Shown: piece after piece, positions 1 through 64,000 of the stretch | Numbering within the stretch: the stretch's first letter is position 1 | Layout: each line of letters opens with the position of its first letter | From: Bacteroidota bacterium | Lineage (GTDB): Bacteria; Bacteroidota; Bacteroidia; UKL13-3 | NCBI GenBank assembly: GCA_040387195.1 | Contig: JAZKEF010000011.1 | Coordinates: 102,393 to 166,392 of the forward strand | DNA: 64,000 nucleotides | Direction: 5' to 3' | Translations under genes and position numbers: made by a program | Notes under the pieces: model-generated | Told to the model about the DNA's origin: nothing | Seen by the model: the letters and a program-made list of their open reading frames with translations, nothing else | The model's database searches: none

Positions 1-1102
1 AGAGGGTGGAGGCTCCTGCGGTATACCAGATGAATCCGGCAAGGCTGCTGGCTATTAAGGTGCAGATACTTTGAAAGGCGGTATAGGTTCCAATGGCGGT
101 TGCGGTATGACCTTTGTCGACCAGGTTACTAATCCATGCTTTGGCAATTCCTTCGGTGGCGGCTGAATAGATACCGTACATAAAAAACAAGGTCAGAAAC
201 ATCCATTTGGCAGAAACGATTCCCATTCCGGCATACACGGCAGCAAACAATAACAATCCTGAAATGAATACCGTTTTCATCCCGATTCTGTCGGCAATAA
301 TACCCAATGGATAGGCTGCCGCTGCATATACAATATTGTAAAAGATGTAAACACTGATTACTACTCCATCACTGAAGCCGGCCTCTTTGACTTTAAGTAG
401 TAGAAACACGTCAGAGCTATTGAATAAAGCAAATGCAAGGAGTGCGACAATAAGTTTTTTATACGTTCCGGGAGCTGTTTTCCAGTAGCGGATAAAATCA
501 AGAAGCCGTGGTTTGGGTTTGATTTCCCTGTCAGGATTAACATTTTCTTTGATTAAAAAACTAAGACCGAAGGCAACCAATCCCGGAGCAAAAGCAATCA
601 GAAAAAGTTGTGCATATTGCTCAGGATAATATTGAAAATAGATCAACGCACAAACTGGTCCGATGGCAGCACCGAGTGTATCCATGCTTCGGTGCAAACC
701 GAATACCCGGCCTTTGGTTTCAACAGTGGCTTCATCGGATAGAAGTGCATCGCGGGCACCGGTGCGGATTCCTTTACCCAGCCGGTCGAGGGTGCGCACG
801 CCAAAGATCCAGATCGGGTAAACAAATACGGCCATCAGCGGGCGGGAAAGTGAACTGAGTGCATAACCTGTAATCACAAATGGTTTACGTTTACCCATGG
901 TATCGCTGAGGGAGCCGAAATACCCCTTACTGAGTCCGGCAGTGGCTTCTGCTAATCCCTCCAGCACACCGATAAGTATGATAGAAAACCCTATATGTTT
1001 AAGGTAAACAGGCATAACAGGGTAGAGCATTTCGCTGGCAATGTCGGTAAACAAACTCACCATCGATAGCAACCAAACGTTCTTGCTGATAATCCTACTC
1101 AT
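1..1102 (-). CDS. MFS transporter. Partial: the C-terminus runs off the window start.
   Basis: Not in the ORF track because it is incomplete. My translation of the minus strand from the ATG at 1102 gives MSRIISKNVWLLSMVSLFTDIASEMLYPVMPVYLKHIGFSIILIGVLEGLAEATAGLSKGYFGSLSDTMGKRKPFVITGYALSSLSRPLMAVFVYPIW... and reads open to position 1. Multiple hydrophobic helices, MFS-like. The start codon overlaps the AraC stop (ATGAGTAG), so the two genes form an operon. Confidence 0.7.
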   Translation of the reverse strand, partial: MSRIISKNVWLLSMVSLFTDIASEMLYPVMPVYLKHIGFSIILIGVLEGLAEATAGLSKGYFGSLSDTMGKRKPFVITGYALSSLSRPLMAVFVYPIWIFGVRTLDRLGKGIRTGARDALLSDEATVETKGRVFGLHRSMDTLGAAIGPVCALIYFQYYPEQYAQLFLIAFAPGLVAFGLSFLIKENVNPDREIKPKPRLLDFIRYWKTAPGTYKKLIVALLAFALFNSSDVFLLLKVKEAGFSDGVVISVYIFYNIVYAAAAYPLGIIADRIGMKTVFISGLLLFAAVYAGMGIVSAKWMFLTLFFMYGIYSAATEGIAKAWISNLVDKGHTATAIGTYTAFQSICTLIASSLAGFIWYTAGASTL

Positions 1103-2021
1103 GGGTAGCTGTTTTAGGATGACGTTCCCTGAATTCTTTGGGAGTAACCTGCAGCTGCGATTTAAAAAACTTGGTGAAGTTAGAGTTATCTTCAAACCTC
1201 AGGTGGTAGGCAATTTCCGAAATGGATTTACTGGTGTGCAACAGCAATTGTTGTGCTTCAAATGCAGTACGCTCACGGATTAGCTGAGTAGCAGTTCGCC
1301 CAGTTTTTTGTTTCACAATATCCGAAAGGTAATGCGGATGCAGGTGCATGCGATCGGCAATAACATTGATGCTCAACGGTGGAGTGGTGCGGTTGTCGGT
1401 AAGTCCCATGAAGTACTCGTGAACACAACCATAAAAACGGGCGAGCACCTCATCACCTGCCAGTATCGTATCGGTGCCTGTTTGGTGCAGGATGCGTTCG
1501 CATTTATGCAGCAGGATATGGGTGTAATGATACAACAATTGATGTTTGTGTTCGGTAGGTTCCTTGTTTTCGGTTTCCATGAGCTGAAGCAGGGAGGCTA
1601 ATTCATTAATCTTTTCCTCTTCCAGACTTAATACCACACTTTTGCCGGGGGTGAAAAAAGCAAAATTATTGATGTCGGTTCCTCCTGCATACTGACTTAA
1701 AAAATGAGGAGTAAACGCTACGAGGTAACCTTTCCAGGCTTTGTTAATAAGGTAACTGCGGGTATGCCATGGACTCAGAAAAAACAGGGAGCCTCTTTTA
1801 AATGTGTATTCCCGTTCGTCAATCATGAATTGATATTCACCATCCGTAACCAGGCAAACAAGGTAAGCATTGAGCCGGAAGGAATGGGTTTGGAAGTTGA
1901 TTTTATGTGCCACATGCTCATAGTTGATCACAACAAAATGAGGATGGGTTTCAATGTTCCTTGTTTTTAAAAAGGCTTCACTGATGTTCTGGTAAAACGG
2001 TATTTCGTCTTCTTTGTACAA
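1095..2021 (-). CDS. AraC family transcriptional regulator (cupin-like N-terminus plus C-terminal HTH)
   Basis: 308 aa. C-terminal SDIVKQKTGRTATQLIRERTAFEAQQLLLHTSKSISEIAYHLRFEDNSNFTKFFK is a typical AraC HTH. Divergent from the lipoprotein gene. Overlaps the MFS gene start. Confidence 0.8.
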   Translation of the reverse strand: MYKEDEIPFYQNISEAFLKTRNIETHPHFVVINYEHVAHKINFQTHSFRLNAYLVCLVTDGEYQFMIDEREYTFKRGSLFFLSPWHTRSYLINKAWKGYLVAFTPHFLSQYAGGTDINNFAFFTPGKSVVLSLEEEKINELASLLQLMETENKEPTEHKHQLLYHYTHILLHKCERILHQTGTDTILAGDEVLARFYGCVHEYFMGLTDNRTTPPLSINVIADRMHLHPHYLSDIVKQKTGRTATQLIRERTAFEAQQLLLHTSKSISEIAYHLRFEDNSNFTKFFKSQLQVTPKEFRERHPKTATHE

Positions 2022-2138
2022 ACGTCAGCAATTTAGCATTTTAATTTAATCTACATTAGGATTAATTAGGTTTGTTAGTGTGTAGAAGTGGGTTATTTTC
2101 GCCACCAATTAAATTTATTCAACCTATACCTCTCAATT

Positions 2139-2699
2139 ATGAACGTAAGAAAATTTGTATTGTTTACAAGTCTGACCATTGCTACCATTCCTTTGGTGTT
2201 ACACTCTTGTAAAAAGGACTCAACCGATAGTACTACTACAACCACCACTGCTACCACATCGACCACCGCTACCACGAGCACTACTTCCGCTACACCTTCT
2301 TTTGTGTATAATAGTGTAACGAATGCGCCTTTGACCGGTTCATGCAGCTTCGGTAATATGGAATTTATTGTTACGGGTTTCCTGGCTACCCCAACCTATG
2401 AATACACCCTCACCATGTTATTCCCGGATTCGCTTCCGGCTTCAGGCACCTATACTTCTGTATTTGCTGGTGTAGGCACAAGTGCTTTGTCGCCAACCAA
2501 TTGTCGTGCAAACCTTGAAATATTTAACGTGGGTAACAGCACCACTCAGTTGCTGAAAGCCGCAGACGGAGAGCAGTTTGTGCTCACCAAAATTAGTTCC
2601 AATAAGTACTCTGTAAGTTTCGGAAATAGCAAATTTACGATTGTTTCGGGCGGTACGGCTACACGTTATGCTTCGGCAACTGCGTTTGGCTGTATGTAA
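2139..2699 (+). CDS. Lipoprotein with a Thr/Ser-rich linker
   Basis: Start refined to MNVRKFVLFTSLTIATIPLVLHSCKK (signal peptide plus lipobox LHSC). This is followed by DSTDSTTTTTTATTSTTATTSTTSAT. Rest has no recognisable domain. Confidence 0.6.
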   Translation: MNVRKFVLFTSLTIATIPLVLHSCKKDSTDSTTTTTTATTSTTATTSTTSATPSFVYNSVTNAPLTGSCSFGNMEFIVTGFLATPTYEYTLTMLFPDSLPASGTYTSVFAGVGTSALSPTNCRANLEIFNVGNSTTQLLKAADGEQFVLTKISSNKYSVSFGNSKFTIVSGGTATRYASATAFGCM

Positions 2700-2721
2700 A
2701 TAATAGGCTTTACCTTTTTAT

Positions 2722-2761
2722 AAATCCGTTGTGTAATGTATCATTGCACAACGGATTTTTT
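2722..2761 (+). terminator. Rho-independent terminator after the lipoprotein gene
   Basis: aaatccgttgtg / cacaacggattt is a perfect 12-bp stem followed by tttttt. Confidence 0.6.
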
Positions 2762-2780
2762 AGTTGAATAAAGAACGTAC

Positions 2781-4265
2781 ATGAAGAAAATATTAGTAGC
2801 CAACAGAGGGGAAATTGCATTGCGTGTGATGCGCACGGCAAAGGAAATGGGGATTAAAACGGTAGCGGTGTTCAGTGAAGCTGACCGGAATGCCCTGCAC
2901 GTGCGGTATGCGGATGAGGCAGTGTGCATCGGACCTCCGCCTTCCAATCAATCCTATTTACTCATGGATAAAATTTTGGAAGTCTCCAAAGAACTGGGCG
3001 TGGATGGTATTCATCCGGGTTACGGTTTTTTGTCGGAGAATGCATTATTTGCCCGGAAGGTAAAAGAAGCGGGTATTACCTTTATTGGTCCAACGGCAGA
3101 AGCTATGGAAGTGATGGGAAGCAAGCTGGGGGCGAAAGCCGCTGTAAAAAAATTCGGTGTACCGATGGTGCCGGGAACAGAGGGTGCCATCAGTGATGTG
3201 AACGAAGCCAAAAAGGTGGCAGGTGAAATCGGATATCCGGTATTAGTAAAAGCTTCGGCCGGAGGTGGTGGAAAAGGAATGCGTGTGGTGGAGAACGAAG
3301 CAGAGTTCGAAATGCAGGTGCAACTGGCGATGAGCGAAGCGTTGTCGGCCTTTGGTGACGGAGCCGTGTTTATTGAAAAATATGTAGGTTCACCCCGCCA
3401 TATTGAGTTTCAGATATTGGGTGATACCCATGGAAATATTGTGCATTTGTTTGAACGCGAATGTTCAATCCAGCGCAGGCACCAGAAACTGGTGGAGGAA
3501 GCTCCCTCAAGTTGCCTCACTCCCGAAGTGCGCAAGCAAATGGGAGAGGCTGCTGTGAACGTAGCTAAAGCTTGTAACTACACCGGAGCGGGAACAGTGG
3601 AATTTTTGGTGGATGATAAACTGAATTTTTATTTTCTGGAGATGAACACCCGCTTGCAGGTGGAGCATCCGGTTACCGAACAAATTGTGGGGCTGGATTT
3701 GGTGAAAGAACAGATTCGTGTTGCCCGTGGTGAGGCATTAGGCTTTACACAGGATGACCTGAGCATTCACGGACATTCGATTGAATTGCGTGTATGTGCT
3801 GAAGATCCTGCCAATAATTTTTTACCCGATATCGGGACATTGTTAACCTACAAAACTCCACAAGGGTATGGGGTGCGTGTGGATGATTCGTTTGAAGAAG
3901 GAATGGATATTCCCATTCATTATGACCCGATGATTGCCAAGCTGATTACGTTTGGTAAAACGCGTGAAGAAGCCATTCAGCGGATGATCCGTGCCATTGA
4001 TGATTACCGCATTTCAGGAATCGAAACTACCTTAACCTTTGGTAAATTTGCCATGCAACACGAAGCATTTGTGAGCGGGAACTTTGATACCAGGTTTATC
4101 GACAGGTATTTTAAACCGGAGTTGTTACCCGTTCGCCAGCAGGATGAAGTATTTGTAGCGCTTGCGGCCGGAACACTCTACAAGCAGGAACGCAAAGCGT
4201 CAGCCCCGCTTGCTGAAAGTGCCCATAACGAAAGTGCCTGGAAACAAAACCGAAAGGCTTATTAA
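2781..4265 (+). CDS. accC: Biotin carboxylase (acetyl-CoA carboxylase subunit)
   Basis: MKKILVANRGEIALRVMRTAKEMGIKTVAVFSEADRNALHVRYADEAVCIGP... ATP-grasp with biotin-carboxylase C-terminal domain. No fused BCCP domain. Confidence 0.85.
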   Translation: MKKILVANRGEIALRVMRTAKEMGIKTVAVFSEADRNALHVRYADEAVCIGPPPSNQSYLLMDKILEVSKELGVDGIHPGYGFLSENALFARKVKEAGITFIGPTAEAMEVMGSKLGAKAAVKKFGVPMVPGTEGAISDVNEAKKVAGEIGYPVLVKASAGGGGKGMRVVENEAEFEMQVQLAMSEALSAFGDGAVFIEKYVGSPRHIEFQILGDTHGNIVHLFERECSIQRRHQKLVEEAPSSCLTPEVRKQMGEAAVNVAKACNYTGAGTVEFLVDDKLNFYFLEMNTRLQVEHPVTEQIVGLDLVKEQIRVARGEALGFTQDDLSIHGHSIELRVCAEDPANNFLPDIGTLLTYKTPQGYGVRVDDSFEEGMDIPIHYDPMIAKLITFGKTREEAIQRMIRAIDDYRISGIETTLTFGKFAMQHEAFVSGNFDTRFIDRYFKPELLPVRQQDEVFVALAAGTLYKQERKASAPLAESAHNESAWKQNRKAY

Positions 4266-4300
4266 CTGTTTAGAATTATAGTACATAAAAGAGAAACCAA

Positions 4301-5095
4301 GTGGCTTTCAGAGAAAAAGGATCAAAGATTATTATCAAAAATGCGGAGCAGATTGAAGGCATTCGCAAAAGCAGTCAATTGGCAGGAAGCTGTTTGAATG
4401 AAGTGGCACCCTTTGTAAAAGCAGGTGTGACCACGGAATTTCTCAATAATTTTTGCAGGGATTATGTTCGCGACCATAATGCAATACCGGCTACTTTAGG
4501 GTATAACGGGTATAAACATGAAACCTGTATTTCCATCAATGATGTGATTTGCCATGGTATTCCGGGTAAACAGGAACTACGCGATGGAGATATCGTGAAT
4601 ATTGACGTAACCACCATTTTGAATGGATACTTTGGCGATACCAGCAGAATGTATAACGTTGGTGGCATTACCGAACATGCACAAAAACTGGTTGATGCTG
4701 CCAGAGAATGTTTGCGCATAGGCATCATGCAATGTCGCCCCGGAAACAGGTTTGGAAATATTGGTTACGAGATTAATAAATATGCCACATCATTGGGTTA
4801 TTCGGTGGTGTATGAGTTTTGCGGACACGGAGTGGGAGTGCGCTTTCACGAAGAACCTGAAGTATGCCATGTAGATGAAAAAGATACCGGACCGATGATG
4901 GCTCCCGGAATGATTTTTACCATTGAACCGATGATTAATGCCGGTAAAGCAAGAGCCAAGGTTGATAAACATGACGGCTGGACAGCCCGCACAATTGACG
5001 GAAAACTATCCGCTCAGTTTGAACATACGATTTTGATTACACCCACACGTCCGGATATTTTGACGGATGTTAACGGAGAGTATCCGAAGCCTTAA
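4301..5095 (+). CDS. map: Methionine aminopeptidase, type I
   Basis: 264 aa. Pita-bread fold motifs: CHGIP, DIVNIDV, HGVGVRFHEEP, FTIEPM. Confidence 0.85.
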   Translation: MAFREKGSKIIIKNAEQIEGIRKSSQLAGSCLNEVAPFVKAGVTTEFLNNFCRDYVRDHNAIPATLGYNGYKHETCISINDVICHGIPGKQELRDGDIVNIDVTTILNGYFGDTSRMYNVGGITEHAQKLVDAARECLRIGIMQCRPGNRFGNIGYEINKYATSLGYSVVYEFCGHGVGVRFHEEPEVCHVDEKDTGPMMAPGMIFTIEPMINAGKARAKVDKHDGWTARTIDGKLSAQFEHTILITPTRPDILTDVNGEYPKP

Positions 5096-5106
5096 AAGGC
5101 CCACGC

Positions 5107-5666
5107 TTACTTCACTTCTTTACACCTGAAACATCCTGCAATATGATCATTCACCATACCGGCTGCCTGCATGTATGCGTAACAAATGGTGCTGCCTACG
5201 AAAGTAAATCCACGTTTTTTCAAGTCTTTGCTCATGGCATCACTTTCTGCTGATGTTGCTGGAATATCACCGCCTTTGCGTTTTCCCTGAATGGTTTTGC
5301 CGTTTACAAATTGCCAGATATAATGATCGAACGAACCGAATTCTTTTTGCACCAACAGGAATGCACAGGCGTTTTTAACGGTACTGGCAATCTTGAGCCG
5401 GTTGCGAATAATGCCTGTATGTTCCATCAGCAGTTCAATATGTTTGTCGGTGAACTTCGCAACTTTAGCTACATCAAAATTGGCAAAGGCTTTCCGGAAT
5501 CCTGCTCTTCGGTGTAAAATGGTTTTCCAGCTCAATCCCGCCTGAAAAGCATCGAGTACCAGGAACTCAAAATGTTTACGGTCATCATGCACCGGAACAC
5601 CCATTCGTTGTCATGGTATTCAATCATTTGCGGATCATCTCCCGGCCAGGTGCAGCGTGTTTTCAT
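5107..5666 (-). pseudogene. tag: DNA-3-methyladenine glycosylase I, interrupted by a 1-nt deletion in a G-run
   Basis: The track ORF 5107..5604 starts MGVPVHDDRKHFEFLVLDAFQAGLSWKTIL. Another frame upstream (from the ATG at 5666) reads MKTRCTWPGDDPQMIEYHDNEW, the canonical Tag N-terminus with the zinc-binding Cys. The two join only if gaatgggtg is read as gaatggggtg. Confidence 0.6.
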
Positions 5667-5687
5667 TTAAGTTGTGTAAGGGTTGTT

Positions 5688-6311
5688 TTAGTATGAGGTG
5701 ATGGGATACGGCATATAATCCAGGAATCCATTTGTTTCAAATAAAATATCATACCCCTGGCTGGTCAGATAGTAGTGGCACACTTTTACTTCATAGTTTC
5801 TTTTGGGGAAGGTTAACACAGCAGGGCACATTTTTGCCGTATCAACTTTTTTGACGATCATATCAAACCGGCCCATAATCTTTTTCCGTTTATAAATTCC
5901 CAGTGACCTGTCATTAACGAATCGTGCAATTTTGATAGCTATTAAAGGATAGGTAAAAAATTCGTACATGATACCTTCATACGCTGCACAAGCCTCATTC
6001 ATTGTCGAACTAATGGTGATGCTGTCATCCGTAATGTTTTTGATAACACCGCTTCTGAAGCGTTTTCCATCAGAAAATTCCAGGTCATAAATAGCCTCCA
6101 TCCTGATGACGAATCCCGCATTCGATATCGTCCATACATGCTCATAATTTGGGATGGATTTTCCTTTCTTCTGAACAATTAATAAGTTTCCGGGTTCATA
6201 CTTGCAATTGTAATGCAGCAGGTACTCTGCTTCTCCATGTACATCCTTCTTTTTCTGAGAATAGGAGTTATATGAAAAGAGAATGAGTATAAGAATAAAT
6301 GTAATTTTCAT
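5688..6311 (-). CDS. Hypothetical secreted protein
   Basis: Signal peptide MKITFILILILFSYNSYSQ. No recognisable domain. GC looks lower than the surrounding sequence. Confidence 0.5.
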   Translation of the reverse strand: MKITFILILILFSYNSYSQKKKDVHGEAEYLLHYNCKYEPGNLLIVQKKGKSIPNYEHVWTISNAGFVIRMEAIYDLEFSDGKRFRSGVIKNITDDSITISSTMNEACAAYEGIMYEFFTYPLIAIKIARFVNDRSLGIYKRKKIMGRFDMIVKKVDTAKMCPAVLTFPKRNYEVKVCHYYLTSQGYDILFETNGFLDYMPYPITSY

Positions 6312-6333
6312 TATTTAGGATTTATAGACATTT

Positions 6334-6828
6334 TCAATTAGGGTAAACCAATTGCATCATCGTTACATCCAAAACCTTCCCGAACTTCTTCCCAACTTCC
6401 TGCATCACACCCACGGTGCGGAATCCGAATTGTTCATGAAGGTAAATGCTTTTATCATTGCCCTGGCTGATGCGGGAGAGCACACAATGCAAACCTCCAT
6501 CTTTACCGGCCTTGATGATGGCTTCCATCAGTTGCCGGCCAATGCCTTGGTTATGGTATGGAGGTAAAATATAAATGGAAATTTCGGCTGTATCATCATA
6601 AGCGCAGCGGTCGCTCCATTGCGTCATGCTGGCAAATCCGGCCACCACACCATCCACTTCGGCAACTACCACGGGATATTTATCGGAATGCTGCCTGAGC
6701 CATTCTTCGCGGTTGGCTACCGATTTGGTTTCGGTATCGAAAGTGGCAACGGTGTTTTCGATGGCCTCATTGTATATAGTGGCTATCGCTTGTGCATCGG
6801 AGAGTATGGCTTTTCTTATGTTCATCAT
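6334..6828 (-). CDS. GNAT family N-acetyltransferase (phosphinothricin/MSO acetyltransferase-like, PAT/YncA type)
   Basis: Start refined to MMNIRKAILSDAQAIATIYNEAIENTVATFDTE... The ...YILPPYHNQGIGRQLMEAI... acetyl-CoA binding motif is present. Confidence 0.75.
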   Translation of the reverse strand: MMNIRKAILSDAQAIATIYNEAIENTVATFDTETKSVANREEWLRQHSDKYPVVVAEVDGVVAGFASMTQWSDRCAYDDTAEISIYILPPYHNQGIGRQLMEAIIKAGKDGGLHCVLSRISQGNDKSIYLHEQFGFRTVGVMQEVGKKFGKVLDVTMMQLVYPN

Positions 6829-6872
6829 TATAAGAATGCAAGTTATGGAATTTTCGTTTATGATTAAACCGG

Positions 6873-6923
6873 GGCAAGTTGCAAACTTGCCGGGGTACGT
6901 TCTGTGAAGTTGCAAACTTCACA
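6873..6923. promoter_or_regulatory. Two inverted repeats sharing the 13-nt core AAGTTGCAAACTT, in the GNAT promoter region
   Basis: ggcaagtt-gca-aacttgcc (6873-6891) and tgtgaagtt-gca-aacttcaca (6903-6923). Centres are 31 bp apart, between the dNK terminator and the GNAT start. Confidence 0.35.
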
Positions 6924-6930
6924 GAGCACC

Positions 6931-6970
6931 CAAACAAAAAAAGGAATGAAGTAGCTTCATTCCTTTTTTT
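6931..6970 (-). terminator. Rho-independent terminator after the deoxynucleoside kinase gene (bidirectional hairpin)
   Basis: aggaatgaag-tag-cttcattcct is a 10-bp stem flanked by A-run and T-run (caaaaaaa...tttttttt). Confidence 0.65.
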
Positions 6971-6976
6971 TATCGG

Positions 6977-7588
6977 TTAAAATAAACCGTTTAATTCTGT
7001 TTCTATTTTGTTGATCACAAAACCTAAATCTTCAGGCTTGTCGGCAAAGTTTAAATTGTCTACATCAATAATCAGCAACCTGCTTTTGTAGGTTGAGATC
7101 CATGCTTCGTAGCGTTCGTTCAACCTTCGCAGGTAATCCAAACGGATGGAGTCTTCATACTCACGGCCACGTTTCTGGATCTGGTTAACCAAAGTTGGAA
7201 TCGAGGCGCGGAGGTATACAAGCAAATCCGGTGGTTTAACGGTGCTACTCAGGGAGTCAAACATTTTTTGGTAGGTTTCGAAATCGCGGGTGCTTAATAA
7301 ACCCATCGAGTGCAGGTTGGGAGCAAAGATGTGTGCATCTTCATAAATCGTTCTGTCCTGAACAATGCTCTTTTTTCCTTTTTGCATTTGCACCAAAGAG
7401 TTATAACGGCTATTGAGGAAATAAATCTGCAGGTTGAACGCCCAACGTTGCATGTCTTCATAGAAGTCGCTGATGTATGGGTTATCTTCTACATCTTCAT
7501 AATGTGGCTCATATTTATAATGACGCGCTAATAAAGTTGTGAGGGTGGTTTTTCCTGATCCGATGTTTCCGGCAATCGCTAAATGCAT
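6977..7588 (-). CDS. Deoxynucleoside kinase
   Basis: MHLAIAGNIGSGKTTLTTLLARHYKYEPHYEDVEDNPYISDFYEDMQRWAFNLQIYFL... P-loop. dNK/dCK family. Confidence 0.8.
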   Translation of the reverse strand: MHLAIAGNIGSGKTTLTTLLARHYKYEPHYEDVEDNPYISDFYEDMQRWAFNLQIYFLNSRYNSLVQMQKGKKSIVQDRTIYEDAHIFAPNLHSMGLLSTRDFETYQKMFDSLSSTVKPPDLLVYLRASIPTLVNQIQKRGREYEDSIRLDYLRRLNERYEAWISTYKSRLLIIDVDNLNFADKPEDLGFVINKIETELNGLF

Positions 7589-7772
7589 ACTTTTCTTTCT
7601 TTTCTAATCTACAATTTTAAGCTATTGCACCTGATTTCCTACCGTTGTGGAAATGTTTTAACGGATGGGTACTCAATGAGATCTCCGGCCGCATGAATAG
7701 GGGCTTTCATTGGGCTAAATCAACCGCTCACCATACTCCTGGAGTGGATATGGCAAGCGGTTGTTTGGTGGA

Positions 7773-8135
7773 TTAATGCTTGGCGTCCTTTTTACAGCAA
7801 GGATCCAGGTGCTCATATGCCTTAGGGTCGGCCGGTTTTCCATCGGCATCGTAACCGGCTTTGGTTACGGCCACTCTGATTCGCTCAGCTGAAGTCCTTT
7901 TTGTATAATAGGTAACGGTCAGGATTTTACTGTCTACATCCAGGCTCGATTCTTTTACACCTTTTTCATAGGATAGTGCTTTTTCAATGGTTTCCTTGCA
8001 CATGTCGCATACCGCTGATGTTTTAATTTTGATAGTTTCAATATCCTTTTTTACGGTGGAGGAGTCTTTACCGGTTTGTGCCCAAGCTCCCAGACTTAGT
8101 ACACAGGCCACAAGGGCGATGATTGTTTTTTTCAT
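7773..8135 (-). CDS. Heavy-metal-associated (HMA) domain lipoprotein
   Basis: Signal peptide. SAVCDMCKETIEKAL fits the HMA CxxC motif. C-terminal CCKKDAKH. Confidence 0.7.
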   Translation of the reverse strand: MKKTIIALVACVLSLGAWAQTGKDSSTVKKDIETIKIKTSAVCDMCKETIEKALSYEKGVKESSLDVDSKILTVTYYTKRTSAERIRVAVTKAGYDADGKPADPKAYEHLDPCCKKDAKH

Positions 8136-8326
8136 TTCGTTGTTAGGTATTAGGTATTAGTTATGTAGTTATTGTTTATTAGAACTGCTTTCGGCCTTAG
8201 TTGACTTCGGTAAACTCAGTCTGACAAAACCAAGGGATGTATTCATTCCGCAATCGATTCCGAGAACGATCGGATTGCGATTCGAATTTCCCATATCTCA
8301 AATCATCATTCACAATTCTCAAATTC

Positions 8327-10525
8327 TTATTTCACGCTCATTCTGAATCCCACATAAATCACTCTTCCCATTACCGGTCCCCAAATCATGGAGGCATCAA
8401 AATAGTTGCCAAACGGATTGTTGGAGTCGATGATCTGACTGGATTGCACGAAGTCGAAAATGTTTTCGGCACCAAGGTATACCTCAAACTTCTTGAACCC
8501 ACGGGTTACCTGCGTATTGAAAACATAATACGGTTTTGACGTTGTTTCCATCCTCAATCCATCCGGATTGGCCGAAGTGTTCGGAATTCTGTTTTGTCCG
8601 AACCATTTGGCTGTAGCATCAAATTTCCACTTATCAAATCGGGTGGCATATGCAATATTAAACAAGATACGGTCTTTTGCAATTAATGGTTTCTGTAATA
8701 ACGAACCACTGTATGTAGTGCGAACATCCTGCCATTTGTATGCCAGTCGGAGTTCAAAACGTTTGATGGGTTCATAGTTCAGTTCGGTTTGAAAACTGTT
8801 GGCATACGATTGTCCTTTGAGGTTATACAAATGAACTTCCTGAGCGTTGCGGTCGAGGTCGGTCACTACCTGGTTTTCAAAATCGGTACGGAAAGCATCC
8901 ACTACAAACGTTGCATTTTTGCGTGCTACCTTAAACTTGTGTGTAAACGAAATACCATAGTTCCATGATACTTCCGGTTTGAAGGCTTCCTCTACAACAA
9001 CTGTACGGTTGCTGGCCATAATAGCCGGTTGTTCGATGAACACATTTGCCACACGCATCCCTCGTCCGCCCGAAAAACGCAACACGGAAACAGGAGCAAG
9101 GTTGATTTTTAAATGCGCCCTTGGGTTCACAAATGTTCCATACAAATTATGGTAATCGCCACGGATACCCAACAGTAAGGAGAGTTTGTTCAAACGTTCA
9201 AAATTGTATTCCGCAAACACTCCCGGAACAGATTCCATCCTTTTAAAACCCGAATCATTGTAACGTTCGTTATAGTTATCATACATGTACGATACACCGG
9301 TTTTGATTTTATGGTCGCTGGTATTGATGATGGTTTGGTACAATAGATTGGCATGTACGGATTGTTCTTTTCCATTGTAATTTTTAAAACCATAAAAGGC
9401 ATCATGCTCATAAGTACGTGCATTGAGCATTAACCCCAGACTTTTATAAGGCCTTCCTACAAAACCAAATGCTGTTTTGCTGAAACCCTCAAGGTGTTTA
9501 GTTTCAATACCCACTCCGTATATGCTGCGACTGATATTATCAGCCTTGTTGCTGTAGTTCATTTGTCCGCCTGTGCGGTTATCATAGTTAGCAGTGATGC
9601 CGAAGCTTGCCATGAGTTTACCAACACTCTCGTATTTCCAGCGATTTATGGCACCCATTTGGTATCCGGTAGCAACGTCAATAAATCCATCGTTGTTAAA
9701 ATCATTTTTACGGGCAACGGTGCTGGCGTGGGTGAGGAGCAAGGAGCTCCATTGTTTGTTGAACCGGTGACCAAGATGCACATTGCTTTCAAAACGGCCC
9801 CAATCTCCGGCATACAGGTTTACATGCAAACGTTCAGCTTTTTCAGGTTTAAGCAATTCAATATTGATTTGCCCCGACATGCTTTCGTAGCCGCTCACCA
9901 CCGAACCAACTCCTTTGGTAATATCGATACTTTGCACCCATGTGCCGGGAATATGTGCAAGTCCATAGTTGGTGGAAAGCCCACGAATACCCGGTTGCAA
10001 TTCAAACAAGGTTTGTGTGTACGAACCATCCAGTCCCAACATTTTAATTTGTTTGGTGCCGGTGAGGGCATCGCTATATGTTACATCCACCGTTGCGTTG
10101 GCTTCAAAACTTTCACTCAGGTTGCAGCATGCTGCTTTTTTTAGTTCTTTTATTCCAAGGCTTTGACGGTTGAGGGGATCAATGGTTGAAAAGGTAGTGG
10201 CTTCTTTTGTTTCTACAATTTCAACGTCCTTCAACTTGGAAGAAGGTTTGAGGCGAATATGCAACTCCGTTTGTTCGGCAAAAGGAATTGTATCAGGGGT
10301 GTAGCCGATAAAGGAAACAACCAGCCTGGCCGGAACCTTAACGGGGTAAGCAATCTCGAAGGCTCCATTCACATCAGCACTGGTGCCCTGAGATGTATTA
10401 AGCCAGAACACGGTTGCTCCGGGAAGTGCCTGACGTGTATCGTCATCCATCACACTTCCTTTGATGGTCTGTGCTCTTGCCTGCATGCAGGTGAGCAGTG
10501 TAAACAGAATCAGGATATATTTCAT
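8327..10525 (-). CDS. TonB-dependent receptor (CarboxypepD_reg N-terminus, plug, beta-barrel)
   Basis: 732 aa. Signal peptide. TIKGSVMDDDTRQALPGATVFW N-terminal domain. Plug region. C-terminal aromatic residue. Confidence 0.85.
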   Translation of the reverse strand: MKYILILFTLLTCMQARAQTIKGSVMDDDTRQALPGATVFWLNTSQGTSADVNGAFEIAYPVKVPARLVVSFIGYTPDTIPFAEQTELHIRLKPSSKLKDVEIVETKEATTFSTIDPLNRQSLGIKELKKAACCNLSESFEANATVDVTYSDALTGTKQIKMLGLDGSYTQTLFELQPGIRGLSTNYGLAHIPGTWVQSIDITKGVGSVVSGYESMSGQINIELLKPEKAERLHVNLYAGDWGRFESNVHLGHRFNKQWSSLLLTHASTVARKNDFNNDGFIDVATGYQMGAINRWKYESVGKLMASFGITANYDNRTGGQMNYSNKADNISRSIYGVGIETKHLEGFSKTAFGFVGRPYKSLGLMLNARTYEHDAFYGFKNYNGKEQSVHANLLYQTIINTSDHKIKTGVSYMYDNYNERYNDSGFKRMESVPGVFAEYNFERLNKLSLLLGIRGDYHNLYGTFVNPRAHLKINLAPVSVLRFSGGRGMRVANVFIEQPAIMASNRTVVVEEAFKPEVSWNYGISFTHKFKVARKNATFVVDAFRTDFENQVVTDLDRNAQEVHLYNLKGQSYANSFQTELNYEPIKRFELRLAYKWQDVRTTYSGSLLQKPLIAKDRILFNIAYATRFDKWKFDATAKWFGQNRIPNTSANPDGLRMETTSKPYYVFNTQVTRGFKKFEVYLGAENIFDFVQSSQIIDSNNPFGNYFDASMIWGPVMGRVIYVGFRMSVK

Positions 10526-10552
10526 TTGAACTAAATTCTTTTTTATAAATGG

Positions 10553-11260
10553 TTAGAGTAAGTATAACATAACGGCACTCATTACAATCATCAATGTATC
10601 TTCTATAATGGTAACAGTGCTCATGGGTAAATTAAAAACAGCACCAAGACAAGCACACTGAATCTTACGTTTGTTTAATACACTTTGCAATACCCCAATT
10701 ACACTGATGCTCATCACAACAATGGTGGCAATGTTTGTATAGAAGGGCTTGAAAGAGGTAACAAATGCAATTCCCAACGCCAATTCCAAAAACGGATAAA
10801 CATATCCATATAACTTCACACGTTTGGCAACAACATCATACATCGCGTAACTTTCGGCAAATCCTTTTATGTCAAGTAACTTGAAAAAAGAGAAGGTGAG
10901 AAAAAATCCTGCCATGAATGTGTTCATAAAGTGCATCAGGTTGAATCCGGAGGTAAGTACCGAAACGCCTGTAATAAACATAAAAACCAACAGCAGGGGT
11001 TTATAAGTTGCAAGCCATGAAGGTGTTTTCGCAGTTGGTTCCATCTGTGCAGTTTCTTGTATTTGATATTTGCCTGTAGGTCCGCCCAATGCCGCTTGCA
11101 ACGTGTTTATTCCGATGTGTTTCGACATGGTTATGGTGGCAGTATTGGTGTGTTGAGAAACGGTAACCTCCTGTATATCCGACAAAGCAAGCAGTTTGCT
11201 TTTTACGGTTGCTTCGCAGCCCGAACAGGTCATTCCGGTTAGTTGATAGGTATGTGTCAT
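10553..11260 (-). CDS. N-terminal HMA domain fused to a four-TM membrane domain (CxC motif)
   Basis: MTHTYQLTGMTCSGCEATVKSKL is an HMA domain. Hydrophobic helices follow, with KIQCACLGAVFN. Confidence 0.6.
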   Translation of the reverse strand: MTHTYQLTGMTCSGCEATVKSKLLALSDIQEVTVSQHTNTATITMSKHIGINTLQAALGGPTGKYQIQETAQMEPTAKTPSWLATYKPLLLVFMFITGVSVLTSGFNLMHFMNTFMAGFFLTFSFFKLLDIKGFAESYAMYDVVAKRVKLYGYVYPFLELALGIAFVTSFKPFYTNIATIVVMSISVIGVLQSVLNKRKIQCACLGAVFNLPMSTVTIIEDTLMIVMSAVMLYLL

Positions 11261-11344
11261 GTTGTTATTGTTAAAATGTACCTACAAAGCACGCTACTGC
11301 AAGGCGATTGCATGTGATACAATTTTGGAATTGATTGGCATGAT

Positions 11345-11905
11345 TTACAGTTCTTCCAATGGTGTCCTTTTTTTCTCTTTCAATTGTTTAAAATGGGTTG
11401 GCCTGAAGCCCGTAACTTTTTGAAACTGTTTGCTCAGGTGCGATACACTGCTGTAGTTCATTTCCAATGCAATTTCACTCAGCGAACGTTCATCATACAT
11501 CAGCAATTCTTTTACCCGTTCAATTTTCTGGGCAATTACATACTGTTCAATGGTTGTTCCTTCCACCTCCGAAAAGAGGTTGCTCAGATATGTATAATCA
11601 TGCAGTAGTTGCTCACTCAAATATGTAGAAAGGTTGGTTTTGAGCGGAACATCCGAGTGATGAACAAGCTTGATGACAATGGTTTTGATCTTCTCAATAA
11701 GCAGACTTTTTTTATTGTCGATCAATACAAACCCGAATGATACCAATGCGGCATTCAGGTTCATTTTCTGAGCATCGCTGATATCATGTCTAAGCGTTAT
11801 TTCACCCAGATCCACGGATTCCGGTTCTATACCGAGTTTACTAAACTCATTGTGCACAATCATTTTGCAACGGTTGCACACCATATTTTTAATGTAAAGT
11901 TTCAT
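11345..11905 (-). CDS. AraC-type transcriptional regulator with an HMA-like N-terminal domain
   Basis: MKLYIKNMVCNRCKMIV (HMA-like). C-terminal SLSEIALEMNYSSVSHLSKQFQKVTGFRPTHFK is an AraC HTH. Confidence 0.7.
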   Translation of the reverse strand: MKLYIKNMVCNRCKMIVHNEFSKLGIEPESVDLGEITLRHDISDAQKMNLNAALVSFGFVLIDNKKSLLIEKIKTIVIKLVHHSDVPLKTNLSTYLSEQLLHDYTYLSNLFSEVEGTTIEQYVIAQKIERVKELLMYDERSLSEIALEMNYSSVSHLSKQFQKVTGFRPTHFKQLKEKKRTPLEEL

Positions 11906-11974
11906 GATGTGTATGTAATTTCTTCAATTCAAAAAGCAAAAAGCTTCTGTTACGGGTGTTAAACCCGGAAGAAA

Positions 11975-12406
11975 TCAAATACGGAAGTTTTGTGTGCGGC
12001 TCTGTTGATGCTGTTTTCGGCAGAGTAAAGGAGGAGCAGGTGCTTTTTCAGAAGGGGTATGTGTTAATGGAGCAATTACTTTTGGTGGTGCATACAATAC
12101 TAATGTAGCATTAAGGGTATGTCCGGTAGCTGTTTGGGGGGTGTATACCAAACTGCTTTCTTCCAATTGTAAAAAGGAATTATCAAAATCGCAGCAACCT
12201 TCAGGTTCCGGTAATTGTTTGGGAATAGGTTTGCAACAATCCTTTGTTTCGGCTTCGTGGTGGCAGGAAGCGTCATCATTAGTAATTGAAATACTCACAT
12301 GTCCGTCCTCCAGACATACCATCTTATATACAGGCACACCGGTATAACCAATGAGGATACTCAATGATAGGATACAGGCCGTAAATATGTTGGTTGCTTT
12401 TTTCAA
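11975..12406 (-). CDS. Secreted Cys/His-rich protein (possible metal-binding)
   Basis: Signal peptide. CHHEAETKDCCKPIPKQLPEPEGCCDF. First gene of the minus-strand metal cluster. Confidence 0.5.
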   Translation of the reverse strand: MKKATNIFTACILSLSILIGYTGVPVYKMVCLEDGHVSISITNDDASCHHEAETKDCCKPIPKQLPEPEGCCDFDNSFLQLEESSLVYTPQTATGHTLNATLVLYAPPKVIAPLTHTPSEKAPAPPLLCRKQHQQSRTQNFRI

Positions 12407-12522
12407 CGATTCAAATATAGGCGTTTGATTGATAAACAGCTATGATAAAAATTTCTTAATAAATAACGACTGTCAGATATTGTGACAACATGAGTGAGCG
12501 GTCTTCTGCAATGTTGTTGCCC

Positions 12523-12564
12523 GCAGATTTCGCAGATTCCGCTGATCTTTTATGCGAAATCTGC
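12523..12564. promoter_or_regulatory. Perfect 12-bp inverted repeat upstream of the metal operon
   Basis: gcagatttcgca-N18-tgcgaaatctgc. No T-run after it, so it is probably not a terminator. Confidence 0.35.
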
Positions 12565-12587
12565 TGGAATAATTAGCTCGCATATTT

Positions 12588-13172
12588 CTAGTAGATGGTC
12601 GAATGATAATCAACTTCAACACTCACCCAATGGCCGATTTCCTCAGTCATGATGGTAAACGTTTCACCTGTATTGAAGCGTATAAAATCCTTAGCATTCA
12701 ATATATAGTCTCTTTCCTGATACCTTAATATGGCATTTCCTTCCAACCAGTATACTCCATAAAAATCATCTTCAACAGTAATTGAAATATGCTGTTTGGC
12801 TTGTAATAATTGATGTTTGCATCTGCCCGTTACACCCTCAGCCATCATTAAGTTAAAGTCGGTTACCTTTCCTATGGCTGATGTTTCCCAACCACCATCA
12901 AACCTGTCGCTATCAAATGTATGAAGCGTTTTAGTATGATGATTTTGATGTGTTATCACCAATAAGCCATTCAAAATCATGAGGACTCGCTGAAAACCGG
13001 GAAGAGATGTGAACGTTGATGTTTCCGTTTCAACAGTGGCCGTGCTGATGCGGAACAAAAAATCCCGTCCGGCATAGGTTGAATCTTTGGGGTAAACGCA
13101 AAGCTGGGTGGTGGTGCCACCCGACCAGTTCGTGGTATGTTGCAATGCTTTTGGTAAAATGAACATGTGCAA
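12588..13172 (-). CDS. HutD family protein (Ves-like)
   Basis: 194 aa. The WSGGTTTQL motif and length fit HutD/Ves. Confidence 0.55.
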   Translation of the reverse strand: MHMFILPKALQHTTNWSGGTTTQLCVYPKDSTYAGRDFLFRISTATVETETSTFTSLPGFQRVLMILNGLLVITHQNHHTKTLHTFDSDRFDGGWETSAIGKVTDFNLMMAEGVTGRCKHQLLQAKQHISITVEDDFYGVYWLEGNAILRYQERDYILNAKDFIRFNTGETFTIMTEEIGHWVSVEVDYHSTIY

Positions 13173-13332
13173 GTTTACTTCGGAAATTGGTAAAAAGAAG
13201 TATATTGAACAGCATATGTGTATTACAACTGTGCCATATCACCTTAATGGGGGATTTACAACTTACTCTATGCTGTTACATTTGAGGTTGAAAATAGATT
13301 CAACATTTCTAACCTATTAAACAACAAAAATT

Positions 13333-14034
13333 ATGGCACAAGAATTTAATCTCAACTTAAGAGGAGCCTTACTAACTCCAGAAGCAAAACAATCCATCAA
13401 CTATTATTTATGTTTGATTACCATGCCCACATTACCCAATGGTGCGCAACCTGTTTTTACACCCGTGTATCCTACTGATACGGACCCTAGCGGAGTATTG
13501 AATTATACCTACGATGGAATATTTGAAGCAATATCGGGTAATAGCTACTCAGACTATATGTTGCCGATATACGCAAACCAGATGGTGCAGAATGTAACTT
13601 CGGTTAACGTTACCGATTCGGCAGGAAATTATACAAAGGGTGATCCTAACAGCAGAATTCCACCGGTAGCCCCCATTGCAGCAGACCGCAATAGCAATTA
13701 TACTCCCGCCAACCAGGTTTTTATCGGACAGTATAACCGTGCCAATTGTTTTGTGCTTGTAATGGTATCTACCGCTGAAAGTGATTTTCATCCAACAGGA
13801 GGGTATAAAAACACCTTCGGGTCATACACTCCGGTAACTTCGGAGCAGGGTTTGGTCATGCAATGCCAGATGACAGCTGTTGATGGCTTACCCGCCCGTG
13901 CTGTGATTGGTGCTTTTCCTTCAGCCAACGGACAATATGCCTATACACAGGCTATTGACAAGTCTGGTGTAGGTGGTTCTTCCCTTGTTATTCATTGGGA
14001 CCCTAACGGAATTTTTCCACCAATAGATCTTTAA
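13333..14034 (+). CDS. Hypothetical protein, translationally coupled to the first adenylate cyclase
   Basis: 233 aa. Rich in N/Y/T/S/G/P. No signal peptide and no recognisable domain. Stop TAA lies 2 nt before the ATG of the next gene. Confidence 0.5.
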   Translation: MAQEFNLNLRGALLTPEAKQSINYYLCLITMPTLPNGAQPVFTPVYPTDTDPSGVLNYTYDGIFEAISGNSYSDYMLPIYANQMVQNVTSVNVTDSAGNYTKGDPNSRIPPVAPIAADRNSNYTPANQVFIGQYNRANCFVLVMVSTAESDFHPTGGYKNTFGSYTPVTSEQGLVMQCQMTAVDGLPARAVIGAFPSANGQYAYTQAIDKSGVGGSSLVIHWDPNGIFPPIDL

Positions 14035-14036
14035 CC

Positions 14037-15926
14037 ATGAAAAGAAGAGTTTATTTGCTGTTGTGTATTGCTATGTTTTCTTTAACTGCTTATGCAGGGA
14101 ATAGGGATGCGCAGGATACTGCAGCAGTAAATAAGCTTCTCCGACAATCTTCTTCTCTGCAACGCAGCAATGTAGATTCATGCTACCTTTTAGCTATACA
14201 AGCATTACAGCTATCTCAAAATGCTCAATATCAACAAGGTTTAGCCGGAGCCTATATACGCATGAGTGCAGTGATGATGATTAAAGGGAAGAGTGATTCA
14301 GCAATGAGTTATGCTCAAATGGCAATTGCTATAAGCGAGCACATAGAAGACCATCTTAGAACATCATATGCATATCTGTTAATGGGATACTTGTATCAGG
14401 ATAAAGGCATGCCGGATTCATCAATGGCAATGATTTATGAGTCGCAACGCTATGGTGAATTGGCAAAGGACTCCGGCAATCTTCTGAGGGTATTTGGTGT
14501 ATTGGGAAATTTTCATCTAGAGTATAAAGAGTATGATAAAGCATTGTTTTATTATCTAAAAACATATAAGCTTTCACTTAAGGTGAATAATATGTCCTCA
14601 GCTGCTGATGCCCTTATAGGAATTGGCAATGTGTATTATTTTAAAGGGAAGTTGCACACTGCACTACGGTATTATTTTAAGGTTGATTCGTTGAGCAGAC
14701 TTCTAAATGAAAAAACAGGGGTAGCTCAGAACTTAAATAATATAGCGTTGTGTTATGCCGATTTGAAACAATATGACAAGGCGCTGGACTATTACCTGAT
14801 GGCGTTGAAGGAATACCAGGCATTTGGTATGCGCAGTGAGGAGGCTAATTTATATTATAACCTTGCCTGTATGTATGAGGCGCTCCAACAGAGCAATGGT
14901 GTGGTTTTTTATGCGAACAAAGCTCTTATACTTGCTCAGGAGTTGGATGGCAGGGATAAAGTTGCTAAATGTTACCAATTATTGGCTAGAGCATACGGAC
15001 AAAAAGGAGATTACACCAAAGCATATCACTACCAGGAACAATATGCATTGCTGAATGATTCTTTGCTGAACACCGAAAAAGTACGCAGCATCAGTGAAAT
15101 GCAAACCAAGTATGAGACTGAACTCAAAAACCAGGAGATTGCTATTTTGCAGAGGGAGAATGATATCAGCAGGTTAAAAGCTTCTCGGAGTTTGGGAATG
15201 AATGTGGGGTTGGGGAGTGCGTTGCTCGGAATTGTGTTTGTTGCATTTGGTTTTTATACCCAAAGCAAGAAAAAAGAAAAGCTGAACACTGAGCTAACCT
15301 TTGAAAAGAAAAAGTCGGATGATTTGCTCCTGAACATTTTACCGGAAGAAGTAGCCAACGAACTCAAACAAAACGGAGAGGCCGTTGCCCGCCAGTACAA
15401 CAATGTAACGGTGTTGTTTACTGATTTTGTAAACTTTACCGGACTCAGCGAACAAATGAGTCCCACCGAACTGGTGCAGGAAATTCACCGGAACTTTACG
15501 GCTTTTGATGCCATCATTGAAAAGCATGGATTGGAAAAAATAAAGACTATCGGTGATGCATATTTAGCAGTGTGCGGATTGCCTAATGAAACCACAGACC
15601 ATGCACAACGTGTTGCCAGAGCTGCGTTGGATATCCGCGATTATATGGCTAATAACTCAGGTAAGTTTGAAGTGCGTATAGGTATTCATAGCGGTCCTGT
15701 GGTTGCCGGAATTGTAGGGGTTAAAAAATATGCTTACGACATTTGGGGTGATACGGTGAACACCGCAAGTCGCATGGAAAGCAGCAGTGAAGCCGGTAAA
15801 ATCAATATCAGTACATCAACTTATGAATTGATAAAAGCAGCATTCAATTGCACCTACCGCGGTAAAATAAACGCCAAACATAAAGGGGAAGTAGACATGT
15901 ATTTTATTGACCAATCGGTAACTTAA
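14037..15926 (+). CDS. Class III adenylate cyclase with periplasmic TPR sensor domain and one TM
   Basis: Signal peptide. TPR repeats, coiled coil and a TM helix. Cyclase domain FTDFVNFTG...KTIGDAYLAV...YDIWGDTVNTASRME...KGEVDMYF carries metal-binding Asp, the adenine-specifying Lys/Asp pair, and Asn, Arg and Lys catalytic residues. Confidence 0.85.
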   Translation: MKRRVYLLLCIAMFSLTAYAGNRDAQDTAAVNKLLRQSSSLQRSNVDSCYLLAIQALQLSQNAQYQQGLAGAYIRMSAVMMIKGKSDSAMSYAQMAIAISEHIEDHLRTSYAYLLMGYLYQDKGMPDSSMAMIYESQRYGELAKDSGNLLRVFGVLGNFHLEYKEYDKALFYYLKTYKLSLKVNNMSSAADALIGIGNVYYFKGKLHTALRYYFKVDSLSRLLNEKTGVAQNLNNIALCYADLKQYDKALDYYLMALKEYQAFGMRSEEANLYYNLACMYEALQQSNGVVFYANKALILAQELDGRDKVAKCYQLLARAYGQKGDYTKAYHYQEQYALLNDSLLNTEKVRSISEMQTKYETELKNQEIAILQRENDISRLKASRSLGMNVGLGSALLGIVFVAFGFYTQSKKKEKLNTELTFEKKKSDDLLLNILPEEVANELKQNGEAVARQYNNVTVLFTDFVNFTGLSEQMSPTELVQEIHRNFTAFDAIIEKHGLEKIKTIGDAYLAVCGLPNETTDHAQRVARAALDIRDYMANNSGKFEVRIGIHSGPVVAGIVGVKKYAYDIWGDTVNTASRMESSSEAGKINISTSTYELIKAAFNCTYRGKINAKHKGEVDMYFIDQSVT

Positions 15927-15945
15927 TGTATATTTAGCGCTACTC

Positions 15946-17937
15946 ATGAACAGCATATTTAAATCCACAATGACCATCCGAAAATACATACTTGTTGTTT
16001 TGTTGTGTAGCTTATGTTCGACCATAACACATGCTCAACGAGCAAAAGATACCTTAAGCGTTTCATTGACGATGGATAGTTTATCCTCCTCATTTAACCG
16101 CCTTTGGTGGAAGTATTCTCCGGTTGACGATTCGGCCGCAGTTGCCCCGGCATTTAATGACAGCAACTGGAAGTATATGCTTTCCGAAAGAATTGATTCG
16201 AACAACTTTAAAGGAATTGGTTGGTTCAGATTACACTTTACCATTGATTCAACTATGGTGCATAAACCCATTGCTTTCGGGATGCGGCAAAAAGGGGCAT
16301 CGGAAATCTATCTTGATGGCAAACTGGTAAAGCGCTACGGCAACATTAACGGAAAAGACAGCACGGAGCATTACGACCCGCAAAATGTACCGATTATTCT
16401 AATTATGGATTCGGTGGGTGAACATGTATTGGCAGTGAGATATGCCCGTTATGATTTTCCGCATGGGGAGTACGTAGGTTTTTCAATAGAGATGTCTTCG
16501 GCCGACAATACCATTGAACAAAAGCGGGTGAATGATGTGCTCATAACGGTATTTTTGATTGTGCTGTTTGTTGTATTCTTTACACTGAGCTTTTTACATT
16601 TATTGTTTTTCCTGTACTACAAACACAATGTATCCAATTTGTGGTTCAGTATCTTCATGTTTTGCATTGCCGGAATCTGGTTTGCCAACTTTTGGGCATT
16701 GTTTACCAGTGATCCCGATTTTAATGCGCGCTTAAAAGACGCGATGATGGTTTTTGCCTGCATAGCGTGTTTTTCTTTTTTGCTGTTCATTCATATCCTG
16801 TTTGCCAACCAAAAAAGATGGTGGATCATTATAGCGTTTTTGTTAAGCACCATTACCATGGTTGTGTATTTTTCAGATTCATTTGATGCAGGACCACTGA
16901 TGTTTGTGATGCTGGGTTATGTTGCTGTGTATAGTATTGTGTGTCTGTTAAGAGCCATTATCAAAAAGATAAAAGGTGCAGTGATTCTGGGAGTGGGGTT
17001 TGGCTTTTTCATGGTGTCCTTATTTTTTGTGGTGCTCCTGGCCTTTATTATGGAGGGGTTGGAATTTAATACAGGCAATAGCGTCCTCGGTGGAATATTG
17101 GTTGTCGTTCTATTGCTGGATATTGTATGTATTCCAATCACCATGTCGGTATATCAGGCGTGGATGTTTGCCAAATTAAATAAAGACCTTACCTCACAAC
17201 TGCAACAAGTAAAAGACCTTTCGGAAACCACCATCAAACAGGAGCAAGAGAAAAAACAGATTCTTGAAAACCAGAATGCACAATTGGAGTTGATGGTGGC
17301 CGACCGTACCGCACAACTTACACTCGAAAAACGCAAGAGTGATGAATTGCTCCTCAATATATTACCCGAAGGTGTTGCCGAAGAACTTAAAAATACCGGC
17401 AGTGCCGAGGCCAAACAATACAATAATGTAAGTGTACTGTTTAGCGATTTTGTGAATTTTACCGGCTTGAGTGAACGTATGACGCCAACCGAGCTGGTAA
17501 AGGAAATTCACCGTCATTTCACAGCATTTGATGCTATTATTGAAAAACACGGATTGGAAAAAATAAAAACGATCGGAGATGCATACATGGCAGTATGCGG
17601 TTTACCGGTTGAAACACCCGACCATGCCCAACGTGTGGTAAGGGCATCATTGGATATTTTGCACTACATGGAACAATCGGGAAGCAGGTTCAGTATTCGG
17701 ATGGGTGTGCATACCGGAGCTGTTGTTGCCGGAATTGTGGGTGTAAAAAAGTATGCGTATGATATTTGGGGTGATACGGTAAATACAGCAGCGCGTATGG
17801 AACAAAACAGTGAGTCTGGAAAAATCAATATCAGCGGTACTACTTATGAACTGGTGAAACGTGAATTTACCTGCACACACCGCGGAAAGATTCAGGCGAA
17901 GAATAAAGGGGAGATTGATATGTACTTTGTGAATTAA
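15946..17937 (+). CDS. Class III adenylate cyclase with a 7TMR-DISM sensor (DISMED2 extracellular domain plus 7 TM)
   Basis: N-terminal extracellular domain NWKYMLSERIDSNNFKGIGWFRLHFTIDS. Seven hydrophobic helices and a coiled coil. Cyclase domain as in 14037..15926. Confidence 0.8.
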   Translation: MNSIFKSTMTIRKYILVVLLCSLCSTITHAQRAKDTLSVSLTMDSLSSSFNRLWWKYSPVDDSAAVAPAFNDSNWKYMLSERIDSNNFKGIGWFRLHFTIDSTMVHKPIAFGMRQKGASEIYLDGKLVKRYGNINGKDSTEHYDPQNVPIILIMDSVGEHVLAVRYARYDFPHGEYVGFSIEMSSADNTIEQKRVNDVLITVFLIVLFVVFFTLSFLHLLFFLYYKHNVSNLWFSIFMFCIAGIWFANFWALFTSDPDFNARLKDAMMVFACIACFSFLLFIHILFANQKRWWIIIAFLLSTITMVVYFSDSFDAGPLMFVMLGYVAVYSIVCLLRAIIKKIKGAVILGVGFGFFMVSLFFVVLLAFIMEGLEFNTGNSVLGGILVVVLLLDIVCIPITMSVYQAWMFAKLNKDLTSQLQQVKDLSETTIKQEQEKKQILENQNAQLELMVADRTAQLTLEKRKSDELLLNILPEGVAEELKNTGSAEAKQYNNVSVLFSDFVNFTGLSERMTPTELVKEIHRHFTAFDAIIEKHGLEKIKTIGDAYMAVCGLPVETPDHAQRVVRASLDILHYMEQSGSRFSIRMGVHTGAVVAGIVGVKKYAYDIWGDTVNTAARMEQNSESGKINISGTTYELVKREFTCTHRGKIQAKNKGEIDMYFVN

Positions 17938-18039
17938 CATCAAAGTTTGACACACCGAGCAGGTTGTTGGGAAACACATTGTAATTTAAGTACCTTTAAA
18001 ATGTGTTCGGTAAAATATTGTTGAACAACGTATCTACTC

Positions 18040-20127
18040 ATGCGTAATTGGTTTTTATTTGGTCTGTATCTATCCATGACGGCATGGCTGTGTGTCGTAA
18101 ACGGATATGCGCAATCCTCTGCCAAGAATGTTAGACTCGATTCACTATTGAAAATAGATGTAAACGTCATTCCTGTTGATTCACTCAAAGCCGATCATTA
18201 TGATCGTATTGCAACAACTTACAGTTCCTCTTCTGATTACTTGCATGCATGCGAATATTGGCAAAAATCAATGGATATAGCCACATCCACAAATGATAAG
18301 CAACGGGCTGTTAAATATTTGGGAAGTCTGGGTCTCGAATACATTGCAATGGCTCACTACCCCAAGGCACTGGAGTGTTTTTTGAAGGCACTTGCATTTG
18401 CTGAACAAGCAAAAAACCGGAGTGCCATTACCAATTACCTCAACCACTTAGGCCGGGTTTACATGTTTTTGGGTGATTATCCCAAAGCGCTCGAATACTA
18501 TCAAAAAGCACTGGTCATCAGTGAAGCTGCAGGGTTAAAAAATCCGGTTGCAAAGCAGCTCCGTAATATTGGAAATACCTATAATAAAATGGGAGATTAT
18601 CCTAAAGCCATCGAATACCTGAAAAGGTCACAACTGCTTTTCGACAGCCTAGGTATCAAAGAAGGAGGAATGATTAGTTTGGGAATCATCGGTTCAGTGT
18701 ATCTTAATATAGCGGATTACGAGCGCTCGTTGGAATATTTACAAAAGGCACTGGTGATGAGTCGCCAGGCAAATAATAAACGCCAGGAAAGCATGAATCT
18801 GCTAAACATAGGCAAAGCTTACCGTGAAGCACCGGATCATATTCTGCTGAAAGCCGGAATACAGCCTGCTCAACGGAATGTAAGAGTATTAGAGTATTTA
18901 TACCTTGGCCAGCAAACAGCAAAAGAAATAAATGATGCAGGAACCGAAAAAATAGCATGGGAAGCCCTGAGTGATACCCATGAAAAGCAAGGTAATTATA
19001 TCAAAGCGTATCAGGCATACAAACAATACATTGTACTTCGTGATAGCATTGAAGGAAGTGAAACAAAAAATACCATTGCGATCAAAGAGATGCAGTTTGA
19101 TTTTGATAAACGGGAAACAAAACTATTGTTTGATCAGCAACTCACACACGAAAAACTGAGACAGCAGGAATTGCTCACACGCCAACAACAGCTTGATTTG
19201 GGCCTTAAACAACAACAATTAGTATTGAGTTTGCAAGATAAAAATCTGCAGCACCTGGTCTTTCTTAAAACACAAGCCGAGTTACAACAGGAGCGGATAG
19301 CAGGAGAGAACCAGCAGGCACTCTCGGCAAAAAAAGATGCAGAGCTTAAATTGTTAAGTAACGAAAAGGCCTTACAGGAAACAAAGCTTGAACTAACAAC
19401 CAACGAACTTACAGCAAAGGAAAATCAGCGAAATGGATTCATCATCGGTACGGTACTGTTGTTGTTTTTTGCAACTGCTGTTGTAATGGGATTAAAACGA
19501 ACTTCTGCAGAAAAGAAAAAGTCGGAAGCATTGTTGCTGAATATTTTACCAAGTGAAGTAGCCATGGAACTCAAACAAACGGGGGAAGCCATTGCCAAAC
19601 AATACAATCATGTAACGGTATTATTTACCGACTTTGTAAACTTCACGGGTATCAGCGAACAACTCTCCCCAACGGAATTGGTAGCAGAGGTTCATAAAAA
19701 CTTCACAGCCTTTGATGCCATTATCGAAAAACACGGATTGGAAAAAATAAAGACTATTGGCGATGCCTATCTGGCTGTATGTGGCTTACCGAATGAAACA
19801 GAAAATCATGCGCAACAGGTAGTGAGAGCGGCCTTGGATATTCAATTATTTATGAGTCAAAACGGAAATAAATTTCAGGTACGTATCGGCATCAATTCTG
19901 GAGCTGTTGTGGCCGGAATTGTGGGCGTTAAAAAATACGCATACGATATCTGGGGTGATACCGTAAACACGGCAAGCCGCATGGAAAGCTGCAGCGAAGC
20001 CGGTAAAATCAACATCAGTGGTGCTACTTATGAACTCATCAAACATGATTTTCGCTGTGAGCATCGAGGTAAAATAACCGCCAAAAACAAGGGAGCGGTT
20101 GATATGTATTTTGTGGAAGGGGTGTAG
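18040..20127 (+). CDS. Class III adenylate cyclase with TPR sensor, long coiled coil and one TM
   Basis: 695 aa. Same architecture as 14037..15926. Confidence 0.85.
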   Translation: MRNWFLFGLYLSMTAWLCVVNGYAQSSAKNVRLDSLLKIDVNVIPVDSLKADHYDRIATTYSSSSDYLHACEYWQKSMDIATSTNDKQRAVKYLGSLGLEYIAMAHYPKALECFLKALAFAEQAKNRSAITNYLNHLGRVYMFLGDYPKALEYYQKALVISEAAGLKNPVAKQLRNIGNTYNKMGDYPKAIEYLKRSQLLFDSLGIKEGGMISLGIIGSVYLNIADYERSLEYLQKALVMSRQANNKRQESMNLLNIGKAYREAPDHILLKAGIQPAQRNVRVLEYLYLGQQTAKEINDAGTEKIAWEALSDTHEKQGNYIKAYQAYKQYIVLRDSIEGSETKNTIAIKEMQFDFDKRETKLLFDQQLTHEKLRQQELLTRQQQLDLGLKQQQLVLSLQDKNLQHLVFLKTQAELQQERIAGENQQALSAKKDAELKLLSNEKALQETKLELTTNELTAKENQRNGFIIGTVLLLFFATAVVMGLKRTSAEKKKSEALLLNILPSEVAMELKQTGEAIAKQYNHVTVLFTDFVNFTGISEQLSPTELVAEVHKNFTAFDAIIEKHGLEKIKTIGDAYLAVCGLPNETENHAQQVVRAALDIQLFMSQNGNKFQVRIGINSGAVVAGIVGVKKYAYDIWGDTVNTASRMESCSEAGKINISGATYELIKHDFRCEHRGKITAKNKGAVDMYFVEGV

Positions 20128-20249
20128 TTGACGGTTCATAGTTCATAGTGGGAGGAAACAGTTTCTCTTCTTTGCGGTAGGCATCTGCTCATCCTCACCT
20201 ATTCCCCTTCCTCCCCCTAATTGGGTATTTTTCAACCAATACAGCATCC

Positions 20250-20257
20250 TACATTTG
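20250..20257 (+). promoter_or_regulatory. Candidate Bacteroidetes sigma-A -7 box TACATTTG (TAnnTTTG)
   Basis: Sits in the conserved CTACATTTGA motif upstream of the 20348 gene. The same motif occurs at 13277 and 29211. Confidence 0.35.
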
Positions 20258-20347
20258 ATTCGAAACAAATTGCACCCGACTAGATGTTCGATACATGTTA
20301 CTCGATAGCGGCATCATGCAATACTTGAAACTTTAAATCTACTCAAT

Positions 20348-21235
20348 ATGAAAACAACAGTACTTACTTTGATGATGGTTGCCTGTTTATGCTTCCATGC
20401 ACATGCCCAGATTCCCAACAACGGATTTGAAACCTGGACCAACAATGATCCCGATGGATGGGTAACCACCAATGGATTGATGCTGCTGGGCAATCCGCAG
20501 TCGGTGTTTAAATCAACGGATGTTCACAGCGGCAGTTTTGCGTGCGAAGTAAACACCGTAAACATTGCCACCAAACCTCCGGGAGTATATGTTCCTGATT
20601 TTACAGGATCTGTATTTACAGGTAAACAGGTGTTTGTTACTTCATACTTTGGTTTTCCGTATACCAACAAACCGGGGAAACTAAGCTTCTGGTATAAATA
20701 CAATGCACGCAATAATGATACGGCAAGTGTTCTTGCTTACACAACCAAATGGAATGCAACACTGCAAAAACGCGATACATTATCGATAGCGGTTAGCATG
20801 ATTAAAGATTCGGTAGGAGTGTATACTAAAGGAGAGGTGATGTTTTATGTAATGGACTCCTTGCAATCTCCCGATACTGCAGTGGTATTGTTTGCATCGA
20901 GCATGGTTACTGCAACACAGGCTGGAGCAAAATTGTTGCTGGATGATGTTGAGTTTATGGGAGGAAATGTTGGCTTAACGGAAGCGGGGGCACCTTCATT
21001 TAACATTTTCCCCAATCCGGTTAAAGATGGTTCTGTGCAGTTACAATTTGAAAAGCCAGAAGTATCGGTAATAATTAACGTGTTTGACATGCAGGGAAAA
21101 AATGTCCTGACACAATCAACAAATACAGCAACCGGTAAGATGGTGCTATCAACCTTACAATTTTTACCCGGATTATACATACTCTCTGTTCAAACAGAAC
21201 AAGGCACTGCTGTAAAACGATTGATTATTCAATAA
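20348..21235 (+). CDS. T9SS-secreted CBM-like protein
   Basis: Signal peptide. NGFETW start typical of CBM4/9-like beta-sandwich domains. C-terminal T9SS sorting domain PNPVKDGSVQLQFE...LPGLYILSVQTEQGTAVKRLIIQ. Confidence 0.65.
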   Translation: MKTTVLTLMMVACLCFHAHAQIPNNGFETWTNNDPDGWVTTNGLMLLGNPQSVFKSTDVHSGSFACEVNTVNIATKPPGVYVPDFTGSVFTGKQVFVTSYFGFPYTNKPGKLSFWYKYNARNNDTASVLAYTTKWNATLQKRDTLSIAVSMIKDSVGVYTKGEVMFYVMDSLQSPDTAVVLFASSMVTATQAGAKLLLDDVEFMGGNVGLTEAGAPSFNIFPNPVKDGSVQLQFEKPEVSVIINVFDMQGKNVLTQSTNTATGKMVLSTLQFLPGLYILSVQTEQGTAVKRLIIQ

Positions 21236-21253
21236 CCGGTCAGCATTACTCTG

Positions 21254-24214
21254 ATGATAACCGGTATTAGGAAAGCCATTTATGTACTAGGATGCATGGG
21301 AATATTGATGTGTATCAATACCCGGAAAAGTGCTGCTCAGGAATTCCGTTCTCAATCAAGAAAATATGTGGAAGAGGCCGATACATTGGATGGTGCAGAG
21401 GGAAATATAGAGGCCAGGTTCATTCGCGGTAATGTTAAATCGGCAACAACCAATGAAGTGTTGCCGGTCGCTATTATCAGACAAGCAGGAACAACCTATG
21501 CCGTAAATTCCAACCTTGATGGCGGATTTACCATGAAGCTGGATGTGCGCAAACCTGTTCAACTCATCTGTTATTATTTGGGTTTTTCGCCTGATACCAT
21601 TACTGTAACGGAACACACAACGTTCATCAACTTTCGGTTGCAGGAGACTTTTGCTTCCATTAAAGATGTAGTGGTTTCAGCATCGCGTAAAAATGAAAAG
21701 AGGTTTGAAAGCCCCGTTACAATTGAATCTTTGACTGCCCGCGACCTGCAGGTAAATCCAACATTGAATATGTACGAACGCATGACCAACATGGCCACTG
21801 TTGATGCAATTACTACCAGCGCCAATTTTAAAACACTCAACACGCGCGGATTTAATTCAAGTTATAATCAACGGTTTATTCAACGGTTGGATAATATGGA
21901 TTTATCCATGCCCGGTTTTAACCTTTCGCTGGGAGCTCTGAATGGTCCCGTTGATTTGGATGTGGAACGCATGGAGTTGATTCCGGGAGCCAATTCAGCA
22001 TTATATGGTCCAAATGCTATTAGCGGATTAATGAATACCACTTCCAAAAATCCGTTTCAATACCAGGGACTAAGTGTTGAATTCAAGTCCGGCATGAACC
22101 ATATTGGTGATCCTTCTATCAGTCCGCAACCGATGATGGATTTTAACCTCCGGTATGCAAAAGCTCTTAGCAGAAAAGTTGCCGGCAAGATAACCTTTGG
22201 ATATATGCAGGTTTCGGATTGGCGTGCTACCGACTACCGAGATGTATCAAACTATAATTATTCGAATAACCTTACAACATACGGATATGAAAAGGGACCT
22301 GGAAACCCAGGTTATAACGGACTAAACATAGGTGGAGATGAAGTGTCGGCAGTGTTTGATACCAGCATCAAAGCACCTATTACCAATCAACCGTTTCTTG
22401 AAAAGGGAGCATTGCGTGTTTCCCGTACAGGTTATCGGGAGGACCAGTTGTTTACGTATAAACCATATATGCTTAAAGGGGATGTTGGATTTTATTACCG
22501 GCCCAAAAAAGGAATGGAGTTATCCTGGACTTCCCGTTTCGGATTGGGCAGTAGTAATTTTCAAACAGACAACCGCACACAAATTACAGGTTATTTTTTG
22601 CAACAGCATAAAGTAGAGTTAAGCGGACGTAACTATGTGTTCAGGTCGTATGTAAGTGCCGAAGATATTGGAGAAGCCATCGATATCAGTCTTACTTCTG
22701 TTAACTTAAACCGAGCAGCCAAACCTGATGAAAACTGGTTTATGCAATACCTGTTTGTGTATTCCGGGCAATATAATAACCTGGCCATGGCGGCCGGACT
22801 CGATACCATTCAGGGCGGTAATGATGCGTTGGCGAGGAAATTTGCGGATGGTAACAACGAACATTTGTATCCGTATATCAACGCATTTGATACGGCAAGT
22901 GCAAAACTAATTTTAGGCAATTCCAGGTTCGAACCCGGCACAAAAGGTTTTGATTCGGTATTAAACATTATCAAAGGAAAAGCCTTTAAAGATGATGGAG
23001 GACGGATAAAAAGTACCTCAAAAACGTGGTATACGGAGTTTGTATACAATTTCCCCATTCGCAATAAATCTTGGTCGTTACAGTCAGGTATCAATTACCG
23101 CCTGTATGCTCCCAATACTTCCGGATCTGTATTTCCCGATACGAGCAGCCTTATTTATTTTAAAGAGGTGGGAGGGTTTGTGCAAGGAGGAAAAACATTT
23201 TTCAATAACAGGCTCAAACTTCAAGGGTCAACACGAGTGGATGCATTTCAGCAATTCGATCCGCGACTAAGTCCAAGGCTTTCTGTGGTATTGATGCTGG
23301 GTAAAAAGCAACAACACAGTGTAAGGATGTCGGCACAAATAGGCTTTCGAATGCCTCCGCTTATTGATATGTACTCATACATGAATGTAAAAGGTGCACT
23401 TACGTTTGGTGGTTTTTTACAGGATGCGTATAACCTCAATCTGGTGAGGCGTACACCTGATGGTGGGGAGTTTGTAAATATGTACACCCAAAGCTCGGTA
23501 AACGAATATTTGTATACCGGTGATTCAAACAGGCTGGTAAAGCCTGTGATAAAAGATATTGCTCCCGAAGAGTTGCGTACCATTGAGTTTGGCTGGAGAA
23601 GTTTTTTATTCAACAAACTTGAGTCTGATTTCAATGTGTATTTTAATTCCTTTCAAAACCTTATCAGTGCACAACAATATGTTGGGCCGATTAACCGCAC
23701 CGATACTATTAATCCAGCGTATGTTAAAAATCAGCAGCAAACCCAAGTTTACCGTAGAGCAGCAAATTCCAATTTCCCGGTAAGCTCATATGGAATAGCC
23801 ATCACTACCAATTATTATGTAAGCCATAAATGGTCATATTATGCTAATTACAATTTCAACGAACTCATTACATCTGTAGATTTTATCAGCAAAAATTTTG
23901 AAAAGGGATTCAATACGCCCAGGCATAAAGTAAACGTAGGAGTGAAGGGTACACGGTTTTACAGAAACTTTGGTATGGCCGCAAACCTGCGTTGGGTGGA
24001 CGCATTCTACTTTGCAGAGTACGACAGAATAGGTACTCTGGATGCATACTATTCAATTGACCTTGCCATCAATTACACCTTTATTAAACAAAAAGTGATG
24101 TTGAAACTAGGAGGGACAAATATTACCAATCAGGCTTATATACAAGCTTTGGGGTCGCCCACTGTTGGCGCATTGTACTATGTTTCTATCCTGTATGACG
24201 GATTGATCAAATAG
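21254..24214 (+). CDS. TonB-dependent receptor (CarboxypepD_reg, plug, barrel)
   Basis: 986 aa. N-terminal regulatory-like domain. Plug with RKNEKRFESPVTIESLTARDLQ. Large beta-barrel. No adjacent SusD-like gene. Confidence 0.8.
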   Translation: MITGIRKAIYVLGCMGILMCINTRKSAAQEFRSQSRKYVEEADTLDGAEGNIEARFIRGNVKSATTNEVLPVAIIRQAGTTYAVNSNLDGGFTMKLDVRKPVQLICYYLGFSPDTITVTEHTTFINFRLQETFASIKDVVVSASRKNEKRFESPVTIESLTARDLQVNPTLNMYERMTNMATVDAITTSANFKTLNTRGFNSSYNQRFIQRLDNMDLSMPGFNLSLGALNGPVDLDVERMELIPGANSALYGPNAISGLMNTTSKNPFQYQGLSVEFKSGMNHIGDPSISPQPMMDFNLRYAKALSRKVAGKITFGYMQVSDWRATDYRDVSNYNYSNNLTTYGYEKGPGNPGYNGLNIGGDEVSAVFDTSIKAPITNQPFLEKGALRVSRTGYREDQLFTYKPYMLKGDVGFYYRPKKGMELSWTSRFGLGSSNFQTDNRTQITGYFLQQHKVELSGRNYVFRSYVSAEDIGEAIDISLTSVNLNRAAKPDENWFMQYLFVYSGQYNNLAMAAGLDTIQGGNDALARKFADGNNEHLYPYINAFDTASAKLILGNSRFEPGTKGFDSVLNIIKGKAFKDDGGRIKSTSKTWYTEFVYNFPIRNKSWSLQSGINYRLYAPNTSGSVFPDTSSLIYFKEVGGFVQGGKTFFNNRLKLQGSTRVDAFQQFDPRLSPRLSVVLMLGKKQQHSVRMSAQIGFRMPPLIDMYSYMNVKGALTFGGFLQDAYNLNLVRRTPDGGEFVNMYTQSSVNEYLYTGDSNRLVKPVIKDIAPEELRTIEFGWRSFLFNKLESDFNVYFNSFQNLISAQQYVGPINRTDTINPAYVKNQQQTQVYRRAANSNFPVSSYGIAITTNYYVSHKWSYYANYNFNELITSVDFISKNFEKGFNTPRHKVNVGVKGTRFYRNFGMAANLRWVDAFYFAEYDRIGTLDAYYSIDLAINYTFIKQKVMLKLGGTNITNQAYIQALGSPTVGALYYVSILYDGLIK

Positions 24215-24241
24215 TCCATTTCTGATTTTAAATGTTTATTA

Positions 24242-27139
24242 ATGACGGCCTCAATGAGAAAATTCACACTCGCCATATTCTTTCATACTGTTGTATGCAT
24301 CTCTGTTGTAATAGCCCAACATGATTTGGTAAATCAGTATTCATCCAAACAATACAATGCCCATACACTCATGTGGGATATGGTTGGGGATGAACACGGA
24401 TATCTTTGGTTTGCCAATAATGATGGTGTAGTGAGATTTGACGGAAACAACTGGATTACGTTTCCAACACCCAATCCAGTCAGAAGCTTGGTAGTTACAA
24501 AAAGGGGAGAAATATTTGTGGCTTGCCTTGAAGATTTTGGGGTACTCACATTTACAAGTTCAGGGGGGACACAATTTATCAGTTTTAAAAAGCAACTTGA
24601 TGTATCACAAGTAGCCGGAGGTGGAGGAGAAAAGGTTTTTATGATGGATGATAATGTGTATTTTTCATCAGGTCATTCCATTTTTACAGTAAGTAAACAG
24701 CATGGTGAATATAAGATTACAGTAGTTGATAAGGAAAAAAATCTGGGTTGTGGGGTGTTGCAGCATAAACTGTTTTCAAACCATACACGACAAGGGTTTG
24801 GATGGATTCAGGGTGGACGTTTTACTCCTCTTAGAAATGGATATGAGCTGGCCGGTAAACAAATTGTTCAAACGGTTTCATTCGCGAAACAAGACCTGAT
24901 ATTTACCAATTATGATGGCGTGTATCGTCTCAAGGATAATATCCTGAGCAAGGTGTTACAAAATGCATTAACCGGCTTTACAATGAATGGGGTAGCAGAT
25001 GCGGTTGTAATTGGGCATCAAAAACTCGCTGTGGCAACCTACCATGATGGTGTTAAAATATTCGACAGCAACATGCAGGAAATAACCATTCCCGAATTGC
25101 CTTCCCGTGAAATCTATCAACTCGGTGCCGACCATGAACAAAACCTTTGGATATCGCACCTGAAAGGAATAACGCAGGTATTAACAGGTTTGCCGGCCAC
25201 AACATTTAAATACCCTGCTGTGTCGGGGTATATCAATAAGATTGAGAAGCTTGGCGGTAATATTTACCTGAGTAGTACAAATGGATTGTTCGCAACAACT
25301 TCGGGCAACCCCACACATATTACACCGATTGCCGGAATGAATACGGAGTGTTGGGATATTCAACCCTTTCATCATACACTCTATGTGGCCACCACAAACG
25401 GTTTGTATACTGTTGATGGTTTGAATACCAAATTGGTTGTACCCAATGAAACATTTACTCAGCTTCAGGTAAGTAATCTTTCAGGAAAGCTCTACGCGTT
25501 CGGATTGAATAATTGTTTCACTGTTGATGAATACCAAACAATTATACCTCTTAAAAACTTTACAACGACATCCAACTCTGTTTTTGAAAACAAGGATGGA
25601 AGTATATGGGTGGGGACAAATCACAATGGCCTGATGCATATTACAACCAACGGGAAGGGACAACTGGAGATTCCAATGGAGTTAACCACCGGAGAAGTGC
25701 GCATTCGTATCATTGATGGATCGCCCCTTTTTCAAAGCAAGGAAGCGGTATTCAGGTTTGAGGGAAGCACTTTCAGAAAAGATGAGGAGTTGTCGAAGTT
25801 ATGGATGGGAAATCGAAACAGTGAGTTGACGCAACAAAATAACTGGTTGTTTACAGATAAAGAATGGAAGCTGACGGTAGCCGGTAAACCTGTAACAGCA
25901 CATATTGCTTATGGTTTAAATGGAAAACCAACAACTGTGTTTCATGAAAAGGACAAAGATTGGTTTGCGACAGAGGATAATATGTATTGGATTAATGCAG
26001 GGTTGAACAAACCCGACAGGTTGATTGCCAATGTGAGCAGGGTTGAATACGGTAAAGAAGGAGTAGCTTTCAGCGGGTTGTTTGTAACCCAAAACGATGA
26101 GGTCTCCATTGTGCAGGATATTATTCCAGAGATCCAACACAATGAACAAATAATTACCATATGGTTTGGGTTAAACTCTTTTTACAATCCGGCAAAAAAT
26201 CAGTACCGGTATACCATAACAGGTATCAATGAGGAGTGGAGTGAATGGAGTGATGAGTCCAAACTTACCTTAAGCGGACTACCGGCCGGAAGCTATACAC
26301 TAACCGTGCAAGCCCGCGATGCTTTTGGTGATGAATCGGAAACAGGAAGTTATACCTTTTACATCAAGCCTGCTTGGTATCTTAGCGGTATTGCTTTCAT
26401 GGTATACATTCTGGGATTGTTTTTGGTTATGTATGGCGTGGTGCTACTCTACAACAAACGGTTGGTTTTTAAAAATAAGGAGCTCGAACAACGGGTACAG
26501 GAACGCACCGTTGAGCTCAAGAATGAAAAACAAAAGTCGGATGCCTTGCTGTTGAATATTTTACCGGAAGGTGTGGCCGAAGAATTGAAGAATAAGGGAT
26601 ATGCAGAGGCCAAACAATACAACCATGTAACGGTGTTGTTTACCGATATGGTGAACTTTACCGGCATCAGCGAGCAGATGACGCCCCGGGAACTCGTTGC
26701 TGAAATCCACCAAAACTTCACAGCGTTCGATACCATCATCGAAAAACACGGACTAGAAAAAATAAAAACAATCGGAGATGCCTATTTAGCTGTAAGTGGT
26801 TTGCCAATCGAACACCACAATCATGCGCAACGTGTAGCAGCTGCAGCTTTAGATATTCAACAATACATGGCTCAAAATAACGGGAAGTTTCAAATCCGGA
26901 TAGGACTTCACTCAGGACCTGTAGTGGCCGGAATTGTGGGGGTAAAAAAATACGCTTTCGATATTTGGGGTGATACCGTAAATATGGCAGCCCGTATGGA
27001 GCAAAACAGTGAAGCAGGAAAAATCAATATCAGTGCAGCTACTTATGAGTTAATTAAGGATGATTTTACATGTGAATACCGTGGTAAAATTAACGCCAAG
27101 AACAAAGGAGAAGTAGATATGTATTTTGTGGTGAGCTGA
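24242..27139 (+). CDS. Class III adenylate cyclase fused to an HTCS-type periplasmic sensor (Reg_prop beta-propeller repeats plus Y_Y_Y domain) and one TM
   Basis: 965 aa. N-terminal repeats fit the two-component-regulator propeller pattern. Y_Y_Y-like YRYTITGINEEWSEWSDESKLTLSGLPAGSYTLTVQARDAFG lies just before the TM. Cyclase domain as in the paralogs. Confidence 0.75.
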   Translation: MTASMRKFTLAIFFHTVVCISVVIAQHDLVNQYSSKQYNAHTLMWDMVGDEHGYLWFANNDGVVRFDGNNWITFPTPNPVRSLVVTKRGEIFVACLEDFGVLTFTSSGGTQFISFKKQLDVSQVAGGGGEKVFMMDDNVYFSSGHSIFTVSKQHGEYKITVVDKEKNLGCGVLQHKLFSNHTRQGFGWIQGGRFTPLRNGYELAGKQIVQTVSFAKQDLIFTNYDGVYRLKDNILSKVLQNALTGFTMNGVADAVVIGHQKLAVATYHDGVKIFDSNMQEITIPELPSREIYQLGADHEQNLWISHLKGITQVLTGLPATTFKYPAVSGYINKIEKLGGNIYLSSTNGLFATTSGNPTHITPIAGMNTECWDIQPFHHTLYVATTNGLYTVDGLNTKLVVPNETFTQLQVSNLSGKLYAFGLNNCFTVDEYQTIIPLKNFTTTSNSVFENKDGSIWVGTNHNGLMHITTNGKGQLEIPMELTTGEVRIRIIDGSPLFQSKEAVFRFEGSTFRKDEELSKLWMGNRNSELTQQNNWLFTDKEWKLTVAGKPVTAHIAYGLNGKPTTVFHEKDKDWFATEDNMYWINAGLNKPDRLIANVSRVEYGKEGVAFSGLFVTQNDEVSIVQDIIPEIQHNEQIITIWFGLNSFYNPAKNQYRYTITGINEEWSEWSDESKLTLSGLPAGSYTLTVQARDAFGDESETGSYTFYIKPAWYLSGIAFMVYILGLFLVMYGVVLLYNKRLVFKNKELEQRVQERTVELKNEKQKSDALLLNILPEGVAEELKNKGYAEAKQYNHVTVLFTDMVNFTGISEQMTPRELVAEIHQNFTAFDTIIEKHGLEKIKTIGDAYLAVSGLPIEHHNHAQRVAAAALDIQQYMAQNNGKFQIRIGLHSGPVVAGIVGVKKYAFDIWGDTVNMAARMEQNSEAGKINISAATYELIKDDFTCEYRGKINAKNKGEVDMYFVVS

Positions 27140-27176
27140 TGGAATCTAAAAATAAAGAATAAGAAGGTAGTAGCCT

Positions 27177-29090
27177 ATGAATAAACTTACTGTGCTTTTG
27201 CTTGCAATATTTTTGGTGCTGACCAGCTTTGCTCAGGAACAGCAGCTCATTGACTCGCTGGAAACAGAAGTGAGAAATATCAATGCGGCTAAGATCGATC
27301 CTGGCAAATTGACGTTAAAAGTTAATGACACCACGGAGGCAAATACCCTGTTTCTCTTGGCTAGAAGTTATATTGATATTAATCCGCAGAGGGCATTCGA
27401 TCTTTCGGATCAGTGCCGGATCCTTTCAGAACGCATTGGATACAAAAAGGGAATGGGCAATGCATACAATTGTTTTGGAAGCCTTTTGGTAAACAAGGGG
27501 GATTTCATGTCGGCCATGGAATATTATAAAGCAGCATTCAAAATAAGGGAGGAAATAGGCGACAAGGAAGGCTTGGCAGCTCTATATAATAACTTTGGAA
27601 TGATTTATTATAACAGTGGCAATTACCCTAAGGCGTTGGCAAGCTACCTCACTGCACTGGAAATGAATACTGCTTCAGGAAATAAACAATGGCAGGCCTA
27701 TAACCTCATGAATATCGGACATATTTATTCCAGTTCAAAAAACTATTCCGAAGCCATGAAATACTATGTTGCCAGTTTAAGTACTAGCAAGGAAATAGGA
27801 GATGTAGGGGGAATAGCACTCTCATACAATCATATCGGAGATGTGTATAAAAACCAAAATAATAACGCACAGGCGTTAAAGTATTTTGTAAGATGTTTAA
27901 AAATGAAAGAGGAGTTTGGGTATAAAGACCTTGAAGCATTATCCTATAATAATATTGGAGAGGTTTACAAAGATCAACAGAAGTATCCGGAGGCATTAAG
28001 GAATTTTTTCGCAGCATTAAAAATAAGTGAGGAAGCAGGGTATAAAGATGGTGTAGGCATGTCATACAATTTTATTGGAATAGTATATACCCTGCAAAAA
28101 AAATACAAAGAGGCTAAAGTGTATTTGCAAAAGGGACTATTGCTTTCAACGGAGGTAGGAAATATTGAAAATATTAAAGATAGTTATGATGCATTAGCTA
28201 AGCTTGCTGCCGATGAAGGGGATTTAGGTGCTTCGTTGGGCTATTACAAGAACTATATATTGTATAGGGATAGCATGATGAATCATGAGAATACCCGAAA
28301 AATAACCCAGCAGCAAATGCAATTTGATTTTGATGCAAAAGAGTCCGTCAGAAAATCAGCACAGGAAAAGAAAGATACATTGGATAGAGTTGTGCGAAAT
28401 GTATTGATTGGAGGATTGTTGACGATGCTGCTGTTCTCGGTTATATTTTTTATACAGCGAAATTCCATAAGCAAAGGCAAAAGGGAAAGTGATAGGTTAT
28501 TGTTGAATATTCTTCCGTCAGAGATTGCCGAAGAACTCAAAAAAAAGGGAGAAACGGTTGCCCGGCAATACAATCATGTAACGGTTTTGTTTACGGATTT
28601 TGTCAATTTCACAGGCATCAGTGAACAAATGACACCAAACGAACTGGTTGCCGAAATACACCGAAACTTTACGGCTATTGATACCATCATCGAAAAACAC
28701 GGACTGGAGAAAATTAAGACCATTGGCGATGCCTATTTGGCGGTAAGTGGTCTACCCAATGAAACTCCTGATCATGCGAGTCGCGTTGCACATGCTGCGT
28801 TAGACATTCGTGAATATATGAGCATACATAAAGGGAAATTTGAAATACGTATAGGTATCAATAGTGGTCCTGTAGTAGCCGGTATTGTTGGTGTAAAAAA
28901 GTACGCTTACGATATATGGGGCGATACCGTAAACACCGCAGCACGCATGGAGCAAAACAGTGAGGCAGGAAAAATTAATATCAGTGCCTCAACGTATGAG
29001 TTGATCAAGAATAGTTTTACTTGTGAGTACAGAGGCAAGATAGAGGCAAAGAACAAAGGGGATATGGATATGTATTTTTTGATGAGCTGA
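27177..29090 (+). CDS. Class III adenylate cyclase with TPR sensor and one TM
   Basis: 637 aa. Same architecture as 14037..15926. Confidence 0.85.
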   Translation: MNKLTVLLLAIFLVLTSFAQEQQLIDSLETEVRNINAAKIDPGKLTLKVNDTTEANTLFLLARSYIDINPQRAFDLSDQCRILSERIGYKKGMGNAYNCFGSLLVNKGDFMSAMEYYKAAFKIREEIGDKEGLAALYNNFGMIYYNSGNYPKALASYLTALEMNTASGNKQWQAYNLMNIGHIYSSSKNYSEAMKYYVASLSTSKEIGDVGGIALSYNHIGDVYKNQNNNAQALKYFVRCLKMKEEFGYKDLEALSYNNIGEVYKDQQKYPEALRNFFAALKISEEAGYKDGVGMSYNFIGIVYTLQKKYKEAKVYLQKGLLLSTEVGNIENIKDSYDALAKLAADEGDLGASLGYYKNYILYRDSMMNHENTRKITQQQMQFDFDAKESVRKSAQEKKDTLDRVVRNVLIGGLLTMLLFSVIFFIQRNSISKGKRESDRLLLNILPSEIAEELKKKGETVARQYNHVTVLFTDFVNFTGISEQMTPNELVAEIHRNFTAIDTIIEKHGLEKIKTIGDAYLAVSGLPNETPDHASRVAHAALDIREYMSIHKGKFEIRIGINSGPVVAGIVGVKKYAYDIWGDTVNTAARMEQNSEAGKINISASTYELIKNSFTCEYRGKIEAKNKGDMDMYFLMS

Positions 29091-29158
29091 TGGAGGGACG
29101 ACTCTCGGGAGTGTCCGCGGTCATCAGTCTATGGTCGGTAGTCTGAAGTCTGAAGTGT

Positions 29159-29200
29159 GGGAGGGGCCCCCCTCCCCATATTGTGGTATTTTTTCAGTAC
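29159..29200 (+). terminator. Rho-independent terminator after the last cyclase
   Basis: gggagggg-cc-cccctccc GC hairpin followed by atattgtggtatttttt. Confidence 0.6.
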
Positions 29201-29232
29201 ATCCTGATTCTACATTTGAATAGTGCAGTTGT

Positions 29233-30045
29233 ATGCATATATTTATCAAAAAAAACATGAAGAGCATTGTTGTATTAATTGATTTTACAGAGGGTTCGGT
29301 AGTTGCCTTAAAACAGGCAATCAGTTTGAGCAAACGTACCCGAGCAGAGGTAACTGCGTTGCACATTGTATCATCTCCCGAAAAGGTAAAAGCTGCCGAA
29401 GAAGAACTTCATCAATTGGTAACAAGGCACGATGGTGATGTAACGATCCATAAAATGGTGTCAGTTGGAGCACTTATTCCGACCTCCGAAGAGGCGCTTC
29501 GAAAAATTAATCCGGATATAGTGCTTGTATGTACACATGGAGTGAAAGGAATGTACCAGTATTTATTCGGAGCCCAGATCCTTAAAATGGTTCAGGCCAT
29601 TCCGTACCCGTGCCTGGTGGTTCATGAAAACAAAGGAGTGGATCTTGCACGTACCGAATCCATTTTGTTTCCTATTGGCCCGCATCCTGAGTTCATGGTT
29701 AAAATCCAACAAACCGCTGCACTGGCAAAGGCATTGGGATCAAATATTGTGATCTACCGTATCGACAGGCCCGGGAATGATTTTCAGAAATTTTTGGTTA
29801 AGAATGAAGAAGAAGCCAAAAAGTATTTTTCAGAACAAGATATACCATTCACAACAGTACTCGAAGATATCGAAGTTGTTTCGGTGGGGTATTCCCGTCA
29901 AACCATTAATTACGCAGTAAAACACAATATGGGGATATTAAGCCTGATGGCCAATATGTCCAACAACGATCAGCTATTCGGGTATGGCGATAAAGAAAAT
30001 TTCCTGGTAAACGAAGAAGGAATATCGGTGCTTACGTGCAATTGA
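29233..30045 (+). CDS. Universal stress protein (tandem UspA domains)
   Basis: Two Usp-like halves (VVLIDFTEGS..., VCTHGVKGM...). The alternative start MKSIVVL at 29257 is also plausible. Confidence 0.75.
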   Translation: MHIFIKKNMKSIVVLIDFTEGSVVALKQAISLSKRTRAEVTALHIVSSPEKVKAAEEELHQLVTRHDGDVTIHKMVSVGALIPTSEEALRKINPDIVLVCTHGVKGMYQYLFGAQILKMVQAIPYPCLVVHENKGVDLARTESILFPIGPHPEFMVKIQQTAALAKALGSNIVIYRIDRPGNDFQKFLVKNEEEAKKYFSEQDIPFTTVLEDIEVVSVGYSRQTINYAVKHNMGILSLMANMSNNDQLFGYGDKENFLVNEEGISVLTCN

Positions 30046-30497
30046 GTTGGTTGCATATAAGGTTACGTGTTGGTTATTGCGGGTTGCATGTTGAGTTGTC
30101 TTGAGGAAGGTCAGCAGTCGACTGTCCGCGGTTGGTTGAGAAGGTCTATCTGAAAGACAATACGCTGTGCCCGCTGCGTTACGTATTAACAATGTCGTTG
30201 CGAACGTTGCGGTTTCATAAAATATCAATGGAAATTCAAGAATTGAAAAAGGGTTAAAATTATCCTTTCTATGGTCCGGAGGTCTTTGCTTGGATAAACT
30301 CAGCATGATATTCTTCTTCTCCAATCTTCTCGAGCTAAGCGATCTTTTCACTTTAGCTAAGCGATCTTTCAACGAAGTGGTCTCGCTTCGATTACCTCAT
30401 GATGAAATCAATTAACTCAATAAACACGTCAACATAATTAAAAATTCGTTCGTGCTTTTTCTTCTTCCTTATTTTTGTGCCTTAGTGTACAAAAAGA

Positions 30498-31355
30498 CTA
30501 AAACGATAAATTAATCATCGAAGCCAATCGCTCTGTTTTATAAAGGTTTTGCAACGGGTGAATACACATTACCGGAATTTCTTCCTTGTTATTAATCACC
30601 TTTTGCTCAACCGGACCCAGCACAAACTCAATAAGTTCTTTTTCCTTAGTGGTAAGAATGATAATCAGGTTTGCATCAACTTCTTTAGCATATTGTATGA
30701 AATCTTTGTCGAAATCAACCGATGCTTTGGCTTGTTGTTCCTCCAAAAATGGAATGTCTTGTTCTTTTAAATAACGTTTGATGAACTGAGCATTAAGGTC
30801 AATTTTGCTTTGGTGAATATCATCAATACCTTTTTGTTTGTATAGGTAAACAGTTGCATCAAACATCTTAGCCATATTTAATGTTTGCATGGTTTTTTGT
30901 TTGGTTTCAACAGAAAAGTCAACAGGTAATACAATCTTTTTATATCCTTCCAGTTGTGGCATTTTACTTTTTACCACAATAACCGGTACATTGCTCGATT
31001 CAATTACTTTAATGGCCCAGGCTCCTGTAAGCTTTTGCATGCCAACAACACCATGCGTACCCATTACAACCAGCGAGGCTTTCAGTTCATCGGCTACTTC
31101 ACCAATTGTGGTAAAAATGCTGCCTTCCTTAAACATTTTATTAACCTTAATACCATATTTTCCGGCAAAATAATCGCATTGGCTCTGAAACTGGTTTACC
31201 AAACTTTCTTCAGCCTTGTTACTTTTAGTAAGAATGTGAAGTAAGGTAACTTCATTTTTGTTTTGTTTGGCCAACATACAGGCGTGGTTGATGGCACACT
31301 CGGCAACATTAGTAAAATCGGTGGGAACGAGTACGATGTTATTATTATTTTCCAT
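30498..31355 (-). CDS. Universal stress protein (tandem UspA domains)
   Basis: Start refined to MENNNNIVLVPTDFTNVAE. VMGTHGVVGMQKL motifs. Confidence 0.7.
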   Translation of the reverse strand: MENNNNIVLVPTDFTNVAECAINHACMLAKQNKNEVTLLHILTKSNKAEESLVNQFQSQCDYFAGKYGIKVNKMFKEGSIFTTIGEVADELKASLVVMGTHGVVGMQKLTGAWAIKVIESSNVPVIVVKSKMPQLEGYKKIVLPVDFSVETKQKTMQTLNMAKMFDATVYLYKQKGIDDIHQSKIDLNAQFIKRYLKEQDIPFLEEQQAKASVDFDKDFIQYAKEVDANLIIILTTKEKELIEFVLGPVEQKVINNKEEIPVMCIHPLQNLYKTERLASMINLSF

Positions 31356-31368
31356 GCCCGCTAATATA

Positions 31369-31953
31369 TTAATAGGATTGGACAATTGCTTCAATTTTTT
31401 TAAGATGGGCCTGTTTGGTTGCTTGCCGCAACTCAATGGCTGAGCGTGTAAAATAATGATGTGAGTTGAGGAACTTGAGTTGCAGGTTATTCCATTCCTG
31501 CTCATTGCTTAAAATACCATATACGGAAAGCTCCTGATACAGGTGGTTTCCAATTTCCCAAAAATCTTCCCGGCCCAGGTAATCCAGATCAGCATCGCAA
31601 ATGATTTGCTCCAGAACGTTTTGGGGATTCTGAGGGATTTTGGTCGACATAATCATCCCGCATATCTGCTCAATCTCAACTTTGTTATAGCCGAACTGGG
31701 GAAGCTCCTCACGCACAATGGCACATCCACGTTCCTCATGATCCTTTGTTTGGTATATAAAACCCGAGTCGTGAAAAACAACAGCGGTTAACAGCAAATC
31801 CCTTTCATAGGCAGATATGCCTTCAGCATCGGCTAGTCTCAATGCGGCTTCCTCTACATCCAGAACGTGGTGGAGGCTATGGTAGGATAAGTTGCTGTGG
31901 AGCTCCTTCTCCAATCGTTTAATGATATAGGCCTTGGCTTTTGATAATTCCAT
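31369..31953 (-). CDS. HD domain phosphohydrolase
   Basis: HSLHHVLDVEEAALRLA...AVVFHDSGF (H..HD..D). Start probably MELSKAK. Confidence 0.65.
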   Translation of the reverse strand: MELSKAKAYIIKRLEKELHSNLSYHSLHHVLDVEEAALRLADAEGISAYERDLLLTAVVFHDSGFIYQTKDHEERGCAIVREELPQFGYNKVEIEQICGMIMSTKIPQNPQNVLEQIICDADLDYLGREDFWEIGNHLYQELSVYGILSNEQEWNNLQLKFLNSHHYFTRSAIELRQATKQAHLKKIEAIVQSY

Positions 31954-32040
31954 CAGTTCAAAAATACGTAGAGGGTTATAATAATAAATCCCCAAATAGG
32001 GGGATAATCAAATGTAGTCACATTTTTTATATTATTGTAA

Positions 32041-32736
32041 ATGATGCTTTTCTTCTCAGCTACATTATGTGTTATTGCAGGTATCCTGTTTGTGATGACC
32101 TATATCAAATCAAAACGGATCCAGCGATTGGAGGAGGTAAGGAACCATATAGCCCGTGATTTACATGATGATATTGGGGCGACACTTACCAGCATCTCCT
32201 TTTTTACGCAGGCAGCCCTCACCAAACTGAAACTCGATAAAGTGGAGGATGCCCAACATATCATTTCCCAAACAGGTAATACTGCCCGCGAAGCTATTGG
32301 CAATATGAACGATATTGTTTGGTTTATAAACCCTAATAATGACCAGTTAAAAGCATTGTTTTCAAGGATTGAAGATCATGCACGCAAGCTGTTTGCAGAA
32401 AGGGGAATCACTTTTTATTTTTACTACAAGGATGATGAAATGAATACCATGCTGGACATTGAACAACGCAAACATTTATACCTGATTTGCAAGGAAGCCA
32501 TTACCAATGCAGCCAAATATGCTCAGTGTAAAAATGTGGAATTACTGGTGGAGCGTAAATATATTATGATCAGGGATGATGGTTTGGGATTTGATATCGA
32601 ACAGGCCCCGCAAGGTAACGGACTGTTGAATATGAAAGTAAGGGCCCATCAGCTGGGCGCACAGTTTTCGCTCAAATCAACACCCGGAAAAGGTACAACA
32701 GTAAAGCTCGATTTTGATCATCCCCATAAAAGGTGA
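32041..32736 (+). CDS. Sensor histidine kinase, HisKA_3 type, minimal (1 TM plus DHp plus HATPase)
   Basis: One TM helix then ARDLHDDIGATLTSIS (HisKA_3 H-box). ITNAAKYA and GLGF ATPase motifs. No extracytoplasmic sensor domain. Confidence 0.75.
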   Translation: MMLFFSATLCVIAGILFVMTYIKSKRIQRLEEVRNHIARDLHDDIGATLTSISFFTQAALTKLKLDKVEDAQHIISQTGNTAREAIGNMNDIVWFINPNNDQLKALFSRIEDHARKLFAERGITFYFYYKDDEMNTMLDIEQRKHLYLICKEAITNAAKYAQCKNVELLVERKYIMIRDDGLGFDIEQAPQGNGLLNMKVRAHQLGAQFSLKSTPGKGTTVKLDFDHPHKR

Positions 32737-32786
32737 TAGTAAACCAACAACAAGCACGATACCTTTGAATAGTAATCAACCCATCT

Positions 32787-33425
32787 ATGAGTCTACGTAT
32801 TTGTATTTTTGACGACAGTCACTCCATCCTTCAGGCATTTAAGTTAATGACGGATGATGATGCCAATATGGAAGTGGTGGGCTCTTTTTTGAATACCAAC
32901 AGCCTGCTCAAAAATATTGACAAAACAAATCCGGATGTGTTGATTATGGATATCGATATGGGTGCCAGTAATGGTATTGAAGCGGTGAAAGAGATCCGGA
33001 AAGTATACCTTGAACTGCCCATTTTAATGTTTACTGTTTTTGATGATGACGACAATGTGTTTAATGCCATTTGTGCAGGAGCCAATGGTTACCTGCTCAA
33101 AAATACAGACCCCGAAACCATACTGCAATCCATTGAACAGGTACAAAGTGGCGGAGCACCAATGTCTCCGGGAGTAGCCAGACGTATCGTACAAAAGTTC
33201 CAGGCGTTAACCAGTAAGCCGGTAGCGGCCAACTATGAACTTACCACGCGCGAAAAAGAAATTCTAAAATGCCTCACAAATGGCTTGAGTTATAAAATGG
33301 TTGCAGCCGAATGTGGGATCAGCTTTGAAACAGTACGCACCCACATCAAAAATATTTACAGCAAACTGCACGTGGCTTCCATGACAGAAGCCGTAGCCAA
33401 AGCCATTAACGAGCGTATTGTATAG
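32787..33425 (+). CDS. Response regulator, NarL/LuxR family (REC plus LuxR HTH)
   Basis: DDSHSILQ...IMDIDMG (REC). ...LTTREKEILKCLTNGLSYKMVAAECGISFETVRTHIKNIYSKL (LuxR HTH). Confidence 0.85.
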   Translation: MSLRICIFDDSHSILQAFKLMTDDDANMEVVGSFLNTNSLLKNIDKTNPDVLIMDIDMGASNGIEAVKEIRKVYLELPILMFTVFDDDDNVFNAICAGANGYLLKNTDPETILQSIEQVQSGGAPMSPGVARRIVQKFQALTSKPVAANYELTTREKEILKCLTNGLSYKMVAAECGISFETVRTHIKNIYSKLHVASMTEAVAKAINERIV

Positions 33426-33567
33426 GCAATGGAGGTTAGAGATTAGAATAGAAGTTAGAAGAGGAAAGAAGGAAGGATAAGAGTTCCACAATTTCATCCA
33501 GTCTACAATTCTCCATCCTCTAACCTCTATCTTCCATCCTCGTGTATTCTTTTTATTTCTCAAATAG

Positions 33568-34785
33568 TTGTGTTCATTTGCAGGAGCATTCAACAAACTA
33601 TCCTCCATGTCGCATCCTGCCGAATATAGTAAGCTCATTAAGCAGTCGTTTTCCGAAAATACCTTTGTGAAAGTCTCTTTGTCAAATTATAAGGGGACAG
33701 AAGAGGGGTTAAAGAATTGCTATGTGAAAAGAGTACGAATTAAAAACGAAGACAAGCTCAGTTTTACCTATCGCTATCAAACACGCGATATTGTTAAAAA
33801 TTATGCACAGGAAGAAGGTGTTTTGATGATGGAAGAACTGCTTGGTTTGGAGGGATTCAGAACAGCTTCAGCTTTTACAACAACAGCCGACATCGTTCTG
33901 GAGTTTATGCCCAACGGAAAAACGGTATTGCGTAAATCCAAACCGACTCAAACCCACTTACCATCTTTGGATCACAATACAGCCAAAAACAGGTTGATAC
34001 CAGCCGGAGGAAAATCATATTTACACCTGCTGAAAATTACAGACGAAAAAGGAGAGGTATACAAAAACGCTCAGGATAAATACAAGCAAATCAATCATTA
34101 TGTAGAGCTGTTGAGTCCGCTTATTCAATCATTACCGCAGCGTGATACCATTGAGGTAACCGATATGGGTGCGGGTAAGGGCTACTTAACCTTTGCCCTT
34201 TATGATTACCTGAGCAATGAGCTCCATAAACAAACACGGGTAAGGGGAGTGGAGTACCGTAAAGACCTGGTTGAGCTGTGCAACGGCATAGCCAAACAGT
34301 CGGGTTTTGGGGGATTGGAATTTGTGCAGGGAACCATCAACGATTTTGACTCAACCGGAACGCATGTGATGATTGCCTTACATGCCTGCGATACAGCAAC
34401 CGATGATGCCATTCAAAAAGGAATCAGTGCCGGAGCGGACTTAATTGTAGTAGCCCCCTGTTGCCACAAACAAATTCGCAGGGAAATAGAAAAACACAAA
34501 ACCAAAAACGAACTCGACTTTTTGTTGAAGCATGGTATTTTCATGGAGCGTCAGGCCGAGATGGTTACCGATGGCATCCGCTCATTGATTATGGAATATT
34601 TTGGGTATACAACTAAAGTATTTCAATTTATATCCGATGTGCATACACCCAAAAATGTGATGATTACAGGCGAGAAAAAGTCTAAATCAAAAGAACAGCA
34701 AGCAGAAATCCTGGAGAAAATCAAAGCCACCAAGAAATTCTTTGGGATTGAAAAGCATTATCTTGAGACGTTGATGGGGATATAA
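33568..34785 (+). CDS. SAM-dependent methyltransferase (Methyltransf_32-like)
   Basis: VTDMGAGKGYLTFAL (motif I). ALHACDTATDDAI...VAPCCH. Start could be MSHPAEY at 33607. Confidence 0.6.
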   Translation: MCSFAGAFNKLSSMSHPAEYSKLIKQSFSENTFVKVSLSNYKGTEEGLKNCYVKRVRIKNEDKLSFTYRYQTRDIVKNYAQEEGVLMMEELLGLEGFRTASAFTTTADIVLEFMPNGKTVLRKSKPTQTHLPSLDHNTAKNRLIPAGGKSYLHLLKITDEKGEVYKNAQDKYKQINHYVELLSPLIQSLPQRDTIEVTDMGAGKGYLTFALYDYLSNELHKQTRVRGVEYRKDLVELCNGIAKQSGFGGLEFVQGTINDFDSTGTHVMIALHACDTATDDAIQKGISAGADLIVVAPCCHKQIRREIEKHKTKNELDFLLKHGIFMERQAEMVTDGIRSLIMEYFGYTTKVFQFISDVHTPKNVMITGEKKSKSKEQQAEILEKIKATKKFFGIEKHYLETLMGI

Positions 34786-34877
34786 GATAGATGGGAAGAT
34801 TGACACTACAAAAGCAACAAACCTTCAACAACTAATTAACTTTTCCCGCAACCCGCAATCAATAACTGTTCAATTCC

Positions 34878-35438
34878 TCAGTGTTTCTTGCCACCCTGTG
34901 ATTTATTGCCACCATTACCTTTTGAACCCGATTTGCTTGCCGGTTGGCGATTGGTGTTGCCTTGAACACGGCCTTGTGGTGCAATTTGCTGTTGTCTGTT
35001 TTTATATTTTGGTGAGTGGCTATCACGAATGATGTGTTGCTGATGTCCGCCATGCTTGTATTTAACATATTGCACACGATGATTGTGAAAGCGCTCATAG
35101 GCTCTCGGCTCATTAATAACAACCTTGTATGTTGAATAATAATTAATAACACCAAACCGGGCAGGTAATGATGCTACAAACAACCACCTACCACCGTCAA
35201 AATATACAAACCGTTGTTGTGGTACATCATAGTATACTTCGTATTCGGGCAGGTAGTAATACTCTACATAATCATATTCCACAGGTCCCCAAGCAGGTTG
35301 TACATTAATATTGATATGAACCTGTGCTCTTACAGCCAAGGGTGCAAGCCAGATGGTAAACAAGAAGGTGACTGCGAATAAAAACGGTCTTGTAAATTGT
35401 AAGGATGTTGTCATGTTCATTGTTATTAGTAACATCAA
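34878..35438 (-). CDS. Hypothetical secreted protein with a basic Gly/Lys-rich tail
   Basis: Signal peptide FLFAVTFLFTIWLAPLAVRAQ. C-terminal KSGSKGNGGNKSQGGKKH. Confidence 0.45.
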   Translation of the reverse strand: MMLLITMNMTTSLQFTRPFLFAVTFLFTIWLAPLAVRAQVHININVQPAWGPVEYDYVEYYYLPEYEVYYDVPQQRFVYFDGGRWLFVASLPARFGVINYYSTYKVVINEPRAYERFHNHRVQYVKYKHGGHQQHIIRDSHSPKYKNRQQQIAPQGRVQGNTNRQPASKSGSKGNGGNKSQGGKKH

Positions 35439-35925
35439 ACCTACACCTCAATCCAGTTGCATCTATTACATAACATTGGTTGATTCTTACATAATTCTGT
35501 TGAATAATCAGTCAGTAATGCTATCGTTTTTTCTTTTGTCTTTCCCGACCCGCGATCAGTAGCACATCCATTGAATGCTAAAAGTGAAATAACTGCCTGC
35601 TAAGAACTGTCGTATTGATTTTCAAAGAAGTAGGTAATAATAGTCACATTCATCTCCTTTTTTGTGAATTCGAGGGTATGCCGTTTATAAATAGGACATT
35701 TAGCCCCAACCCAAACTGCAATTACCTCATTGAACGTTTTTTCCGATTTCCACAATTTTTACTGCATTCTGTGGATTACGCTGAGCGCTTTATCGGTAAT
35801 TTGCAGGCTTGTTGGAAGGGAAAGTCCGCAGTCGGCAGTCCGAGGTCCGTAGTTTGTTACCATGTGATATTCTGAGACTTTAAACTGCCGACCGCGGACT
35901 ACTGACTGTCCAACTCTTTAACACT

Positions 35926-37797
35926 ATGGCAGAAAAAGTAATTTATAACGAAGACAGTATTCGTTCGTTGGATTGGCGGGAGCATATTCGCTTACGTCCC
36001 GGTATGTACATCGGGAAGCTGGGCGATGGTTCGGCTCCGGATGATGGTATTTATGTATTGCTCAAAGAGGTAATTGATAACAGTATCGATGAACATGTGA
36101 TGGGGCATGGTAAAACCATTGATATTAAGATCACAGATAACAAAGTGTTTGTACGCGATTTCGGACGGGGTATTCCTTTGGGTAAAGTGGTGGATGTTGT
36201 ATCCAAAATTAATACCGGTGGTAAATACGATAGCAAGGCGTTCCAAAAATCAGTTGGACTGAATGGGGTAGGAACCAAGGCGGTGAATGCTTTGTCGCAC
36301 CACTTTTTTGTGCAGGCATACCGCGATGGAAAAACAGTACTTGCTGAGTTCGACAGGGGAATTTTGGTAAAGGAAAGTAAACAACAAAGCACATTAGAAC
36401 CTGATGGAACAGCCATCACCTTTGTTCCGGATGATACCATCTTTAAAAATTATCATTATATCCCTGAGTATGTAGAAAACCAGCTATGGAATTATGCTTA
36501 CCTCAATATGGGGTTAACCATAAATTATAACGACCGTAAGTTTTATTCCAAGGATGGTTTGCTGGATTTGCTTAAGCGCAAAACCAATGAAGAGCATATC
36601 CGTTACCCGATTATTCACCTCAAAGGGGAAGATATTGAAGTTGCCATAACCCATGAGAATCAATATGGTGAAGATTATTACAGCTATGTAAACGGACAAT
36701 ACACCACACAAGGAGGTACACATTTATTGGCCTTCCGTGAGGCATTTGCCAAAACCATCCGCGAGTTTTACAAACGTGAATTTGATTTGGCTGATATCCG
36801 GGCGTCTATTGTGGCTGCAGTAAGTGTGAGGGTGCAGGAACCTGTATTCGAAAGCCAGACCAAAACCAAATTGGGTTCTACCAATATGGGGCCCGATAGC
36901 CCAACCATCAAAAATTTTGTGATTGATTTTTTAAAGAAATCACTCGATGATTACCTGCACAAAAACCCTACAACTGCCGATGCATTGTTAAAACGCATCA
37001 TGCAAAGTGAACGTGAGCGTAAGGATATGGCCGGTATTAAAAAACTGGCAAATGAGCGCGCTAAAAAAGCCAGTGTACATAATAAAAAACTCCGCGACTG
37101 CCGTTTACATTATAACGAAGATGTAAAGGAAGAACGCAGGTATGAATCAACGTTATTCATCACCGAGGGAGATTCGGCAAGTGGAAGTATCACCAAAAGC
37201 CGCGATGTGCAAACACAGGCTGTATTCAGTTTGCGTGGTAAACCTTTAAACTGCTACGGACTTACCAAAAAGGTAGTATACGAAAACGAAGAGTTCAACT
37301 TACTGCAACACGCGTTAAATATTGAAGAAGGAATTGAAGGATTACGCTACAACAACATCGTAATTGCAACCGATGCCGATGTGGATGGGATGCATATCCG
37401 CTTGCTGATGCTCACCTTCTTCCTGCAGTTTTTCCCGGATCTTGTAAAGAATGGACACCTGTATATTTTGGAAACACCATTGTTCCGCGTTCGCAACAAA
37501 CAGCAAACAATATACTGCTATAGTGAAGATGAAAAACAAAAGGCAATCACAAAGCTCACAGGAAGGCCGGAGATAACCCGGTTTAAAGGATTAGGAGAGA
37601 TTTCACCCGATGAATTCGGTTTGTTTATTGGCGACAGCATCAAGTTGCAGCCCGTAATCTTAACACCGGAAACACCCATTCCCAAATTGCTGGAATATTA
37701 CATGGGTAAAAACACCATCGATCGCCAGAACTTCATCATCGAACACCTCAAGGTGGAGAAGGATATTATTGCAAAGGAAGAAGAAGAGCTAGTATAA
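35926..37797 (+). CDS. parE: Type IIA topoisomerase B subunit, most likely topoisomerase IV subunit B
   Basis: [20 protein letters not shown] ATPase, Toprim [16 protein letters not shown]. At 623 aa it is short relative to GyrB. Paired with the A-subunit gene downstream. Confidence 0.7.
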
Positions 37798-37875
37798 TAA
37801 ATGAGTAAATGTGCAGATGAGTATATGTGCAGATGAAGGAGTTAAGAAATAGGAGATGAAGAAGAGGGCAGGAAA

Positions 37876-37918
37876 GGCGCCTGAGCTTCCGCAAAGCGGA
37901 ATGGGTGAAGGCGGCAGT
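37876..37918. repeat. Structured roughly 43-nt intergenic element, copy A (copy B at 53086..53125)
   Basis: ggcgcctgagcttccgcaaagcggaatgggtgaaggcggcag versus gctgcctgagcttcacgaagtgaatggccgaaggcagcgg. The inner hairpin is kept by compensatory changes. Confidence 0.5.
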
Positions 37919-38003
37919 GCAGAGGAAATGACAAAATGAGAAGATAAAACTATGATTCAGGATTAACCAATCATGATCTATGAACCATAAACTATGAACT
38001 AAA

Positions 38004-40709
38004 ATGAGTGACGAAGTAATAAATAATTTAAGTGAACATGACCATAGCATGCACAATGTAACTCCGGTTACAGGCTTGTATGAAAACTGGTTTTTGGATT
38101 ATGCATCGTATGTAATTCTGGAACGTGCTGTTCCGGCTGTGGAGGATGGATTAAAGCCAGTACAACGCAGGATCTTGCATGCCTTGAATGAAATGGATGA
38201 CGGTCGCTTTAACAAGGTGGCCAATGTTATCGGGCAAACCATGCAGTACCATCCGCACGGAGACGCGGCCATTGGTGATGCACTGGTTGGATTGGGACAA
38301 AAAGACCTGGTATTTGAAATGCAGGGTAACTGGGGTGATGTGCGCACGGGCGACTCGGCAGCAGCAGCCCGATATATTGAAGTTCGTTTATCCAAATTTG
38401 CCAAGGAGGTTGCGTTCAATGGACAAACCACCACCTGGCAGGCATCGTATGACGGACGTAAAAAAGAGCCGGTAACGTTGCCTATGAAGTTTCCATTGCT
38501 GGTTGCACAAGGAGTGGAAGGTATTGCCGTAGGGTTGGCGACTAAAATTTTACCACACAATTTTTGTGAGATTTTAAAAGCATCAATTGACACCGTTAGA
38601 AACAAGTCGGTAGAAATTTATCCTGACTTTGCAACAGGTGGAATGGTGGATGTTTCCAATTACAACCGTGGTGCCAAAGGTTCCAAAATTAGGGTGCGCG
38701 CGAAGATTGAGGAGCTTGATAAAAAGACATTGGTGATTAAGGACATTCCTTTTTCAACCACCACTACCAGTTTGATTGAATCTATACTGAAGGCCAATGA
38801 TAATGGTAAAATCAAAATCAAAAAGGTAGTTGATAATACAGCTAAGGATGTTGAAATTCAAATTCAGCTTGCTCCGGGTGTTTCACCGGATATTACCATG
38901 GATGCCCTGTATGCATTTACAGATTGCGAAATTTCCATTTCCCCGAATGCATGCGTAATTGTAGGTGACCGTCCACAATTTTTGGGAGTGGATGACCTGT
39001 TGCGGTTGTCTGTAGAGTATACACGCGAGTTGCTCAAACAGGAATTGCTCATCCGTAAAGGAGAACTTGAAGAACAATGGCATTTCAGTTCATTGGAAAA
39101 GATTTTTATTGAAAAACGAATTTACCGGGATATTGAGGAGTGTGAAACGTTTGAAGCAGTTATTGATACCATTTTTAAAGGCGTTAACAAATACCGTAAA
39201 CAATTCCGCAGAGATGTTACAGAGGATGATGTACTGAAGTTAACGGAGATTCGGATCAAGCGTATTTCAAAATACGACTCATTCAAAGCCGATGATTTGA
39301 TGGTGAAGATTGAAGCAGAGTTGGAGCAGGTTAATGCCGATTTAAATGACCTCAAACCATACCAGATTAAGTACTACGAAAACCTGTTGAAGAAATACGG
39401 TAAAGGCCGTGAGCGTAAAACGGAAATCAGGGTATTTGACACCATTCAGGCCAATCAGGTAGCTATTGCCAACCAAAAATTATATGTAAACCGTACCGAA
39501 GGATTTGTGGGGTATGGATTGAAGAAAGACGAATACGTGTGCGATTGTTCCGACATTGACGATATCATTATTTTCCGCAAGGATGGTAAGATGCAGGTAA
39601 GCAAGGTGCAGGATAAACTATTTGTGGGTAAGGATATTTTACATGTTGATGTGTTCCGTAAAAATGACGAACGCAAAGTATATAACCTCATTTACATGGA
39701 TGGCAAAACACGCGTCTCTTATGCCAAGCGTTTTAGTGTGATGGGGATCACCCGTGATAAAGAATATGATTTGACAACAGGTGCACCCAATAGCAAAGTC
39801 TTGTACTTTACAGCCAATCCAAACAGCGAAGCCGAGTTGGTTGAGATTACCTTAAGTCCGATGAGCCATGCACGTAAACTGGTGTTTGATTTCAACTTTG
39901 CAGAGCTGGCCATCAAAGGAAGAAGTGTATTGGGGAATACGGTATCCAAATATTTAATCAAAGGAGTGAAGCTGAAAGCCAAAGGTGTTTCAACCATGGG
40001 CGGACGCAAAATCTGGTATGATGATGTGTTGGGACGTTTGAATGTAGACGACCGCGGAACGTACCTCGGAGAGTTTGATACCAACGACCAAATATTGGTT
40101 GTATACAAAGATGGTAACTACGAGTTAACCGATTTTGAACTCACCAATCATTATGAAGCCGAACAAGTGGTGCTTATCAATAAGTTTAGACAGAAACGTG
40201 CCATCAGTTTGGTATACTGGAACGATAAGGACAAATACTATTTTATCAAACGTTTCCTTATCGAAACATTGACCCAGAACAAAAAATTCCTGTTGATTCC
40301 GGAAGGACCTAAGAACCGTGTGCTCATGGCCACCGATCAGGTTATTCCTGTTGCTGTTGTAGAAACAAGCACCGGAAAAGGCAAGGCTAACAATGTAGAA
40401 GAAACGATTAACCTTTCCGAAACCATTGAGGTGAAAGGGTGGAAGGCCATAGGTAATAAATTTGCAGGTAAGGAATTGGTAAGCATCAATGTGTTGCCAC
40501 CCGATCCGGAAACAGTTATTGAGGATGATGTAAAAGCAGAGATAACTGAAGAAACCAATAGCCAGATGACGTTACTCAATGAGGACATTGAAGCTTCTGA
40601 GCAAGCCCGCATCAAAAAACTATTGGAAGATGATGATGAACCTTTGGGAAAAGACAAACCCAAATTCAAACCGAAAAAACCGGACAACGAACAACCAAAA
40701 CTGTTTTAG
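38004..40709 (+). CDS. parC: Type IIA topoisomerase A subunit, most likely topoisomerase IV subunit A with a long C-terminal extension
   Basis: DGLKPVQRRIL, YHPHGD. The active-site Tyr region is diverged from the GyrA consensus. 901 aa with an acidic/basic C-terminal tail. Confidence 0.7.
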   Translation: MSDEVINNLSEHDHSMHNVTPVTGLYENWFLDYASYVILERAVPAVEDGLKPVQRRILHALNEMDDGRFNKVANVIGQTMQYHPHGDAAIGDALVGLGQKDLVFEMQGNWGDVRTGDSAAAARYIEVRLSKFAKEVAFNGQTTTWQASYDGRKKEPVTLPMKFPLLVAQGVEGIAVGLATKILPHNFCEILKASIDTVRNKSVEIYPDFATGGMVDVSNYNRGAKGSKIRVRAKIEELDKKTLVIKDIPFSTTTTSLIESILKANDNGKIKIKKVVDNTAKDVEIQIQLAPGVSPDITMDALYAFTDCEISISPNACVIVGDRPQFLGVDDLLRLSVEYTRELLKQELLIRKGELEEQWHFSSLEKIFIEKRIYRDIEECETFEAVIDTIFKGVNKYRKQFRRDVTEDDVLKLTEIRIKRISKYDSFKADDLMVKIEAELEQVNADLNDLKPYQIKYYENLLKKYGKGRERKTEIRVFDTIQANQVAIANQKLYVNRTEGFVGYGLKKDEYVCDCSDIDDIIIFRKDGKMQVSKVQDKLFVGKDILHVDVFRKNDERKVYNLIYMDGKTRVSYAKRFSVMGITRDKEYDLTTGAPNSKVLYFTANPNSEAELVEITLSPMSHARKLVFDFNFAELAIKGRSVLGNTVSKYLIKGVKLKAKGVSTMGGRKIWYDDVLGRLNVDDRGTYLGEFDTNDQILVVYKDGNYELTDFELTNHYEAEQVVLINKFRQKRAISLVYWNDKDKYYFIKRFLIETLTQNKKFLLIPEGPKNRVLMATDQVIPVAVVETSTGKGKANNVEETINLSETIEVKGWKAIGNKFAGKELVSINVLPPDPETVIEDDVKAEITEETNSQMTLLNEDIEASEQARIKKLLEDDDEPLGKDKPKFKPKKPDNEQPKLF

Positions 40710-40714
40710 TTACC

Positions 40715-40745
40715 AAAAAGCCTGAAGGAACTTCAGGCTTTTTGG
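40715..40745 (+). terminator. Rho-independent terminator after parC
   Basis: agcctgaag-gaa-cttcaggct followed by ttttt. Confidence 0.7.
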
Positions 40746-40847
40746 CTGTTGGCTATTTGCTGTTGACGAAAATGCTTGAAACATCAGTACAGAATATATA
40801 ATTAAACAATTAGGCAAACCCGTAACCCGCAATAAACAACCCGCAAC

Positions 40848-40990
40848 CTATTCCCTAACAACCTTCCCATACCAGTCACCAACCCTTAGCATGTAAATAC
40901 CCTGCGGTAATTCATCTAAATTGAGTTGCTGTGTAAGTTTGAGTTCTTGGTGCAAGATTAATTTACCCTGCAGGTTGTAAAGGTAAAGGT
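40848..40990. repeat. Near-identical roughly 130-bp copy of the 3' end of the paralog (partner at 44035..44180)
   Basis: ccataccagtcaccaacccttagcatgtaaatacc(c/t)tgcggtaattcatctaaat...gagttcttggtgcaagattaatttacc appears in both genes. Confidence 0.6.
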
Positions 40991-43886
40991 GGTTGTTTTC
41001 TGGTAACGTTTTTAATGTAATTTCAATCCATGTTGTTGCAGGATTGGGATAGACCATTATTCCAGTTGAAGTAGAAAGATCATTTATTCCGGTATTGCCT
41101 ATGTTTACATTTTGGGAAGAAGTATCTCCGCATAAGGAATCTTTAAACACAATCACACTGATTCTGCCTGAACCCATGGTGTCCCACCGGACAATCACCT
41201 CCGGGGTTTGCTGTCCGAATACAATGCTTCCTTTTTCGATCATCCAGTGATACATCAAACCTTGTTGCACCGCCACTTCATAAGTATATGCGTTGTTTTT
41301 TGTTACCGCTGAATCACCTGTAATACTACCAGAACTGATTGGAGCAGGTGTTTGCAATGTATCATTTAGTGTGAAGGTGCACCCGGCAAAATCTTTCACC
41401 GTAATCAGATGTGTTCCCGATGGAAGGTGTGTGAACAGATTTGATGAATCATACCCTCCGTTGCCAATTTTATAAGTATACGGTGTGCTCCCACCCATTA
41501 CGGTTACCTGAAGTGTGCCGTCATTCCTGGCAAAACAGGTTGGCGTGGTATGTGTGGTTGTTGCTGAAAGAGAACTAATGGCATTAAGTGTAATATTGTT
41601 TGAGAACGTACAACCGTTCGAATCCATCACTGAAAGTGAATAATTTCCGGCTCTTAAACTGTCAAAAATATTGTTGTTTGTAAAAGGCTGAAGGTTGATT
41701 TTATAAGTATGTGGAGCAATACCACCATAAGCTGTCATTGAAATTTTGCCTTCAAATGTTTGGGCACAGAAAGGTTTTACTGAAGTATATGTAAACGAAA
41801 CATCTTGTGGCTGATTAAGGTAAATGCTGTCAGTGATGGAACAATTGTTTTTATCCTTTATGGCAACTGTGTGTGTACCAGCAGATACCTGCGGAAAAAC
41901 AAATGATGTCTGAAAAGAAAGGTTGTCAAGTTTGTATTGAAAGGGTGCTGTTCCGTTATTTAAGCTGACACTGATGGTGCCATTATCGGATTGAAAACAC
42001 AGCGGTTCAGTTAGGGTAAACCTTGCAGTGAATGGAGGTGTTTCAGGAACAGCGATTGTTTTAGATAGTAAACAATCTGCTGCATCTTTAATGGTAAGTA
42101 GGTAATTTCCGGCAGGGAGTTGGCTGAACAAGGAAGATGATTGAAAAATATCATTTACGATGCTATAGCTGTAAGGGCTAATTCCTCCTAATCCTTTTAC
42201 TGAAAAGGATCCATTATCTCCTTTATGGCAAGCTGGAGCATTGACTCCAAAAACGGAATCCCTGAAGGTATATACCGGTGCAAAAAAGGAATCCATTATG
42301 AGGGTTTGAATATTGGGTTGTGAAAAAGTCAATAGCCGAACATAATATTTTCCTGCATTCATAAAGGAATAGAAAGGAGTGATGTTGTTCTTTGACAGAA
42401 AAAGAGGAACCGTATCATTCAGGTTTTTGGTAACCCGCCACTCAACTGAATCCAGCTTACTATATGGTTTTGTATTGGTATAACTGAATTGTTTTTGATT
42501 GCAGGCAGAAGTGATTTGCTGGATTTGCAATTCCGGTTTTTGCAAAACCTGAATACCAAATGTGCGTGACATTTTCCCTCTGATGGGACAACGGTTATCA
42601 TAAGCAAGTACATTGAAATAATAAGTCGAGCCATTAGCAACACTATCATCGGGTGTCCAGCAAAACTGATATTGATCTTCACGCGGACCTCCCAAAGGTA
42701 CAGGATTGAACCGGCCTGCGGAATCATAAGTTGGCGTAAAAGTAGCCCCGAGTTTGGAAAGAGCTTTGTTCCAGGAAAGAAACGTTGTATCAATTGTAGT
42801 ATCCCTGGCCGAAATGTTAAAACACAATTGCTTGCCGGCAGATGCTATCCAGTTTGTTTTGGGTTGGTTAGGTTGGATAGGGTTTATGGGATTTGTTCTT
42901 ATATCCGGTACAATATTAGATATGCAATTTCCTGTCAGGGTCATAATACATTCTCTTCGCACCGTTCCAAGTAGTTGATAGGTGCCATTTATTTTTTTCC
43001 ACTGACTACAAGCGAAAATAACCACTCCGTTAAAAGTACTTCCCGAATTGCCGGGAGTGAACATGACATCTCCTGTAACCGAATTACAACTGATACCTGA
43101 GGGAAAGGTTCCATCCGCAGCGCCCGTCCAGGGCATAGGTTTATCATAGGTAAATGGTGCTATATAGCTGGTTGTTGTGTTAAAACCAACCAACACCGGT
43201 GCGAAGGAAATCGATAGAGAGTCTGCTTCGGGGTCTTTTAATCCGTTGTTGTAAATAATAGATTCTCCACCGCAGGCTAAAAATAAGGGTTCATTTGTGA
43301 ATGCAGGTGAACTGTTGCAAGGGCTTACGGATAAGCATCTATTGATAACAGCTTCGTTATAATAATTAGAACCGGAAGCATTTGTGTTATTAATAGAACT
43401 AAAAGTTCTGCAACATTGTTCATTAACTATCCTCACATTGCAACAACCGGAAGGAATCCCTGACGTGGTGCCAATATTCACAAATCCTTTAAATTCATAA
43501 CGTTCAATTGCTGGAGTAAATGAACCTGGTGTTGTGCATCCCATATTGGGACAGGTATTTTTGGCGGAAGGACAAATAACGGAATTCATTCCGACATCCC
43601 TCACATTTTGCAAGGTAAGTATGAACGAACCATATGATGAAGTATAACATGATGGATCAGCTCCCATTAATACTAATGTTTGTGAGCATTGTGCCCCGCA
43701 TCCTCCTGAACAAGCAGGGACACCATTGCATTCCCTGTAAAAAATGTATGTTATTTCAAACAAACCGGGCGTACTGGTACAAGCATAAGTTATTTCTGTC
43801 CCAAAAAGATGTGCTGCCTTGAGTCGGTTTGGAGTGAAAGCCAACATCACAAACAGTAAGCAGCAATAGCGTAGTTCTTTTTTCAT
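40848..43886 (-). CDS. T9SS-secreted Cys-rich adhesin-like protein with SprB-type repeats
   Basis: Signal peptide. Cys-rich N-terminal domain. Repeated roughly 80-aa modules of the form C.Q.DNGTISV...GG..PY.YK (SprB repeat-like). C-terminal sorting domain LYLYNLQGKLILHQEL...GIYMLRVGDWYGKVVRE. Confidence 0.7.
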   Translation of the reverse strand: MKKELRYCCLLFVMLAFTPNRLKAAHLFGTEITYACTSTPGLFEITYIFYRECNGVPACSGGCGAQCSQTLVLMGADPSCYTSSYGSFILTLQNVRDVGMNSVICPSAKNTCPNMGCTTPGSFTPAIERYEFKGFVNIGTTSGIPSGCCNVRIVNEQCCRTFSSINNTNASGSNYYNEAVINRCLSVSPCNSSPAFTNEPLFLACGGESIIYNNGLKDPEADSLSISFAPVLVGFNTTTSYIAPFTYDKPMPWTGAADGTFPSGISCNSVTGDVMFTPGNSGSTFNGVVIFACSQWKKINGTYQLLGTVRRECIMTLTGNCISNIVPDIRTNPINPIQPNQPKTNWIASAGKQLCFNISARDTTIDTTFLSWNKALSKLGATFTPTYDSAGRFNPVPLGGPREDQYQFCWTPDDSVANGSTYYFNVLAYDNRCPIRGKMSRTFGIQVLQKPELQIQQITSACNQKQFSYTNTKPYSKLDSVEWRVTKNLNDTVPLFLSKNNITPFYSFMNAGKYYVRLLTFSQPNIQTLIMDSFFAPVYTFRDSVFGVNAPACHKGDNGSFSVKGLGGISPYSYSIVNDIFQSSSLFSQLPAGNYLLTIKDAADCLLSKTIAVPETPPFTARFTLTEPLCFQSDNGTISVSLNNGTAPFQYKLDNLSFQTSFVFPQVSAGTHTVAIKDKNNCSITDSIYLNQPQDVSFTYTSVKPFCAQTFEGKISMTAYGGIAPHTYKINLQPFTNNNIFDSLRAGNYSLSVMDSNGCTFSNNITLNAISSLSATTTHTTPTCFARNDGTLQVTVMGGSTPYTYKIGNGGYDSSNLFTHLPSGTHLITVKDFAGCTFTLNDTLQTPAPISSGSITGDSAVTKNNAYTYEVAVQQGLMYHWMIEKGSIVFGQQTPEVIVRWDTMGSGRISVIVFKDSLCGDTSSQNVNIGNTGINDLSTSTGIMVYPNPATTWIEITLKTLPENNHLYLYNLQGKLILHQELKLTQQLNLDELPQGIYMLRVGDWYGKVVRE

Positions 43887-44034
43887 AGGCTTGTTTCTAT
43901 AAACAAAGCTAGTTGCCTGCTTATACTTAACAATAGGCTTGTTATGATTAAAGGAAACTTTAAGAAATAAGAAACATTTAAATAAATAAAGCCACAGGTA
44001 TAGCTCACGGTCTTATTTTTCAAGAAGTGATTTG

Positions 44035-46413
44035 TTAATCCTTCACAACTTTTCCATACCAGTCACCAACCCTTAGCATGTAAATACCTTGCGGTAATTC
44101 ATCTAAATGAAGCTGCTGTGAATGTTTGAGTTCTTGGTGCAAGATTAATTTACCTTGTAAATCATACAGGTAAATGTATGCATGTACCGGTAATGTTTGC
44201 ACCGAAATGTTCAGCATATTTTTGGTTGGATTGGGAGCAATACTCAATCCCATCAATGATTGAATGTCCTGCAACCCAACATTGAGAATATGGATAGAAA
44301 CATCAGCAGTATCCGAACACCCTTTATCCGAAACAATTGCCCTAACGGATCCTATTCCTTTTATTGTCCATTTCACTGTAATTGTAGGCGTGCCTTGTCC
44401 GGTTAAAATCGTACCTCCTGAAACCATCCAATTGAAAACGGGAGTGGAGGGTTGGTTCACCAAAACTTGATACTGAGCACTGTCATTGACGTATTCCGAA
44501 GGATTACCGCCATGTATAACGCCATGCATGATGGTGCGTTCAGGGATTGGTATATTTACATCTTTCAGTTCTTTAATACATCCTGTGGTATTATCTTTAA
44601 TATAAACGGTATAAGAACCGGGTGCAAGGTTATAGAAAACACTATCACTCGAGAAGCTAAAATGATTGAGGGCATATGAATAGTTTTTTCCCGATGGGGT
44701 AGCGTGAATGATTCCATTGCTTAAACCGAAACAGGTTGGATGCGTTACCGAAACAAGGTCGGGGATATGATGGGTTTGTGTAATGTAAATGGAATCTTTC
44801 AGCAATAAGAATGGAGCGCATTTACCAATTGCATGAGCGGTGTCATATACTTTATATTGTATATAGTACATTCCGGTATCATTAAAAATATGCATCATAT
44901 TAGGTTTGTATGCATAGGATGTTTTTCCATATGTAAATGCCGGATCATTGGGATGAAGGGATATGTTGATCTGGCGTTCGAATGTACTTGCGGAGGGGTG
45001 TTGGTGCACCGCATGAAAGTAATACCGTCCACAACCACTGTCAGTTTTTATCAGATTCACTGTATCAGTTAATGTATAACCTTGATTTACTTTAACCGAA
45101 AATGAACGTGTAGCGGTTCCCGGATGCGGACACCGGCTGTCTTTTGCCTGCACGGTGAAATAGTATGGAATGGTACGCGCTAAACTATCATGAGGAGTCC
45201 AGCAAAATTGATACATATCTTCTCGTGGACCATGCAGCTTACGTTGAACAACATTGTAAGTAGGTAAAAATGTAGCTCCATATTTTGTCAACATTCCATT
45301 CCAGGTGAGTCGTGTAGTATCGGAAACTAAAGGAAGAATAAAATCGGTATCCAATGCCGTAATGTTAAAACATAATGGTTGTCCGGAACAAACCTCCCAA
45401 TTCGATTGCAGGGTTTTAGAATGTGAAGTAACAATACGAGGCGGACTGTTTGGAATGCAGTTAGCCAATGCTACCAACATAATTTCTCTACGGGTAGTAC
45501 CCAAAAGGGTTGGTGTAGCATGAATCATTTTCCATTGTTTGATGGCAATCGATACAATGCCATAAAAGTTTTGGCCGCCAATGTTGTTCGTGGTAAAGGA
45601 AATATCTCCGGTATTCGGGTCACAACGAATTCCATTGGGGAAAGCATCAGTAGCATTACCGGTAAATGGCATTGGTTTGGTGTATGTAAATGGAGGTAAA
45701 TAGGTTACTGTGTTATTTAAACCCTGTAAACCCGGTGCAAATTCAAACGATAGTGAATCGTAATCGGGATCGGTTACTGCATTGGTAAACATATAAGGAA
45801 CACTTGCACAAAATGCCTCAAATGCATCATTTGAAAATTCGGGAGAACTGTTGCATGGACTTACCGATAAACAACGATTGATAGTGGCTTCGGTATAAAA
45901 ATTTTGCACATTCGAACCGGTATTGATGGTGCCTGCCCGGCAACAGATTGTCCATGCCATCCTAATATTGCAACAGGCCGCAGGAATACCGGAAGTAGGA
46001 CCGAGATTTACAAATCCTTTAAATTCATAGCGTTCAATGGCCGGAGTGTATGTTCCCGGAGTAACTGTTCCCATATTGGTGCAAATGGATTTTGCACCGG
46101 GGCAATCAGGATTGGCGTTCACATCACGCACACTTTGAAGTGTTAAGGTGACCGTTCCGAATGTTGAATGCTGAAATGGAGAATCTACTCCGAACAGATT
46201 GATTGTTTGTGTGCAGTTAGTAAATGTAGAGCACATGGGGACGCCTGTGCATTCTCGCATTACGAGTAAACTGATCTCATATACTCCTGGTGTGGTGGTG
46301 CATTTATAACTAAAATCACATCCTGCAATATGATCTGCTTTCGATTGTAGGTGTGAAACAAAAAATGATACCAGTAGGCAAAGTTTGATAAATAAGGAAA
46401 GCGGACGGTTCAT
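44035..46413 (-). CDS. T9SS-secreted Cys-rich adhesin-like protein, paralog of 40848..43886
   Basis: The N-terminal Cys-rich domain aligns with its neighbour (e.g. TPAIERYEFKGFVN.G.TSGIP..CCN.R). SprB-like repeats. The C-terminal sorting domain is nearly identical to the neighbour's. Confidence 0.7.
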   Translation of the reverse strand: MNRPLSLFIKLCLLVSFFVSHLQSKADHIAGCDFSYKCTTTPGVYEISLLVMRECTGVPMCSTFTNCTQTINLFGVDSPFQHSTFGTVTLTLQSVRDVNANPDCPGAKSICTNMGTVTPGTYTPAIERYEFKGFVNLGPTSGIPAACCNIRMAWTICCRAGTINTGSNVQNFYTEATINRCLSVSPCNSSPEFSNDAFEAFCASVPYMFTNAVTDPDYDSLSFEFAPGLQGLNNTVTYLPPFTYTKPMPFTGNATDAFPNGIRCDPNTGDISFTTNNIGGQNFYGIVSIAIKQWKMIHATPTLLGTTRREIMLVALANCIPNSPPRIVTSHSKTLQSNWEVCSGQPLCFNITALDTDFILPLVSDTTRLTWNGMLTKYGATFLPTYNVVQRKLHGPREDMYQFCWTPHDSLARTIPYYFTVQAKDSRCPHPGTATRSFSVKVNQGYTLTDTVNLIKTDSGCGRYYFHAVHQHPSASTFERQINISLHPNDPAFTYGKTSYAYKPNMMHIFNDTGMYYIQYKVYDTAHAIGKCAPFLLLKDSIYITQTHHIPDLVSVTHPTCFGLSNGIIHATPSGKNYSYALNHFSFSSDSVFYNLAPGSYTVYIKDNTTGCIKELKDVNIPIPERTIMHGVIHGGNPSEYVNDSAQYQVLVNQPSTPVFNWMVSGGTILTGQGTPTITVKWTIKGIGSVRAIVSDKGCSDTADVSIHILNVGLQDIQSLMGLSIAPNPTKNMLNISVQTLPVHAYIYLYDLQGKLILHQELKHSQQLHLDELPQGIYMLRVGDWYGKVVKD

Positions 46414-46497
46414 AGGGAAGGGGATTAAGGTTTGTGGAACGAAAATAAATCAAATCCGCTTAAATTCTACTTAAAACAAATTGGGGGCCATTTGTAG

Positions 46498-47475
46498 ATG
46501 CCCACCAAATCCCATATTTTCGCACCATTCAAGCTGATGAGAGTTTACCGAAGTTTAGACGAATTACCTCTAATTAAAAATGCCATTGTAACGCAAGGAA
46601 CCTTTGATGGAGTTCATGCTGCTCACCGCGTCATCATCAACCGCGTAAAGGAGCTGGCCAAACAACGCAGAGGAGAAACGGTTTTGATGACCTTTGATCC
46701 GCATCCACGATTGGTATTGTTTCCGGAGGAACATGGATTAAAATTACTTCAAACACTCGATGAAAAAATCATTGCCCTTGAAAAAGAAGGCATTGATCAC
46801 CTGGTAGTGATTCCATTTACCAAAGCATTTTCAGAATTGTCGTCCCTGCAGTTTATACGCGATATTCTGGTTGAAAAAATTGGAACCAAGGTGTTGGTTA
46901 TCGGATATGATCACCGTTTCGGCAAAAACCGCGAAGGAGCTTTTCTGCATTTAAAAGAATCATCATCATTATATGGATTTGAGGTAGAAGAAATTCCTGA
47001 GCAGGATGTTGATGAGGTAGCTGTAAGTTCTACCCGAATCAGAAAGGCACTCGAAGCGGGTGATGTTGTTACAGCTGCTAAATACCTGGGTAAATTTTAT
47101 TCGATTACGGGAGAAGTGGTACAAGGAAAACAGTTGGGACGAACCATTGGATATCCTACTGCCAATATCAAAGTAGACGATCCAAACAAACTCATTCCTG
47201 CCGATGGCGTGTATGCTGTTCAGGTAGTTTTCAACAACAAAACCTATGGTGGTATGCTCAATGCGGGTTACCGTCCAACAGTAGATGGGAAGACCCATTC
47301 CATTGAAGTTCACTTATTTGATTTTAGCGAAGACCTGTACAACCGTAAGATTGTCATTTTATATGTTGATAAACTCAGGGAAGAAATGAAGTTTAACGGC
47401 CTCGATGAACTTAAAAATCAGCTTGAAAAGGATAAATTGCATGCTATTGCTGTTTTACAAAAAGCTGATCAATGA
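46498..47475 (+). CDS. ribF: Bifunctional riboflavin kinase / FMN adenylyltransferase
   Basis: GTFDGVHAAHR (HxGH-type nucleotidyltransferase motif). Riboflavin-kinase C-terminal half. Start probably MRVYRS at 46537. Confidence 0.85.
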   Translation: MPTKSHIFAPFKLMRVYRSLDELPLIKNAIVTQGTFDGVHAAHRVIINRVKELAKQRRGETVLMTFDPHPRLVLFPEEHGLKLLQTLDEKIIALEKEGIDHLVVIPFTKAFSELSSLQFIRDILVEKIGTKVLVIGYDHRFGKNREGAFLHLKESSSLYGFEVEEIPEQDVDEVAVSSTRIRKALEAGDVVTAAKYLGKFYSITGEVVQGKQLGRTIGYPTANIKVDDPNKLIPADGVYAVQVVFNNKTYGGMLNAGYRPTVDGKTHSIEVHLFDFSEDLYNRKIVILYVDKLREEMKFNGLDELKNQLEKDKLHAIAVLQKADQ

Positions 47476-48437
47476 CTCGACACAACACACTGATATATAT
47501 AGTTACCGCTCTCGCTCTCGTATGTTTTGCACCCAACCTTAAAGCACAAGTTACCGAAACCGATACGGCAACAGTGGAAGCGGATGATGAAACACCTGAT
47601 GAAAGTGAAGAAAATGAAGGAGACTTTGATGCCAATTTTACCGGCTATTCCGATGTAACTTACTGGGACCTCTTGCGCGATCCGAACTTTAAGTTTGATA
47701 CCAGCATGATCCCTGCCACGCAGCATTATGAAGGTGCAGCGTGGGATACCATTACCATCAATCCATACAAAGTGAGTTTGAAGGAAATGAACGATACCAT
47801 TTTGCTTGCATTAAAGGATTCGTTTGATTGTGAGTTTCACCCACCTGCAATTGGGGATTTATCCTCAACCTTCGGATTCAGACGATGGGGTCGCAGAGCC
47901 AAGTTCCACTACGGGGTAGATGTGAGGATGGAAGTTGGTGATCCTGTTTATGCTATGTTTGATGGTGTTGTGCGTATAGCCAAACGTAGTGCCGATTACG
48001 GTTATGTGGTTTTAATCCGTCACTATAACGGATTGGAAACACTATATGCACATTTTAACCAATTGCTGGCATACTCCGGTCAGCCGGTTCGGTCGGGGGA
48101 TATTATCGGACTGGCAGGTAGTACCGGCCGCAGTACGGGACCGCATTTGCATTTTGAGGTGCGTTATAAGGGAGAAAAAATTGATCCGAACAAGATTGTG
48201 TATTTTCCATCCGGCTCGTTGCTCAGTGATACCCTTCAGATCGATAAACATTGTTTCTCACATTTATATCAGGTAAAAGCAGCCAAGCTTAAATCAAAAT
48301 ACCATGTGGTAAAAAGAGGAGAGACCCTAGCTAAAATTTCTTACCGTTTTGGAATCAGTGTAAAGCATCTTGCCAAATTGAACCGCATTTCCCCTAAGGC
48401 TAAATTAAAAACGGGCCGCAGGTTAAGAATCAGGTAA
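47472..48437 (+). CDS. M23 family metallopeptidase with C-terminal LysM domain
   Basis: HYGVD...HLHFEV (M23 motifs). LysM YHVVKRGETLAKISYRFGISVKHLAKLN. Start overlaps the ribF stop (ATGA). Confidence 0.8.
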   Translation: MTRHNTLIYIVTALALVCFAPNLKAQVTETDTATVEADDETPDESEENEGDFDANFTGYSDVTYWDLLRDPNFKFDTSMIPATQHYEGAAWDTITINPYKVSLKEMNDTILLALKDSFDCEFHPPAIGDLSSTFGFRRWGRRAKFHYGVDVRMEVGDPVYAMFDGVVRIAKRSADYGYVVLIRHYNGLETLYAHFNQLLAYSGQPVRSGDIIGLAGSTGRSTGPHLHFEVRYKGEKIDPNKIVYFPSGSLLSDTLQIDKHCFSHLYQVKAAKLKSKYHVVKRGETLAKISYRFGISVKHLAKLNRISPKAKLKTGRRLRIR

Positions 48438-48456
48438 ATACTGACTACCACGTCAG

Positions 48457-50064
48457 TTACGACACTTTTTTGTTGAATAATACCGTAAAGGTTGTGCCCA
48501 CATTCACCTGACTGTGGATATTAATTTCGCCTCCCAGAGATTCGATGTGCGACTTGATCATATACAGGCCAATTCCTTTAGCAGCCGGATGTTTATGGAA
48601 AGTCTTTTTAAGCCCAAATACTTTTGAGCCGAATTTTTCCATATCAATGCCCAGACCGTTATCGCTAACCTTTAATAGTGCCTGCCCGTTTTGGGAATGG
48701 GTTTCAAAGTTGATAACAGGCGTGCGATCCGGAGACTTGTATTTAAGTGCATTGGATAATAAATTTTGCATGATACTTTCGAGATAAGCCTGCGAGTAAA
48801 TAAGTCTGTTTACTTTCGAAAAATCATATGAAACAGATGCCTGTGTCGCCTTTATTTCCGGTGCATAACTATGCAGTATCTTTTGCATGACCTCATCAAA
48901 AGATACCTCTCCGAGTTTTACCGTTTGATTGTGTGCACTCACTATTTCAAGCAAATTGTTAAGTGTTTCATTCAGGTTGTCTACAATCTCAACAGAGGTT
49001 TGCAGCAAATATTTCTGCTTGTCGACATCCTGCTCTTCCCGCAAAAAACCTAACACGGATTTAAGGTTAAAAACAGGCCCCCTGATATCGTGGGAGGCCA
49101 TATAGGCAAAATCATTTAACTGCACATTTTGTTTCATAAGCTGCCGGGTCATTAAGTGCCGCTCTGTAACATCGCGTATAACAGCCGTAACAAGGTGCTC
49201 CGACTTGTTTAAACTTAAACTCAACTCAATGGGAAATTCTTTACCGCTTTTGTGTCTCGCAAAAAAACGGTCCCCGGATACATTCTGAATAATACCGGGG
49301 TTTAAAAAGTATTGATGCACATGTTCCATATGTTTGGATGCCATATGCTCAGGGAGCAATTTTTCAATTTTGCTTCCAATCAGTTCATCATGTTGATATC
49401 CAAACATTTTTTCTGTTTGAAGATTCACCATCACAATTTCGCCACGCTGGCTCGAAACAATGATTGCATCGGGGGCTGTTGCCAACAATTCTCCGTATTT
49501 TTCCTGCGTTTGAATCCGTTTTTGCAACTCTTCTTCCAAACGGGTTTTGTAATGCGCACGCCAGGTTTCATAATAATAGATCAGCATGGTGCTAATGGAA
49601 AATGCAAACAGCAAATGAAGCAGTTCCTGAATGTCGTAAGCAATGGAAAACAGACCGAAACGGGATAATACCACACAAACAAAACTTACTCCCACAAAAG
49701 CCAGTAACCATAAAAAGTACCTTGTACCTTTTGCGAAAAACGATACCCATAATACATAAGTAGGCGACCACCATAAACCATTATCAGCAGGTCCTCCGGT
49801 TAACAACCACGGTAGCAGTACCGGGAACCCAAGAAAAATAAGCAGGTCTTTCAGAATGTTTAAATCTTTCAGCTGTCTGAACCTAACCTTGAAGTAGATT
49901 AATGCCACCAATGAAAAGAACTGCAGAATCCCGGCTAAATATTCATTGGATACAAAAAAAGAATATGGCACATATACTACGAGCATGGAAATGGCTAACG
50001 GAAATAATTTGGTTAGCAGGTGCTGGTCAAATTCGTTTTCTGAATTGTAGAGCGTTTGATTCAT
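48457..50064 (-). CDS. Sensor histidine kinase (multi-TM N-terminus, PAS, HisKA, HATPase)
   Basis: Hydrophobic N-terminus. PAS (PDAIIVSSQRGEIVMVN). H-box FAYMASHDIRGP. G-boxes GLGIDMEKF and GIGL. Confidence 0.8.
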   Translation of the reverse strand: MNQTLYNSENEFDQHLLTKLFPLAISMLVVYVPYSFFVSNEYLAGILQFFSLVALIYFKVRFRQLKDLNILKDLLIFLGFPVLLPWLLTGGPADNGLWWSPTYVLWVSFFAKGTRYFLWLLAFVGVSFVCVVLSRFGLFSIAYDIQELLHLLFAFSISTMLIYYYETWRAHYKTRLEEELQKRIQTQEKYGELLATAPDAIIVSSQRGEIVMVNLQTEKMFGYQHDELIGSKIEKLLPEHMASKHMEHVHQYFLNPGIIQNVSGDRFFARHKSGKEFPIELSLSLNKSEHLVTAVIRDVTERHLMTRQLMKQNVQLNDFAYMASHDIRGPVFNLKSVLGFLREEQDVDKQKYLLQTSVEIVDNLNETLNNLLEIVSAHNQTVKLGEVSFDEVMQKILHSYAPEIKATQASVSYDFSKVNRLIYSQAYLESIMQNLLSNALKYKSPDRTPVINFETHSQNGQALLKVSDNGLGIDMEKFGSKVFGLKKTFHKHPAAKGIGLYMIKSHIESLGGEINIHSQVNVGTTFTVLFNKKVS

Positions 50065-50268
50065 AACCTTTCATTTTGCTATGTCCCTTACTAAATTAAA
50101 TAGTAATGAATGAAAGTAGGGGGGAATAACTGTTGTTAAATATGTAGGTAAATTTAACAATCCCTGCGTAAATGCAAATTAAATTTTTGGTTGCGAAAGG
50201 TTGGTTATCGAAATATGAGGAATATTTTACAAAATGAGTAGCAAAATAATTGGGGCGGGGTAGAAGGC

Positions 50269-50730
50269 TTAATTAAATAATCCGCTCTCAAAACCATCAT
50301 CAATCAGCAGGTCCTTTCCATCGGCAGCTTCAGTGGCAAGTACATCACAACGTTCATTTTCCTTATGACCAGCATGACCTTTAACCCAACGCATACTCAC
50401 ATAATGTTTCGGGGCAATCTTGAGGTAGCGTTGCCACAGGTCGGCATTCTTTTTTCCTTTAAAACTGATACGTTGCCAATTGTCGAGCCATTTTTTTTCG
50501 ATGGCATCACACACATATTTGGAGTCGGTGAAGATGGTTACATGTAATCCGTTAAGTTTCAAAGACTCTAATGCAACAATTACAGCAAGCAGTTCCATAC
50601 GGTTGTTGGTGGTTTTGCGGTACCCTGCCGAAAGCTCCTTGTAATGTTTACCCGAATGCAAGAGCACTCCATATCCTCCCGGACCGGGATTGCCACGGGC
50701 TGCTCCATCTGTATATATTTTTACCTGCAC
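50269..50730 (-). CDS. rnhA: Ribonuclease HI
   Basis: MQVKIYTDGAARGNPGPGGYGVLL...TNNRMELLAVI...DSKYV... The DEDD catalytic pattern is present. Confidence 0.85.
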   Translation of the reverse strand: MQVKIYTDGAARGNPGPGGYGVLLHSGKHYKELSAGYRKTTNNRMELLAVIVALESLKLNGLHVTIFTDSKYVCDAIEKKWLDNWQRISFKGKKNADLWQRYLKIAPKHYVSMRWVKGHAGHKENERCDVLATEAADGKDLLIDDGFESGLFN

Positions 50731-50741
50731 GTTTTAAATTC

Positions 50742-51191
50742 TTAAAGTTTCATTCTGAAAACGGTCCATTCATCCATGGCCACAGCTCCCATACTCTTGT
50801 AAAAGTCTATTGCCGGAGTGTTCCAGTCGAGTACACTCCATTCTACTCTGCCGCAGTTACGTTCCTTGGCTGTATCTATAACCCGTTGCTATAAGGCTTT
50901 GCCAAAACCTTGTCCACGGTGTTCAGGATTCACAAAAAGATCTTCCAGGTATATGCCTGGTTTGGCACGAAAGGTAGAATAGTTGTGAAAGAACAATGCA
51001 AAACCAACCGGTGTTTCTGCATCATAAGCAAGAATAACCTCGGCATAAGCGGATTCACTAAACAATGTATCATGTAATTTTTGCTCTGTTGTCTCTACCT
51101 CATGCGACAACTTTTCATAAGCGGCAATACCCTGAATAAAAGAAAGGATGAGCGGAATATCAGCCGCCACAGCGTTGCGAATATGTAACAT
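50742..51191 (-). pseudogene. GNAT family N-acetyltransferase interrupted by an in-frame TAG
   Basis: The track ORF ends ...EHRGQGFGKAL at a TAG (50889-50891). The same frame continues QRVIDTAKERNCGRVEWSVLDWNTPAIDFYKSMGAVAMDEWTVFRMKL to a TAA at 50742. Together these make a normal 150-aa GNAT. Confidence 0.6.
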
Positions 51192-51193
51192 TG

Positions 51194-51700
51194 TTATTTT
51201 GCAGTTATCGTAAACTTGCCTTTGAGTTTTTTGGTAATGGTTTGTTCACTATCGCCTTGTTTGGTTTTGATCTGAACATTCACCGAAACATACCAGGTGG
51301 TTTTGCTCAGCTTTACTCCCGTAATGATTCCGTCAATAATGGGAGCATACCCCCGGTCCATACAAAAACAGCCTTTGTAAAAGTATCCCTGCGCTTTCCG
51401 AAGTTCTTCACCCTTCAGTACAAACTTTCCGGTTTTATCCGGAACAATATTAAAACCCAGTGTCTCTGTATATTCATCATCCGACATGGCATCGTTTTGT
51501 GAAGCAGTAAACTTATACTCAAACATCACCGAGCTGCTGTTATCGGTAATATCTGCATAGATGCCATTGGCATTGTTATCCTTTAATACAATGGCTTTTC
51601 CGGTTCGGGCTTCAAATGTTTTAACCGCAGGTGTCATTCTATCCTGGGCAAACAGCTGCAACGTTGCAATACAGCTGATGAATACGAGTAATTTCTTCAT
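51194..51700 (-). CDS. Hypothetical secreted protein
   Basis: Signal peptide MKKLLVFISCIATLQLFAQ. No recognisable domain. Confidence 0.5.
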   Translation of the reverse strand: MKKLLVFISCIATLQLFAQDRMTPAVKTFEARTGKAIVLKDNNANGIYADITDNSSSVMFEYKFTASQNDAMSDDEYTETLGFNIVPDKTGKFVLKGEELRKAQGYFYKGCFCMDRGYAPIIDGIITGVKLSKTTWYVSVNVQIKTKQGDSEQTITKKLKGKFTITAK

Positions 51701-51717
51701 AAGGTAAAAGTAATCAT

Positions 51718-53004
51718 TTATACAACTTCGGCTACTACAAAAGTGCTGCCACCGATAAAAATAACATCATCTTTTGTTGCATGTTGCTGAGCAGCAAGCC
51801 ATGCATTTTTTACCGATCCGTAACTATTTCCTGTTAAACCAATTGCTGCCGCCTGTTGTTTCAATTCATCCGAGGGAAGGGCACGAGGAATATCAGCATT
51901 GCAAAAGTAATAACTTGCTTCTTTGAGTAACAAAGAAAGCACTTTGGTGATGTCTTTATCTTTAACCATTCCAAGAACGATATGCAAACGGGAGTGGGGT
52001 GTTTGGCGAAGTTGATTCATCACAAACGTGATTCCATTTACATTATGTCCCGTATCGCAAATGGTTAGGGGTTGGTTGGAAAGTACCTGCCACCTGCCCA
52101 TTAACCCTGTATTTTTTTTTACTGCAAGCATTCCCTTATGTATACTCTCATCTGTCAGGTTCCATCCCAATCTGCGAAGTTCAATTAATGCCGCAAGTAC
52201 AGTTGTGATGTTCAGTTGCTGGTATGTACCGGGTAAGTCGCATTCAAGGTTAGCGAGCCATGGTGCTGAGTTTAGGTCGATATCTGCAGTGCAAGTAAAA
52301 TTACTGTTCGAAAATGAAGTGGTGTGAATGATGTCGTTTGCAAACACAATCCGGCTGTTGCCATCCGCAGCTTTTTGAGTGAATACAGCAGCAGTTTCCT
52401 CCTCATATTCACCTATCACAACCGGTATATTGGGTTTGATGATTCCTGCTTTTTCGTATGCAATAGCCGGTAATGTATCGCCCAGCATATCCATATGGTC
52501 CCAACCAATATTGGTAATCACGGAAAGGAGTGGAGTGATAATATTGGTGGAATCAAGTCGCCCGCCAAGACCGGTTTCAATAATGGCAATATCAACTTGT
52601 TCTTTGGCAAAGTAATCAAAACACAGGGCCACGGTCCATTCAAAAAAGGAAGGTTGGATGGCATCAAAAGTGTGTTTGTGGATGCTCACAAAATCAACAA
52701 CCACCTGTTCCGGGACCATATTGCCATTGATGCGGATGCGCTCCCGGAAATCTTTAAGATGGGGTGAGGTATATAAACCAACCTTGAATCCAGCCTCCTG
52801 CAAAACAGAAGCCAGCATATGTGAAGTAGAACCTTTGCCATTGGTACCGGCAATATGAATGGTTTTAAATTGGTGTTGAGGATTATTGAGAACCTCACAA
52901 AGGGCAAGGGTATTGGTGAGGTCCTTTTTGAAAGCGGCCGCCCCAATTCTGGTAAACATGGGGAGCTGACTGTATAAGTAATCAAGTGTTTCGGAATAGG
53001 TCAT
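51718..53004 (-). CDS. folC: Bifunctional folylpolyglutamate synthase / dihydrofolate synthase
   Basis: IHIAGTNGKGST P-loop. Mur ligase family layout. 428 aa. Confidence 0.85.
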   Translation of the reverse strand: MTYSETLDYLYSQLPMFTRIGAAAFKKDLTNTLALCEVLNNPQHQFKTIHIAGTNGKGSTSHMLASVLQEAGFKVGLYTSPHLKDFRERIRINGNMVPEQVVVDFVSIHKHTFDAIQPSFFEWTVALCFDYFAKEQVDIAIIETGLGGRLDSTNIITPLLSVITNIGWDHMDMLGDTLPAIAYEKAGIIKPNIPVVIGEYEEETAAVFTQKAADGNSRIVFANDIIHTTSFSNSNFTCTADIDLNSAPWLANLECDLPGTYQQLNITTVLAALIELRRLGWNLTDESIHKGMLAVKKNTGLMGRWQVLSNQPLTICDTGHNVNGITFVMNQLRQTPHSRLHIVLGMVKDKDITKVLSLLLKEASYYFCNADIPRALPSDELKQQAAAIGLTGNSYGSVKNAWLAAQQHATKDDVIFIGGSTFVVAEVV

Positions 53005-53085
53005 CTACAAAGGCGGAATAAAAAGTTCATCGCAAATGTATTGTTTGGATGTGAGAGTTGGAAATTGGAAAGGTGTACAATGCAA

Positions 53086-53125
53086 GCTGCCTGAGCTTCA
53101 CGAAGTGAATGGCCGAAGGCAGCGG
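53086..53125. repeat. Structured intergenic element, copy B
   Basis: See copy A. Outer stem gctgcc/ggcagc, inner stem ttcac/gtgaa. Confidence 0.5.
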
Positions 53126-53135
53126 ACTCAACTCA

Positions 53136-54008
53136 TTACTGCTTAAACCTGAACACAAACGTCATGGTTCCATACTGTAATTCCGGACCATCAGGTTTAG
53201 GAGAGAAGCGTGCACTCATGGCACCTTGTTTGGCTTTTTCGAGTAGGGTAGAATTTAAGGTAGTGGTACCTTTTCCTGCCGGTTCTGCTTTAATCACCCG
53301 TCCGTTTCTGTCAACTATTATATCTACTACGACTTTTCCGGTTTCCCTGGAGTTATCTATAATATTAGGTCTTATCGAAAGTTTTCTGCCTTTCAGGTCA
53401 AAACTGCCCATTCCGTCACCTCCAATGCCATTACCTATTCCGGTGCCACTTGTTGTTCCTCCGCGGCCGTCACCAATCCCATTTCCATCGGGGCTGCCAC
53501 CCTCAACACCATCCGGACTTCCTTCATTGCCGGGAACAGTTCCGTCTCCATGTCCGCCTTCGCCTGTAGCTGTAGTTTTCTTTTTAAACAAAGCCCTCGA
53601 ATCAGCAATCCGTGGTTTCTCAACAGGTTTTTCGATGGGTTTTACTACCGGCTTCTCTATCGGTTTGGTTACTACAACCGGTTCTTTTTTCTTCTCTTCA
53701 ACTTTTTTAGCGGTTACATCCACTTCTTCAACATCCTGTGTAAGGGTTTGTTGTTCATCCGGAGTTTGTTCGGGAATAGGCTCTACCGCTGCTGTAGGAT
53801 CGGATACAGGAACCTCACTCGGGCCACCCATATCGGGTTCGCCAAGTGCCATTGAAAGTTCCATACCACCGCCTTCCAAGGGAGGATCGGGAGTGTGCAG
53901 CACAGACCAAAGCAGGAATAAAAACAAAAGGGTATGCGCCACCATTGTCACGGAGATGCCAATCCATTTGCTTTTCTGTTCGTCTTTTTTGAGTTGCACT
54001 GCGTTCAT
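53136..54008 (-). CDS. tonB: Energy transducer TonB
   Basis: N-terminal TM. Pro/Glu/Lys-rich spacer (KPIEKPVVKPIEKPVEKP). TonB C-terminal domain. Confidence 0.75.
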   Translation of the reverse strand: MNAVQLKKDEQKSKWIGISVTMVAHTLLFLFLLWSVLHTPDPPLEGGGMELSMALGEPDMGGPSEVPVSDPTAAVEPIPEQTPDEQQTLTQDVEEVDVTAKKVEEKKKEPVVVTKPIEKPVVKPIEKPVEKPRIADSRALFKKKTTATGEGGHGDGTVPGNEGSPDGVEGGSPDGNGIGDGRGGTTSGTGIGNGIGGDGMGSFDLKGRKLSIRPNIIDNSRETGKVVVDIIVDRNGRVIKAEPAGKGTTTLNSTLLEKAKQGAMSARFSPKPDGPELQYGTMTFVFRFKQ

Positions 54009-54087
54009 ATCGGAAGCGGAAATTAACGGTAATTAAGTAACGCTAAACAACATAATATATTTTGAAGCACCCGCTACACTTAGTAAC

Positions 54088-54260
54088 ATTTGCACAGGAA
54101 TAAGAGCCAGCTGTGCAAATTAGTAGAAGGATGGAATGTGCAAATGAGTAAATATGATGATGAAAGAATTGGAACTCTTAATAGGGTGTAATATTATCAA
54201 GAAGAAAAACGCCTTTTCACAGTGATGGAAATGCTTGCCACGATTTAGCGTGGTGCAAAT
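54088..54260. promoter_or_regulatory. Cluster of four GTGCAAAT/ATTTGCAC octamers upstream of tonB, including ATTTGCACAG-N13-CTGTGCAAAT
   Basis: Octamer at 54088-54095 (inverted), 54113-54120, 54138-54145 and 54253-54260. Confidence 0.3.
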
Positions 54261-54327
54261 GGGATAAGTAGTTTCGGGATGGAGTCCCGAACAGCCAATA
54301 TTTATCCAGCCAACGGCAGGAGCCAAC

Positions 54328-54753
54328 CTATCCAACTACAATTGTTCTTGAGTCTTCAGCTGTTTTGGTAAGGGTTACATTGAGCACAGGCTCACCGGCA
54401 AGAAGCTCTTCAATTTGTGACGGCCATTCGATCAGGCAGATATTATTGCTGTAGAAATAATCTTCGTACCCTATATCATATACTTCTTCAATGGAACGGA
54501 TGCGGTAAAAGTCGAAATGGTAAATCGTTTTTCCGGTAGCCGAAAGATATTCATTTACCAGTGAGAAGGTGGGACTTGTTACTTCTCCTGTAACACCAAG
54601 TGCTCTGCAAATAGCTTGTATGAGTGTGGTTTTTCCGGCTCCCATTTCGCCATGGAAACACCATAAGGTAGTGTGATCCGATACTTCAATAATACGTTGT
54701 GCAGCCTCCTGAAGGTTATCAATGGTGATATTGTTGAGAACGAGTTTGTGCAT
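54328..54753 (-). CDS. tsaE: tRNA threonylcarbamoyladenosine biosynthesis protein TsaE
   Basis: GEMGAGKTTLIQAICRALGV...SPTFSLVNEY. Confidence 0.8.
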   Translation of the reverse strand: MHKLVLNNITIDNLQEAAQRIIEVSDHTTLWCFHGEMGAGKTTLIQAICRALGVTGEVTSPTFSLVNEYLSATGKTIYHFDFYRIRSIEEVYDIGYEDYFYSNNICLIEWPSQIEELLAGEPVLNVTLTKTAEDSRTIVVG

Positions 54754-54782
54754 GTAAAAAGCGGGGAAGAGGAGTATGAATG

Positions 54783-55580
54783 TTAACTTCCAACGGCACC
54801 CATCACATACATTTCGGTAAGTGTAGGACTTGGATTTCCACCTTCTTTTTCGAGCGTAATGGCAAATGCCTGAGCTGATTCAAAGTCTCTCATTTTGTGT
54901 AAAGAGGAGTCTCCTTCTTTCATAGTTATCATACCTGCATCAACCGGTTTGCCGTCAACAATGGCCCACAGTTGGTATTGTTTTCCTTGCTCAGGAATTG
55001 GTAACGATTTAAGCTCAATGAATACTTCTTTGGATTGTTTGTTCCAGTATATCATGGCCATGCTGTTTGGTGATTTCTCAACACCCTTCATCATCACTTT
55101 CATGGTATAAGGATTGGTGATTACAGCCATGTCATTGTTCATGGTTTCCAGCTTTACCTGGTTGGATTTAAAGTTAGCGGCTAATTGTTGTTTTTCAGTA
55201 TTCAGTGCAATAACTTCATTATTGGCAGATCTCCACCTGTTGTAAAAGAAAATATTTCCGATTAAGCTCAGCGACAGTAAAATCAAAGATGCGGCAACGG
55301 CCAATCGTGAATTGAATAATGGTATGGTTGGTTTTGCATACTGCACACTTTCTTCCAATGCTGCAATTTCATTTAAAACAAAATCGCGGGTGCTTGCTTT
55401 AGGAGCCTTGCCGTGTGCGGTAGCGTATCCGTTAATGGCGTCCTGAATTTCAGTTAGCTCAGCCTTTACTTCAGGATACTGACTGCACATAGCTTCTACC
55501 TGATGCGCTTCTTCGTCACTGCACATGCCCAATGCATATGTTTCCAAAATTCCGCTCTCTATGTAAGCCTTGCTATCCAT
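54783..55580 (-). CDS. Anti-sigma factor (RskA-like, single TM)
   Basis: N-terminal cytoplasmic zinc-finger-like MCSDEEAHQVEAMCSQ. TM. Periplasmic anti-sigma-K domain. Overlaps the sigma factor gene by 8 nt. Confidence 0.7.
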   Translation of the reverse strand: MDSKAYIESGILETYALGMCSDEEAHQVEAMCSQYPEVKAELTEIQDAINGYATAHGKAPKASTRDFVLNEIAALEESVQYAKPTIPLFNSRLAVAASLILLSLSLIGNIFFYNRWRSANNEVIALNTEKQQLAANFKSNQVKLETMNNDMAVITNPYTMKVMMKGVEKSPNSMAMIYWNKQSKEVFIELKSLPIPEQGKQYQLWAIVDGKPVDAGMITMKEGDSSLHKMRDFESAQAFAITLEKEGGNPSPTLTEMYVMGAVGS

Positions 55581-56130
55581 TTGTTACTAATACTCCTCTT
55601 AATTGCATGATGGCTGCCCTGATCCTGGTTTTAACAGTGCCCAGGGGAATTTCCAGTTCTTTGGAAACCTCTTCCTGGGTATAGCCTTCAAAATAAATTT
55701 TATCTACCAATATTTTTTGTTCCGGTTTTAATTTTGCCACAACTTCCTTGAGCCCTATATGGTCTACTTTGATGTTTACCTGCTCCGATCTGTCGACTTT
55801 ATTTACGGAATCTTCGATGTTTTGGTTTTGTAACTGCTTTTTATATTGTTTAGAGCGTGTTTCATCAATCGCAGTATTGCGGCATACATTCAGCATCCAG
55901 GTGAAAAGGGAACCTTTCTCCCTGGAATAGCCATCTATATTTTTCCAGATTTTAACAAATGCATCCTGCAATACATCATTGGAAACATCTTCCGATTGAA
56001 TGATACGGTCAATTACGCCAAACAATGCGTTTGAGTAATTATCGTACAAATAGGTGATAGCATCCGTTTGCTTCGCTTTGAGCGCAGCAACCAGCGTGGC
56101 TTCATCGGTATATTTACTTTTCAGTTTCAC
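55573..56130 (-). CDS. ECF (sigma-70 family) RNA polymerase sigma factor
   Basis: Region 2 (LQDAFVKIWKNIDGY...FTWML). Region 4 (YTQEEVSKELEIPLGTVKTRIRAA). Confidence 0.8.
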   Translation of the reverse strand: MKLKSKYTDEATLVAALKAKQTDAITYLYDNYSNALFGVIDRIIQSEDVSNDVLQDAFVKIWKNIDGYSREKGSLFTWMLNVCRNTAIDETRSKQYKKQLQNQNIEDSVNKVDRSEQVNIKVDHIGLKEVVAKLKPEQKILVDKIYFEGYTQEEVSKELEIPLGTVKTRIRAAIMQLRGVLVTNG

Positions 56131-56150
56131 TAAGAGGTGTGCAATATAAA

Positions 56151-57413
56151 TTATTTTGAACGAATGGCAACAACCGGATCAAGCCTTGAAGCCGAGTATG
56201 CCGGAATAAACCCCGACACAATTCCGATAACAACAGAAACCATGATACCGGTAAAAATGTTTCCGGCACTCAGCGCAATATTAAATTCAAGTCCGTAAGT
56301 AGCTAATAAGGAGAGTAGCCACACAAAGGTGATTCCGATGGCGCCACCTACAAGGCAAAGGATGATAGCCTCCACTAAAAACTCTATGAGGATAAAATAG
56401 TTTTTAGCTCCTAGCGATTTTTGAATCCCAATCTGATTGGTGCGTTCCTTTACGGAAACAAACATGATATTGGCAATGCCGAAACCTCCCACCAACATGG
56501 CAAATCCACCAATAATCCAGCCTGCAAATGTAATTACGCCAAATACCTGTTTGATAGGTTCGGCAATTAAGGTGGTTTTGTTTAACGCAAAATTTTCTTC
56601 TTCACCCGGATGCAATTTGCGCTGCGAACGCATGATCCCCCGCAGCTCTTCTTCCAGTAAATCCAAGGGAACATTGCTGCGTGCTTTCACCTGAATCTGG
56701 GCATTCACCCTGTCGGAGTTAATGCGCACATAGTTGGCAACATTTTGAGCGGGGAGAAGCATCGTATTATCCATACTGTTACCCAGCATACTTTCACCCT
56801 CTTTTTCTGCCACACCTACAACACGGTATTTCCGGCCCTTCAGTATAATGCTTTTATCAATGCCGCTGCTGGTTGGGAACAGCGTTTGTGCAATGGCATA
56901 TCCCAATACCGCAACAGGCAATCCGTTTTGCGATTCATTTTCGGTAAAATAACGGCCTTCTATCAGGTTAAAGTTCCTGATCATATCATAGTTGTGCGAA
57001 ACGCCCAGCACATTGATTCCCGAAGCTGAGTTGCTTTCATGTTTAACGGTTACATTTCCCATTGTTACTACAAGAGCACTTGCATCAGCCATGGCAGATT
57101 TTTCGTTTAACGTTCTAAGCTCACTGAGCTTGGGATTGGGGCGGTTCATGTATTTCCACCATTTGTAATCCGGCCCGAATGTCCATGGCCATTTTTCAAT
57201 AAACACCACATCTTTTCCAAGCGATTCCACACTGCTTTGCACATTGCGCTCCAGTGAGTCTACCATGGTTAACACCATAATGATACAAAAGATACCAATG
57301 GTGATGCCCAGCGTAGAGAGGAAGGTACGCAACTTGTTATTGCGCAATGCTTCAACCGCAAAGGATGCACTTTCGGTTACCTGATTAAATACAACTAAAG
57401 CATTGTTTCTCAC
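56151..57413 (-). CDS. ABC transporter permease, FtsX/MacB-like
   Basis: N-terminal TM. Large periplasmic domain. C-terminal FtsX four-helix region. Confidence 0.75.
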   Translation of the reverse strand: MRNNALVVFNQVTESASFAVEALRNNKLRTFLSTLGITIGIFCIIMVLTMVDSLERNVQSSVESLGKDVVFIEKWPWTFGPDYKWWKYMNRPNPKLSELRTLNEKSAMADASALVVTMGNVTVKHESNSASGINVLGVSHNYDMIRNFNLIEGRYFTENESQNGLPVAVLGYAIAQTLFPTSSGIDKSIILKGRKYRVVGVAEKEGESMLGNSMDNTMLLPAQNVANYVRINSDRVNAQIQVKARSNVPLDLLEEELRGIMRSQRKLHPGEEENFALNKTTLIAEPIKQVFGVITFAGWIIGGFAMLVGGFGIANIMFVSVKERTNQIGIQKSLGAKNYFILIEFLVEAIILCLVGGAIGITFVWLLSLLATYGLEFNIALSAGNIFTGIMVSVVIGIVSGFIPAYSASRLDPVVAIRSK

Positions 57414-57472
57414 GCTTCGAATATAAGGGGAAAATAGATTTCTCTGAAAAGGGTCACTGAATAATTAAATCA

Positions 57473-58153
57473 TTAAAGTTGCCAATTGATTGGAGGAAGC
57501 CCAAGTTCCGTAAGGTATGCATTGGTTCCGGAGAAATGTTTACAACCGAAAAAACCATTGTATGCCGAAAACGGAGAAGGGTGTGCAGCCTTTAATACGA
57601 GGTGTTTACCGGCATCAATCAAGGGTGCTTTGCTTTGCGCGAATTTCCCCCACAGGATAAAAACCAAATGTTCTTTTCGTGCCGACAATTGTTTGATAAC
57701 GGCATCGGTAAATTGTTCCCAGCCTTTGCCCTGATGCGAACCTGCTTTATCCTTTTCCACCGTAAGGGTAGCATTGAGCAGCAACACGCCTTGTTTGGCC
57801 CAGCCGCTTAAATCGCCATGAGCCGGAATGGTAAAGCCGGGTATATCTGTTACCAGTTCCTTGTAAATATTTTGAAGAGAAGGAGGCACGGAAATTCCTT
57901 TGTTTACACTAAAACACAACCCATGTGCCTGTCCGGTTCCGTGGTAGGGATCTTGTCCAAGTATCACCACTTTTACATCTTCGAACGCAGTATGCTCAAA
58001 GGCCGAAAACAATTGCGAACCCGGAGGATAGATGGTTGCCCCTTTTGCTTTTTCCTGCTTTAAAAACAACCGCAGCGCTTCAAAATAGGGACTGTCGAAT
58101 TCTTGTTTCAGTATTGGTTTCCAGCTTTCAGCAATCGCAACTTCTATTGGCAT
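57473..58153 (-). CDS. ung: Uracil-DNA glycosylase, family 1
   Basis: VVILGQDPYHG, LLLNATLTVE and HPSP motifs. Confidence 0.85.
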   Translation of the reverse strand: MPIEVAIAESWKPILKQEFDSPYFEALRLFLKQEKAKGATIYPPGSQLFSAFEHTAFEDVKVVILGQDPYHGTGQAHGLCFSVNKGISVPPSLQNIYKELVTDIPGFTIPAHGDLSGWAKQGVLLLNATLTVEKDKAGSHQGKGWEQFTDAVIKQLSARKEHLVFILWGKFAQSKAPLIDAGKHLVLKAAHPSPFSAYNGFFGCKHFSGTNAYLTELGLPPINWQL

Positions 58154-58421
58154 ATGGTATCAAGTAATTTACGGCAGCAACATACACAATTGTATTGTGT
58201 AACGAAAGGAGATCTGTTGACCAGATCATATTATAACTTATAATACACAAATTTAAGTATAATGATAAAGAGGAATCGGTAACACGTCTTCTAATTCATT
58301 TAATTAGCTCAATCCGCGGCTCCTTTACCGGGTGACAATGCTATTTCTGCCTTATCCACAAAATCAGCGGGAACTATTTGAGGAATTATCTGCATTTTTG
58401 AACAAAGAGTTTTAACTGAAT

Positions 58422-59264
58422 ATGAAATTACATACAATCGATACAGGACATTTTAAACTGGATGGTGGCGCCATGTTTGGTGTGGTACCTAAAACAATAT
58501 GGAACAAACTCAACCCTGCGGATGATAATAATATGATAAGCCTGGCCATGCGCTGTTTATTGATTGAGGACGGGAACCGCCTGTTGTTAATTGATAATGG
58601 CATGGGCAATAAGCAGGATGATAAATTTTTCGGATACTATTTCCTGCACGGAAATGCAACCCTCGAAAAATCATTGAATGCTGCAGGTTTCAGTTTAAAC
58701 GATGTTACCGATATGGTGCTTACCCATTTGCATTTCGACCATTGCGGAGGAAGCATCCAATGGAATCACGACCGCACCAAATATGAAACTACTTTTCCCA
58801 ATGCCACCTACTGGATTGGTGAAGAACACTGGAATGAAGCGCTGGCTCCTAACCCAAGAGAGAAGGCATCTTTCCTTAAAGAAAATATATTGCCGATTGA
58901 GGAAAGCGGTCAGTTAAAATTGGTGAAGCGCGGAGATGCCATTTATGAAAACATGGAGTTGCGTTTTTCCAACGGACATACCCAAAGTATGATGCATCCG
59001 CTTATTCATTACAAGGGACACAAAGTGCTTTACCTGGCAGATATGATTCCCACGCAGGCGCATATTCCTACACCTTATGTGATGGGCTATGATGTGCGTC
59101 CGCTCGATACCATGAAAGAAAAAACGGCCACACTTACCGAAGCAGCGGCCGATGATAAAATGATTTTATTCTTTGAACACGATCCGAGTAATGAGGCCTG
59201 CACTGTGCAACAGACGGAAAAAGGAGTGAGGATTAAGGAGCAGGTATTGTTGGGAGAGTTGTAG
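58422..59264 (+). CDS. MBL-fold metallo-hydrolase
   Basis: LTHLHFDHCGG (HxHxDH motif). Confidence 0.75.
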   Translation: MKLHTIDTGHFKLDGGAMFGVVPKTIWNKLNPADDNNMISLAMRCLLIEDGNRLLLIDNGMGNKQDDKFFGYYFLHGNATLEKSLNAAGFSLNDVTDMVLTHLHFDHCGGSIQWNHDRTKYETTFPNATYWIGEEHWNEALAPNPREKASFLKENILPIEESGQLKLVKRGDAIYENMELRFSNGHTQSMMHPLIHYKGHKVLYLADMIPTQAHIPTPYVMGYDVRPLDTMKEKTATLTEAAADDKMILFFEHDPSNEACTVQQTEKGVRIKEQVLLGEL

Positions 59265-59448
59265 AGGCGTATGGGCAACTTTTAGGTATTAAAGAACAAG
59301 TCACGGACGATACGTTCAACTTAGGGGTATAAGACGCGAATGAATAGTTACCGCAGATTTGAATGATAACGCAGAAAAAGATGTTTAATAAAAAACTAGC
59401 AATTATTTGATATTATGATTGTAAACTTGATTAAGAAATTTCGCGATT

Positions 59449-60438
59449 ATGAAAAATATTGTTTTCCTAATTTTGGTCATAACTGCACAAGTTGCAAAAG
59501 GCCAAAATAATGAGATGCTAGTCGATCTCAACCCTCATAAATTAAATCTGAATTTTTCAGAGTACGATCAAAGCACTGCTGCATTTCTTGGACAAGTTGC
59601 AGAGCTGTCATATTGGAAAAGCGAGGATTTGAAACGACTCCACACTAGGATGGTAAAGTTATATCCGGACCAAAACATAAACTACACGTTGATATATTTA
59701 CCTTCAACCAATACTCAGGTTGTGCTTTGGGGGTGTAAGAACTATTTGGTAATCTCCTTTAGAGGGACTCAGTTTTGGAAACTAAAGGATTGGATATCTG
59801 ATGCGAAATTTTGGAGATATGAATTTTCTAATGAAGACGCTCAGAAACGATACGCGGGTCTTCCAAGTGGTTCAGCCGGTGCTCGAAAAGCAATAATGAC
59901 ACTGATGGATTCAAATTTCTTTAAAACATTAAATGATCAAATCATTAAATCCTGTGGGACACTAAATAAGAAACTTCCAGTTTTTGTTACCGGACACTCC
60001 TTAGGAGCGAGTCTAGCTCAAATATTTTGTGTTCCACTAGCGAATCTTGGGTATAATTATTTAGGTAGTTATCACTTCGCACCACCATTCACTATCTCTC
60101 ATACTGATACAGCAGAAATGAACAGAAGATATGGAGCGATTACATACAATATTGTTAATTATAAAGATATCGTTCCCCGGCTCCGGTCTGTTTCCAAGGG
60201 AAGAATAGGTAAGTTTTATAGGATTTGTGATGATGGAGATATTTATAGAGAAAAGGATATTTTGTTCCGATTCTCTCTTTTACGTGGGCTTGAAGTGAGA
60301 AAGGAGTTCTATTATCATTCATTGGGAAATCACATTAATGCTATTAAAAAGAATAGCAATAATAATTCTTTGATTAAAAATAGATCCGAAGGAAGGGGAG
60401 ATTCACCTTGTATGCAGCCACTTATTGATAGCCACTAA
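59449..60438 (+). CDS. Class 3 (fungal-type) lipase family protein, secreted
   Basis: Signal peptide. VFVTGHSLGASLAQ nucleophile elbow. The gene is visibly AT-rich relative to its neighbours. Confidence 0.7.
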   Translation: MKNIVFLILVITAQVAKGQNNEMLVDLNPHKLNLNFSEYDQSTAAFLGQVAELSYWKSEDLKRLHTRMVKLYPDQNINYTLIYLPSTNTQVVLWGCKNYLVISFRGTQFWKLKDWISDAKFWRYEFSNEDAQKRYAGLPSGSAGARKAIMTLMDSNFFKTLNDQIIKSCGTLNKKLPVFVTGHSLGASLAQIFCVPLANLGYNYLGSYHFAPPFTISHTDTAEMNRRYGAITYNIVNYKDIVPRLRSVSKGRIGKFYRICDDGDIYREKDILFRFSLLRGLEVRKEFYYHSLGNHINAIKKNSNNNSLIKNRSEGRGDSPCMQPLIDSH

Positions 60439-60566
60439 CTGGAGTGGAGCCTCCTTTTCACGCGAGCATATCGTTCATGAACTCAGAACAGCAAACGATA
60501 ATATAATGTTCAAACGGATTACCTAAGAAGAGTTCTGTCACATAGCTTAGGCTTATAACAAGATAC

Positions 60567-61601
60567 CTAAACCCTGTCAATCGCCCGGAAATCGATCAGC
60601 TCAATATGGGGAGTGAGGCAACCGTCTTTCAGAGGTTCATCTTTCATTAGGTCGGTGCTCAGGTATTTTTTGTTGCTGTCGCTGAAAATGGTAACAACAT
60701 TGGCAGCACCACCCAATTGATTTTGCACCTTAACTGCACCAATAAAATTAGCACCGCTCGAAATACCCACAGCCAACCCCAGTCGCTGGGATAATTGTTG
60801 CGCCATCAAAATGGCATCTGTATCCGAAACCGGTACCACTTCATCCAGTTCTTTCAGGTTCACAATGGCCGGAATAAATTCATCCGAAATACCCTGGATC
60901 CTGTGTGCACCCACTTTATGCCCAGTGGTTAATGTCGGTGATTCGGCCGGTTCCAGCGGATATATTTTTACAGCCGGATTTCTGCTTTTAAGGTAACGCC
61001 CAACCCCCATAACCGTTCCTCCGGTACCCACTCCGGCAATAAATGCATCCGCTTTTTTATCAATCGATCTAAGTTGTTTATAGATCTCGGGGCCGGTTGT
61101 TTTGGAGTGTGCTTCGGCATTGTATAAGTTGCTGAACTGTTTAGGCAAAAACATGTTCGGTTCTTCGGTAGCCATCTTTTCAGAGAGGGCGATACTCCCT
61201 AAAAACCCACCTTCTTCTTTGGTCACCAATTGGATCTCGGCTCCCAAACTTTTAATGATATCAATCCGTTCCTTGCTCAACCAGTTGGGCATAATGATTC
61301 TTACATTATTCCCCAATGCTTTGCCTATGGCGGCAAATGCAATACCGGTATTGCCACTGGTTGCTTCAATAATGGTATCTCCCTGTTTAATGTCACCGTT
61401 CAGGTATGCCTGCTCCAGAATATACAAAGCCATCCTGTCCTTAATGCTTCCGGTGAGGTTATAGTGTTCACATTTGGCATAAATGCTGCGCTCTTCACCC
61501 TTGTAACGGTAGTGAATTTCGAGCATGGGAGTATTGCCCACCATTTTCCAGAGGTGCTTGCATTTATCGGCAAACGATTGTGCTGATTCTTCGATGTTCA
61601 T
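60567..61601 (-). CDS. PLP-dependent cysteine synthase family protein (CysK/CysM/SbnA-like) with C-terminal extension
   Basis: K of the SIKDR PLP motif. TSGNTGIA and GTGGT motifs. 344 aa. Confidence 0.7.
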
Positions 61602-61638
61602 ATTGGCAAAAATAAAATAAGCTTTACCTTCACACCAA

Positions 61639-61995
61639 ATGAATAAAATCAGTCAATTGATTAAAAGTTTTGGTTATGCAATTAAGGGGATAACGGCTGC
61701 GGTGCGTATGGAGCAAAACATGCAGATACACCTGATTGCAGTGATCGTGGTAACCCTTGCCGGAGTGTGGTTGGAAGTATCAGTTGCAGAATGGATGGTG
61801 TTGGTATTGTGTTTTGGAATGGTGATTGGTGGCGAACTGATGAATTCAGCCATCGAAAAGCTGGTGGATCTGGTTTCTCCTGAATACCATGCAAAAGCCG
61901 GAATGATTAAAGATATGGCAGCAGGTGCTGTATTGGTTCTGGCTCTTGCAGCTGCCATTACCGGAGGTTTTATTTTTATCCCTAAACTTACTTAA
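61639..61995 (+). CDS. dgkA: Diacylglycerol kinase / undecaprenol kinase family
   Basis: 118 aa. Three TM helices. EQNMQIH...[10 protein letters not shown] motif. Confidence 0.8.
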
Positions 61996-62006
61996 CAACC
62001 CTAAAC

Positions 62007-62387
62007 ATGACAGAAAGAAACCCCACACACAACCAACAATTCGGACAATTAGGAGAAGACATCGCAGTGAAGTACCTCGAACGGAAGGGATACGTAATTC
62101 TTACCCGCAATTACCGGTTCGGTAAAGTTGAACTCGACATTATTTGCGAGTTCCAAAAGGAGATTGTATTTGTAGAAGTGAAAACCCGCACCAGCGATGC
62201 TATGGCATACCCCGAAAAGGCAGTTGGAAAAACTAAACAGCGCAATATCAGGCTTGCAGCAGAAAATTTTGTCGAAGAAAATCAAATTGTCCTTCCCGCG
62301 CGTTTTGATATCATTGCCGTAGTGAAAGGAGAGAAGTTCGAAGTGGAACACATTGAAGATGCCTTTTATCCGTTTGATACCTATTAA
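62007..62387 (+). CDS. yraN: YraN family endonuclease (UPF0102)
   Basis: GEDIAVKYLERKGYVILTRNYRFGKVELDIICEF...VFVEVKTR. Confidence 0.8.
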   Translation: MTERNPTHNQQFGQLGEDIAVKYLERKGYVILTRNYRFGKVELDIICEFQKEIVFVEVKTRTSDAMAYPEKAVGKTKQRNIRLAAENFVEENQIVLPARFDIIAVVKGEKFEVEHIEDAFYPFDTY

Positions 62388-62544
62388 GAAAATGAGAACC
62401 TAACAGGGTTCAATATGAATAAGAAGAACAACGCCCCAACAAGGCACTAAAAAAGAACAACCGGTACTATGTGCAGATGGGGCGAAGTTCCGCGAAGCGG
62501 AAAACCCGAAGGCACCTGTGCCGAGACAAACAGCAAACAGCACA

Positions 62545-64000
62545 ATGGAAACTAACAATATAAAAACACTTGGAGGCCTGAAAAAAGCAGGTTATGCGTC
62601 ACGTAGCGTAAAAGAGGAAATGCGTGAAAACCTGATAGCCGCTTTGCGGGAGCGCAGGCAGGTATTTACGGGTATTCAGGGATATGAGGATACCGTTCTT
62701 CCCCAAATCCAGACTGCCATTCTTTCCCGCCACAATATGATTTTACTGGGACTACGCGGACAAGCCAAAACCCGTATTGCACGTTTAATGGTGCAGTTGT
62801 TGGATGAATACATGCCGATTGTAGAAGGATCGGAAATGAATGATGATCCGTTGCATCCCATATCGGTATATGCCCGAAACCTGGTTGCTGAAAAAGGAGA
62901 CGATACTCCGGTGGCCTGGGTGCATCGCAACGAACGGTATACCGAGAAACTGGCTACACCGGACGTGAGCGTAGCCGATTTGATCGGAGATGTGGACCCC
63001 ATCAAAGCCGCAACATTAAAACTCAACTATGCCGATGAACGTGTGATTCATTTCGGATTGATTCCCCGCTCTCACAGGGGGATTTTTGTGATCAATGAGT
63101 TGCCCGACTTGCAGGCCCGTATTCAGGTTTCCCTGTTTAATATTTTGCAGGAGGGAGATATGCAGATCAGGGGATTTAAGTTACGTTTACCACTCGATAT
63201 CCAGTTTGTGTTTACAGCCAACCCCGAAGATTACACGAACAGGGGTAGTATTGTTACACCTTTAAAGGATCGGATCGACTCGCAAATCTTAACGCATTAT
63301 CCCAAAACACTGGAACTTTCCAAATCGATTACAACACAGGAAGCGAGGTTACCTGCAACGCAACAATCGACCATCGAAACAGCCGAATTGTTGAAGGATC
63401 TGGTTGAACAGGTAGCCATGGAAGCACGGAGAAGCGAGTTGGTAGATCAAAAGAGCGGTGTATCGGCAAGGTTAACCATTAGCGCTCTGGAAAACTTGTA
63501 CAGCCATGCCGAACGCAGGATGCTCATCAATGGAGAGCATAAGGCATATGCACGTGTGGGCGATTTGTATGGCATATTGCCCGGTATTACAGGCAAGGTA
63601 GAGTTGGTGTACGAAGGAGAATTGGAAGGAGCTTCAGGCGTTGCGCATATGCTGATCGGAAAAGCCATCCGTGCTCAGTTTGAGAAGGTATTTCCCAATC
63701 CCGAAAAGACCAAAAAATCAAAGAAGCCGAATCCATATGCACGTGTATTGGGCTGGTTTAACGAAGGCAATACATTGCCGTTGTTAAGTGTTGAAACACA
63801 AATCGGATATGAGAATTTGCTGAAGCAGGTTGATGGGCTTGCCGATATTGTGAAAGAACATTTTCCAAAGGCAGGTAAACAGGAACAGTATTTACTCATG
63901 GAGTTTGTACTTCACGGATTATCTGAGTTTAGCCAGTTGAGTAAAAACGGATTGGAACGGGGTGTCGAATTTAAGGATTTGATGAGTGGAATGTTTGATA
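62545..64000 (+). CDS. AAA+ ATPase, Mg-chelatase ChlI-like (COG1239-type). Partial: the C-terminus runs off the window end.
   Basis: Not in the ORF track because it is incomplete. My translation from the ATG at 62545 gives METNNIKTLGGLKKAGY...GIQGYEDTVLPQIQTAILSRHNMILLGLRGQAKTRIARL (degenerate Walker A)...GIFVINELPDL (Walker B-like)... and reads open to the window end. Confidence 0.55.
   Translation, partial: METNNIKTLGGLKKAGYASRSVKEEMRENLIAALRERRQVFTGIQGYEDTVLPQIQTAILSRHNMILLGLRGQAKTRIARLMVQLLDEYMPIVEGSEMNDDPLHPISVYARNLVAEKGDDTPVAWVHRNERYTEKLATPDVSVADLIGDVDPIKAATLKLNYADERVIHFGLIPRSHRGIFVINELPDLQARIQVSLFNILQEGDMQIRGFKLRLPLDIQFVFTANPEDYTNRGSIVTPLKDRIDSQILTHYPKTLELSKSITTQEARLPATQQSTIETAELLKDLVEQVAMEARRSELVDQKSGVSARLTISALENLYSHAERRMLINGEHKAYARVGDLYGILPGITGKVELVYEGELEGASGVAHMLIGKAIRAQFEKVFPNPEKTKKSKKPNPYARVLGWFNEGNTLPLLSVETQIGYENLLKQVDGLADIVKEHFPKAGKQEQYLLMEFVLHGLSEFSQLSKNGLERGVEFKDLMSGMFD

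Follow-up and report, generated by a model that had tools for sequence, protein, structure and literature searches.

A putative copper-handling locus in Bacteroidota built from two independently conserved gene modules

Five consecutive minus-strand genes of a Bacteroidota MAG, here termed P1 to P5, bring together two modules that recur together in Bacteroidota and that we are inclined, on balance, to read as a locus for the handling of copper as Cu(I). The genes lie in a 64-kb stretch of DNA (the window), which an earlier sequence-only reading had described as containing a five-gene operon; their arrangement is borne out by open reading frame coordinates and by the GenBank annotation (MES2559492-96; Table 1). 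The gene families are indeed co-conserved, but comparison with other loci indicates that two modules conserved independently of each other, A (P1, P4 and P5) and B (P2 and P3), became fused in this particular lineage. A single ancestral operon is disfavoured because each module recurs without the other and because a conserved 30-nt box is found only upstream of P3. The same reading had suggested a metal trafficking route, and this idea holds up: CxxC or HMA modules are present in the regulator and in the predicted inner-membrane and periplasmic proteins around an outer-membrane receptor, and thiolate sites are common across the cluster (a CC pair in the plug of P4, CxxC and CC in P5, C/CC/CC in P1, CxxC and CxC in P3).

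Table 1. Features of the P1-P5 cluster, in coordinates of the window
Feature	Position	Strand	Description and basis
P1	11975..12406	-	143 aa, Cys-rich, HYC_CC_PP-like, predicted to be N-terminally anchored or exported; annotated MES2559496
P2	11345..11905	-	AraC/XylS-type transcription factor with predicted N-terminal HMA fold, residues 1-62; Pfam, AlphaFold2, Foldseek
Conserved 30-nt box CATGCCAATCAATTCCAAAATTGTATCACA	11313..11342	-	Candidate P2 operator; recurs in 36 other loci
-7-like promoter element GTGCTTTG	11285..11292	-	Putative function; sequence reading and aligned intergenic regions
P3	10553..11260	-	Cytoplasmic HMA domain (GMTCSGC) and five predicted membrane helices including MauE; Pfam, alignment, AlphaFold2
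P4	8327..10525	-	Predicted TonB-dependent receptor with CarboxypepD_reg N-terminal domain; Pfam, NCBIfam, homologues
P5	7773..8135	-	Predicted exported soluble HMA protein, CxxC and C-terminal CC; Pfam HMA, alignment
Strong hairpin directly 3' of P5 stop codon	7721..7763	-	RNAfold

A lack of co-conservation had been named in advance as grounds for abandoning the trafficking idea; the gene families were found to recur together over about 170 loci, which argues that their clustering goes beyond chance. All six receptor homologues compared (47-77% identity) show the arrangement small protein, receptor, HMA protein, with P2 and P3 missing. Among 45 metagenome receptor loci with both flanks, the small protein accompanies the receptor in 38, the HMA protein in 34, and both in 29. 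Most relatives carry module A without P2/P3, next to housekeeping genes such as dNK and a tRNA synthetase. P2 and P3 are direct neighbours in about 72 of 81 loci; of the 80 genome loci that hold HMA-MauE, 73 also have an AraC-HMA gene; and in about 74 of 80 genomes the pair lacks the receptor. The receptor and module B are rarely found together (6/80 loci from the MauE side, 5-9/80 from the receptor side), and both modules are combined in 11/80 metagenome loci. The order in the window lineage is P1-P2-P3-P4-P5; in Emticicia and Arcicella all five families co-locate in the order P1-P4-P2-(MCO)-P5-DUF3347-P3. Modules A and B thus join repeatedly, and in different orders.

These distributions also bear on a rival account in which the modules are unrelated here, P2 and P3 being a sensor/effector pair for defence against copper stress, inserted by chance between P1 and P4, and P1, P4 and P5 a separate housekeeping uptake system that is independently regulated and possibly serves another substrate. 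Such an account fits the predominance of receptor loci without P2/P3, in their housekeeping surroundings, and of P2/P3 loci without a receptor, as well as the restriction of the 30-nt box to P3 and the 191-bp gap, with a hairpin, between P4 and P5. However, co-location of the five families in another order in Cytophagales and several metagenome contigs would be unexpected if their functions were unrelated, HYC_CC_PP and HMA proteins are common to both contexts, and P3 and P4 are only 27 bp apart with no intervening terminator. We judge chance insertion improbable, and retain the reading of a copper-handling locus composed of two modules.

The proposed entry point is P4, which had been identified as a TonB-dependent receptor. 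Such receptors combine a plug with a 22-strand barrel. The assignment is favoured by the homologues of P4 (47-60% identity, full length), which carry Plug and TonB_dep_Rec_b-barrel matches, although P4 itself is divergent: only its CarboxypepD_reg N-terminal domain passes Pfam, the Plug match is sub-threshold (16.5 bits vs a cut-off of 23.9, E=0.013), and the barrel shows weak similarity only, to Cir/CfrA. We therefore classify P4, from sequence comparison, as a predicted divergent TonB-dependent receptor. Its only mature cysteines, C133-C134, lie in the plug (KAACCNLSESF), and the CC pair is kept in 25/25 sequences. P4 would bring the metal through the outer membrane to the periplasm, and the vicinal pair, placed where the plug begins, probably binds the metal or hands it on.

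Descriptions of TonB-dependent transporters for copper cover only two families, both from Proteobacteria (PMC8610252, PMC12914433). As is predicted for P4, OprC/NosA of Pseudomonas is an outer-membrane TonB-dependent receptor with a copper-linked gene context, for which import of ionic copper via sulfur ligands has been proposed, but the OprC copper site is CxxxM-HxM (PMC8610252), a motif that P4 lacks, having only the vicinal CC in its plug; P4 further differs in its Bacteroidota-type CarboxypepD_reg domain and its conserved HMA and HYC_CC_PP partners. CrtA offers a parallel as a receptor family assigned to copper uptake mostly from regulation and conserved gene neighbourhood (PMC12914433). 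CrtA proteins belong to beta/gamma-Proteobacteria, have no conserved Cys/Met, are accompanied by PepSY_TM partners and a CruR upstream ORF, and import chelated copper (PMC12914433), in contrast to the Bacteroidota P4 with its invariant CC and its HMA and HYC_CC_PP partners. A PDB sequence search (E<=1) matched P4 to neither OprC nor CrtA chains. Assignment to OprC/NosA was rejected on the missing CxxxM-HxM motif and the absence of an OprC sequence match, and assignment to CrtA on the different partners, the invariant CC and the absence of a CrtA chain match.

Two further products of module A could receive the metal. P5 matches the HMA model well above threshold (36.8 bits vs 24.8, Pfam PF00403), with CDMC contributing the CxxC pair C43 and C46, and ends in an invariant C-terminal pair, C113-C114. 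It had been taken for a periplasmic HMA lipoprotein; the HMA domain and predicted export stand, and the lipoprotein part finds no support. The LVAC cysteine (residue 11) of the signal peptide is specific to the window lineage. None of nine further homologues has a Cys at that position (one, at locus L077, has a Cys at a later position), and most of the nine carry an AxA|Q-type signal-peptidase-I site. Lipoprotein status was accordingly rejected, and P5 is predicted to be a Sec-exported soluble periplasmic protein that would take over Cu(I) from the receptor side through its CxxC and terminal CC.

P1, which carries CHHEAETKDCCKP...GCCDF as originally quoted, is considered a real gene because it is conserved in two syntenic relatives (74-83% identity) and in 47 representative clusters of a 1.84-billion-protein library; it is also conserved upstream of receptor homologues. 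Of its description as a secreted Cys/His-rich protein, the cysteines survive, five of them being conserved, and the histidines do not. Invariant positions are C31 in the juxtamembrane GYTGVPVYKMVC, C57-C58, C71-C72 and P125-P126. The NCBIfam model HYC_CC_PP (NF047658) scores P1 at 18.2 bits (E=0.0026), below the curated cut-off of 28 bits, while 27/45 P1-family representatives match at E<=0.01 and one reaches 28.6 bits; of the motifs that name the family, P1 has CC and PP, and the HYC position reads MVC. It is best called, from these profile matches, a divergent sister branch of HYC_CC_PP. The P1 family also shares with Cox11/CtaG an N-terminal membrane anchor and, after it, a VP-x-Y-x-x-x-C segment (anchor and juxtamembrane Cys, E 1e-3 to 3e-2). 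This match is weak, short and partly compositional, however, and P1 lacks the soluble immunoglobulin-like domain and CFCF copper site and has two CC pairs and PP instead; with only positions 15-55 of the 189 in profile PRK05089 matched, membership in Cox11/CtaG was rejected. Predicted to be membrane-anchored, and bearing three conserved Cys sites, P1 may serve as a third thiolate carrier whose anchor and juxtamembrane Cys recall Cox11.

The sequence-only reading held that the metal could not be told from sequence, but the gene neighbours of both modules in other genomes allow a choice. Around HMA-MauE genes (80 loci), DUF3347/HMBD/HMA proteins occur in 58, HYC_CC_PP proteins in 46, CopA-like multicopper oxidases in 39, and a Cu P1B-ATPase in 18 (TIGR01511, 592 bits vs a cut-off of 397), and Cus-like RND pumps and Csp1-like (storage) proteins are also found nearby. 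On the module A side, a T9SS multicopper oxidase lies within the module in one locus (L089). Copper genes thus flank both modules in other genomes, which makes copper the most probable metal.

Binding at HMA/CxxC and CC sites extends to Hg, Ag, Au, Cd and Zn, and the cluster might instead handle another thiophilic metal (Hg(II), Ag(I), Au(I), Cd(II) or Zn(II)), for example by a mer-like import in which P5 is MerP-like and P3 MerT-like. P5 and P3 do give sub-threshold matches to MerP, MerTP and MerT/CopZ models, MerP, NmerA and GolB are among the structural neighbours, and vicinal CC pairs are typical of MerT/MerC. All mer models nevertheless score far below cut-off (MerP 31.7 vs 92.55, MerTP 34.9 vs 180), the window region and the gene clusters recurring in at least 3 of the 80 genome loci contain neither MerA nor an organomercurial lyase, and the recurring neighbours (multicopper oxidase, TIGR01511 Cu-ATPase, Csp-like proteins) are copper-specific. 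P3, moreover, has the GMTCxxC typical of Cu(I) sites and not DCxxC, the Zn/Cd form. We consider a metal other than copper quite unlikely. The mer chain, MerP to MerT to NmerA, provides a parallel in which a periplasmic HMA protein, a small inner-membrane Cys-pair protein and a cytoplasmic HMA domain exchange a thiophilic metal, but here MerA is missing, P3 belongs to the MauE family and not to MerT, and an outer-membrane receptor is added. A mer operon was rejected on the missing MerA among recurrent neighbours and the below-threshold MerP/MerT-type scores.

The protein proposed to connect the two compartments is P3. It passes Pfam for HMA (39.5 bits vs 24.8, PF00403) and for MauE (54.6 bits vs 27, PF07291, residues 108-233), and its CxC (C202-A-C204) is invariant in the family alignment. 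The HMA domain and CxC motif were thus correctly recognized at the outset, while the four-TM domain became five predicted helices, one linker helix and a four-helix MauE domain, in an AlphaFold2 model (pLDDT 81) in which the CxC loop is of low confidence. Many Met, Glu and Asp residues in the helices are invariant, and the nine invariant Met in or beside the membrane-domain helices suggest Cu(I) coordination. No analogue of the membrane domain emerged from structural comparison.

The MauE family is otherwise tied to disulfide chemistry, not transport: with the thioredoxin-like MauD, MauE supports disulfide-dependent maturation of methylamine dehydrogenase. Copper causes mis-pairing of periplasmic disulfides. 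P3 might, like other 'redox-associated' MauE/DoxX membrane proteins, be a thiol-disulfide redox conduit. Under oxidative stress catalysed by copper it would hold the exposed Cys pairs of P1, P4 and P5 in the reduced state or repair them, maintaining cysteines with no metal passing through P3, and its MauE membership and the essential-looking Cys pairs in every extracytoplasmic partner are consistent with such a role. P3 has a single CxC, however, as opposed to the two separated cysteines of CcdA/DsbD-type conduits, is fused to an HMA domain and not to a thioredoxin fold, and carries the nine invariant Met described above; nor was a thioredoxin-like partner found nearby among ORFs and Pfam matches. 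We give the redox account little credence. Under the copper-handling reading, P3 sits in the inner membrane, is lined by Met, Cys and acidic residues that are invariant, and would hand Cu(I) over to the cytoplasmic HMA domain that it carries. CopC/CopD (PcoC/PcoD) provide a functional likeness, as a periplasmic copper-binding protein and an inner-membrane protein of copper-resistance loci thought to move copper inward for sensing or enzyme loading, but no sequence or fold relation to P5 or P3 was detected.

The cytoplasmic recipient is proposed to be P2, which would make up a sensor pair with P3. That P2 is an AraC regulator with an HMA-like N-terminus was substantiated: HTH_18, a model for the C-terminal double helix-turn-helix of AraC/XylS factors, gives 56.4 bits (cut-off 33.6), and AraC-family DNA-binding domains are its best structural matches (Foldseek). 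The N-terminal domain, in which MKLYIKNMVCNRC is invariant across the family, has no Pfam HMA match. In the AlphaFold2 model (pLDDT 85) it adopts a beta-alpha-beta-beta-alpha-beta fold with C10/C13 (CxxC) starting helix 11-23, it matches TTHA1718, GolB and Atx1 in Foldseek (probability 0.95, TM 0.64-0.70), and a profile search finds HMA chains in the PDB (2kyz, E=8.5e-4). The model and these matches point to a true HMA fold and a putative sensor domain, with CxxC at the loop/helix-1 junction. The family of HMA-AraC regulators runs to over 8000 database clusters.

In 36 other loci, the 30-nt box again separates the AraC and MauE genes. In the 64-kb window it is a single-copy sequence (score 30.3 vs a maximum of 17.3 in 20 shuffles), and a scan of the window placed it upstream of P3 only, and not of P1, P2 or P5; it is absent from receptor loci without MauE. 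The -7-like element follows the box by 20 nt and precedes the P3 start codon by 24 nt, and elements of the TAnnTTTG type, the Bacteroidota -7 consensus used here, are equally spaced from the box in aligned intergenic regions of other loci. We suggest that Cu(I) moves from the P3 HMA domain to that of P2 by HMA-to-HMA ligand exchange, and that metal-loaded P2 acts, as activator or repressor, at the box, which abuts the -33 region of the P3 promoter. In this genome the promoter would drive P3 and the closely spaced P4, and probably P5. The hairpin beyond P5 likely marks the end of the transcription unit; it was unflagged in a consensus terminator scan because no T-run lies 3' of it. Joint regulation of all five genes is unsupported, since the box precedes P3 only and is absent from MauE-less receptor loci.

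In one locus (L104) the box is also found directly upstream of a Cu P1B-ATPase, as CueR sites precede Cu-ATPases. If P2 activates efflux genes at high copper, as this locus suggests, it would be paradoxical for the same promoter to induce an importer. The net purpose of the cluster could be uptake, defence or sensing. P2 resembles the CueR/MerR and CopY/CsoR sensors in being a one-component cytoplasmic regulator with a predicted thiolate metal site, adjoining putative target genes, but differs in fold and family, an HMA domain being fused to an AraC/XylS DNA-binding domain.

More tentatively, and with greater doubt than attaches to a copper-handling role as such, the cluster may constitute a complete, previously undescribed thiolate relay by which Cu(I) from the cell exterior reaches a transcription factor, with P2 as the missing cytoplasmic copper sensor of Bacteroidota. 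To our knowledge, copper sensing and import in this phylum are essentially undescribed, and the literature searched yielded no experimental studies of any of these five families. Surveying the genome of the flavobacterium Bizionia, a 2024 study could name no cytoplasmic copper regulator, finding no convincing MerR-, CopY- or ArsR-type sensor; AraC proteins were not considered (PMC11213822). Our analysis offers three candidates: HMA-AraC regulators, a very large family whose members each come with a defined 30-nt box as putative operator; HMA-MauE as the candidate obligate membrane partner of these regulators, which would extend the MauE fold to a role connected with metals; and a widespread receptor/HMA/HYC_CC_PP module organized around vicinal cysteine pairs. 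Cultivable carriers of the genes include Emticicia aquatilis, Arcicella aurantiaca, Pedobacter spp., Flavobacterium terrae and the duck pathogen Riemerella anatipestifer, and the predictions are therefore open to genetic testing. Flavobacterial fish disease is treated with copper compounds, which lends the regulator practical relevance.

The five minus-strand genes P1 to P5 lie head to tail between a HutD-like gene and a deoxynucleoside kinase gene, separated by gaps of 69 (P1-P2), 84 (P2-P3), 27 (P3-P4) and 191 bp (P4-P5). GenBank carries them as consecutive proteins MES2559492-96, on a contig of 331 kb from an uncultured Bacteroidota bacterium, under the names HMA domain protein, TonB-dependent receptor, MauE/DoxX family protein, AraC family regulator and hypothetical protein. 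With minor corrections, ORFs and annotation thus bear out the run of five genes described in the sequence-only reading. That reading proposed a single metal-handling operon; the idea of a metal route is partly supported and can be sharpened to a metal that is probably copper, but the operon resolves into two modules, one formed by P1, P4 and P5 (module A) and the other by P2 and P3 (module B).

Coordinates of the five genes and of other features in the window
Feature	Position	Strand	Length
P1, Cys-rich HYC_CC_PP-like	11975-12406	minus	143 aa
P1 motif GYTGVPVYKMVC	12313-12348		
P2, AraC-HMA	11345-11905	minus	186 aa
30-nt box	11313-11342	minus	30 nt
P3, HMA-MauE	10553-11260	minus	235 aa
P4, probable TonB-dependent receptor	8327-10525	minus	732 aa
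P5, exported HMA	7773-8135	minus	120 aa
HutD-like gene	12588-13172		
Deoxynucleoside kinase gene	6977-7588		
Cyclase gene 1	14037-15926	plus	
Cyclase gene 2	15946-17937	plus	
Cyclase gene 3	18040-20127	plus	
T9SS cargo gene	20348-21235		
Second TonB-dependent receptor (CarboxypepD_reg)	21254-24214		
Cyclase gene 4	24242-27139	plus	
Cyclase gene 5	27177-29090	plus	
Topoisomerase IV-like genes	35926-40709		
T9SS-sorted pair	40848-46413	minus	

Module B is conserved across genomes. Among 80 loci collected with P3 from Chitinophagales, Sphingobacteriales, Flavobacteriales, Cytophagales and Saprospiraceae, 73 contain a P2-type gene, mostly as the immediate upstream neighbour of the P3-type gene, and only 6 and 7 contain a P4-type receptor and a P5-type protein, respectively. 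The HMA-MauE gene is accompanied by DUF3347/HMBD/HMA proteins (58/80 loci), canonical HYC_CC_PP proteins (46/80), CopA-like multicopper oxidases (39/80) and Cu-type P1B-ATPases (18/80; TIGR01511, 592 bits vs a cut-off of 397). Further repeated neighbours are Cus-like RND components, Csp1-like four-helix-bundle proteins and proteins rich in Met. Copper resistance islands have this composition. The Pedobacter loci (L011-L067) encode a LigB-type extradiol dioxygenase-like protein (~274 aa) and a YceI-like protein between AraC-HMA and HMA-MauE, with a 178-aa HMA protein and a MetA-pathway-type outer-membrane channel upstream; the dioxygenase-like gene sits in its copper island without an evident role.

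Module A has its own neighbourhood. All six loci with P4 homologues (47-77% identity) show the order small Cys protein, receptor, HMA protein, in one case with a T9SS-secreted multicopper oxidase inserted ahead of the HMA gene; P2 and P3 occur in none of the six, and the surroundings are housekeeping genes. A P4-based metagenome scan added 80 loci (40-48% identity). In the 45 that extend far enough to either side, the small protein lies upstream of the receptor in 38, an HMA protein adjoins the receptor in 34 (24 downstream, 10 upstream), and both are present in 29. The one locus of the six with the inserted oxidase is L089, in which three extra genes separate receptor and HMA gene (7284-10253). 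They include those of the multicopper oxidase, a two-domain protein that would work at the cell surface as a copper oxidase beside a putative copper receptor, and of a small T9SS-tailed protein.

The order P1-P2-P3-P4-P5 is common to the window and its closest relatives only, and looks like an insertion of module B between P1 and P4. Co-conservation across Bacteroidota therefore holds for the families, which recur together, but as two modules and not as the five-gene cassette. The modules could be unrelated and merely adjacent in this lineage, as the six receptor loci lacking P2 and P3 would allow. Eleven of the 80 metagenome loci, by comparison, add AraC-HMA (5), HMA-MauE (4), Cu-ATPase (3), DUF3347 (3) or multicopper oxidase (1), and in Emticicia and Arcicella all five families form one co-directional cluster, P1-P4-P2-(multicopper oxidase)-P5-DUF3347-P3. 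The same families have stayed together through independent rearrangements, which argues for a common function. Among cultivable bacteria, Emticicia aquatilis CGMCC 1.15958 and Arcicella aurantiaca DSM 22214 carry both modules, and Pedobacter, Flavobacterium terrae and Riemerella carry module B alone.

P4 is probably a divergent TonB-dependent receptor. Its signal peptide (ARA|Q) is followed by an N-terminal CarboxypepD_reg domain; its Plug match is sub-threshold (residues 119-218, E=0.013) and its barrel similarity to Cir/CfrA weak, and full-length homologues with 47-60% identity have Plug and barrel matches. The mature protein contains just two cysteines, the vicinal pair C133-C134 in KAACCNLSESF, kept in 25 of 25 family members. 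Pfam coordinates would place this pair near position 22 of the Plug model, in the segment just past the TonB-box region. P5 scores above the Pfam cut-off for HMA (SAVCDMC), and throughout its family the C-terminal CC (CCKKD) is invariant. The cysteine within its signal peptide is found in the closest relatives only and the cleavage site resembles AxA|Q, pointing to a soluble exported protein rather than the lipoprotein previously suggested.

Conservation indicates that P1 is a real gene: the protein is 74-83% identical in two syntenic relatives and 35-43% identical at the equivalent site ahead of more distant receptor genes, and its family comprises 47 representative clusters in a library of 1.84 billion proteins. 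C31, in GYTGVPVYKMVC directly after the hydrophobic N-terminus, C57-C58, C71-C72 and P125-P126 are invariant; the earlier description as Cys/His-rich thus stands for the cysteines, whereas the histidines lack conservation. Against NCBIfam HYC_CC_PP, P1 scores 18.2 bits, below the cut-off of 28; 27 of 45 family representatives match the model and one attains the cut-off. An HMM built from the canonical HYC_CC_PP neighbours ranked P1 and two orthologues at the top of 401 ORFs. No match emerged from a Pfam scan of P1-like proteins, with a copy apparently lacking PF26622 (DUF8199), a family listed in precomputed tables for two of them. The anchor and juxtamembrane cysteine resemble the N-terminal part of the copper chaperone Cox11/CtaG; the matches, seen in several family members, are weak and confined to positions 15-55 of 189 in NCBIfam PRK05089, and may be taken as a lead only. 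Two other proteins, P0387 (2598 aa) and P0399 (488 aa), contain 13 and 7 repeats matching the anchor/juxtamembrane motif (P1 residues 13-47 and 4-35), which may be low-complexity or repeated hydrophobic segments.

P2 carries an AraC HTH_18 domain and belongs to a family of >8000 clusters in which the N-terminus MKLxxKNMVCxRC is invariant, which decides for the 186-aa start over the 179-aa call in some assemblies. Pfam does not call an HMA domain in P2. In the AlphaFold2 model (pLDDT 85), strands span 2-6, 28-32 and 35-38, a short bridge lies at 60-61 and helices span 11-23 and 44-55, with C10/C13 at the start of helix 1; Foldseek retrieves the HMA proteins TTHA1718, GolB and Atx1 (probability 0.95, TM 0.64-0.70), ranked below AraC DNA-binding domains, and the family profile matches HMA chains in the PDB (E=8.5e-4). 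Together these show the N-terminus to be correctly labelled HMA-like. P3 exceeds the Pfam cut-offs for HMA (residues 5-59, GMTCSGC) and MauE (108-233), as part of a very large family (8000 scored matches, all with the same two domains) that is strongly conserved, including MTHTYxxxGMTCxxCE and KIQCACLGAVFNLPMSTVTIIED. Its model (pLDDT 81) comprises the HMA domain, a disordered linker, helices at 82-104, 108-129, 149-168, 172-195 and 213-234 and a short amphipathic stretch at 131-147, hence five membrane helices instead of the four proposed earlier. The CxC motif (C202, C204) follows K197-R198-K199 and, given a cytoplasmic N-terminus, should lie at the cytoplasmic face. Nine Met, E159, E220 and D221, in or beside helices, are invariant. 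A Foldseek search of the PDB with this model matched the HMA domain alone and found no structural analogue of the membrane part.

A 30-nt element, consensus CTTACAAATCATATCCAAAATTCCACAACA, recurs between P2 and P3 in 37 loci and is a candidate operator of P2. About 20 nt separate its end from a downstream -7 box of TAnnTTTG type; a -33 element is missing, and this layout would suit an activator-dependent promoter. A weight matrix that excludes the window detects just one copy in its 64 kb (score 30.3 vs a maximum of 17.3 in 20 shuffles) and none upstream of P1, P2 or P5. In L001-L083, the first 82 loci collected, 36 of 45 box matches precede a MauE gene and the remainder a small gene directly ahead of it, such as that of a Csp-like protein; locus L104 has a strong copy ahead of a Cu P1B-ATPase. 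Receptor loci without MauE contain no box, so that the box gives no support to a five-gene regulon. P4 starts 27 bp past P3 with no hairpin between them, a moderate hairpin lies between P4 and P5, and a strong one downstream of P5; the likely transcription units are P1, P2 and P3-P4(-P5), with the box on the last only. A promoter and terminator consensus scan of 7000-13300 gave counts at or below chance and is uninformative for Bacteroidota.

We propose that P4, energised by TonB, would bring copper into the periplasm, with the plug CC as ligand or hand-off site. P5 (CxxC and CC) and anchored P1 (C, CC, CC) would take up Cu(I) there, and P3 would conduct or relay it along Met, Cys and acidic residues to the cytoplasmic-face CxC and then to its tethered HMA domain. 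P2 could receive the metal by HMA-to-HMA exchange and then act at the box. Within this scheme the domain architectures, conserved residues, gene associations and box are observed, and the metal, the topology, every step of transfer and the sign of regulation are inferred. P2 and P3 are almost always adjacent, whatever surrounds them, which fits a sensor with a signal-delivering partner better than a bulk transporter. Should P2 be an activator under copper excess, as L104 and the setting in resistance islands suggest, it would be odd for an importer to share its promoter; this would be resolved by a promoter internal to the unit for P4, by activation by the apo-form, or by a role in sensing rather than nutrition. 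Less probably, the system serves a thiophilic metal other than copper (Hg, Ag, Au, Cd or Zn), although the islands around P3 are those of copper resistance. P3 might also be a thiol-disulfide conduit maintaining exposed Cys pairs under copper stress; its invariant residues include methionines and acidic positions as well. In logic, the closest parallel is the mer chain MerP-MerT-NmerA. A mercury system as main reading is rejected, as MerA is absent from the window region and from the gene clusters recurring in 3 or more of the 80 genome loci, and mer-model scores fall far below cut-off.

The locus differs in make-up from known copper trafficking and sensing systems. OprC/NosA receptors have a CxxxM-HxM site that P4 lacks; CrtA receptors are proteobacterial, without conserved Cys, and partnered with PepSY_TM proteins (PMC12914433). 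CueR, CopY, CsoR and ArsR-type copper sensors have folds other than that of P2, and a survey of the flavobacterium Bizionia, with AraC proteins outside its scope, reported no convincing copper sensor of MerR, CopY or ArsR type (PMC11213822). The families here are annotated yet, as far as the library searched shows, uncharacterised: it contained no study of HYC_CC_PP, DUF3347, HMA-MauE or HMA-AraC proteins. The cluster supplies concrete candidates for the copper sensor and copper receptor of Bacteroidota.

Elsewhere in the window, five paralogous class III adenylate/guanylate cyclase genes differ in their sensor N-termini (TPR, 7TM, Y_Y_Y/propeller) and are interspersed with a T9SS cargo gene and a second CarboxypepD_reg TonB-dependent receptor; the relative L082 also has this cyclase array. 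Downstream of topoisomerase IV-like genes, two large T9SS-sorted proteins (Por_Secre_tail) are encoded, one with SprB repeats.

Follow-up and report, generated by a model that had tools for sequence, protein, structure and literature searches.

Five clustered, predicted receptor-type class IIIa adenylate cyclases with a shared palindromic operator in an uncultured Bacteroidota genome

Gene Organization and Domain Anatomy

The window analyzed in this study is a 64-kb stretch of DNA from an uncultured Bacteroidota MAG of Chitinophagales/Saprospirales-like affiliation. Five genes on its plus strand, AC1 (14037-15926), AC2 (15946-17937), AC3 (18040-20127), AC4 (24242-27139), and AC5 (27177-29090), are exact ORFs that each end in one C-terminal Guanylate_cyc domain, with E-values of 1.7e-57 to 1.7e-54 and 185-194 bits in the Pfam search, far above the cut-off of 21.9 bits; five cyclase genes with these starts had been proposed in a preliminary description of this DNA, and they were confirmed. 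The orphan gene g13333 precedes AC1, a T9SS protein gene and a TonB-dependent receptor (TBDR) gene lie between AC3 and AC4, and the universal stress protein gene USP1 follows AC5, the intergenic gaps from g13333 through USP1 being 2, 19, 102, 220, 18, 27, 37, and 142 nt. The GC content (0.40-0.42) is uniform between the cyclase locus and its flanks.

Hydropathy and domain searches assigned to each of AC1-AC5 a signal peptide, an extracytoplasmic sensor, and a membrane anchor. The anchor, a TM segment or a 7TM block, lies immediately N-terminal to the signaling helix and cyclase, which bears out the earlier claim that the sensors are extracytoplasmic. In AC1, a single TM (aa 386-404) separates the signal peptide and periplasmic TPR sensor from the signaling helix and the class IIIa cyclase domain at aa 451-625 (nt 15387-15911). 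In AC3, the signal peptide and a periplasmic TPR sensor that includes a long coiled coil are followed by one TM (aa 467-485) and the cyclase at aa 519-694 (nt 19594-20121). In AC5, the signal peptide and periplasmic TPR sensor are linked through a single TM (aa 408-426) to the cyclase at aa 462-636 (nt 28560-29084). AC2 has a signal peptide, an extracellular domain of about 165 aa, seven TM of the 7TMR-DISM type, a coiled coil, and the cyclase at aa 488-663 (nt 17407-17934). AC4 carries, behind its signal peptide, a periplasmic double beta-propeller plus Y_Y_Y of about 690 aa, one TM (aa 717-735), a signaling helix, and the cyclase at aa 789-964 (nt 26606-27133). A weak HNOBA-type signaling-helix match lies just N-terminal to the catalytic domain in AC1 and AC4.

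The described division of the sensor halves into three TPR, one 7TMR-DISM, and one propeller/Y_Y_Y type agreed with the Pfam matches (TPR in AC1, AC3, and AC5; Reg_prop and Y_Y_Y in AC4). For AC2, the 7TMR-DISM_7TM match is weak (27.4 bits, under the cut-off of 29) and the profile search gave no 7TMR-DISMED2 match, in which AC2 differs from known 7TMR-DISM receptors; it shares with them the N-terminal extracellular domain, the seven TM segments, also seen by hydropathy, and the cytoplasmic output, and its relatives in the related loci L011 and L027 match the 7TM model at 73-79 bits. The 7TMR-DISM family has been described with diverse outputs, cyclases among them.

The TPR cyclases have the topology of TPR-sensor regulators such as P. 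gingivalis FimS and the SusR type, namely a signal peptide, a periplasmic TPR array, TM, and a cytoplasmic output, but differ in that their output would be cAMP synthesis. NCBIfam matches to FimS are weak (E 1e-14 to 7e-29), and membership in the FimS and SusR-type families was rejected since all family scores lie far below the cut-offs. An AC3-like TPR sensor with a kinase output is present in L034.

The partner of AC1, g13333 (13333-14034, plus strand), encodes a 233-aa protein of a small orphan family, without a signal peptide and predicted to be all-beta, whose stop codon is 2 nt ahead of the AC1 start. The gene precedes the first TPR cyclase type, and this pairing was found in eight of the eight contexts examined. 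Its product would be a cytoplasmic beta-sandwich protein whose translation is coupled to that of AC1.

Catalytic Residues and Predicted Activity

The 194-aa catalytic blocks of AC1-AC5 align without gaps and are 74-82% identical between paralogues at the amino acid level. All five carry, without exception, both metal Asp, the Lys/Asp specificity pair, and the Asn, Arg, and Lys; alignment to the C1 and C2 domains of mammalian AC5/8/9 confirmed this assignment. The specificity Lys precedes TIGD and its partner Asp lies in YDIWGD, whereas guanylate cyclases have Glu and Cys at these positions. Among PDB structures, the best sequence matches (E 1e-48 to 1e-59) are mammalian AC5/8/9 and mycobacterial Cya/Rv1625c. 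The full residue set and these membrane-cyclase matches support the homodimeric adenylate cyclase type that had been proposed.

AC1-AC5 resemble the class IIIa membrane cyclases (Rv1625c/Cya and mammalian AC5, AC8, and AC9) in the metal, substrate, and transition-state residues and in the signaling helix before the catalytic domain. Rv1625c has a 6TM anchor without a large periplasmic domain, whereas AC1-AC5 have large periplasmic TPR, DISM, or propeller sensors; the mammalian enzymes are pseudo-heterodimers, whereas each AC1-AC5 chain carries all residues. From these sequence features, AC1-AC5 are predicted to be receptor-type class IIIa adenylate cyclases, which should make cAMP. Each would have the build of a sensor kinase with its output swapped, comprising a periplasmic ligand-binding domain, TM or 7TM, a signaling helix, and a cytoplasmic catalytic domain. 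Information would presumably flow from sensor to cyclase, the catalytic domain dimerizing and converting ATP to cAMP upon a change of sensor state.

It is improbable that these domains instead form cGMP or another nucleotide product in vivo, or serve as inactive scaffolds. Specificity prediction from the Lys/Asp pair is usually, not always, right, but the adenine-type pair is found in five of five, the metal Asp pair and Asn/Arg/Lys are invariant, and a dN/dS of 0.05-0.08 over the catalytic block speaks against decay. The chance that the cyclases belong to a Pycsar-type anti-phage system is negligible: the catalytic domains do give matches to the PADLOC PycC models (E 1e-16 to 1e-21), but the scores of 57-73 bits, far below the 185-194 bits of Guanylate_cyc, reflect the common fold. 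Moreover, no cNMP-binding effector gene adjoins, AC1-AC5 are large receptors with periplasmic sensors and specificity residues of the purine type, the composition matches the flanks (GC 0.40-0.42), and relatives show synteny at this locus.

Age of the Paralogues

The preliminary description gave the catalytic segments as 75-80% identical at the DNA level with mostly synonymous differences. The synonymous bias was reproduced, with about 93-110 of the roughly 150-180 differences at third codon positions, whereas the measured identity was lower, at 69-76% (71-77% in an independent repeat search). Over the catalytic block, pS is 0.70-0.79, which is saturated, dN/dS is about 0.05-0.08, and the longest identical DNA run between any blocks is at most 26 nt.

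The related assembly L079 contains orthologues of four of the five cyclases (AC1-AC4) in conserved order. In the catalytic domain they share 85-91% identity with their window counterparts, against 74-82% between window paralogues, and in the sensor 61-72%; the TBDR is 89% and USP2 99% identical. The AC1 orthologue there (catalytic domain 91%, sensor 61%) carries a Pfam TPR_SusR match. AC2 has orthologues in L011 (80% over the full length) and L079 (catalytic domain 88%, sensor 65%), and those in L011 and L028 are closer than the window paralogues. AC3 has orthologues in L079 (sensor 72%, catalytic domain 85%) and L082. AC5 has no counterpart between AC4 and USP1 in L079, the closest syntenic assembly, and its closest sensor is in L013 (50%). 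In a tree of 105 catalytic domains, the five window domains are not monophyletic, AC4 and AC5 pairing weakly. Proteins orthologous to AC4 in the sensor have catalytic domains at dispersed positions in this tree, so sensor and catalytic halves have not always co-evolved.

Because synonymous sites are saturated and four of five orthologues stand in order in L079, the duplications are old, in line with the earlier view of old duplications rather than recent gene conversion. The sequence comparisons thus identify the cyclases as ancient paralogues under strong purifying selection, with sensors evolving faster than catalytic domains. The opposite reading, a recent lineage-specific amplification or an array homogenized by gene conversion, could draw on the similar, gap-free catalytic domains, the weak AC4-AC5 pairing, and the missing AC5 in L079, but it is largely refuted by the synonymous saturation and short identical runs (at most 26 nt), by the fact that AC1-AC4 are each closer to the L079 orthologue than to any window paralogue, and by the closer AC2 orthologues in L011 and L028. 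Tandem arrays of two or more cyclases were found in 20 of 75 related MAG loci, one of which has six; the clustering described as an "island" is therefore real but not special to this genome.

Flanking Genes and the Shared Operator

USP1 (29233-30045, plus strand) is a 270-aa tandem universal stress protein with Pfam Usp; homologues adjoin cyclase clusters in 16 of 75 loci, with 79% identity in L079 and 78% in L011. USP2 (30498-31355, minus strand; 285 aa, Pfam Usp E 8e-28) is likewise a tandem universal stress protein, and a PDB match to MJ0577 across the nucleotide-binding loop assigns its first domain to the nucleotide-binding MJ0577 type. The nucleotide loops of the USP proteins differ from the canonical G-x2-G-x9-G-S/T motif. 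USP2 is paired with a 194-aa HD-like phosphohydrolase gene (31369-31953, minus strand), the first gene of the pair, which has H...HD...D residues and only weak HMM matches, its orthologues carrying a weak Pfam HD match; the pair recurs in L011, L079, L080 (twice), and L081. Next come a soluble 231-aa histidine kinase (HK; 32041-32736, plus strand) with HisKA_3 and HATPase_c and without a sensor domain, syntenic in L011, L079, and L080, and a 212-aa response regulator (RR; 32787-33425, plus strand) with Pfam Response_reg and GerE, the LuxR/GerE DNA-binding domain. The DosS/DosR regulon, which includes USP genes, offers an analogy for this kinase and LuxR-type regulator beside USP genes.

An 18-bp palindrome, set at a constant distance from the promoter -7 box, is common to both cyclase operons, the two USP genes, the HD-like gene, and the LuxR-type regulator. 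The promoter-like region of the first operon (13238-13284, plus strand) has a degenerate 18-bp palindrome, ATCACC-N6-GGGGAT (13238-13255), and a Bacteroidota-type -7 box, TACATTTG (13277-13284), 23 nt past GGGG; in L024 this arrangement also precedes the g13333 homologue, and in L015 an AC1-like gene. That of the second operon (20211-20257, plus strand), with CTCCCC-N6-GGGTAT (20211-20228) and the box TACATTTG (20250-20257) 23 nt past GGGT, is retained ahead of the T9SS gene orthologues of L079 and L082. The USP1 region (29172-29218, plus strand) has a weaker variant, CTCCCC-ATATT-GTGGTA (29172-29188), with the box TACATTTG (29211-29218); in the L079 orthologue of this promoter the palindrome is a perfect CCCC-N6-GGGG. 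The HD-USP2 site (31959-32005, minus strand), in the divergent HD/HK intergenic region, is a perfect 18-bp palindrome, ATCCCCCTATTTGGGGAT (31988-32005), with the box TATTTTTG (31966-31959) 23 nt past GGGG and the HD start codon 5 nt past the box; L011, L079, and L080 share this arrangement. At the RR site (32720-32767, plus strand), ATCCCC-N6-GGTGAT (32720-32737) overlaps the HK stop codon, the box TACCTTTG (32760-32767) is 24 nt past GGTG, and the RR gene starts 19 nt past the box. The HK-site-RR layout recurs in L011, L079, and L080 and, at greater distance, in the metagenome loci L150, L174, and L176.

A search of 1.42 Mb gave 264 palindrome-like sites. TAnnTTTG follows 23 of them at exactly 23-24 nt, against 11 for all other distances of 0-119 nt together and 0-2 in shuffles. 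For 21 of the 23, an ORF start comes shortly after; cyclase operon heads are among these ORFs, as are USP, HD-like, and LuxR-regulator genes. All five window sites fall inside 13.2-32.8 kb, a within-window count that is circular because the pattern was derived from these sites. Of the intergenic spacers, only those of 160, 220, and 142 nt contain the -7 box. The genes appear to make up two operons, g13333-AC1-AC2-AC3 and T9SS-TBDR-AC4-AC5, although the 102-nt AC2-AC3 spacer may conceal an unrecognized promoter and no terminators above chance were found.

Since both operons and the USP1, HD-USP2, and LuxR-regulator genes carry the operator, the cluster is probably switched on as one regulon. 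The switch is most likely the adjacent HisKA_3 kinase and LuxR regulator, of which the regulator is a candidate for binding the palindrome; in four related loci the palindrome stands ahead of a LuxR-type regulator gene. In a metagenome census, a sample of unknown bias, the genes downstream of the 83 sites among the matches listed comprise feoAB (at least 28), LuxR-type regulators (at least 8), TBDRs (at least 5), and Fur (at least 2), and hemerythrin genes too follow the palindrome among these matches. The Fur genes (at least 2 among the 83 listed) and the 5-6-5 geometry make Fur-like or Crp/Fnr-like regulators alternative candidates for the operator binder. As the operator elsewhere in Bacteroidota stands mostly before ferrous-iron uptake genes, among the matches listed, the inducing condition points to an iron- or oxygen-related one. 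P. gingivalis CdhR is a LuxR-type regulator tied to iron/hemin uptake and stress (PMC11018363). It resembles the NarL/LuxR-family regulator of the window, which with its HisKA_3 kinase adjoins USP genes and a palindrome mostly found before feoAB, TBDR, and hemerythrin genes among the matches listed; CdhR is without a defined binding site, whereas the window regulator would bind the palindrome.

The T9SS-TBDR-AC4 Triad

The T9SS protein and TonB receptor reported inside the island were both recovered. The former (20348-21235, plus strand; 295 aa, secreted) has a putative carbohydrate metabolism domain (PCMD, 34.5 bits) and a T9SS C-terminal sorting domain (Por_Secre_tail, 47.6 bits; TIGR04183 match); the latter (21254-24214, plus strand; 986 aa) has an N-terminal CarboxypepD_reg-like domain (CarbopepD_reg_2) and a Plug. 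The triad with AC4 is present in seven assemblies, the window and L024, L027, L079, L080, L081, and L082, with TBDR-to-sensor gaps of 13-43 nt, and the order is kept down to 34-37% sensor and 53-55% TBDR identity. An AC4-type sensor gene is immediately preceded by a TBDR gene in L018, L024, L027 (twice), L034, L045, L079, L080, L081, and L082; in L034 the sensor (40% over 794 aa) has a histidine-kinase output behind the same TBDR type.

The AF2 model of the AC4 sensor (pLDDT 88.8) has as its best Foldseek matches the periplasmic domains of B. thetaiotaomicron BT4663, BT3049, and BT4673 (E ~1e-27, TM up to 0.75). Like Bacteroides HTCS, for example, BT4663, a heparin/heparan sulfate sensor next to SusC/SusD loci, AC4 has a double beta-propeller plus Y_Y_Y fold (TM 0.70-0.75) followed by one TM helix, and its gene adjoins an outer-membrane TonB-dependent transporter. 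The HTCS output is a kinase, receiver, and AraC, whereas that of AC4 is a cyclase, and sensor sequence identity is only about 13%. The T9SS-sorted PCMD protein stands where HTCS loci have a surface glycan-binding lipoprotein. Unlike the transporters of HTCS loci, the TBDR is not of the SusC/RagA type, having no TIGR04056 match, and Pfam and NCBIfam searches found no SusD or glycoside hydrolase/CAZyme with the triad. A glycan ligand for AC4 is therefore only an analogy, and the module is not a canonical polysaccharide utilization locus.

The proposal that these two proteins are ligand-delivery parts is supported by the seven-assembly triad and the structural match to Bacteroides glycan sensors, and AC4 is apparently served by its own outer-membrane importer. 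In the most probable scheme, a glycan-like ligand would be captured at the cell surface by the T9SS-exported PCMD protein, imported through the TBDR in a TonB-driven manner, and bound in the periplasm by the HTCS-type double-propeller sensor, with cAMP as the readout in place of a phosphorelay. Alternatively, the two proteins may be targets or passengers, co-transcribed with or regulated by AC4, whose ligand would enter the periplasm otherwise. The non-SusC TBDR and the absence of SusD and CAZymes favor this, as do further operator-controlled genes that likewise encode outer-membrane or T9SS proteins, so that the TBDR could be one more envelope/iron regulon member. We consider it unlikely, since the T9SS-TBDR-sensor order with its short gaps is conserved in seven assemblies despite low identity, the arrangement persists with a histidine-kinase output, and the sensor fold is that of receptors binding imported oligosaccharides.

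Candidate Effectors and Implications

No cNMP_binding or Crp domain was found by Pfam in any ORF of at least 120 aa in the window, and jackhmmer seeded with CRP gave no such match in the full set of window ORFs of at least 70 aa. A CRP-type gene is likewise absent, as a rule, around 84 related loci, in agreement with the reported lack of a nearby CRP/cNMP-binding effector. The USP proteins, of nucleotide-binding type, are candidate cAMP effectors, as is a cNMP-binding protein encoded at an unlinked site. In Mycobacterium tuberculosis, which likewise has many input-diversified class III cyclases, the universal stress protein Rv1636 is a documented cAMP binder (PMC11107214). USP genes are conserved beside window-type cyclases. 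The window cyclases differ in being tandem with a common operator, and the window USPs, tandem-domain proteins with non-canonical nucleotide loops, are only candidates for cAMP binding.

Together, these data support, with a probability of roughly 0.7, a chromosomal sensory cluster of five receptor-type class IIIa adenylate cyclases with the T9SS-TBDR-AC4 triad, the g13333-AC1 module, and a shared operator. The observation in the preliminary description was confirmed and its interpretation supported in nearly all claims, the wording "sizeable cAMP network" being overstated for a 64-kb window. These cyclases are already auto-annotated as adenylate/guanylate cyclase domain proteins, the NCBI name of AC4 being "adenylate/guanylate cyclase domain-containing protein", and a literature search found no paper on them. 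The cyclase array is a real, tidy case of a kind of signaling system that is common, auto-annotated, and experimentally unstudied.

Results

The forward strand of the window at 13.3–29.1 kb carries eight closely spaced genes and then a ninth, and five genes of this array (AC1–AC5) end in a full-length Guanylate_cyc domain (Pfam PF00211), with E-values of 1.7e-57 to 1.7e-54 and scores of 185–194 bits versus a cut-off of 21.9, covering model positions 2/3 to 182/183. These are the same ORFs to which the preliminary description had assigned a near-identical C-terminal domain. Exactly five copies of the catalytic domain were found in the 64 kb by tblastn, and an independent repeat search returned five copies of a segment of about 600 nt with 71–77% identity. 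AC1 (14037–15926, +), AC3 (18040–20127, +) and AC5 (27177–29090, +) begin with TPR arrays, AC2 (15946–17937, +) with a putative 7TM block of the 7TMR-DISM type, and AC4 (24242–27139, +) with Reg_prop and Y_Y_Y domains. The sensor types broadly agree with those originally proposed, with AC2 scoring 27.4 bits against the 7TMR-DISM_7TM model, just under the cut-off of 29, and showing seven hydropathy peaks. The N-terminal domain of AC2 gave no DISMED match in Pfam and a marginal similarity to a GH2 sugar-binding domain (E 0.14). All five proteins start with a signal-peptide-like segment, and by hydropathy the catalytic domain is closely preceded by a lone TM helix or, in AC2, by the seventh TM segment; therefore, the sensors are predicted to be periplasmic, as had been supposed, and the cyclase domains to lie in the cytoplasm.

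A mobile-element or riboswitch explanation of the array was dropped because scans of the window for sigma-70-type promoters and terminators gave nothing above chance, Rfam returned nothing and no tRNAs were present. Elsewhere in the window, a metal-related cluster lies left of the island (7773–11260, −), comprising an HMA-domain protein, a 732-aa TonB-receptor-like protein with a CarboxypepD_reg N-terminus and a MauE–HMA fusion. Two large type IX secretion (T9SS) substrates adjoin at 40848–46413 (−), and the SprB repeats in one of them (1012 aa) point to a gliding-motility adhesin. At 53136–54036, a stretch of raised GC (0.454) contains two antisense ORFs, each of 290 aa and with no Pfam match, that overlap almost completely.

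The catalytic blocks of AC1–AC5 align without gaps across 194 residues, and the residues D43, D87, K83, D148, N155, R159, K194 and K196 (numbering of alignment A1) are invariant in all five, within the motifs FTD/FSD, KIKTIGDAY, Y(A/F)DIWGDTVN, A(S/A)RME and AKxKG. The best sequence matches among solved structures were mammalian adenylate cyclases (AC) 5, 8 and 9 and mycobacterial Cya/Rv1625c (E 1e-59 to 1e-41), and the equivalence of residues was set by alignment to the C1 and C2 domains of the three mammalian enzymes. Two Asp of the window proteins align with the C1 metal ligands, the Lys before TIGD and the Asp of YDIWG with the adenine-specifying pair of C2, and the Asn, Arg and Lys with the transition-state residues of C2. 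Since all catalytic residues sit in one chain, AC1–AC5 are predicted to be adenylate cyclases of the homodimeric type (class IIIa), and the complete residue set claimed for them at the outset is borne out by this alignment. A conserved KSDxLLLNILP segment precedes the catalytic domain in all five proteins; matches there to the HNOBA C-terminal, signalling-helix-type model were weak and appeared in AC1 and AC4 (19–20 bits versus a cut-off of 23.4). A Pycsar anti-phage system was rejected because the PycC matches in PADLOC reached just 57–73 bits, which is a fold-level score, and because domain and jackhmmer searches of the window found no cNMP-binding gene that could serve as an effector.

The pairwise nucleotide identity of the five catalytic blocks is 69–76%, lower than the 75–80% originally estimated, and the majority of differences fall at third codon positions. 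Synonymous sites are saturated (pS 0.70–0.79), dN/dS is about 0.05–0.08, and no identical run between the blocks exceeds 26 nt. The closest syntenic assembly, a Logan assembly (L079), preserves the gene order AC1, AC2, AC3, T9SS gene, TonB-dependent receptor (TBDR) gene and AC4, and downstream of these it has the same universal stress protein (USP), HD-like, histidine kinase, response regulator and methyltransferase genes as the window. Its catalytic domains are 85–91% identical to their window orthologues versus 74–82% among paralogue pairs of the window; therefore, AC1–AC4 diverged before the two lineages split, which supports the old duplications postulated in the preliminary description. 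Between L079 and the window, identity is 61–72% for the sensors, 89% for the TBDR, 99% for USP2 and 94% for the response regulator, and thus the sensors are the fast-evolving parts. No counterpart of AC5 was found in L079, where USP1 directly follows AC4, so AC5 was either gained in the window lineage or lost in that of L079.

In the assembly JAZKGH01 (loci L011 and L015), whose flanks are 80–87% identical to the window at the DNA level, a cyclase cluster occupies the same place between hutD and usp with partly different members. The cyclase family occurs widely across Chitinophagales-, Saprospirales- and Cytophagales-like MAGs (562 confirmed matches among GTDB representatives), and the best full-length match of AC3 among GTDB species representatives reached 49%. 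In a neighbour-joining tree of 105 catalytic domains, which has a star-like, poorly resolved backbone without bootstrap support and was used solely for this point, the five window domains do not form a single clade. The catalytic domains of AC4 sensor-orthologues (window versus L024, L045, L080 and L081) fell in two distant parts of the tree, and in L080 and L081 the window AC4 catalytic domain was best matched by a neighbouring 7TM-PAS cyclase, not by the AC4 orthologue; these two observations suggest past exchange of catalytic domains between neighbouring cyclase genes.

Two or more tandem cyclase domains on the same strand were present in 20 of the 75 related genome loci, including six in 14 kb of L005 and four in L018, so that the paralogues are clustered in relatives rather than scattered. 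The array is therefore a common feature of the clade and no peculiarity of this genome. Other array members are 7TM-PAS cyclases and GAF cyclases, the latter adjoining an nSTAND1–WD40 protein. This pair is kept inside cyclase arrays of two assemblies (L018 11463–15991; L045 6069–10636), with a 1012-aa nSTAND1 NTPase–WD40 protein directly upstream of the GAF cyclase.

Between AC3 and AC4 lie a T9SS gene (20348–21235, +) and a TBDR gene (21254–24214, +). The former encodes a 295-aa protein with a PCMD domain and a C-terminal type A sorting domain (Por_Secre_tail at aa 220–294, 47.6 bits; TIGR04183, 60.6 bits), by which it is a predicted type IX secretion substrate. The latter encodes 986 aa with a CarboxypepD_reg-like N-terminus and a Plug domain, and gave no match to the SusC/RagA model (TIGR04056). 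The order of T9SS protein, TBDR and AC4-type sensor recurs in six loci (L024, L027, L079, L080, L081 and L082) and is kept at sensor identities as low as 34–37%, and adjacency of TBDR and sensor was also observed in L018, L045 and twice in L027. Among the 17 closest AC4-sensor clusters, the output was a cyclase in 14 and a kinase in two, and one was truncated. In L034, the same TBDR is followed by an AC4-sensor homologue (40% over 794 aa) that carries HisKA and HATPase_c and no cyclase, and the next gene, an AC3-like TPR sensor, has a kinase output too; these two genes (1965–4985 and 5100–8009) represent a swap of kinase and cyclase output domains.

The sensor of AC4, with its Pfam Reg_prop and Y_Y_Y matches, matched the PDB entries 3v9f and 4a2l by sequence, and an AlphaFold (AF2) model of its 690-aa periplasmic part reached a pLDDT of 88.8 and a pTM of 0.83. 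The best structural matches of this model were the periplasmic domains of the Bacteroides thetaiotaomicron hybrid two-component systems (HTCS) BT4663, BT3049 and BT4673 (E about 1e-27, TM 0.70–0.75, about 13% identity). According to the model, AC4 would share the double beta-propeller and Y_Y_Y fold of BT4663, a sensor of heparin/heparan sulphate. An HTCS chain contains histidine kinase, receiver and AraC-type domains, whereas the C-terminus of AC4 holds Guanylate_cyc alone; AC4 thus carries an HTCS sensor module and is no HTCS, because it lacks all three of those domains. Similarly, a polysaccharide utilisation locus (PUL) comprises a SusC/RagA-type transporter, SusD and glycan-degrading enzymes, whereas neither SusD nor a glycoside hydrolase domain came up in a domain search of the island; the module does not qualify as a PUL, since SusC, SusD and carbohydrate-active enzymes are all missing from it. 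The module is best read as a periplasmic HTCS-type sensor that is coupled to import and has a predicted cAMP output, in which the T9SS protein and the TBDR would act as ligand-delivery parts; the conserved order of the triad and the predicted sensor fold favour this role, one of those first suggested for the two proteins.

The gene g13333 (13333–14034, +; 233 aa), whose stop lies 2 nt before AC1, gave no match in Pfam, NCBIfam or PADLOC, no signal peptide and no fold relative, and it belongs to an orphan protein family predicted to be all-beta. An exhaustive HMMER search of 1.84 billion representatives returned only 25 relatives, all of 214–265 aa, with a conserved N-terminus of M-x4-N-x-N-L-R-G. 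In every context examined, namely the loci of eight relatives (L005, L007, L016, L024, L058, L076, L077 and L078), the member lies directly upstream of an AC1-type TPR sensor.

The -7 promoter box of Bacteroidota has the consensus TAnnTTTG. Only three spacers of the array are both longer than about 100 nt and contain this box, namely those upstream of g13333, the T9SS gene and USP1 (29233–30045, +), and all three share the identical octamer TACATTTG; this layout is consistent with two cyclase operons and USP1. At 23–24 nt upstream of each box there is an 18-bp palindromic motif of the type ATCCCC-N6-GGGGAT. Palindrome and box occur together upstream of g13333 in the first cyclase operon (13238–13284, +), of the T9SS gene in the second (20211–20257, +) and of USP1 (29172–29218, +). 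A site with a perfect copy of the palindrome (31959–32005, −) occupies the divergent spacer between the HD-like gene (31369–31953, −) and the HisKA_3 kinase gene HK (32041–32736, +), and in a further site (32720–32767, +), shortly before the gene RR (32787–33425, +) of the LuxR-type response regulator, the palindrome overlaps the stop codon of HK. The count of five sites in the window, all at 13.2–32.8 kb, is circular because the pattern was derived from them. The ATG of the HD-like gene lies just 5 nt after the box, likewise in L011, L079 and L080, which may mean that the transcript has no leader or that translation truly starts further downstream.

Sites were also present in the orthologous promoters of L079, L082, L011, L015, L024 and L080. 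Across 1.42 Mb of loci, 264 palindrome-like sites were found; 23 had the box exactly 23–24 nt downstream, versus 11 at all other distances of 0–119 nt together and 0–2 in shuffled sequence, and an ORF starts 1–117 nt downstream of 21 of the 23. The signal emerges only in a search that tolerates one mismatch and demands the fixed box distance, and the bare CCCC-N5-7-GGGG is not enriched in the window (one match versus 1.5 expected). A scan of public metagenomes for the perfect composite returned at least 120 loci, and among the matches listed the ATG starts peak 20–30 nt after the box. The 83 downstream ORFs of at least 90 aa among these listed matches included FeoA/FeoB fusions (28), LuxR-type response regulators (8), TonB-dependent receptors (5), T9SS substrates (4), Fur (2) and hemerythrins (2). 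Based on this evidence, we infer that the cyclase operons, USP1, the HD–USP2 pair (USP2, 30498–31355, −) and RR form one regulon, whose main targets in other Bacteroidota, among the matches listed, would be ferrous-iron uptake genes.

The layout of HK, site and RR recurs in distant loci, and the most economical candidate for a palindrome-binding factor is the neighbouring kinase/LuxR pair, since it would be autoregulatory. A loose precedent may be seen in CdhR of Porphyromonas gingivalis, a regulator of the LuxR type that is linked to hemin uptake and to NO stress and is encoded beside a hemerythrin-like gene (PMC11018363). A Fur-like or Crp/Fnr-like factor is an alternative candidate.

As the preliminary description had noted, no CRP or other cNMP-binding effector lies nearby: domain searches and CRP-seeded jackhmmer found no cNMP-binding domain encoded in the 64-kb window. 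Around 84 cyclase-related loci (1.42 Mb), only two cNMP-binding ORFs were found (L070 and L071); these absences are weak evidence, because PROSITE patterns and jackhmmer with an approximate E. coli CRP query have limited sensitivity. In L071, a stand-alone cNMP-binding domain protein (10156–10695, −) lies directly beside a TPR cyclase. The USP genes are the most regular neighbours of the cyclases, with USP1 homologues in 16 of 75 loci and HD–USP pairs in L011, L079, L080 and L081. The first domain of USP2 matches the ATP-binding USP MJ0577, and the nucleotide loops of the window USPs are non-canonical. A mycobacterial USP is a documented cAMP-binding protein (PMC11107214), and cAMP receptors among the window USPs are a speculation. 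Equally speculative is a cAMP phosphodiesterase role of the HD-like protein, which matched Pfam HD-CE at E 0.013 and phosphodiesterases in PDB at E 0.33.

Discussion

The observation in the preliminary description was confirmed and its reading largely upheld, while the array itself turned out to be ordinary and common in the clade. It consists of modular bacterial receptor cyclases built by domain shuffling, and in NCBI and JGI these proteins already carry annotations as adenylate/guanylate cyclase domain proteins. An early census covering the first four Bacteroidota genomes listed no adenylate cyclases (PMC1183210), and our literature searches found no study of these receptor cyclases. Less ordinary, and new relative to the searched literature, are the HTCS-type sensor-cyclase conservedly coupled to its own TBDR and T9SS protein, the orphan protein strictly paired with one type of TPR cyclase, and the putative operator that the cyclases share with USP, HD-like and LuxR-regulator genes and, in other Bacteroidota, with feoAB.

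Taken together, the locus may represent a cAMP-based counterpart of polysaccharide-locus regulation in these Bacteroidota, a joint scheme to which we assign a probability of roughly one in five. In this scheme, a T9SS protein at the surface, together with a dedicated TonB-dependent importer, would feed a periplasmic sensor of the HTCS type that signals through cAMP, not a phosphorelay, and a single cAMP pool would collect the output of several such receptor cyclases, which bear TPR/SusR-like and 7TM-DISM sensors. Effectors other than CRP would respond to this pool, perhaps the co-regulated USP proteins; the HD-like protein might act as a phosphodiesterase, and a two-component regulon of an iron/oxygen type would gate the whole set via the ATCCCC-N6-GGGGAT operator.

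The signalling by cAMP is essentially uncharted in Bacteroidota, and the locus offers a compact, testable system with five soluble catalytic domains, an orphan partner and a defined 18-bp operator, while the confident sensor model and dedicated importer of AC4 make ligand hunting feasible. Should the scheme fail, the locus would be another case of domain shuffling among bacterial sensors. If it is true, glycan-sensing modules in Bacteroidota can have a second messenger as their output, and the locus would give the phylum its first candidate cAMP regulon along with candidate cAMP effectors.

Follow-up and report, generated by a model that had tools for sequence, protein, structure and literature searches.

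The propeller-type periplasmic sensors of Bacteroidota hybrid two-component systems (HTCSs) are recognised as switches that act gene by gene on polysaccharide utilisation loci (PULs). The locus analysed here, part of a 64-kb stretch of Bacteroidota DNA (hereafter the window), raises the question of what such a sensor does when its cytoplasmic end is an adenylate cyclase, and whether the 2 genes in front of it belong to the same sensing device. The genes for a secreted T9SS protein (20348-21235), a TonB-dependent receptor (21254-24214), and the sensor-cyclase (24242-27139) follow one another on the + strand, separated by 18 and 27 nt, respectively, confirming the initial annotation, which had placed the receptor and the T9SS protein directly upstream on the same strand with short gaps. 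In all 3 encoded proteins, the signal peptide is followed by Gln, which fits the preference of Bacteroidota for this residue following signal peptidase I cleavage. From the short gaps and a conserved block upstream of the first gene, we infer that the trio is co-transcribed.

The gene at 24242..27139 encodes a predicted receptor-type adenylate cyclase of 965 aa (domain profiles, AF2 model, and Foldseek). Its NCBI start lies 4 codons later (P0001, 961 aa), and a 100% identical protein from an NCBI Bacteroidota MAG is annotated only as an "adenylate/guanylate cyclase domain-containing protein". The protein is organized as a signal peptide, 2 predicted propellers, a Y_Y_Y domain, 1 transmembrane (TM) helix, a coiled linker, and a class IIIa cyclase, with hydrophobic segments at aa 6-30 and 710-739 (hydropathy). 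In the AF2 model (pLDDT 80), 14 four-stranded blades make up tandem seven-bladed beta-propellers, predicted to be periplasmic (aa 40-325 and 326-590; 24359..26011, + strand; DSSP of the model and fold matches), followed by a membrane-proximal Ig-like domain (aa 591-712; 26012..26377, +), a long TM/linker helix that is unbroken over aa 716-770, and the cyclase. The Ig-like domain was recognized as Y_Y_Y by Pfam (PF07495, aa 647-708, E = 3e-11) and by sequence matches to 3v9f and 4a2l. Of the 2 profile families expected in this region, Y_Y_Y was detected; Reg_prop matched weakly (E = 3e-9), and no individual repeat was significant. The TM helix (aa 713-739) and a helical linker of the cyclase-transducer/HNOBA type (aa 740-788) were assigned to 26378..26605 (+) from hydropathy and the model. 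The linker gives a weak match to the C-terminal part of HNOBA (aa 740-782, Pfam) and is among the best-conserved parts of the protein (majority fraction 0.75).

The best PDB matches of the modelled sensor are the Bacteroides HTCS sensors BT4663 (4a2m/4a2l), BT3049 (3v9f), and BT4673 (3ott/3va6), with roughly 770 columns aligned, E-values near 1e-30, and TM scores (target-normalised) of 0.64-0.69 (Foldseek). These HTCSs likewise place 2 seven-bladed propellers and a Y_Y_Y domain before a single TM helix, and their genes also adjoin one for a TonB-dependent importer whose N-terminal domain is CarboxypepD_reg-like. The HTCS-type periplasmic architecture proposed at the outset is therefore borne out at the level of fold, although the solved sensors and the modelled one share only 12-14% sequence identity. 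The sensor is most closely related to plain histidine kinases and PP2C phosphatases and not to the HTCSs of PULs. BT1754, another comparator named in the initial annotation, is a poor choice because its sensor, which we take to be of the periplasmic-binding-protein type, is not a propeller.

By contrast, the cytoplasmic end differs from that of the Bacteroides HTCSs. The catalytic domain (aa 789-965; 26606..27136, +; PF00211 and PDB sequence matches) matches Guanylate_cyc over aa 789-964 (E = 2e-54, 184.6 bits versus a cut-off of 21.9), and the closest PDB sequences are those of mammalian cyclases (AC8, AC5, AC9) and of Rv1625c. The 6 catalytic residues, read from the alignment to AC8 C1/C2 and from motif positions, are D802 and D846 (metal), K842 and D907 (adenine specificity), and N914 and R918 (transition state). 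All are invariant in 14 of 14 orthologues, and the metal Asp pair, the Lys/Asp pair, and the Asn/Arg pair lie in one chain, as in the homodimeric type. Judged by its residue set, this class III adenylate cyclase output is catalytically complete. HisKA, HATPase, REC, and AraC-type HTH domains are absent from the protein, the only cytoplasmic domains found by Pfam being the HNOBA-like linker and Guanylate_cyc; it is therefore not an HTCS but bears an HTCS-type sensor, and the suggestion that a cyclase replaces the HK-REC-AraC output holds. Class IIIa cyclases of the Rv1625c/Cya type are about 40% identical in the catalytic domain, carry the same 6 catalytic residues, have a helical transducer between membrane and catalytic domain, and share the expected homodimeric state. 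Rv1625c itself is anchored by 6 TM helices and lacks a large extracytoplasmic domain, in contrast to the 1 TM helix and periplasmic sensor of ~690 aa found here. A grafted membrane receptor has been shown to control a class IIIa cyclase (PMC4821796).

The receptor (986 aa; Pfam, NCBIfam, and sequence reading) comprises a signal peptide, a mature N-terminus beginning QEFRSQSR... (aa 29-56), a CarbopepD_reg_2 domain as N-terminal extension (aa 57-141), a plug (aa 151-258; 39.7 bits versus a cut-off of 23.9, Pfam), and a large putative barrel, with a TonB-box-like KDVVVSAS read from the sequence at aa 137-144. The barrel model PF00593 does not match the receptor itself and does match the subfamily members P0156-P0158. 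NCBIfam hits are to siderophore/B12 receptor models in the plug region only, and PDB sequence matches are restricted to the CirA plug and an N-terminal extension domain. The receptor belongs to a tight subfamily (at least 45% identity), beyond which the next relatives drop to 38%. The N-terminal peptide (aa 29-56, Q-E/D-F/Y-R-S/T-x-S-R/K...) is kept in 21 of the 22 subfamily homologues and missing from relatives with 30-38% identity. P0157, the sole subfamily homologue without the peptide, is N-terminally truncated.

The first gene (20348..21235, +) encodes a 295-aa protein with a signal peptide (predicted cleavage before Q21), a beta-jelly-roll at about aa 25-205 that includes a PCMD match (PF13201, aa 31-162, 34.5 bits, cut-off 28), and a sorting domain at aa 220-295 (Por_Secre_tail/TIGR04183, E = 1e-16). 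It thus combines the N-terminal signal peptide and the type A C-terminal sorting domain of T9SS type A cargo. The jelly-roll is related to known carbohydrate-binding modules (CBMs), which together with the PCMD protein BT_2081 overwhelmingly make up its top structural neighbours; the fold is generic, and MAM domains and gingipain adhesin domains are matched as well. We propose that this is a surface or secreted ligand-capture protein, and only its CBM-like fold points to a glycan as the ligand.

The further suggestion that the trio resembles a minimal PUL was not supported. The receptor gives no match to the SusC/RagA model TIGR04056 even at E ≤ 10; SusD was not found by Pfam among window ORFs of at least 150 aa, nor among the neighbours of 10 related loci; and domains of glycoside hydrolases, polysaccharide lyases, and carbohydrate esterases (Pfam) are absent from the 64-kb window, as are genes for sugar metabolism or catabolism. 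In its receptor and in lacking SusD and CAZymes, the locus differs from those of Bacteroides HTCSs, and "PUL-like" is a label of analogy only.

Whether the 3 genes belong together can be judged from related loci. A propeller sensor lies immediately downstream of the receptor in 16 of the 17 modules with the receptor subfamily, at gaps of 6-64 nt, and the T9SS protein is encoded upstream in 15. In L095, the receptor and T9SS genes are present without the sensor. The genes flanking the module vary from locus to locus, and in L008 the trio stands alone between unrelated flanks. Co-conservation in related genomes, on which the initial annotation had made its reading depend, is therefore strict for the receptor-sensor pair. 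The linkage is confined to close relatives: the receptor occurs in none of 70 loci with remote propeller sensors, and the sensor in none of 77 loci with 28-39% identical receptors. This survey rejected a receptor shared by the remote propeller sensors of Flavobacterium, Mariniphaga, and Chitinophagaceae. Single look-ups of distant homologues of the T9SS protein and of the receptor showed no linkage either, and a general sensor linkage of the broader receptor or T9SS-protein family was rejected. Carriers found so far are uncultured MAGs, mostly from freshwater. On balance, we lean towards regarding the trio as a conserved three-gene envelope-spanning sensing module.

The 16 sensors end in a cyclase in 14 cases and in a histidine kinase in 2, the latter behind the same receptor. 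One of the 2 histidine-kinase loci also encodes a REC-cyclase, the catalytic domain of which is 79% identical to that of the sensor-cyclase, so that cAMP is still the likely endpoint there. Reg_prop/Y_Y_Y sensors with GGDEF, SpoIIE/PP2C, or classical histidine kinase outputs have the same sensor architecture with the cytoplasmic end shuffled, and the nearest relatives of the cyclase-output clade are Reg_prop/Y_Y_Y histidine kinases; however, only the cyclase-output clade is tied to a dedicated receptor and T9SS protein. This clade is small and supplies 11 of the 13 closest representatives at 50% identity among 1.84 billion. BguR similarly joins an HTCS-type propeller and Y_Y_Y sensor through a single TM helix to a non-HTCS output, indicating that the HTCS-type sensor is a portable module. 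Its GerE DNA-binding output acts directly on a SusCD PUL, whereas the present protein would produce a diffusible second messenger from a non-PUL locus.

The trio sits within an array of 5 paralogous cyclases with catalytic domains that are 72-82% identical, a context absent from the initial annotation. A TPR-cyclase paralogue of 637 aa (27177..29090, +; Pfam) starts 37 nt downstream of the sensor-cyclase, to which its cyclase domain is 82% identical, and may share its transcript. This paralogue lies outside the conserved module and is missing at that position in most related loci. A GC-rich hairpin and T-run follow it at about 29158-29195 (-18.5 kcal/mol). Upstream of the trio, an intergenic block (20205..20275, +) is invariant in the window and in loci L001 and L002, the rest of the spacer having diverged, and is probably the trio's own promoter region. 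Within it, 20213-20232 (+) consists of a near-palindrome, CCCCCTAATTGGG, with a T-run behind it, and 20250-20257 (+) is a Bacteroidota -7-type box, TACATTTG. The -7 motif, TAnnTTTG, is not enriched window-wide (60 matches versus 73 expected), and the box is meaningful only by its position inside the conserved block. The 20-mer has a second copy at 32003-31984 (2 matches versus 0.02 expected), and the CCCCCTAATTGGG motif also lies upstream of the trio in L001, L002, L008, and L010. As an intrinsic terminator, the motif with its T-run was rejected: the window copy forms only a weak hairpin (-4 kcal/mol, z about 0), and the case is stronger in L010 and downstream of 29090. Over 13000-30500, a sigma-70 promoter scan gave fewer promoter-like sites than shuffled sequence did, and a terminator scan gave none on the + strand between the trio genes; such scans are uninformative for Bacteroidota. 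An Rfam scan of 12500-33500 (E ≤ 1) found nothing, so this region contains no known riboswitch or leader.

How the module works can be proposed from its parts. We favour, with moderate confidence, the reading that receptor-dependent uptake feeds the periplasmic HTCS-type sensor, which controls cAMP synthesis. After export by the T9SS, the 295-aa protein would capture a ligand, most likely a glycan, at or beyond the cell surface; the dedicated receptor would carry this ligand or part of it into the periplasm, where the tandem-propeller/Y_Y_Y domain would bind it as Bacteroides HTCS sensors bind imported oligosaccharides. A change in the sensor dimer would then travel along the single TM helix and its linker to reach the homodimeric class IIIa cyclase, which would make cAMP from ATP. 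Information would thus run from the cell surface inwards, ligand binding may switch the cyclase either on or off, and a putative cAMP reader would receive the signal; no cNMP-binding gene or cAMP receptor protein was found in the window. One observation is unexpected if receptor and sensor share one fixed ligand: the sensor region evolves fastest, with 30-65% identity across loci in which the receptor retains 48-89%.

That the receptor is much better conserved than the sensor, and that their adjacency survives a change of output domain, would also suit a rather unlikely arrangement in which the sensor reads receptor occupancy directly, through the N-terminal peptide or the extension domain, as in FecA-FecR with a cyclase at the end. 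There, too, the gene for a TonB-dependent receptor, itself extended by a conserved periplasmic segment at its N-terminus, is linked to that of a signalling protein of the inner membrane with a periplasmic domain, and the subfamily-specific N-terminus found here, missing in more distant receptors, precedes the extension domain. However, the receptor lacks the STN/secretin-type signalling domain of known transducers (no STN by Pfam), no ECF sigma or anti-sigma genes lie beside the trio, the output would be cAMP, and the solved sensor homologues bind small oligosaccharides themselves (4a2m; PMC8534201). Uptake-fed sensing might instead concern a peptide or protein fragment, a metal chelate, a vitamin, or an algal or cyanobacterial metabolite, with the T9SS protein acting like a hemophore or BtuG; in Bacteroides, BtuG-BtuB combines a surface capture protein with a non-SusC receptor (PMC10404256). 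We doubt this version, to which the siderophore/B12 plug matches of the non-SusC/RagA-like receptor, the CAZyme-free window, and the use of jelly-rolls as adhesin and MAM domains lend some credit, because the structural neighbours of the T9SS protein are overwhelmingly CBMs and BT_2081 and the characterised propeller/Y_Y_Y sensors found (BT4663; BguR) all bind glycans. It is very improbable that the receptor and T9SS protein are only targets or passengers of a cAMP island and not the source of the sensor's input. Usp, HD, and HisKA_3/GerE genes do lie next to the five-cyclase array and turn up again in related loci, and the shared upstream motif may point to common control. Yet the remaining cyclases and the Usp/HD genes vary by locus while the receptor-sensor pair persists, even without them in L008, and the array's other sensor types (TPR, 7TMR-DISM) never have a receptor of their own.

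Returning to the preferred reading, receptor-fed sensing coupled to cAMP, the same sensor fold that switches PULs, still tied to a TonB-dependent importer, is here joined to a class III adenylate cyclase in an operon-like unit. No description of a propeller/Y_Y_Y-cyclase fusion, of receptor-cyclase operons, or of PCMD was found in the searchable literature; the module is undescribed there. BT4663, a ligand-binding HTCS sensor, is reported to signal by a scissor-like movement (PMC8534201), and the fused-cyclase, histidine-kinase, and histidine-kinase plus REC-cyclase loci are natural comparisons for a scissor-type sensor driving a dimeric cyclase. The module is also a possible chassis for ligand-controlled cAMP production. 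Since all carriers found are uncultured MAGs, their biology is otherwise out of reach. To our knowledge, cAMP signalling has barely been studied in Bacteroidota. If the wiring is as proposed, some environmental Bacteroidota turn import state into a diffusible cAMP signal, in place of the customary phosphorelay. Very tentatively, the module may represent an unrecognised Bacteroidota route from outer-membrane nutrient capture to cAMP, by way of a T9SS-anchored binding protein, the dedicated receptor, and a sensor responding either to the imported cargo or to the receptor's N-terminal peptide. If so, the result would be a cell-wide cAMP signal and not locus-specific transcription, and, together with the 4 differently sensed paralogous cyclases, the locus would form a cAMP-based centre for integrating nutrient and environmental cues.

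The three open reading frames named in the initial annotation are present on the + strand, separated by only 18 and 27 nt, and form a module that is real and strongly conserved. Searches with sensor homologues and receptor homologues, together with scans of GTDB species genomes and JGI metagenomes, yielded 17 distinct modules carrying the receptor subfamily. The annotation had named a lack of co-conservation in related genomes among the grounds for rejecting its reading, and the association is indeed retained: in 16 of the 17 modules a propeller/Y_Y_Y sensor lies directly downstream of the receptor, on the same strand and after a gap of 6-64 nt, the exception being L095, which has the small protein and receptor but no sensor. 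A homologue of the small protein lies directly upstream of the receptor in 15/17 modules; of the other two, one ends at a contig edge and one, the first copy at locus L003, lacks the gene. The receptor is the most conserved component (48-89% identity), followed by the cyclase domain, the small protein and the sensor region (30-65%). None of 70 control loci whose propeller sensors are remote (mostly <=27% identity in the best segment, or only partial matches in the Y_Y_Y region; Flavobacterium, Mariniphaga, Chitinophagaceae and others) has a receptor or small-protein partner, none of 77 loci with receptors at 28-39% identity has a sensor, and no linkage was seen in one look-up each for a small-protein homologue (30% identity) and a receptor homologue (35% identity). 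Thus, the association is specific to one lineage of three co-inherited genes. One MAG contig (L003/L014, JAUXUD010000065.1) carries two receptor-sensor-cyclase modules, at 6939-12922 and 16593-22922, 3.6 kb apart; in the first copy, a 139-aa sorting-domain-only ORF follows the sensor and the upstream T9SS gene is missing.

The first gene of the trio (20348-21235, +) encodes a 295-aa protein that begins with a signal peptide. It matches the PCMD profile (PF13201; 34.5 bits, cut-off 28) and, through TIGR04183 (E 1e-16), is assigned a type A T9SS sorting domain. Its AF2 model (pLDDT 90.3) comprises a beta-jelly-roll and a sorting-domain sandwich, and Foldseek upheld the jelly-roll reading, yet MAM and gingipain adhesin domains were also among the matches. 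Judging from the model, CBM-like T9SS cargo is a fair label, with carbohydrate binding putative. The product of the second gene (21254-24214, +) is a TonB-dependent receptor (986 aa) in the Bacteroidota style, in which an N-terminal extension domain (CarbopepD_reg_2) precedes the TonB-box-like KDVVVSAS and then the plug. The SusC/RagA model did not match it, even at E<=10, and its sequence matches in the PDB are confined to the CirA plug and an isolated N-terminal extension domain. The receptor subfamily is tight, with about 39 clusters at >=45% identity and, after a gap, relatives at <=38%.

The third gene (24242-27139, +) encodes a 965-aa sensor-cyclase with weak Reg_prop matches, a Y_Y_Y domain (E 3e-11), an HNOBA-like helical linker and a Guanylate_cyc domain (E 2e-54), as well as hydrophobic segments at aa 6-30 and 710-739. 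In the AF2 model, built with 17 homologues as input (pLDDT 80.2), 14 four-stranded blades form two seven-bladed propellers, followed by an Ig-like domain and a continuous helix (aa 716-770) leading to the cyclase fold. Foldseek matched the periplasmic part to the Bacteroides HTCS sensors BT4663 (PDB 4a2m/4a2l), BT3049 (3v9f) and BT4673 (3ott/3va6), with E about 1e-30 over about 770 columns and a target-normalised TM-score of 0.64-0.69, and the C-terminus to bacterial class III cyclases. Structure models, fold comparison and domain profiles thus bear out the proposed fusion of a propeller/Y_Y_Y sensor to a cyclase. Sequence similarity assigns the catalytic domain to class IIIa, since it most resembles mammalian AC8, AC5 and AC9 as well as Rv1625c. 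Alignment to the C1 and C2 domains of AC8 identified the metal-binding D802 and D846, the adenine-specifying K842 and D907, and N914 and R918. Since all six residues are found within one chain and are invariant in 14/14 orthologues, we predict from the sequence that the protein is an active homodimeric adenylate cyclase and not a guanylate cyclase.

The trio, correctly recognized in the initial annotation, is embedded in an array that went unmentioned there: five class III cyclases in a row on the + strand, with catalytic domains 72-82% identical, in which the propeller cyclase (24242-27139) is accompanied by cyclases with TPR sensors (14037-15926, 18040-20127 and 27177-29090) and one with a 7TMR-DISM sensor (15946-17937). 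This is a single array in which one cyclase module is joined to different sensors. At its start lies a 233-aa ORF (13333-14034, +) with a TACATTTG box upstream at 13277; the ORF had no Pfam or NCBIfam match, and a 27%-identical homologue is located just upstream of a TPR-cyclase in the related locus L006. The array is followed by two Usp genes (29233-30045, +; 30498-31505, -), an HD-domain gene encoding roughly 193 aa (31369-31950, -; PF01966, E 1e-6) and a HisKA_3/GerE two-component pair (32041-33425, +). These neighbours recur in many, though not all, related loci, and lie near the module in L001, L003, L005, L010 and L011; a role of the HD protein as cyclic-nucleotide phosphodiesterase is speculative. 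No SusD, CAZyme or cNMP-binding protein is encoded in the 64 kb window.

Elsewhere in the window, a second CarbopepD_reg-containing outer-membrane-type protein (8327-11905, -; 732 aa, no plug match) adjoins an HMA-MauE fusion and a small AraC-type regulator, with no apparent link to the trio. That the organism possesses a type IX secretion and gliding apparatus is evident from two large T9SS cargo genes (40848-46413, -), one of which contains SprB repeats. A pair of 290-aa ORFs on opposite strands overlaps almost entirely (53136-54008, -; 53164-54036, +); a Pfam scan of the - strand ORF gave no match, and probably no more than one of the two is a genuine gene.

Within the 220-nt spacer preceding 20348 is a block that does not vary between the window and the related loci L001 and L002. 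It includes CCCCCTAATTGGGTATTTTT and, after another 18 nt, TACATTTG; the latter conforms to the Bacteroidota -7 consensus, TAnnTTTG. A CCCC-N5-GGG(G) near-palindrome with a T-rich run (20213-20232, +) precedes the trio, with a copy in the divergent HD/HisKA_3 spacer (32003-31984, -) and a version with a gap ahead of the Usp gene at 29233 (about 29175-29220, +). The 20-mer has 2 matches in the window versus 0.02 expected. Further copies occur in L001 (5930-5941 and 15725-15736), CCCC-N5-GGGG elements also precede the trio in L008 and L010, and each near-palindrome copy has a TACATTTG box nearby. The element may serve as an operator or form a small hairpin. The hairpin predicted for the window copy is weak, and Rfam returned no family match. 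A stronger hairpin with a T-run follows the fifth cyclase (about 29158-29195). We infer a transcription unit running from near 20260 across the trio, perhaps including the downstream TPR-cyclase.

In how it works, the module resembles the sensing arm of a polysaccharide utilisation locus (PUL), yet it is no PUL, because SusC, SusD and CAZymes are all missing; the proposed PUL-like glycan sensing is an analogy, supported at the level of fold only. Nor is the sensor-cyclase an HTCS, as kinase, receiver and AraC domains are all absent from it. The best-supported explanation, which we favour by a modest margin over even chances, is one of capture, import and sensing. The secreted jelly-roll protein would capture a ligand, the dedicated receptor would import it, and the periplasmic propeller sensor would bind it and rearrange as a dimer, in a motion resembling the scissor-like movement reported for BT4663 (PMC8534201) and relayed to the cyclase dimer by way of the TM helix and conserved linker. 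Grafted membrane receptors are able to drive class IIIa cyclases (PMC4821796). This capture-import-sensing model is independent of ligand class and overlaps with a reading in which the same wiring serves a ligand other than a glycan, which we regard as rather unlikely.

In another rival reading, which we likewise regard as rather unlikely, direct contact between receptor and sensor would be mediated by the mature N-terminus of the receptor, Q-E/D-F/Y-R-S/T-x-S-R/K... (aa 29-56; window 21338-21421), with the longer pattern QEFRSQSR...D(T/S)....EG.I..R.I.G, ahead of the N-terminal extension domain. This peptide is kept throughout the >=45% identity subfamily and is absent from the more distant receptors compared; it would be periplasmic and could be a docking element. 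Mere co-location of the genes is the least credible reading, and a very unlikely one. The genes around the module differ between loci: in L008 it is bordered by an acyltransferase and, at the opposite end, by OmpA/PorP, in L011 by a LytTR two-component system and NADH dehydrogenase at its two ends, and L006 has a Fic gene.

The output of the sensor can be exchanged. Among the 16 sensor-bearing modules, 14 end in a cyclase and two in HisKA/HATPase (L007/L012, 1965-9635; L096, 4643-11606). In L007, the kinase variant sits behind an orthologous receptor (48% identical over 644 aa); after it come a TPR-kinase, a free-standing receiver and a receiver-cyclase, in which the catalytic domain shares 79% identity with that of the window. 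This gene set resembles the fused sensor-cyclase split into parts, and the same MAG also carries a fused version (L019); given the receiver-cyclase, the signal may still end in cAMP, via phosphorelay. With the sensor region as query, exhaustive HMMER searching of 1.84 billion 50%-identity representatives recovered 13 at >=31% identity, 11 with a cyclase; the next tier (25-29%) comprises histidine kinases of roughly 1,100 aa and some SpoIIE phosphatases, not HK-REC-AraC hybrids. Further propeller-cyclase combinations include the proteins P0018, with an HD domain, and P0023 and P0028, which are HK-REC-cyclases. Every module carrier found is a MAG, with the label Bacteroidia, Bacteroidota or 'uncultured Chitinophaga', and several isolate names indicate lakes, groundwater or an algal culture collection. 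NCBI lists the sensor-cyclase, from a Bacteroidota MAG, under no name other than 'adenylate/guanylate cyclase domain-containing protein', and the JGI name of a relative is 'class 3 adenylate cyclase/ligand-binding sensor domain-containing protein'.

Collectively, the three-gene module is plausibly functional, and the L007 arrangement supports sensor-to-cyclase signaling as its conserved logic. Coupling of an HTCS-type sensor to another output is known, the closest described precedent being BguR (propeller-Y_Y_Y-TM-GerE; bioRxiv 10.64898/2026.01.10.698779). The literature searched, with most subscription journals outside its scope, contained no description of a propeller/Y_Y_Y-cyclase fusion or a receptor-cyclase operon.
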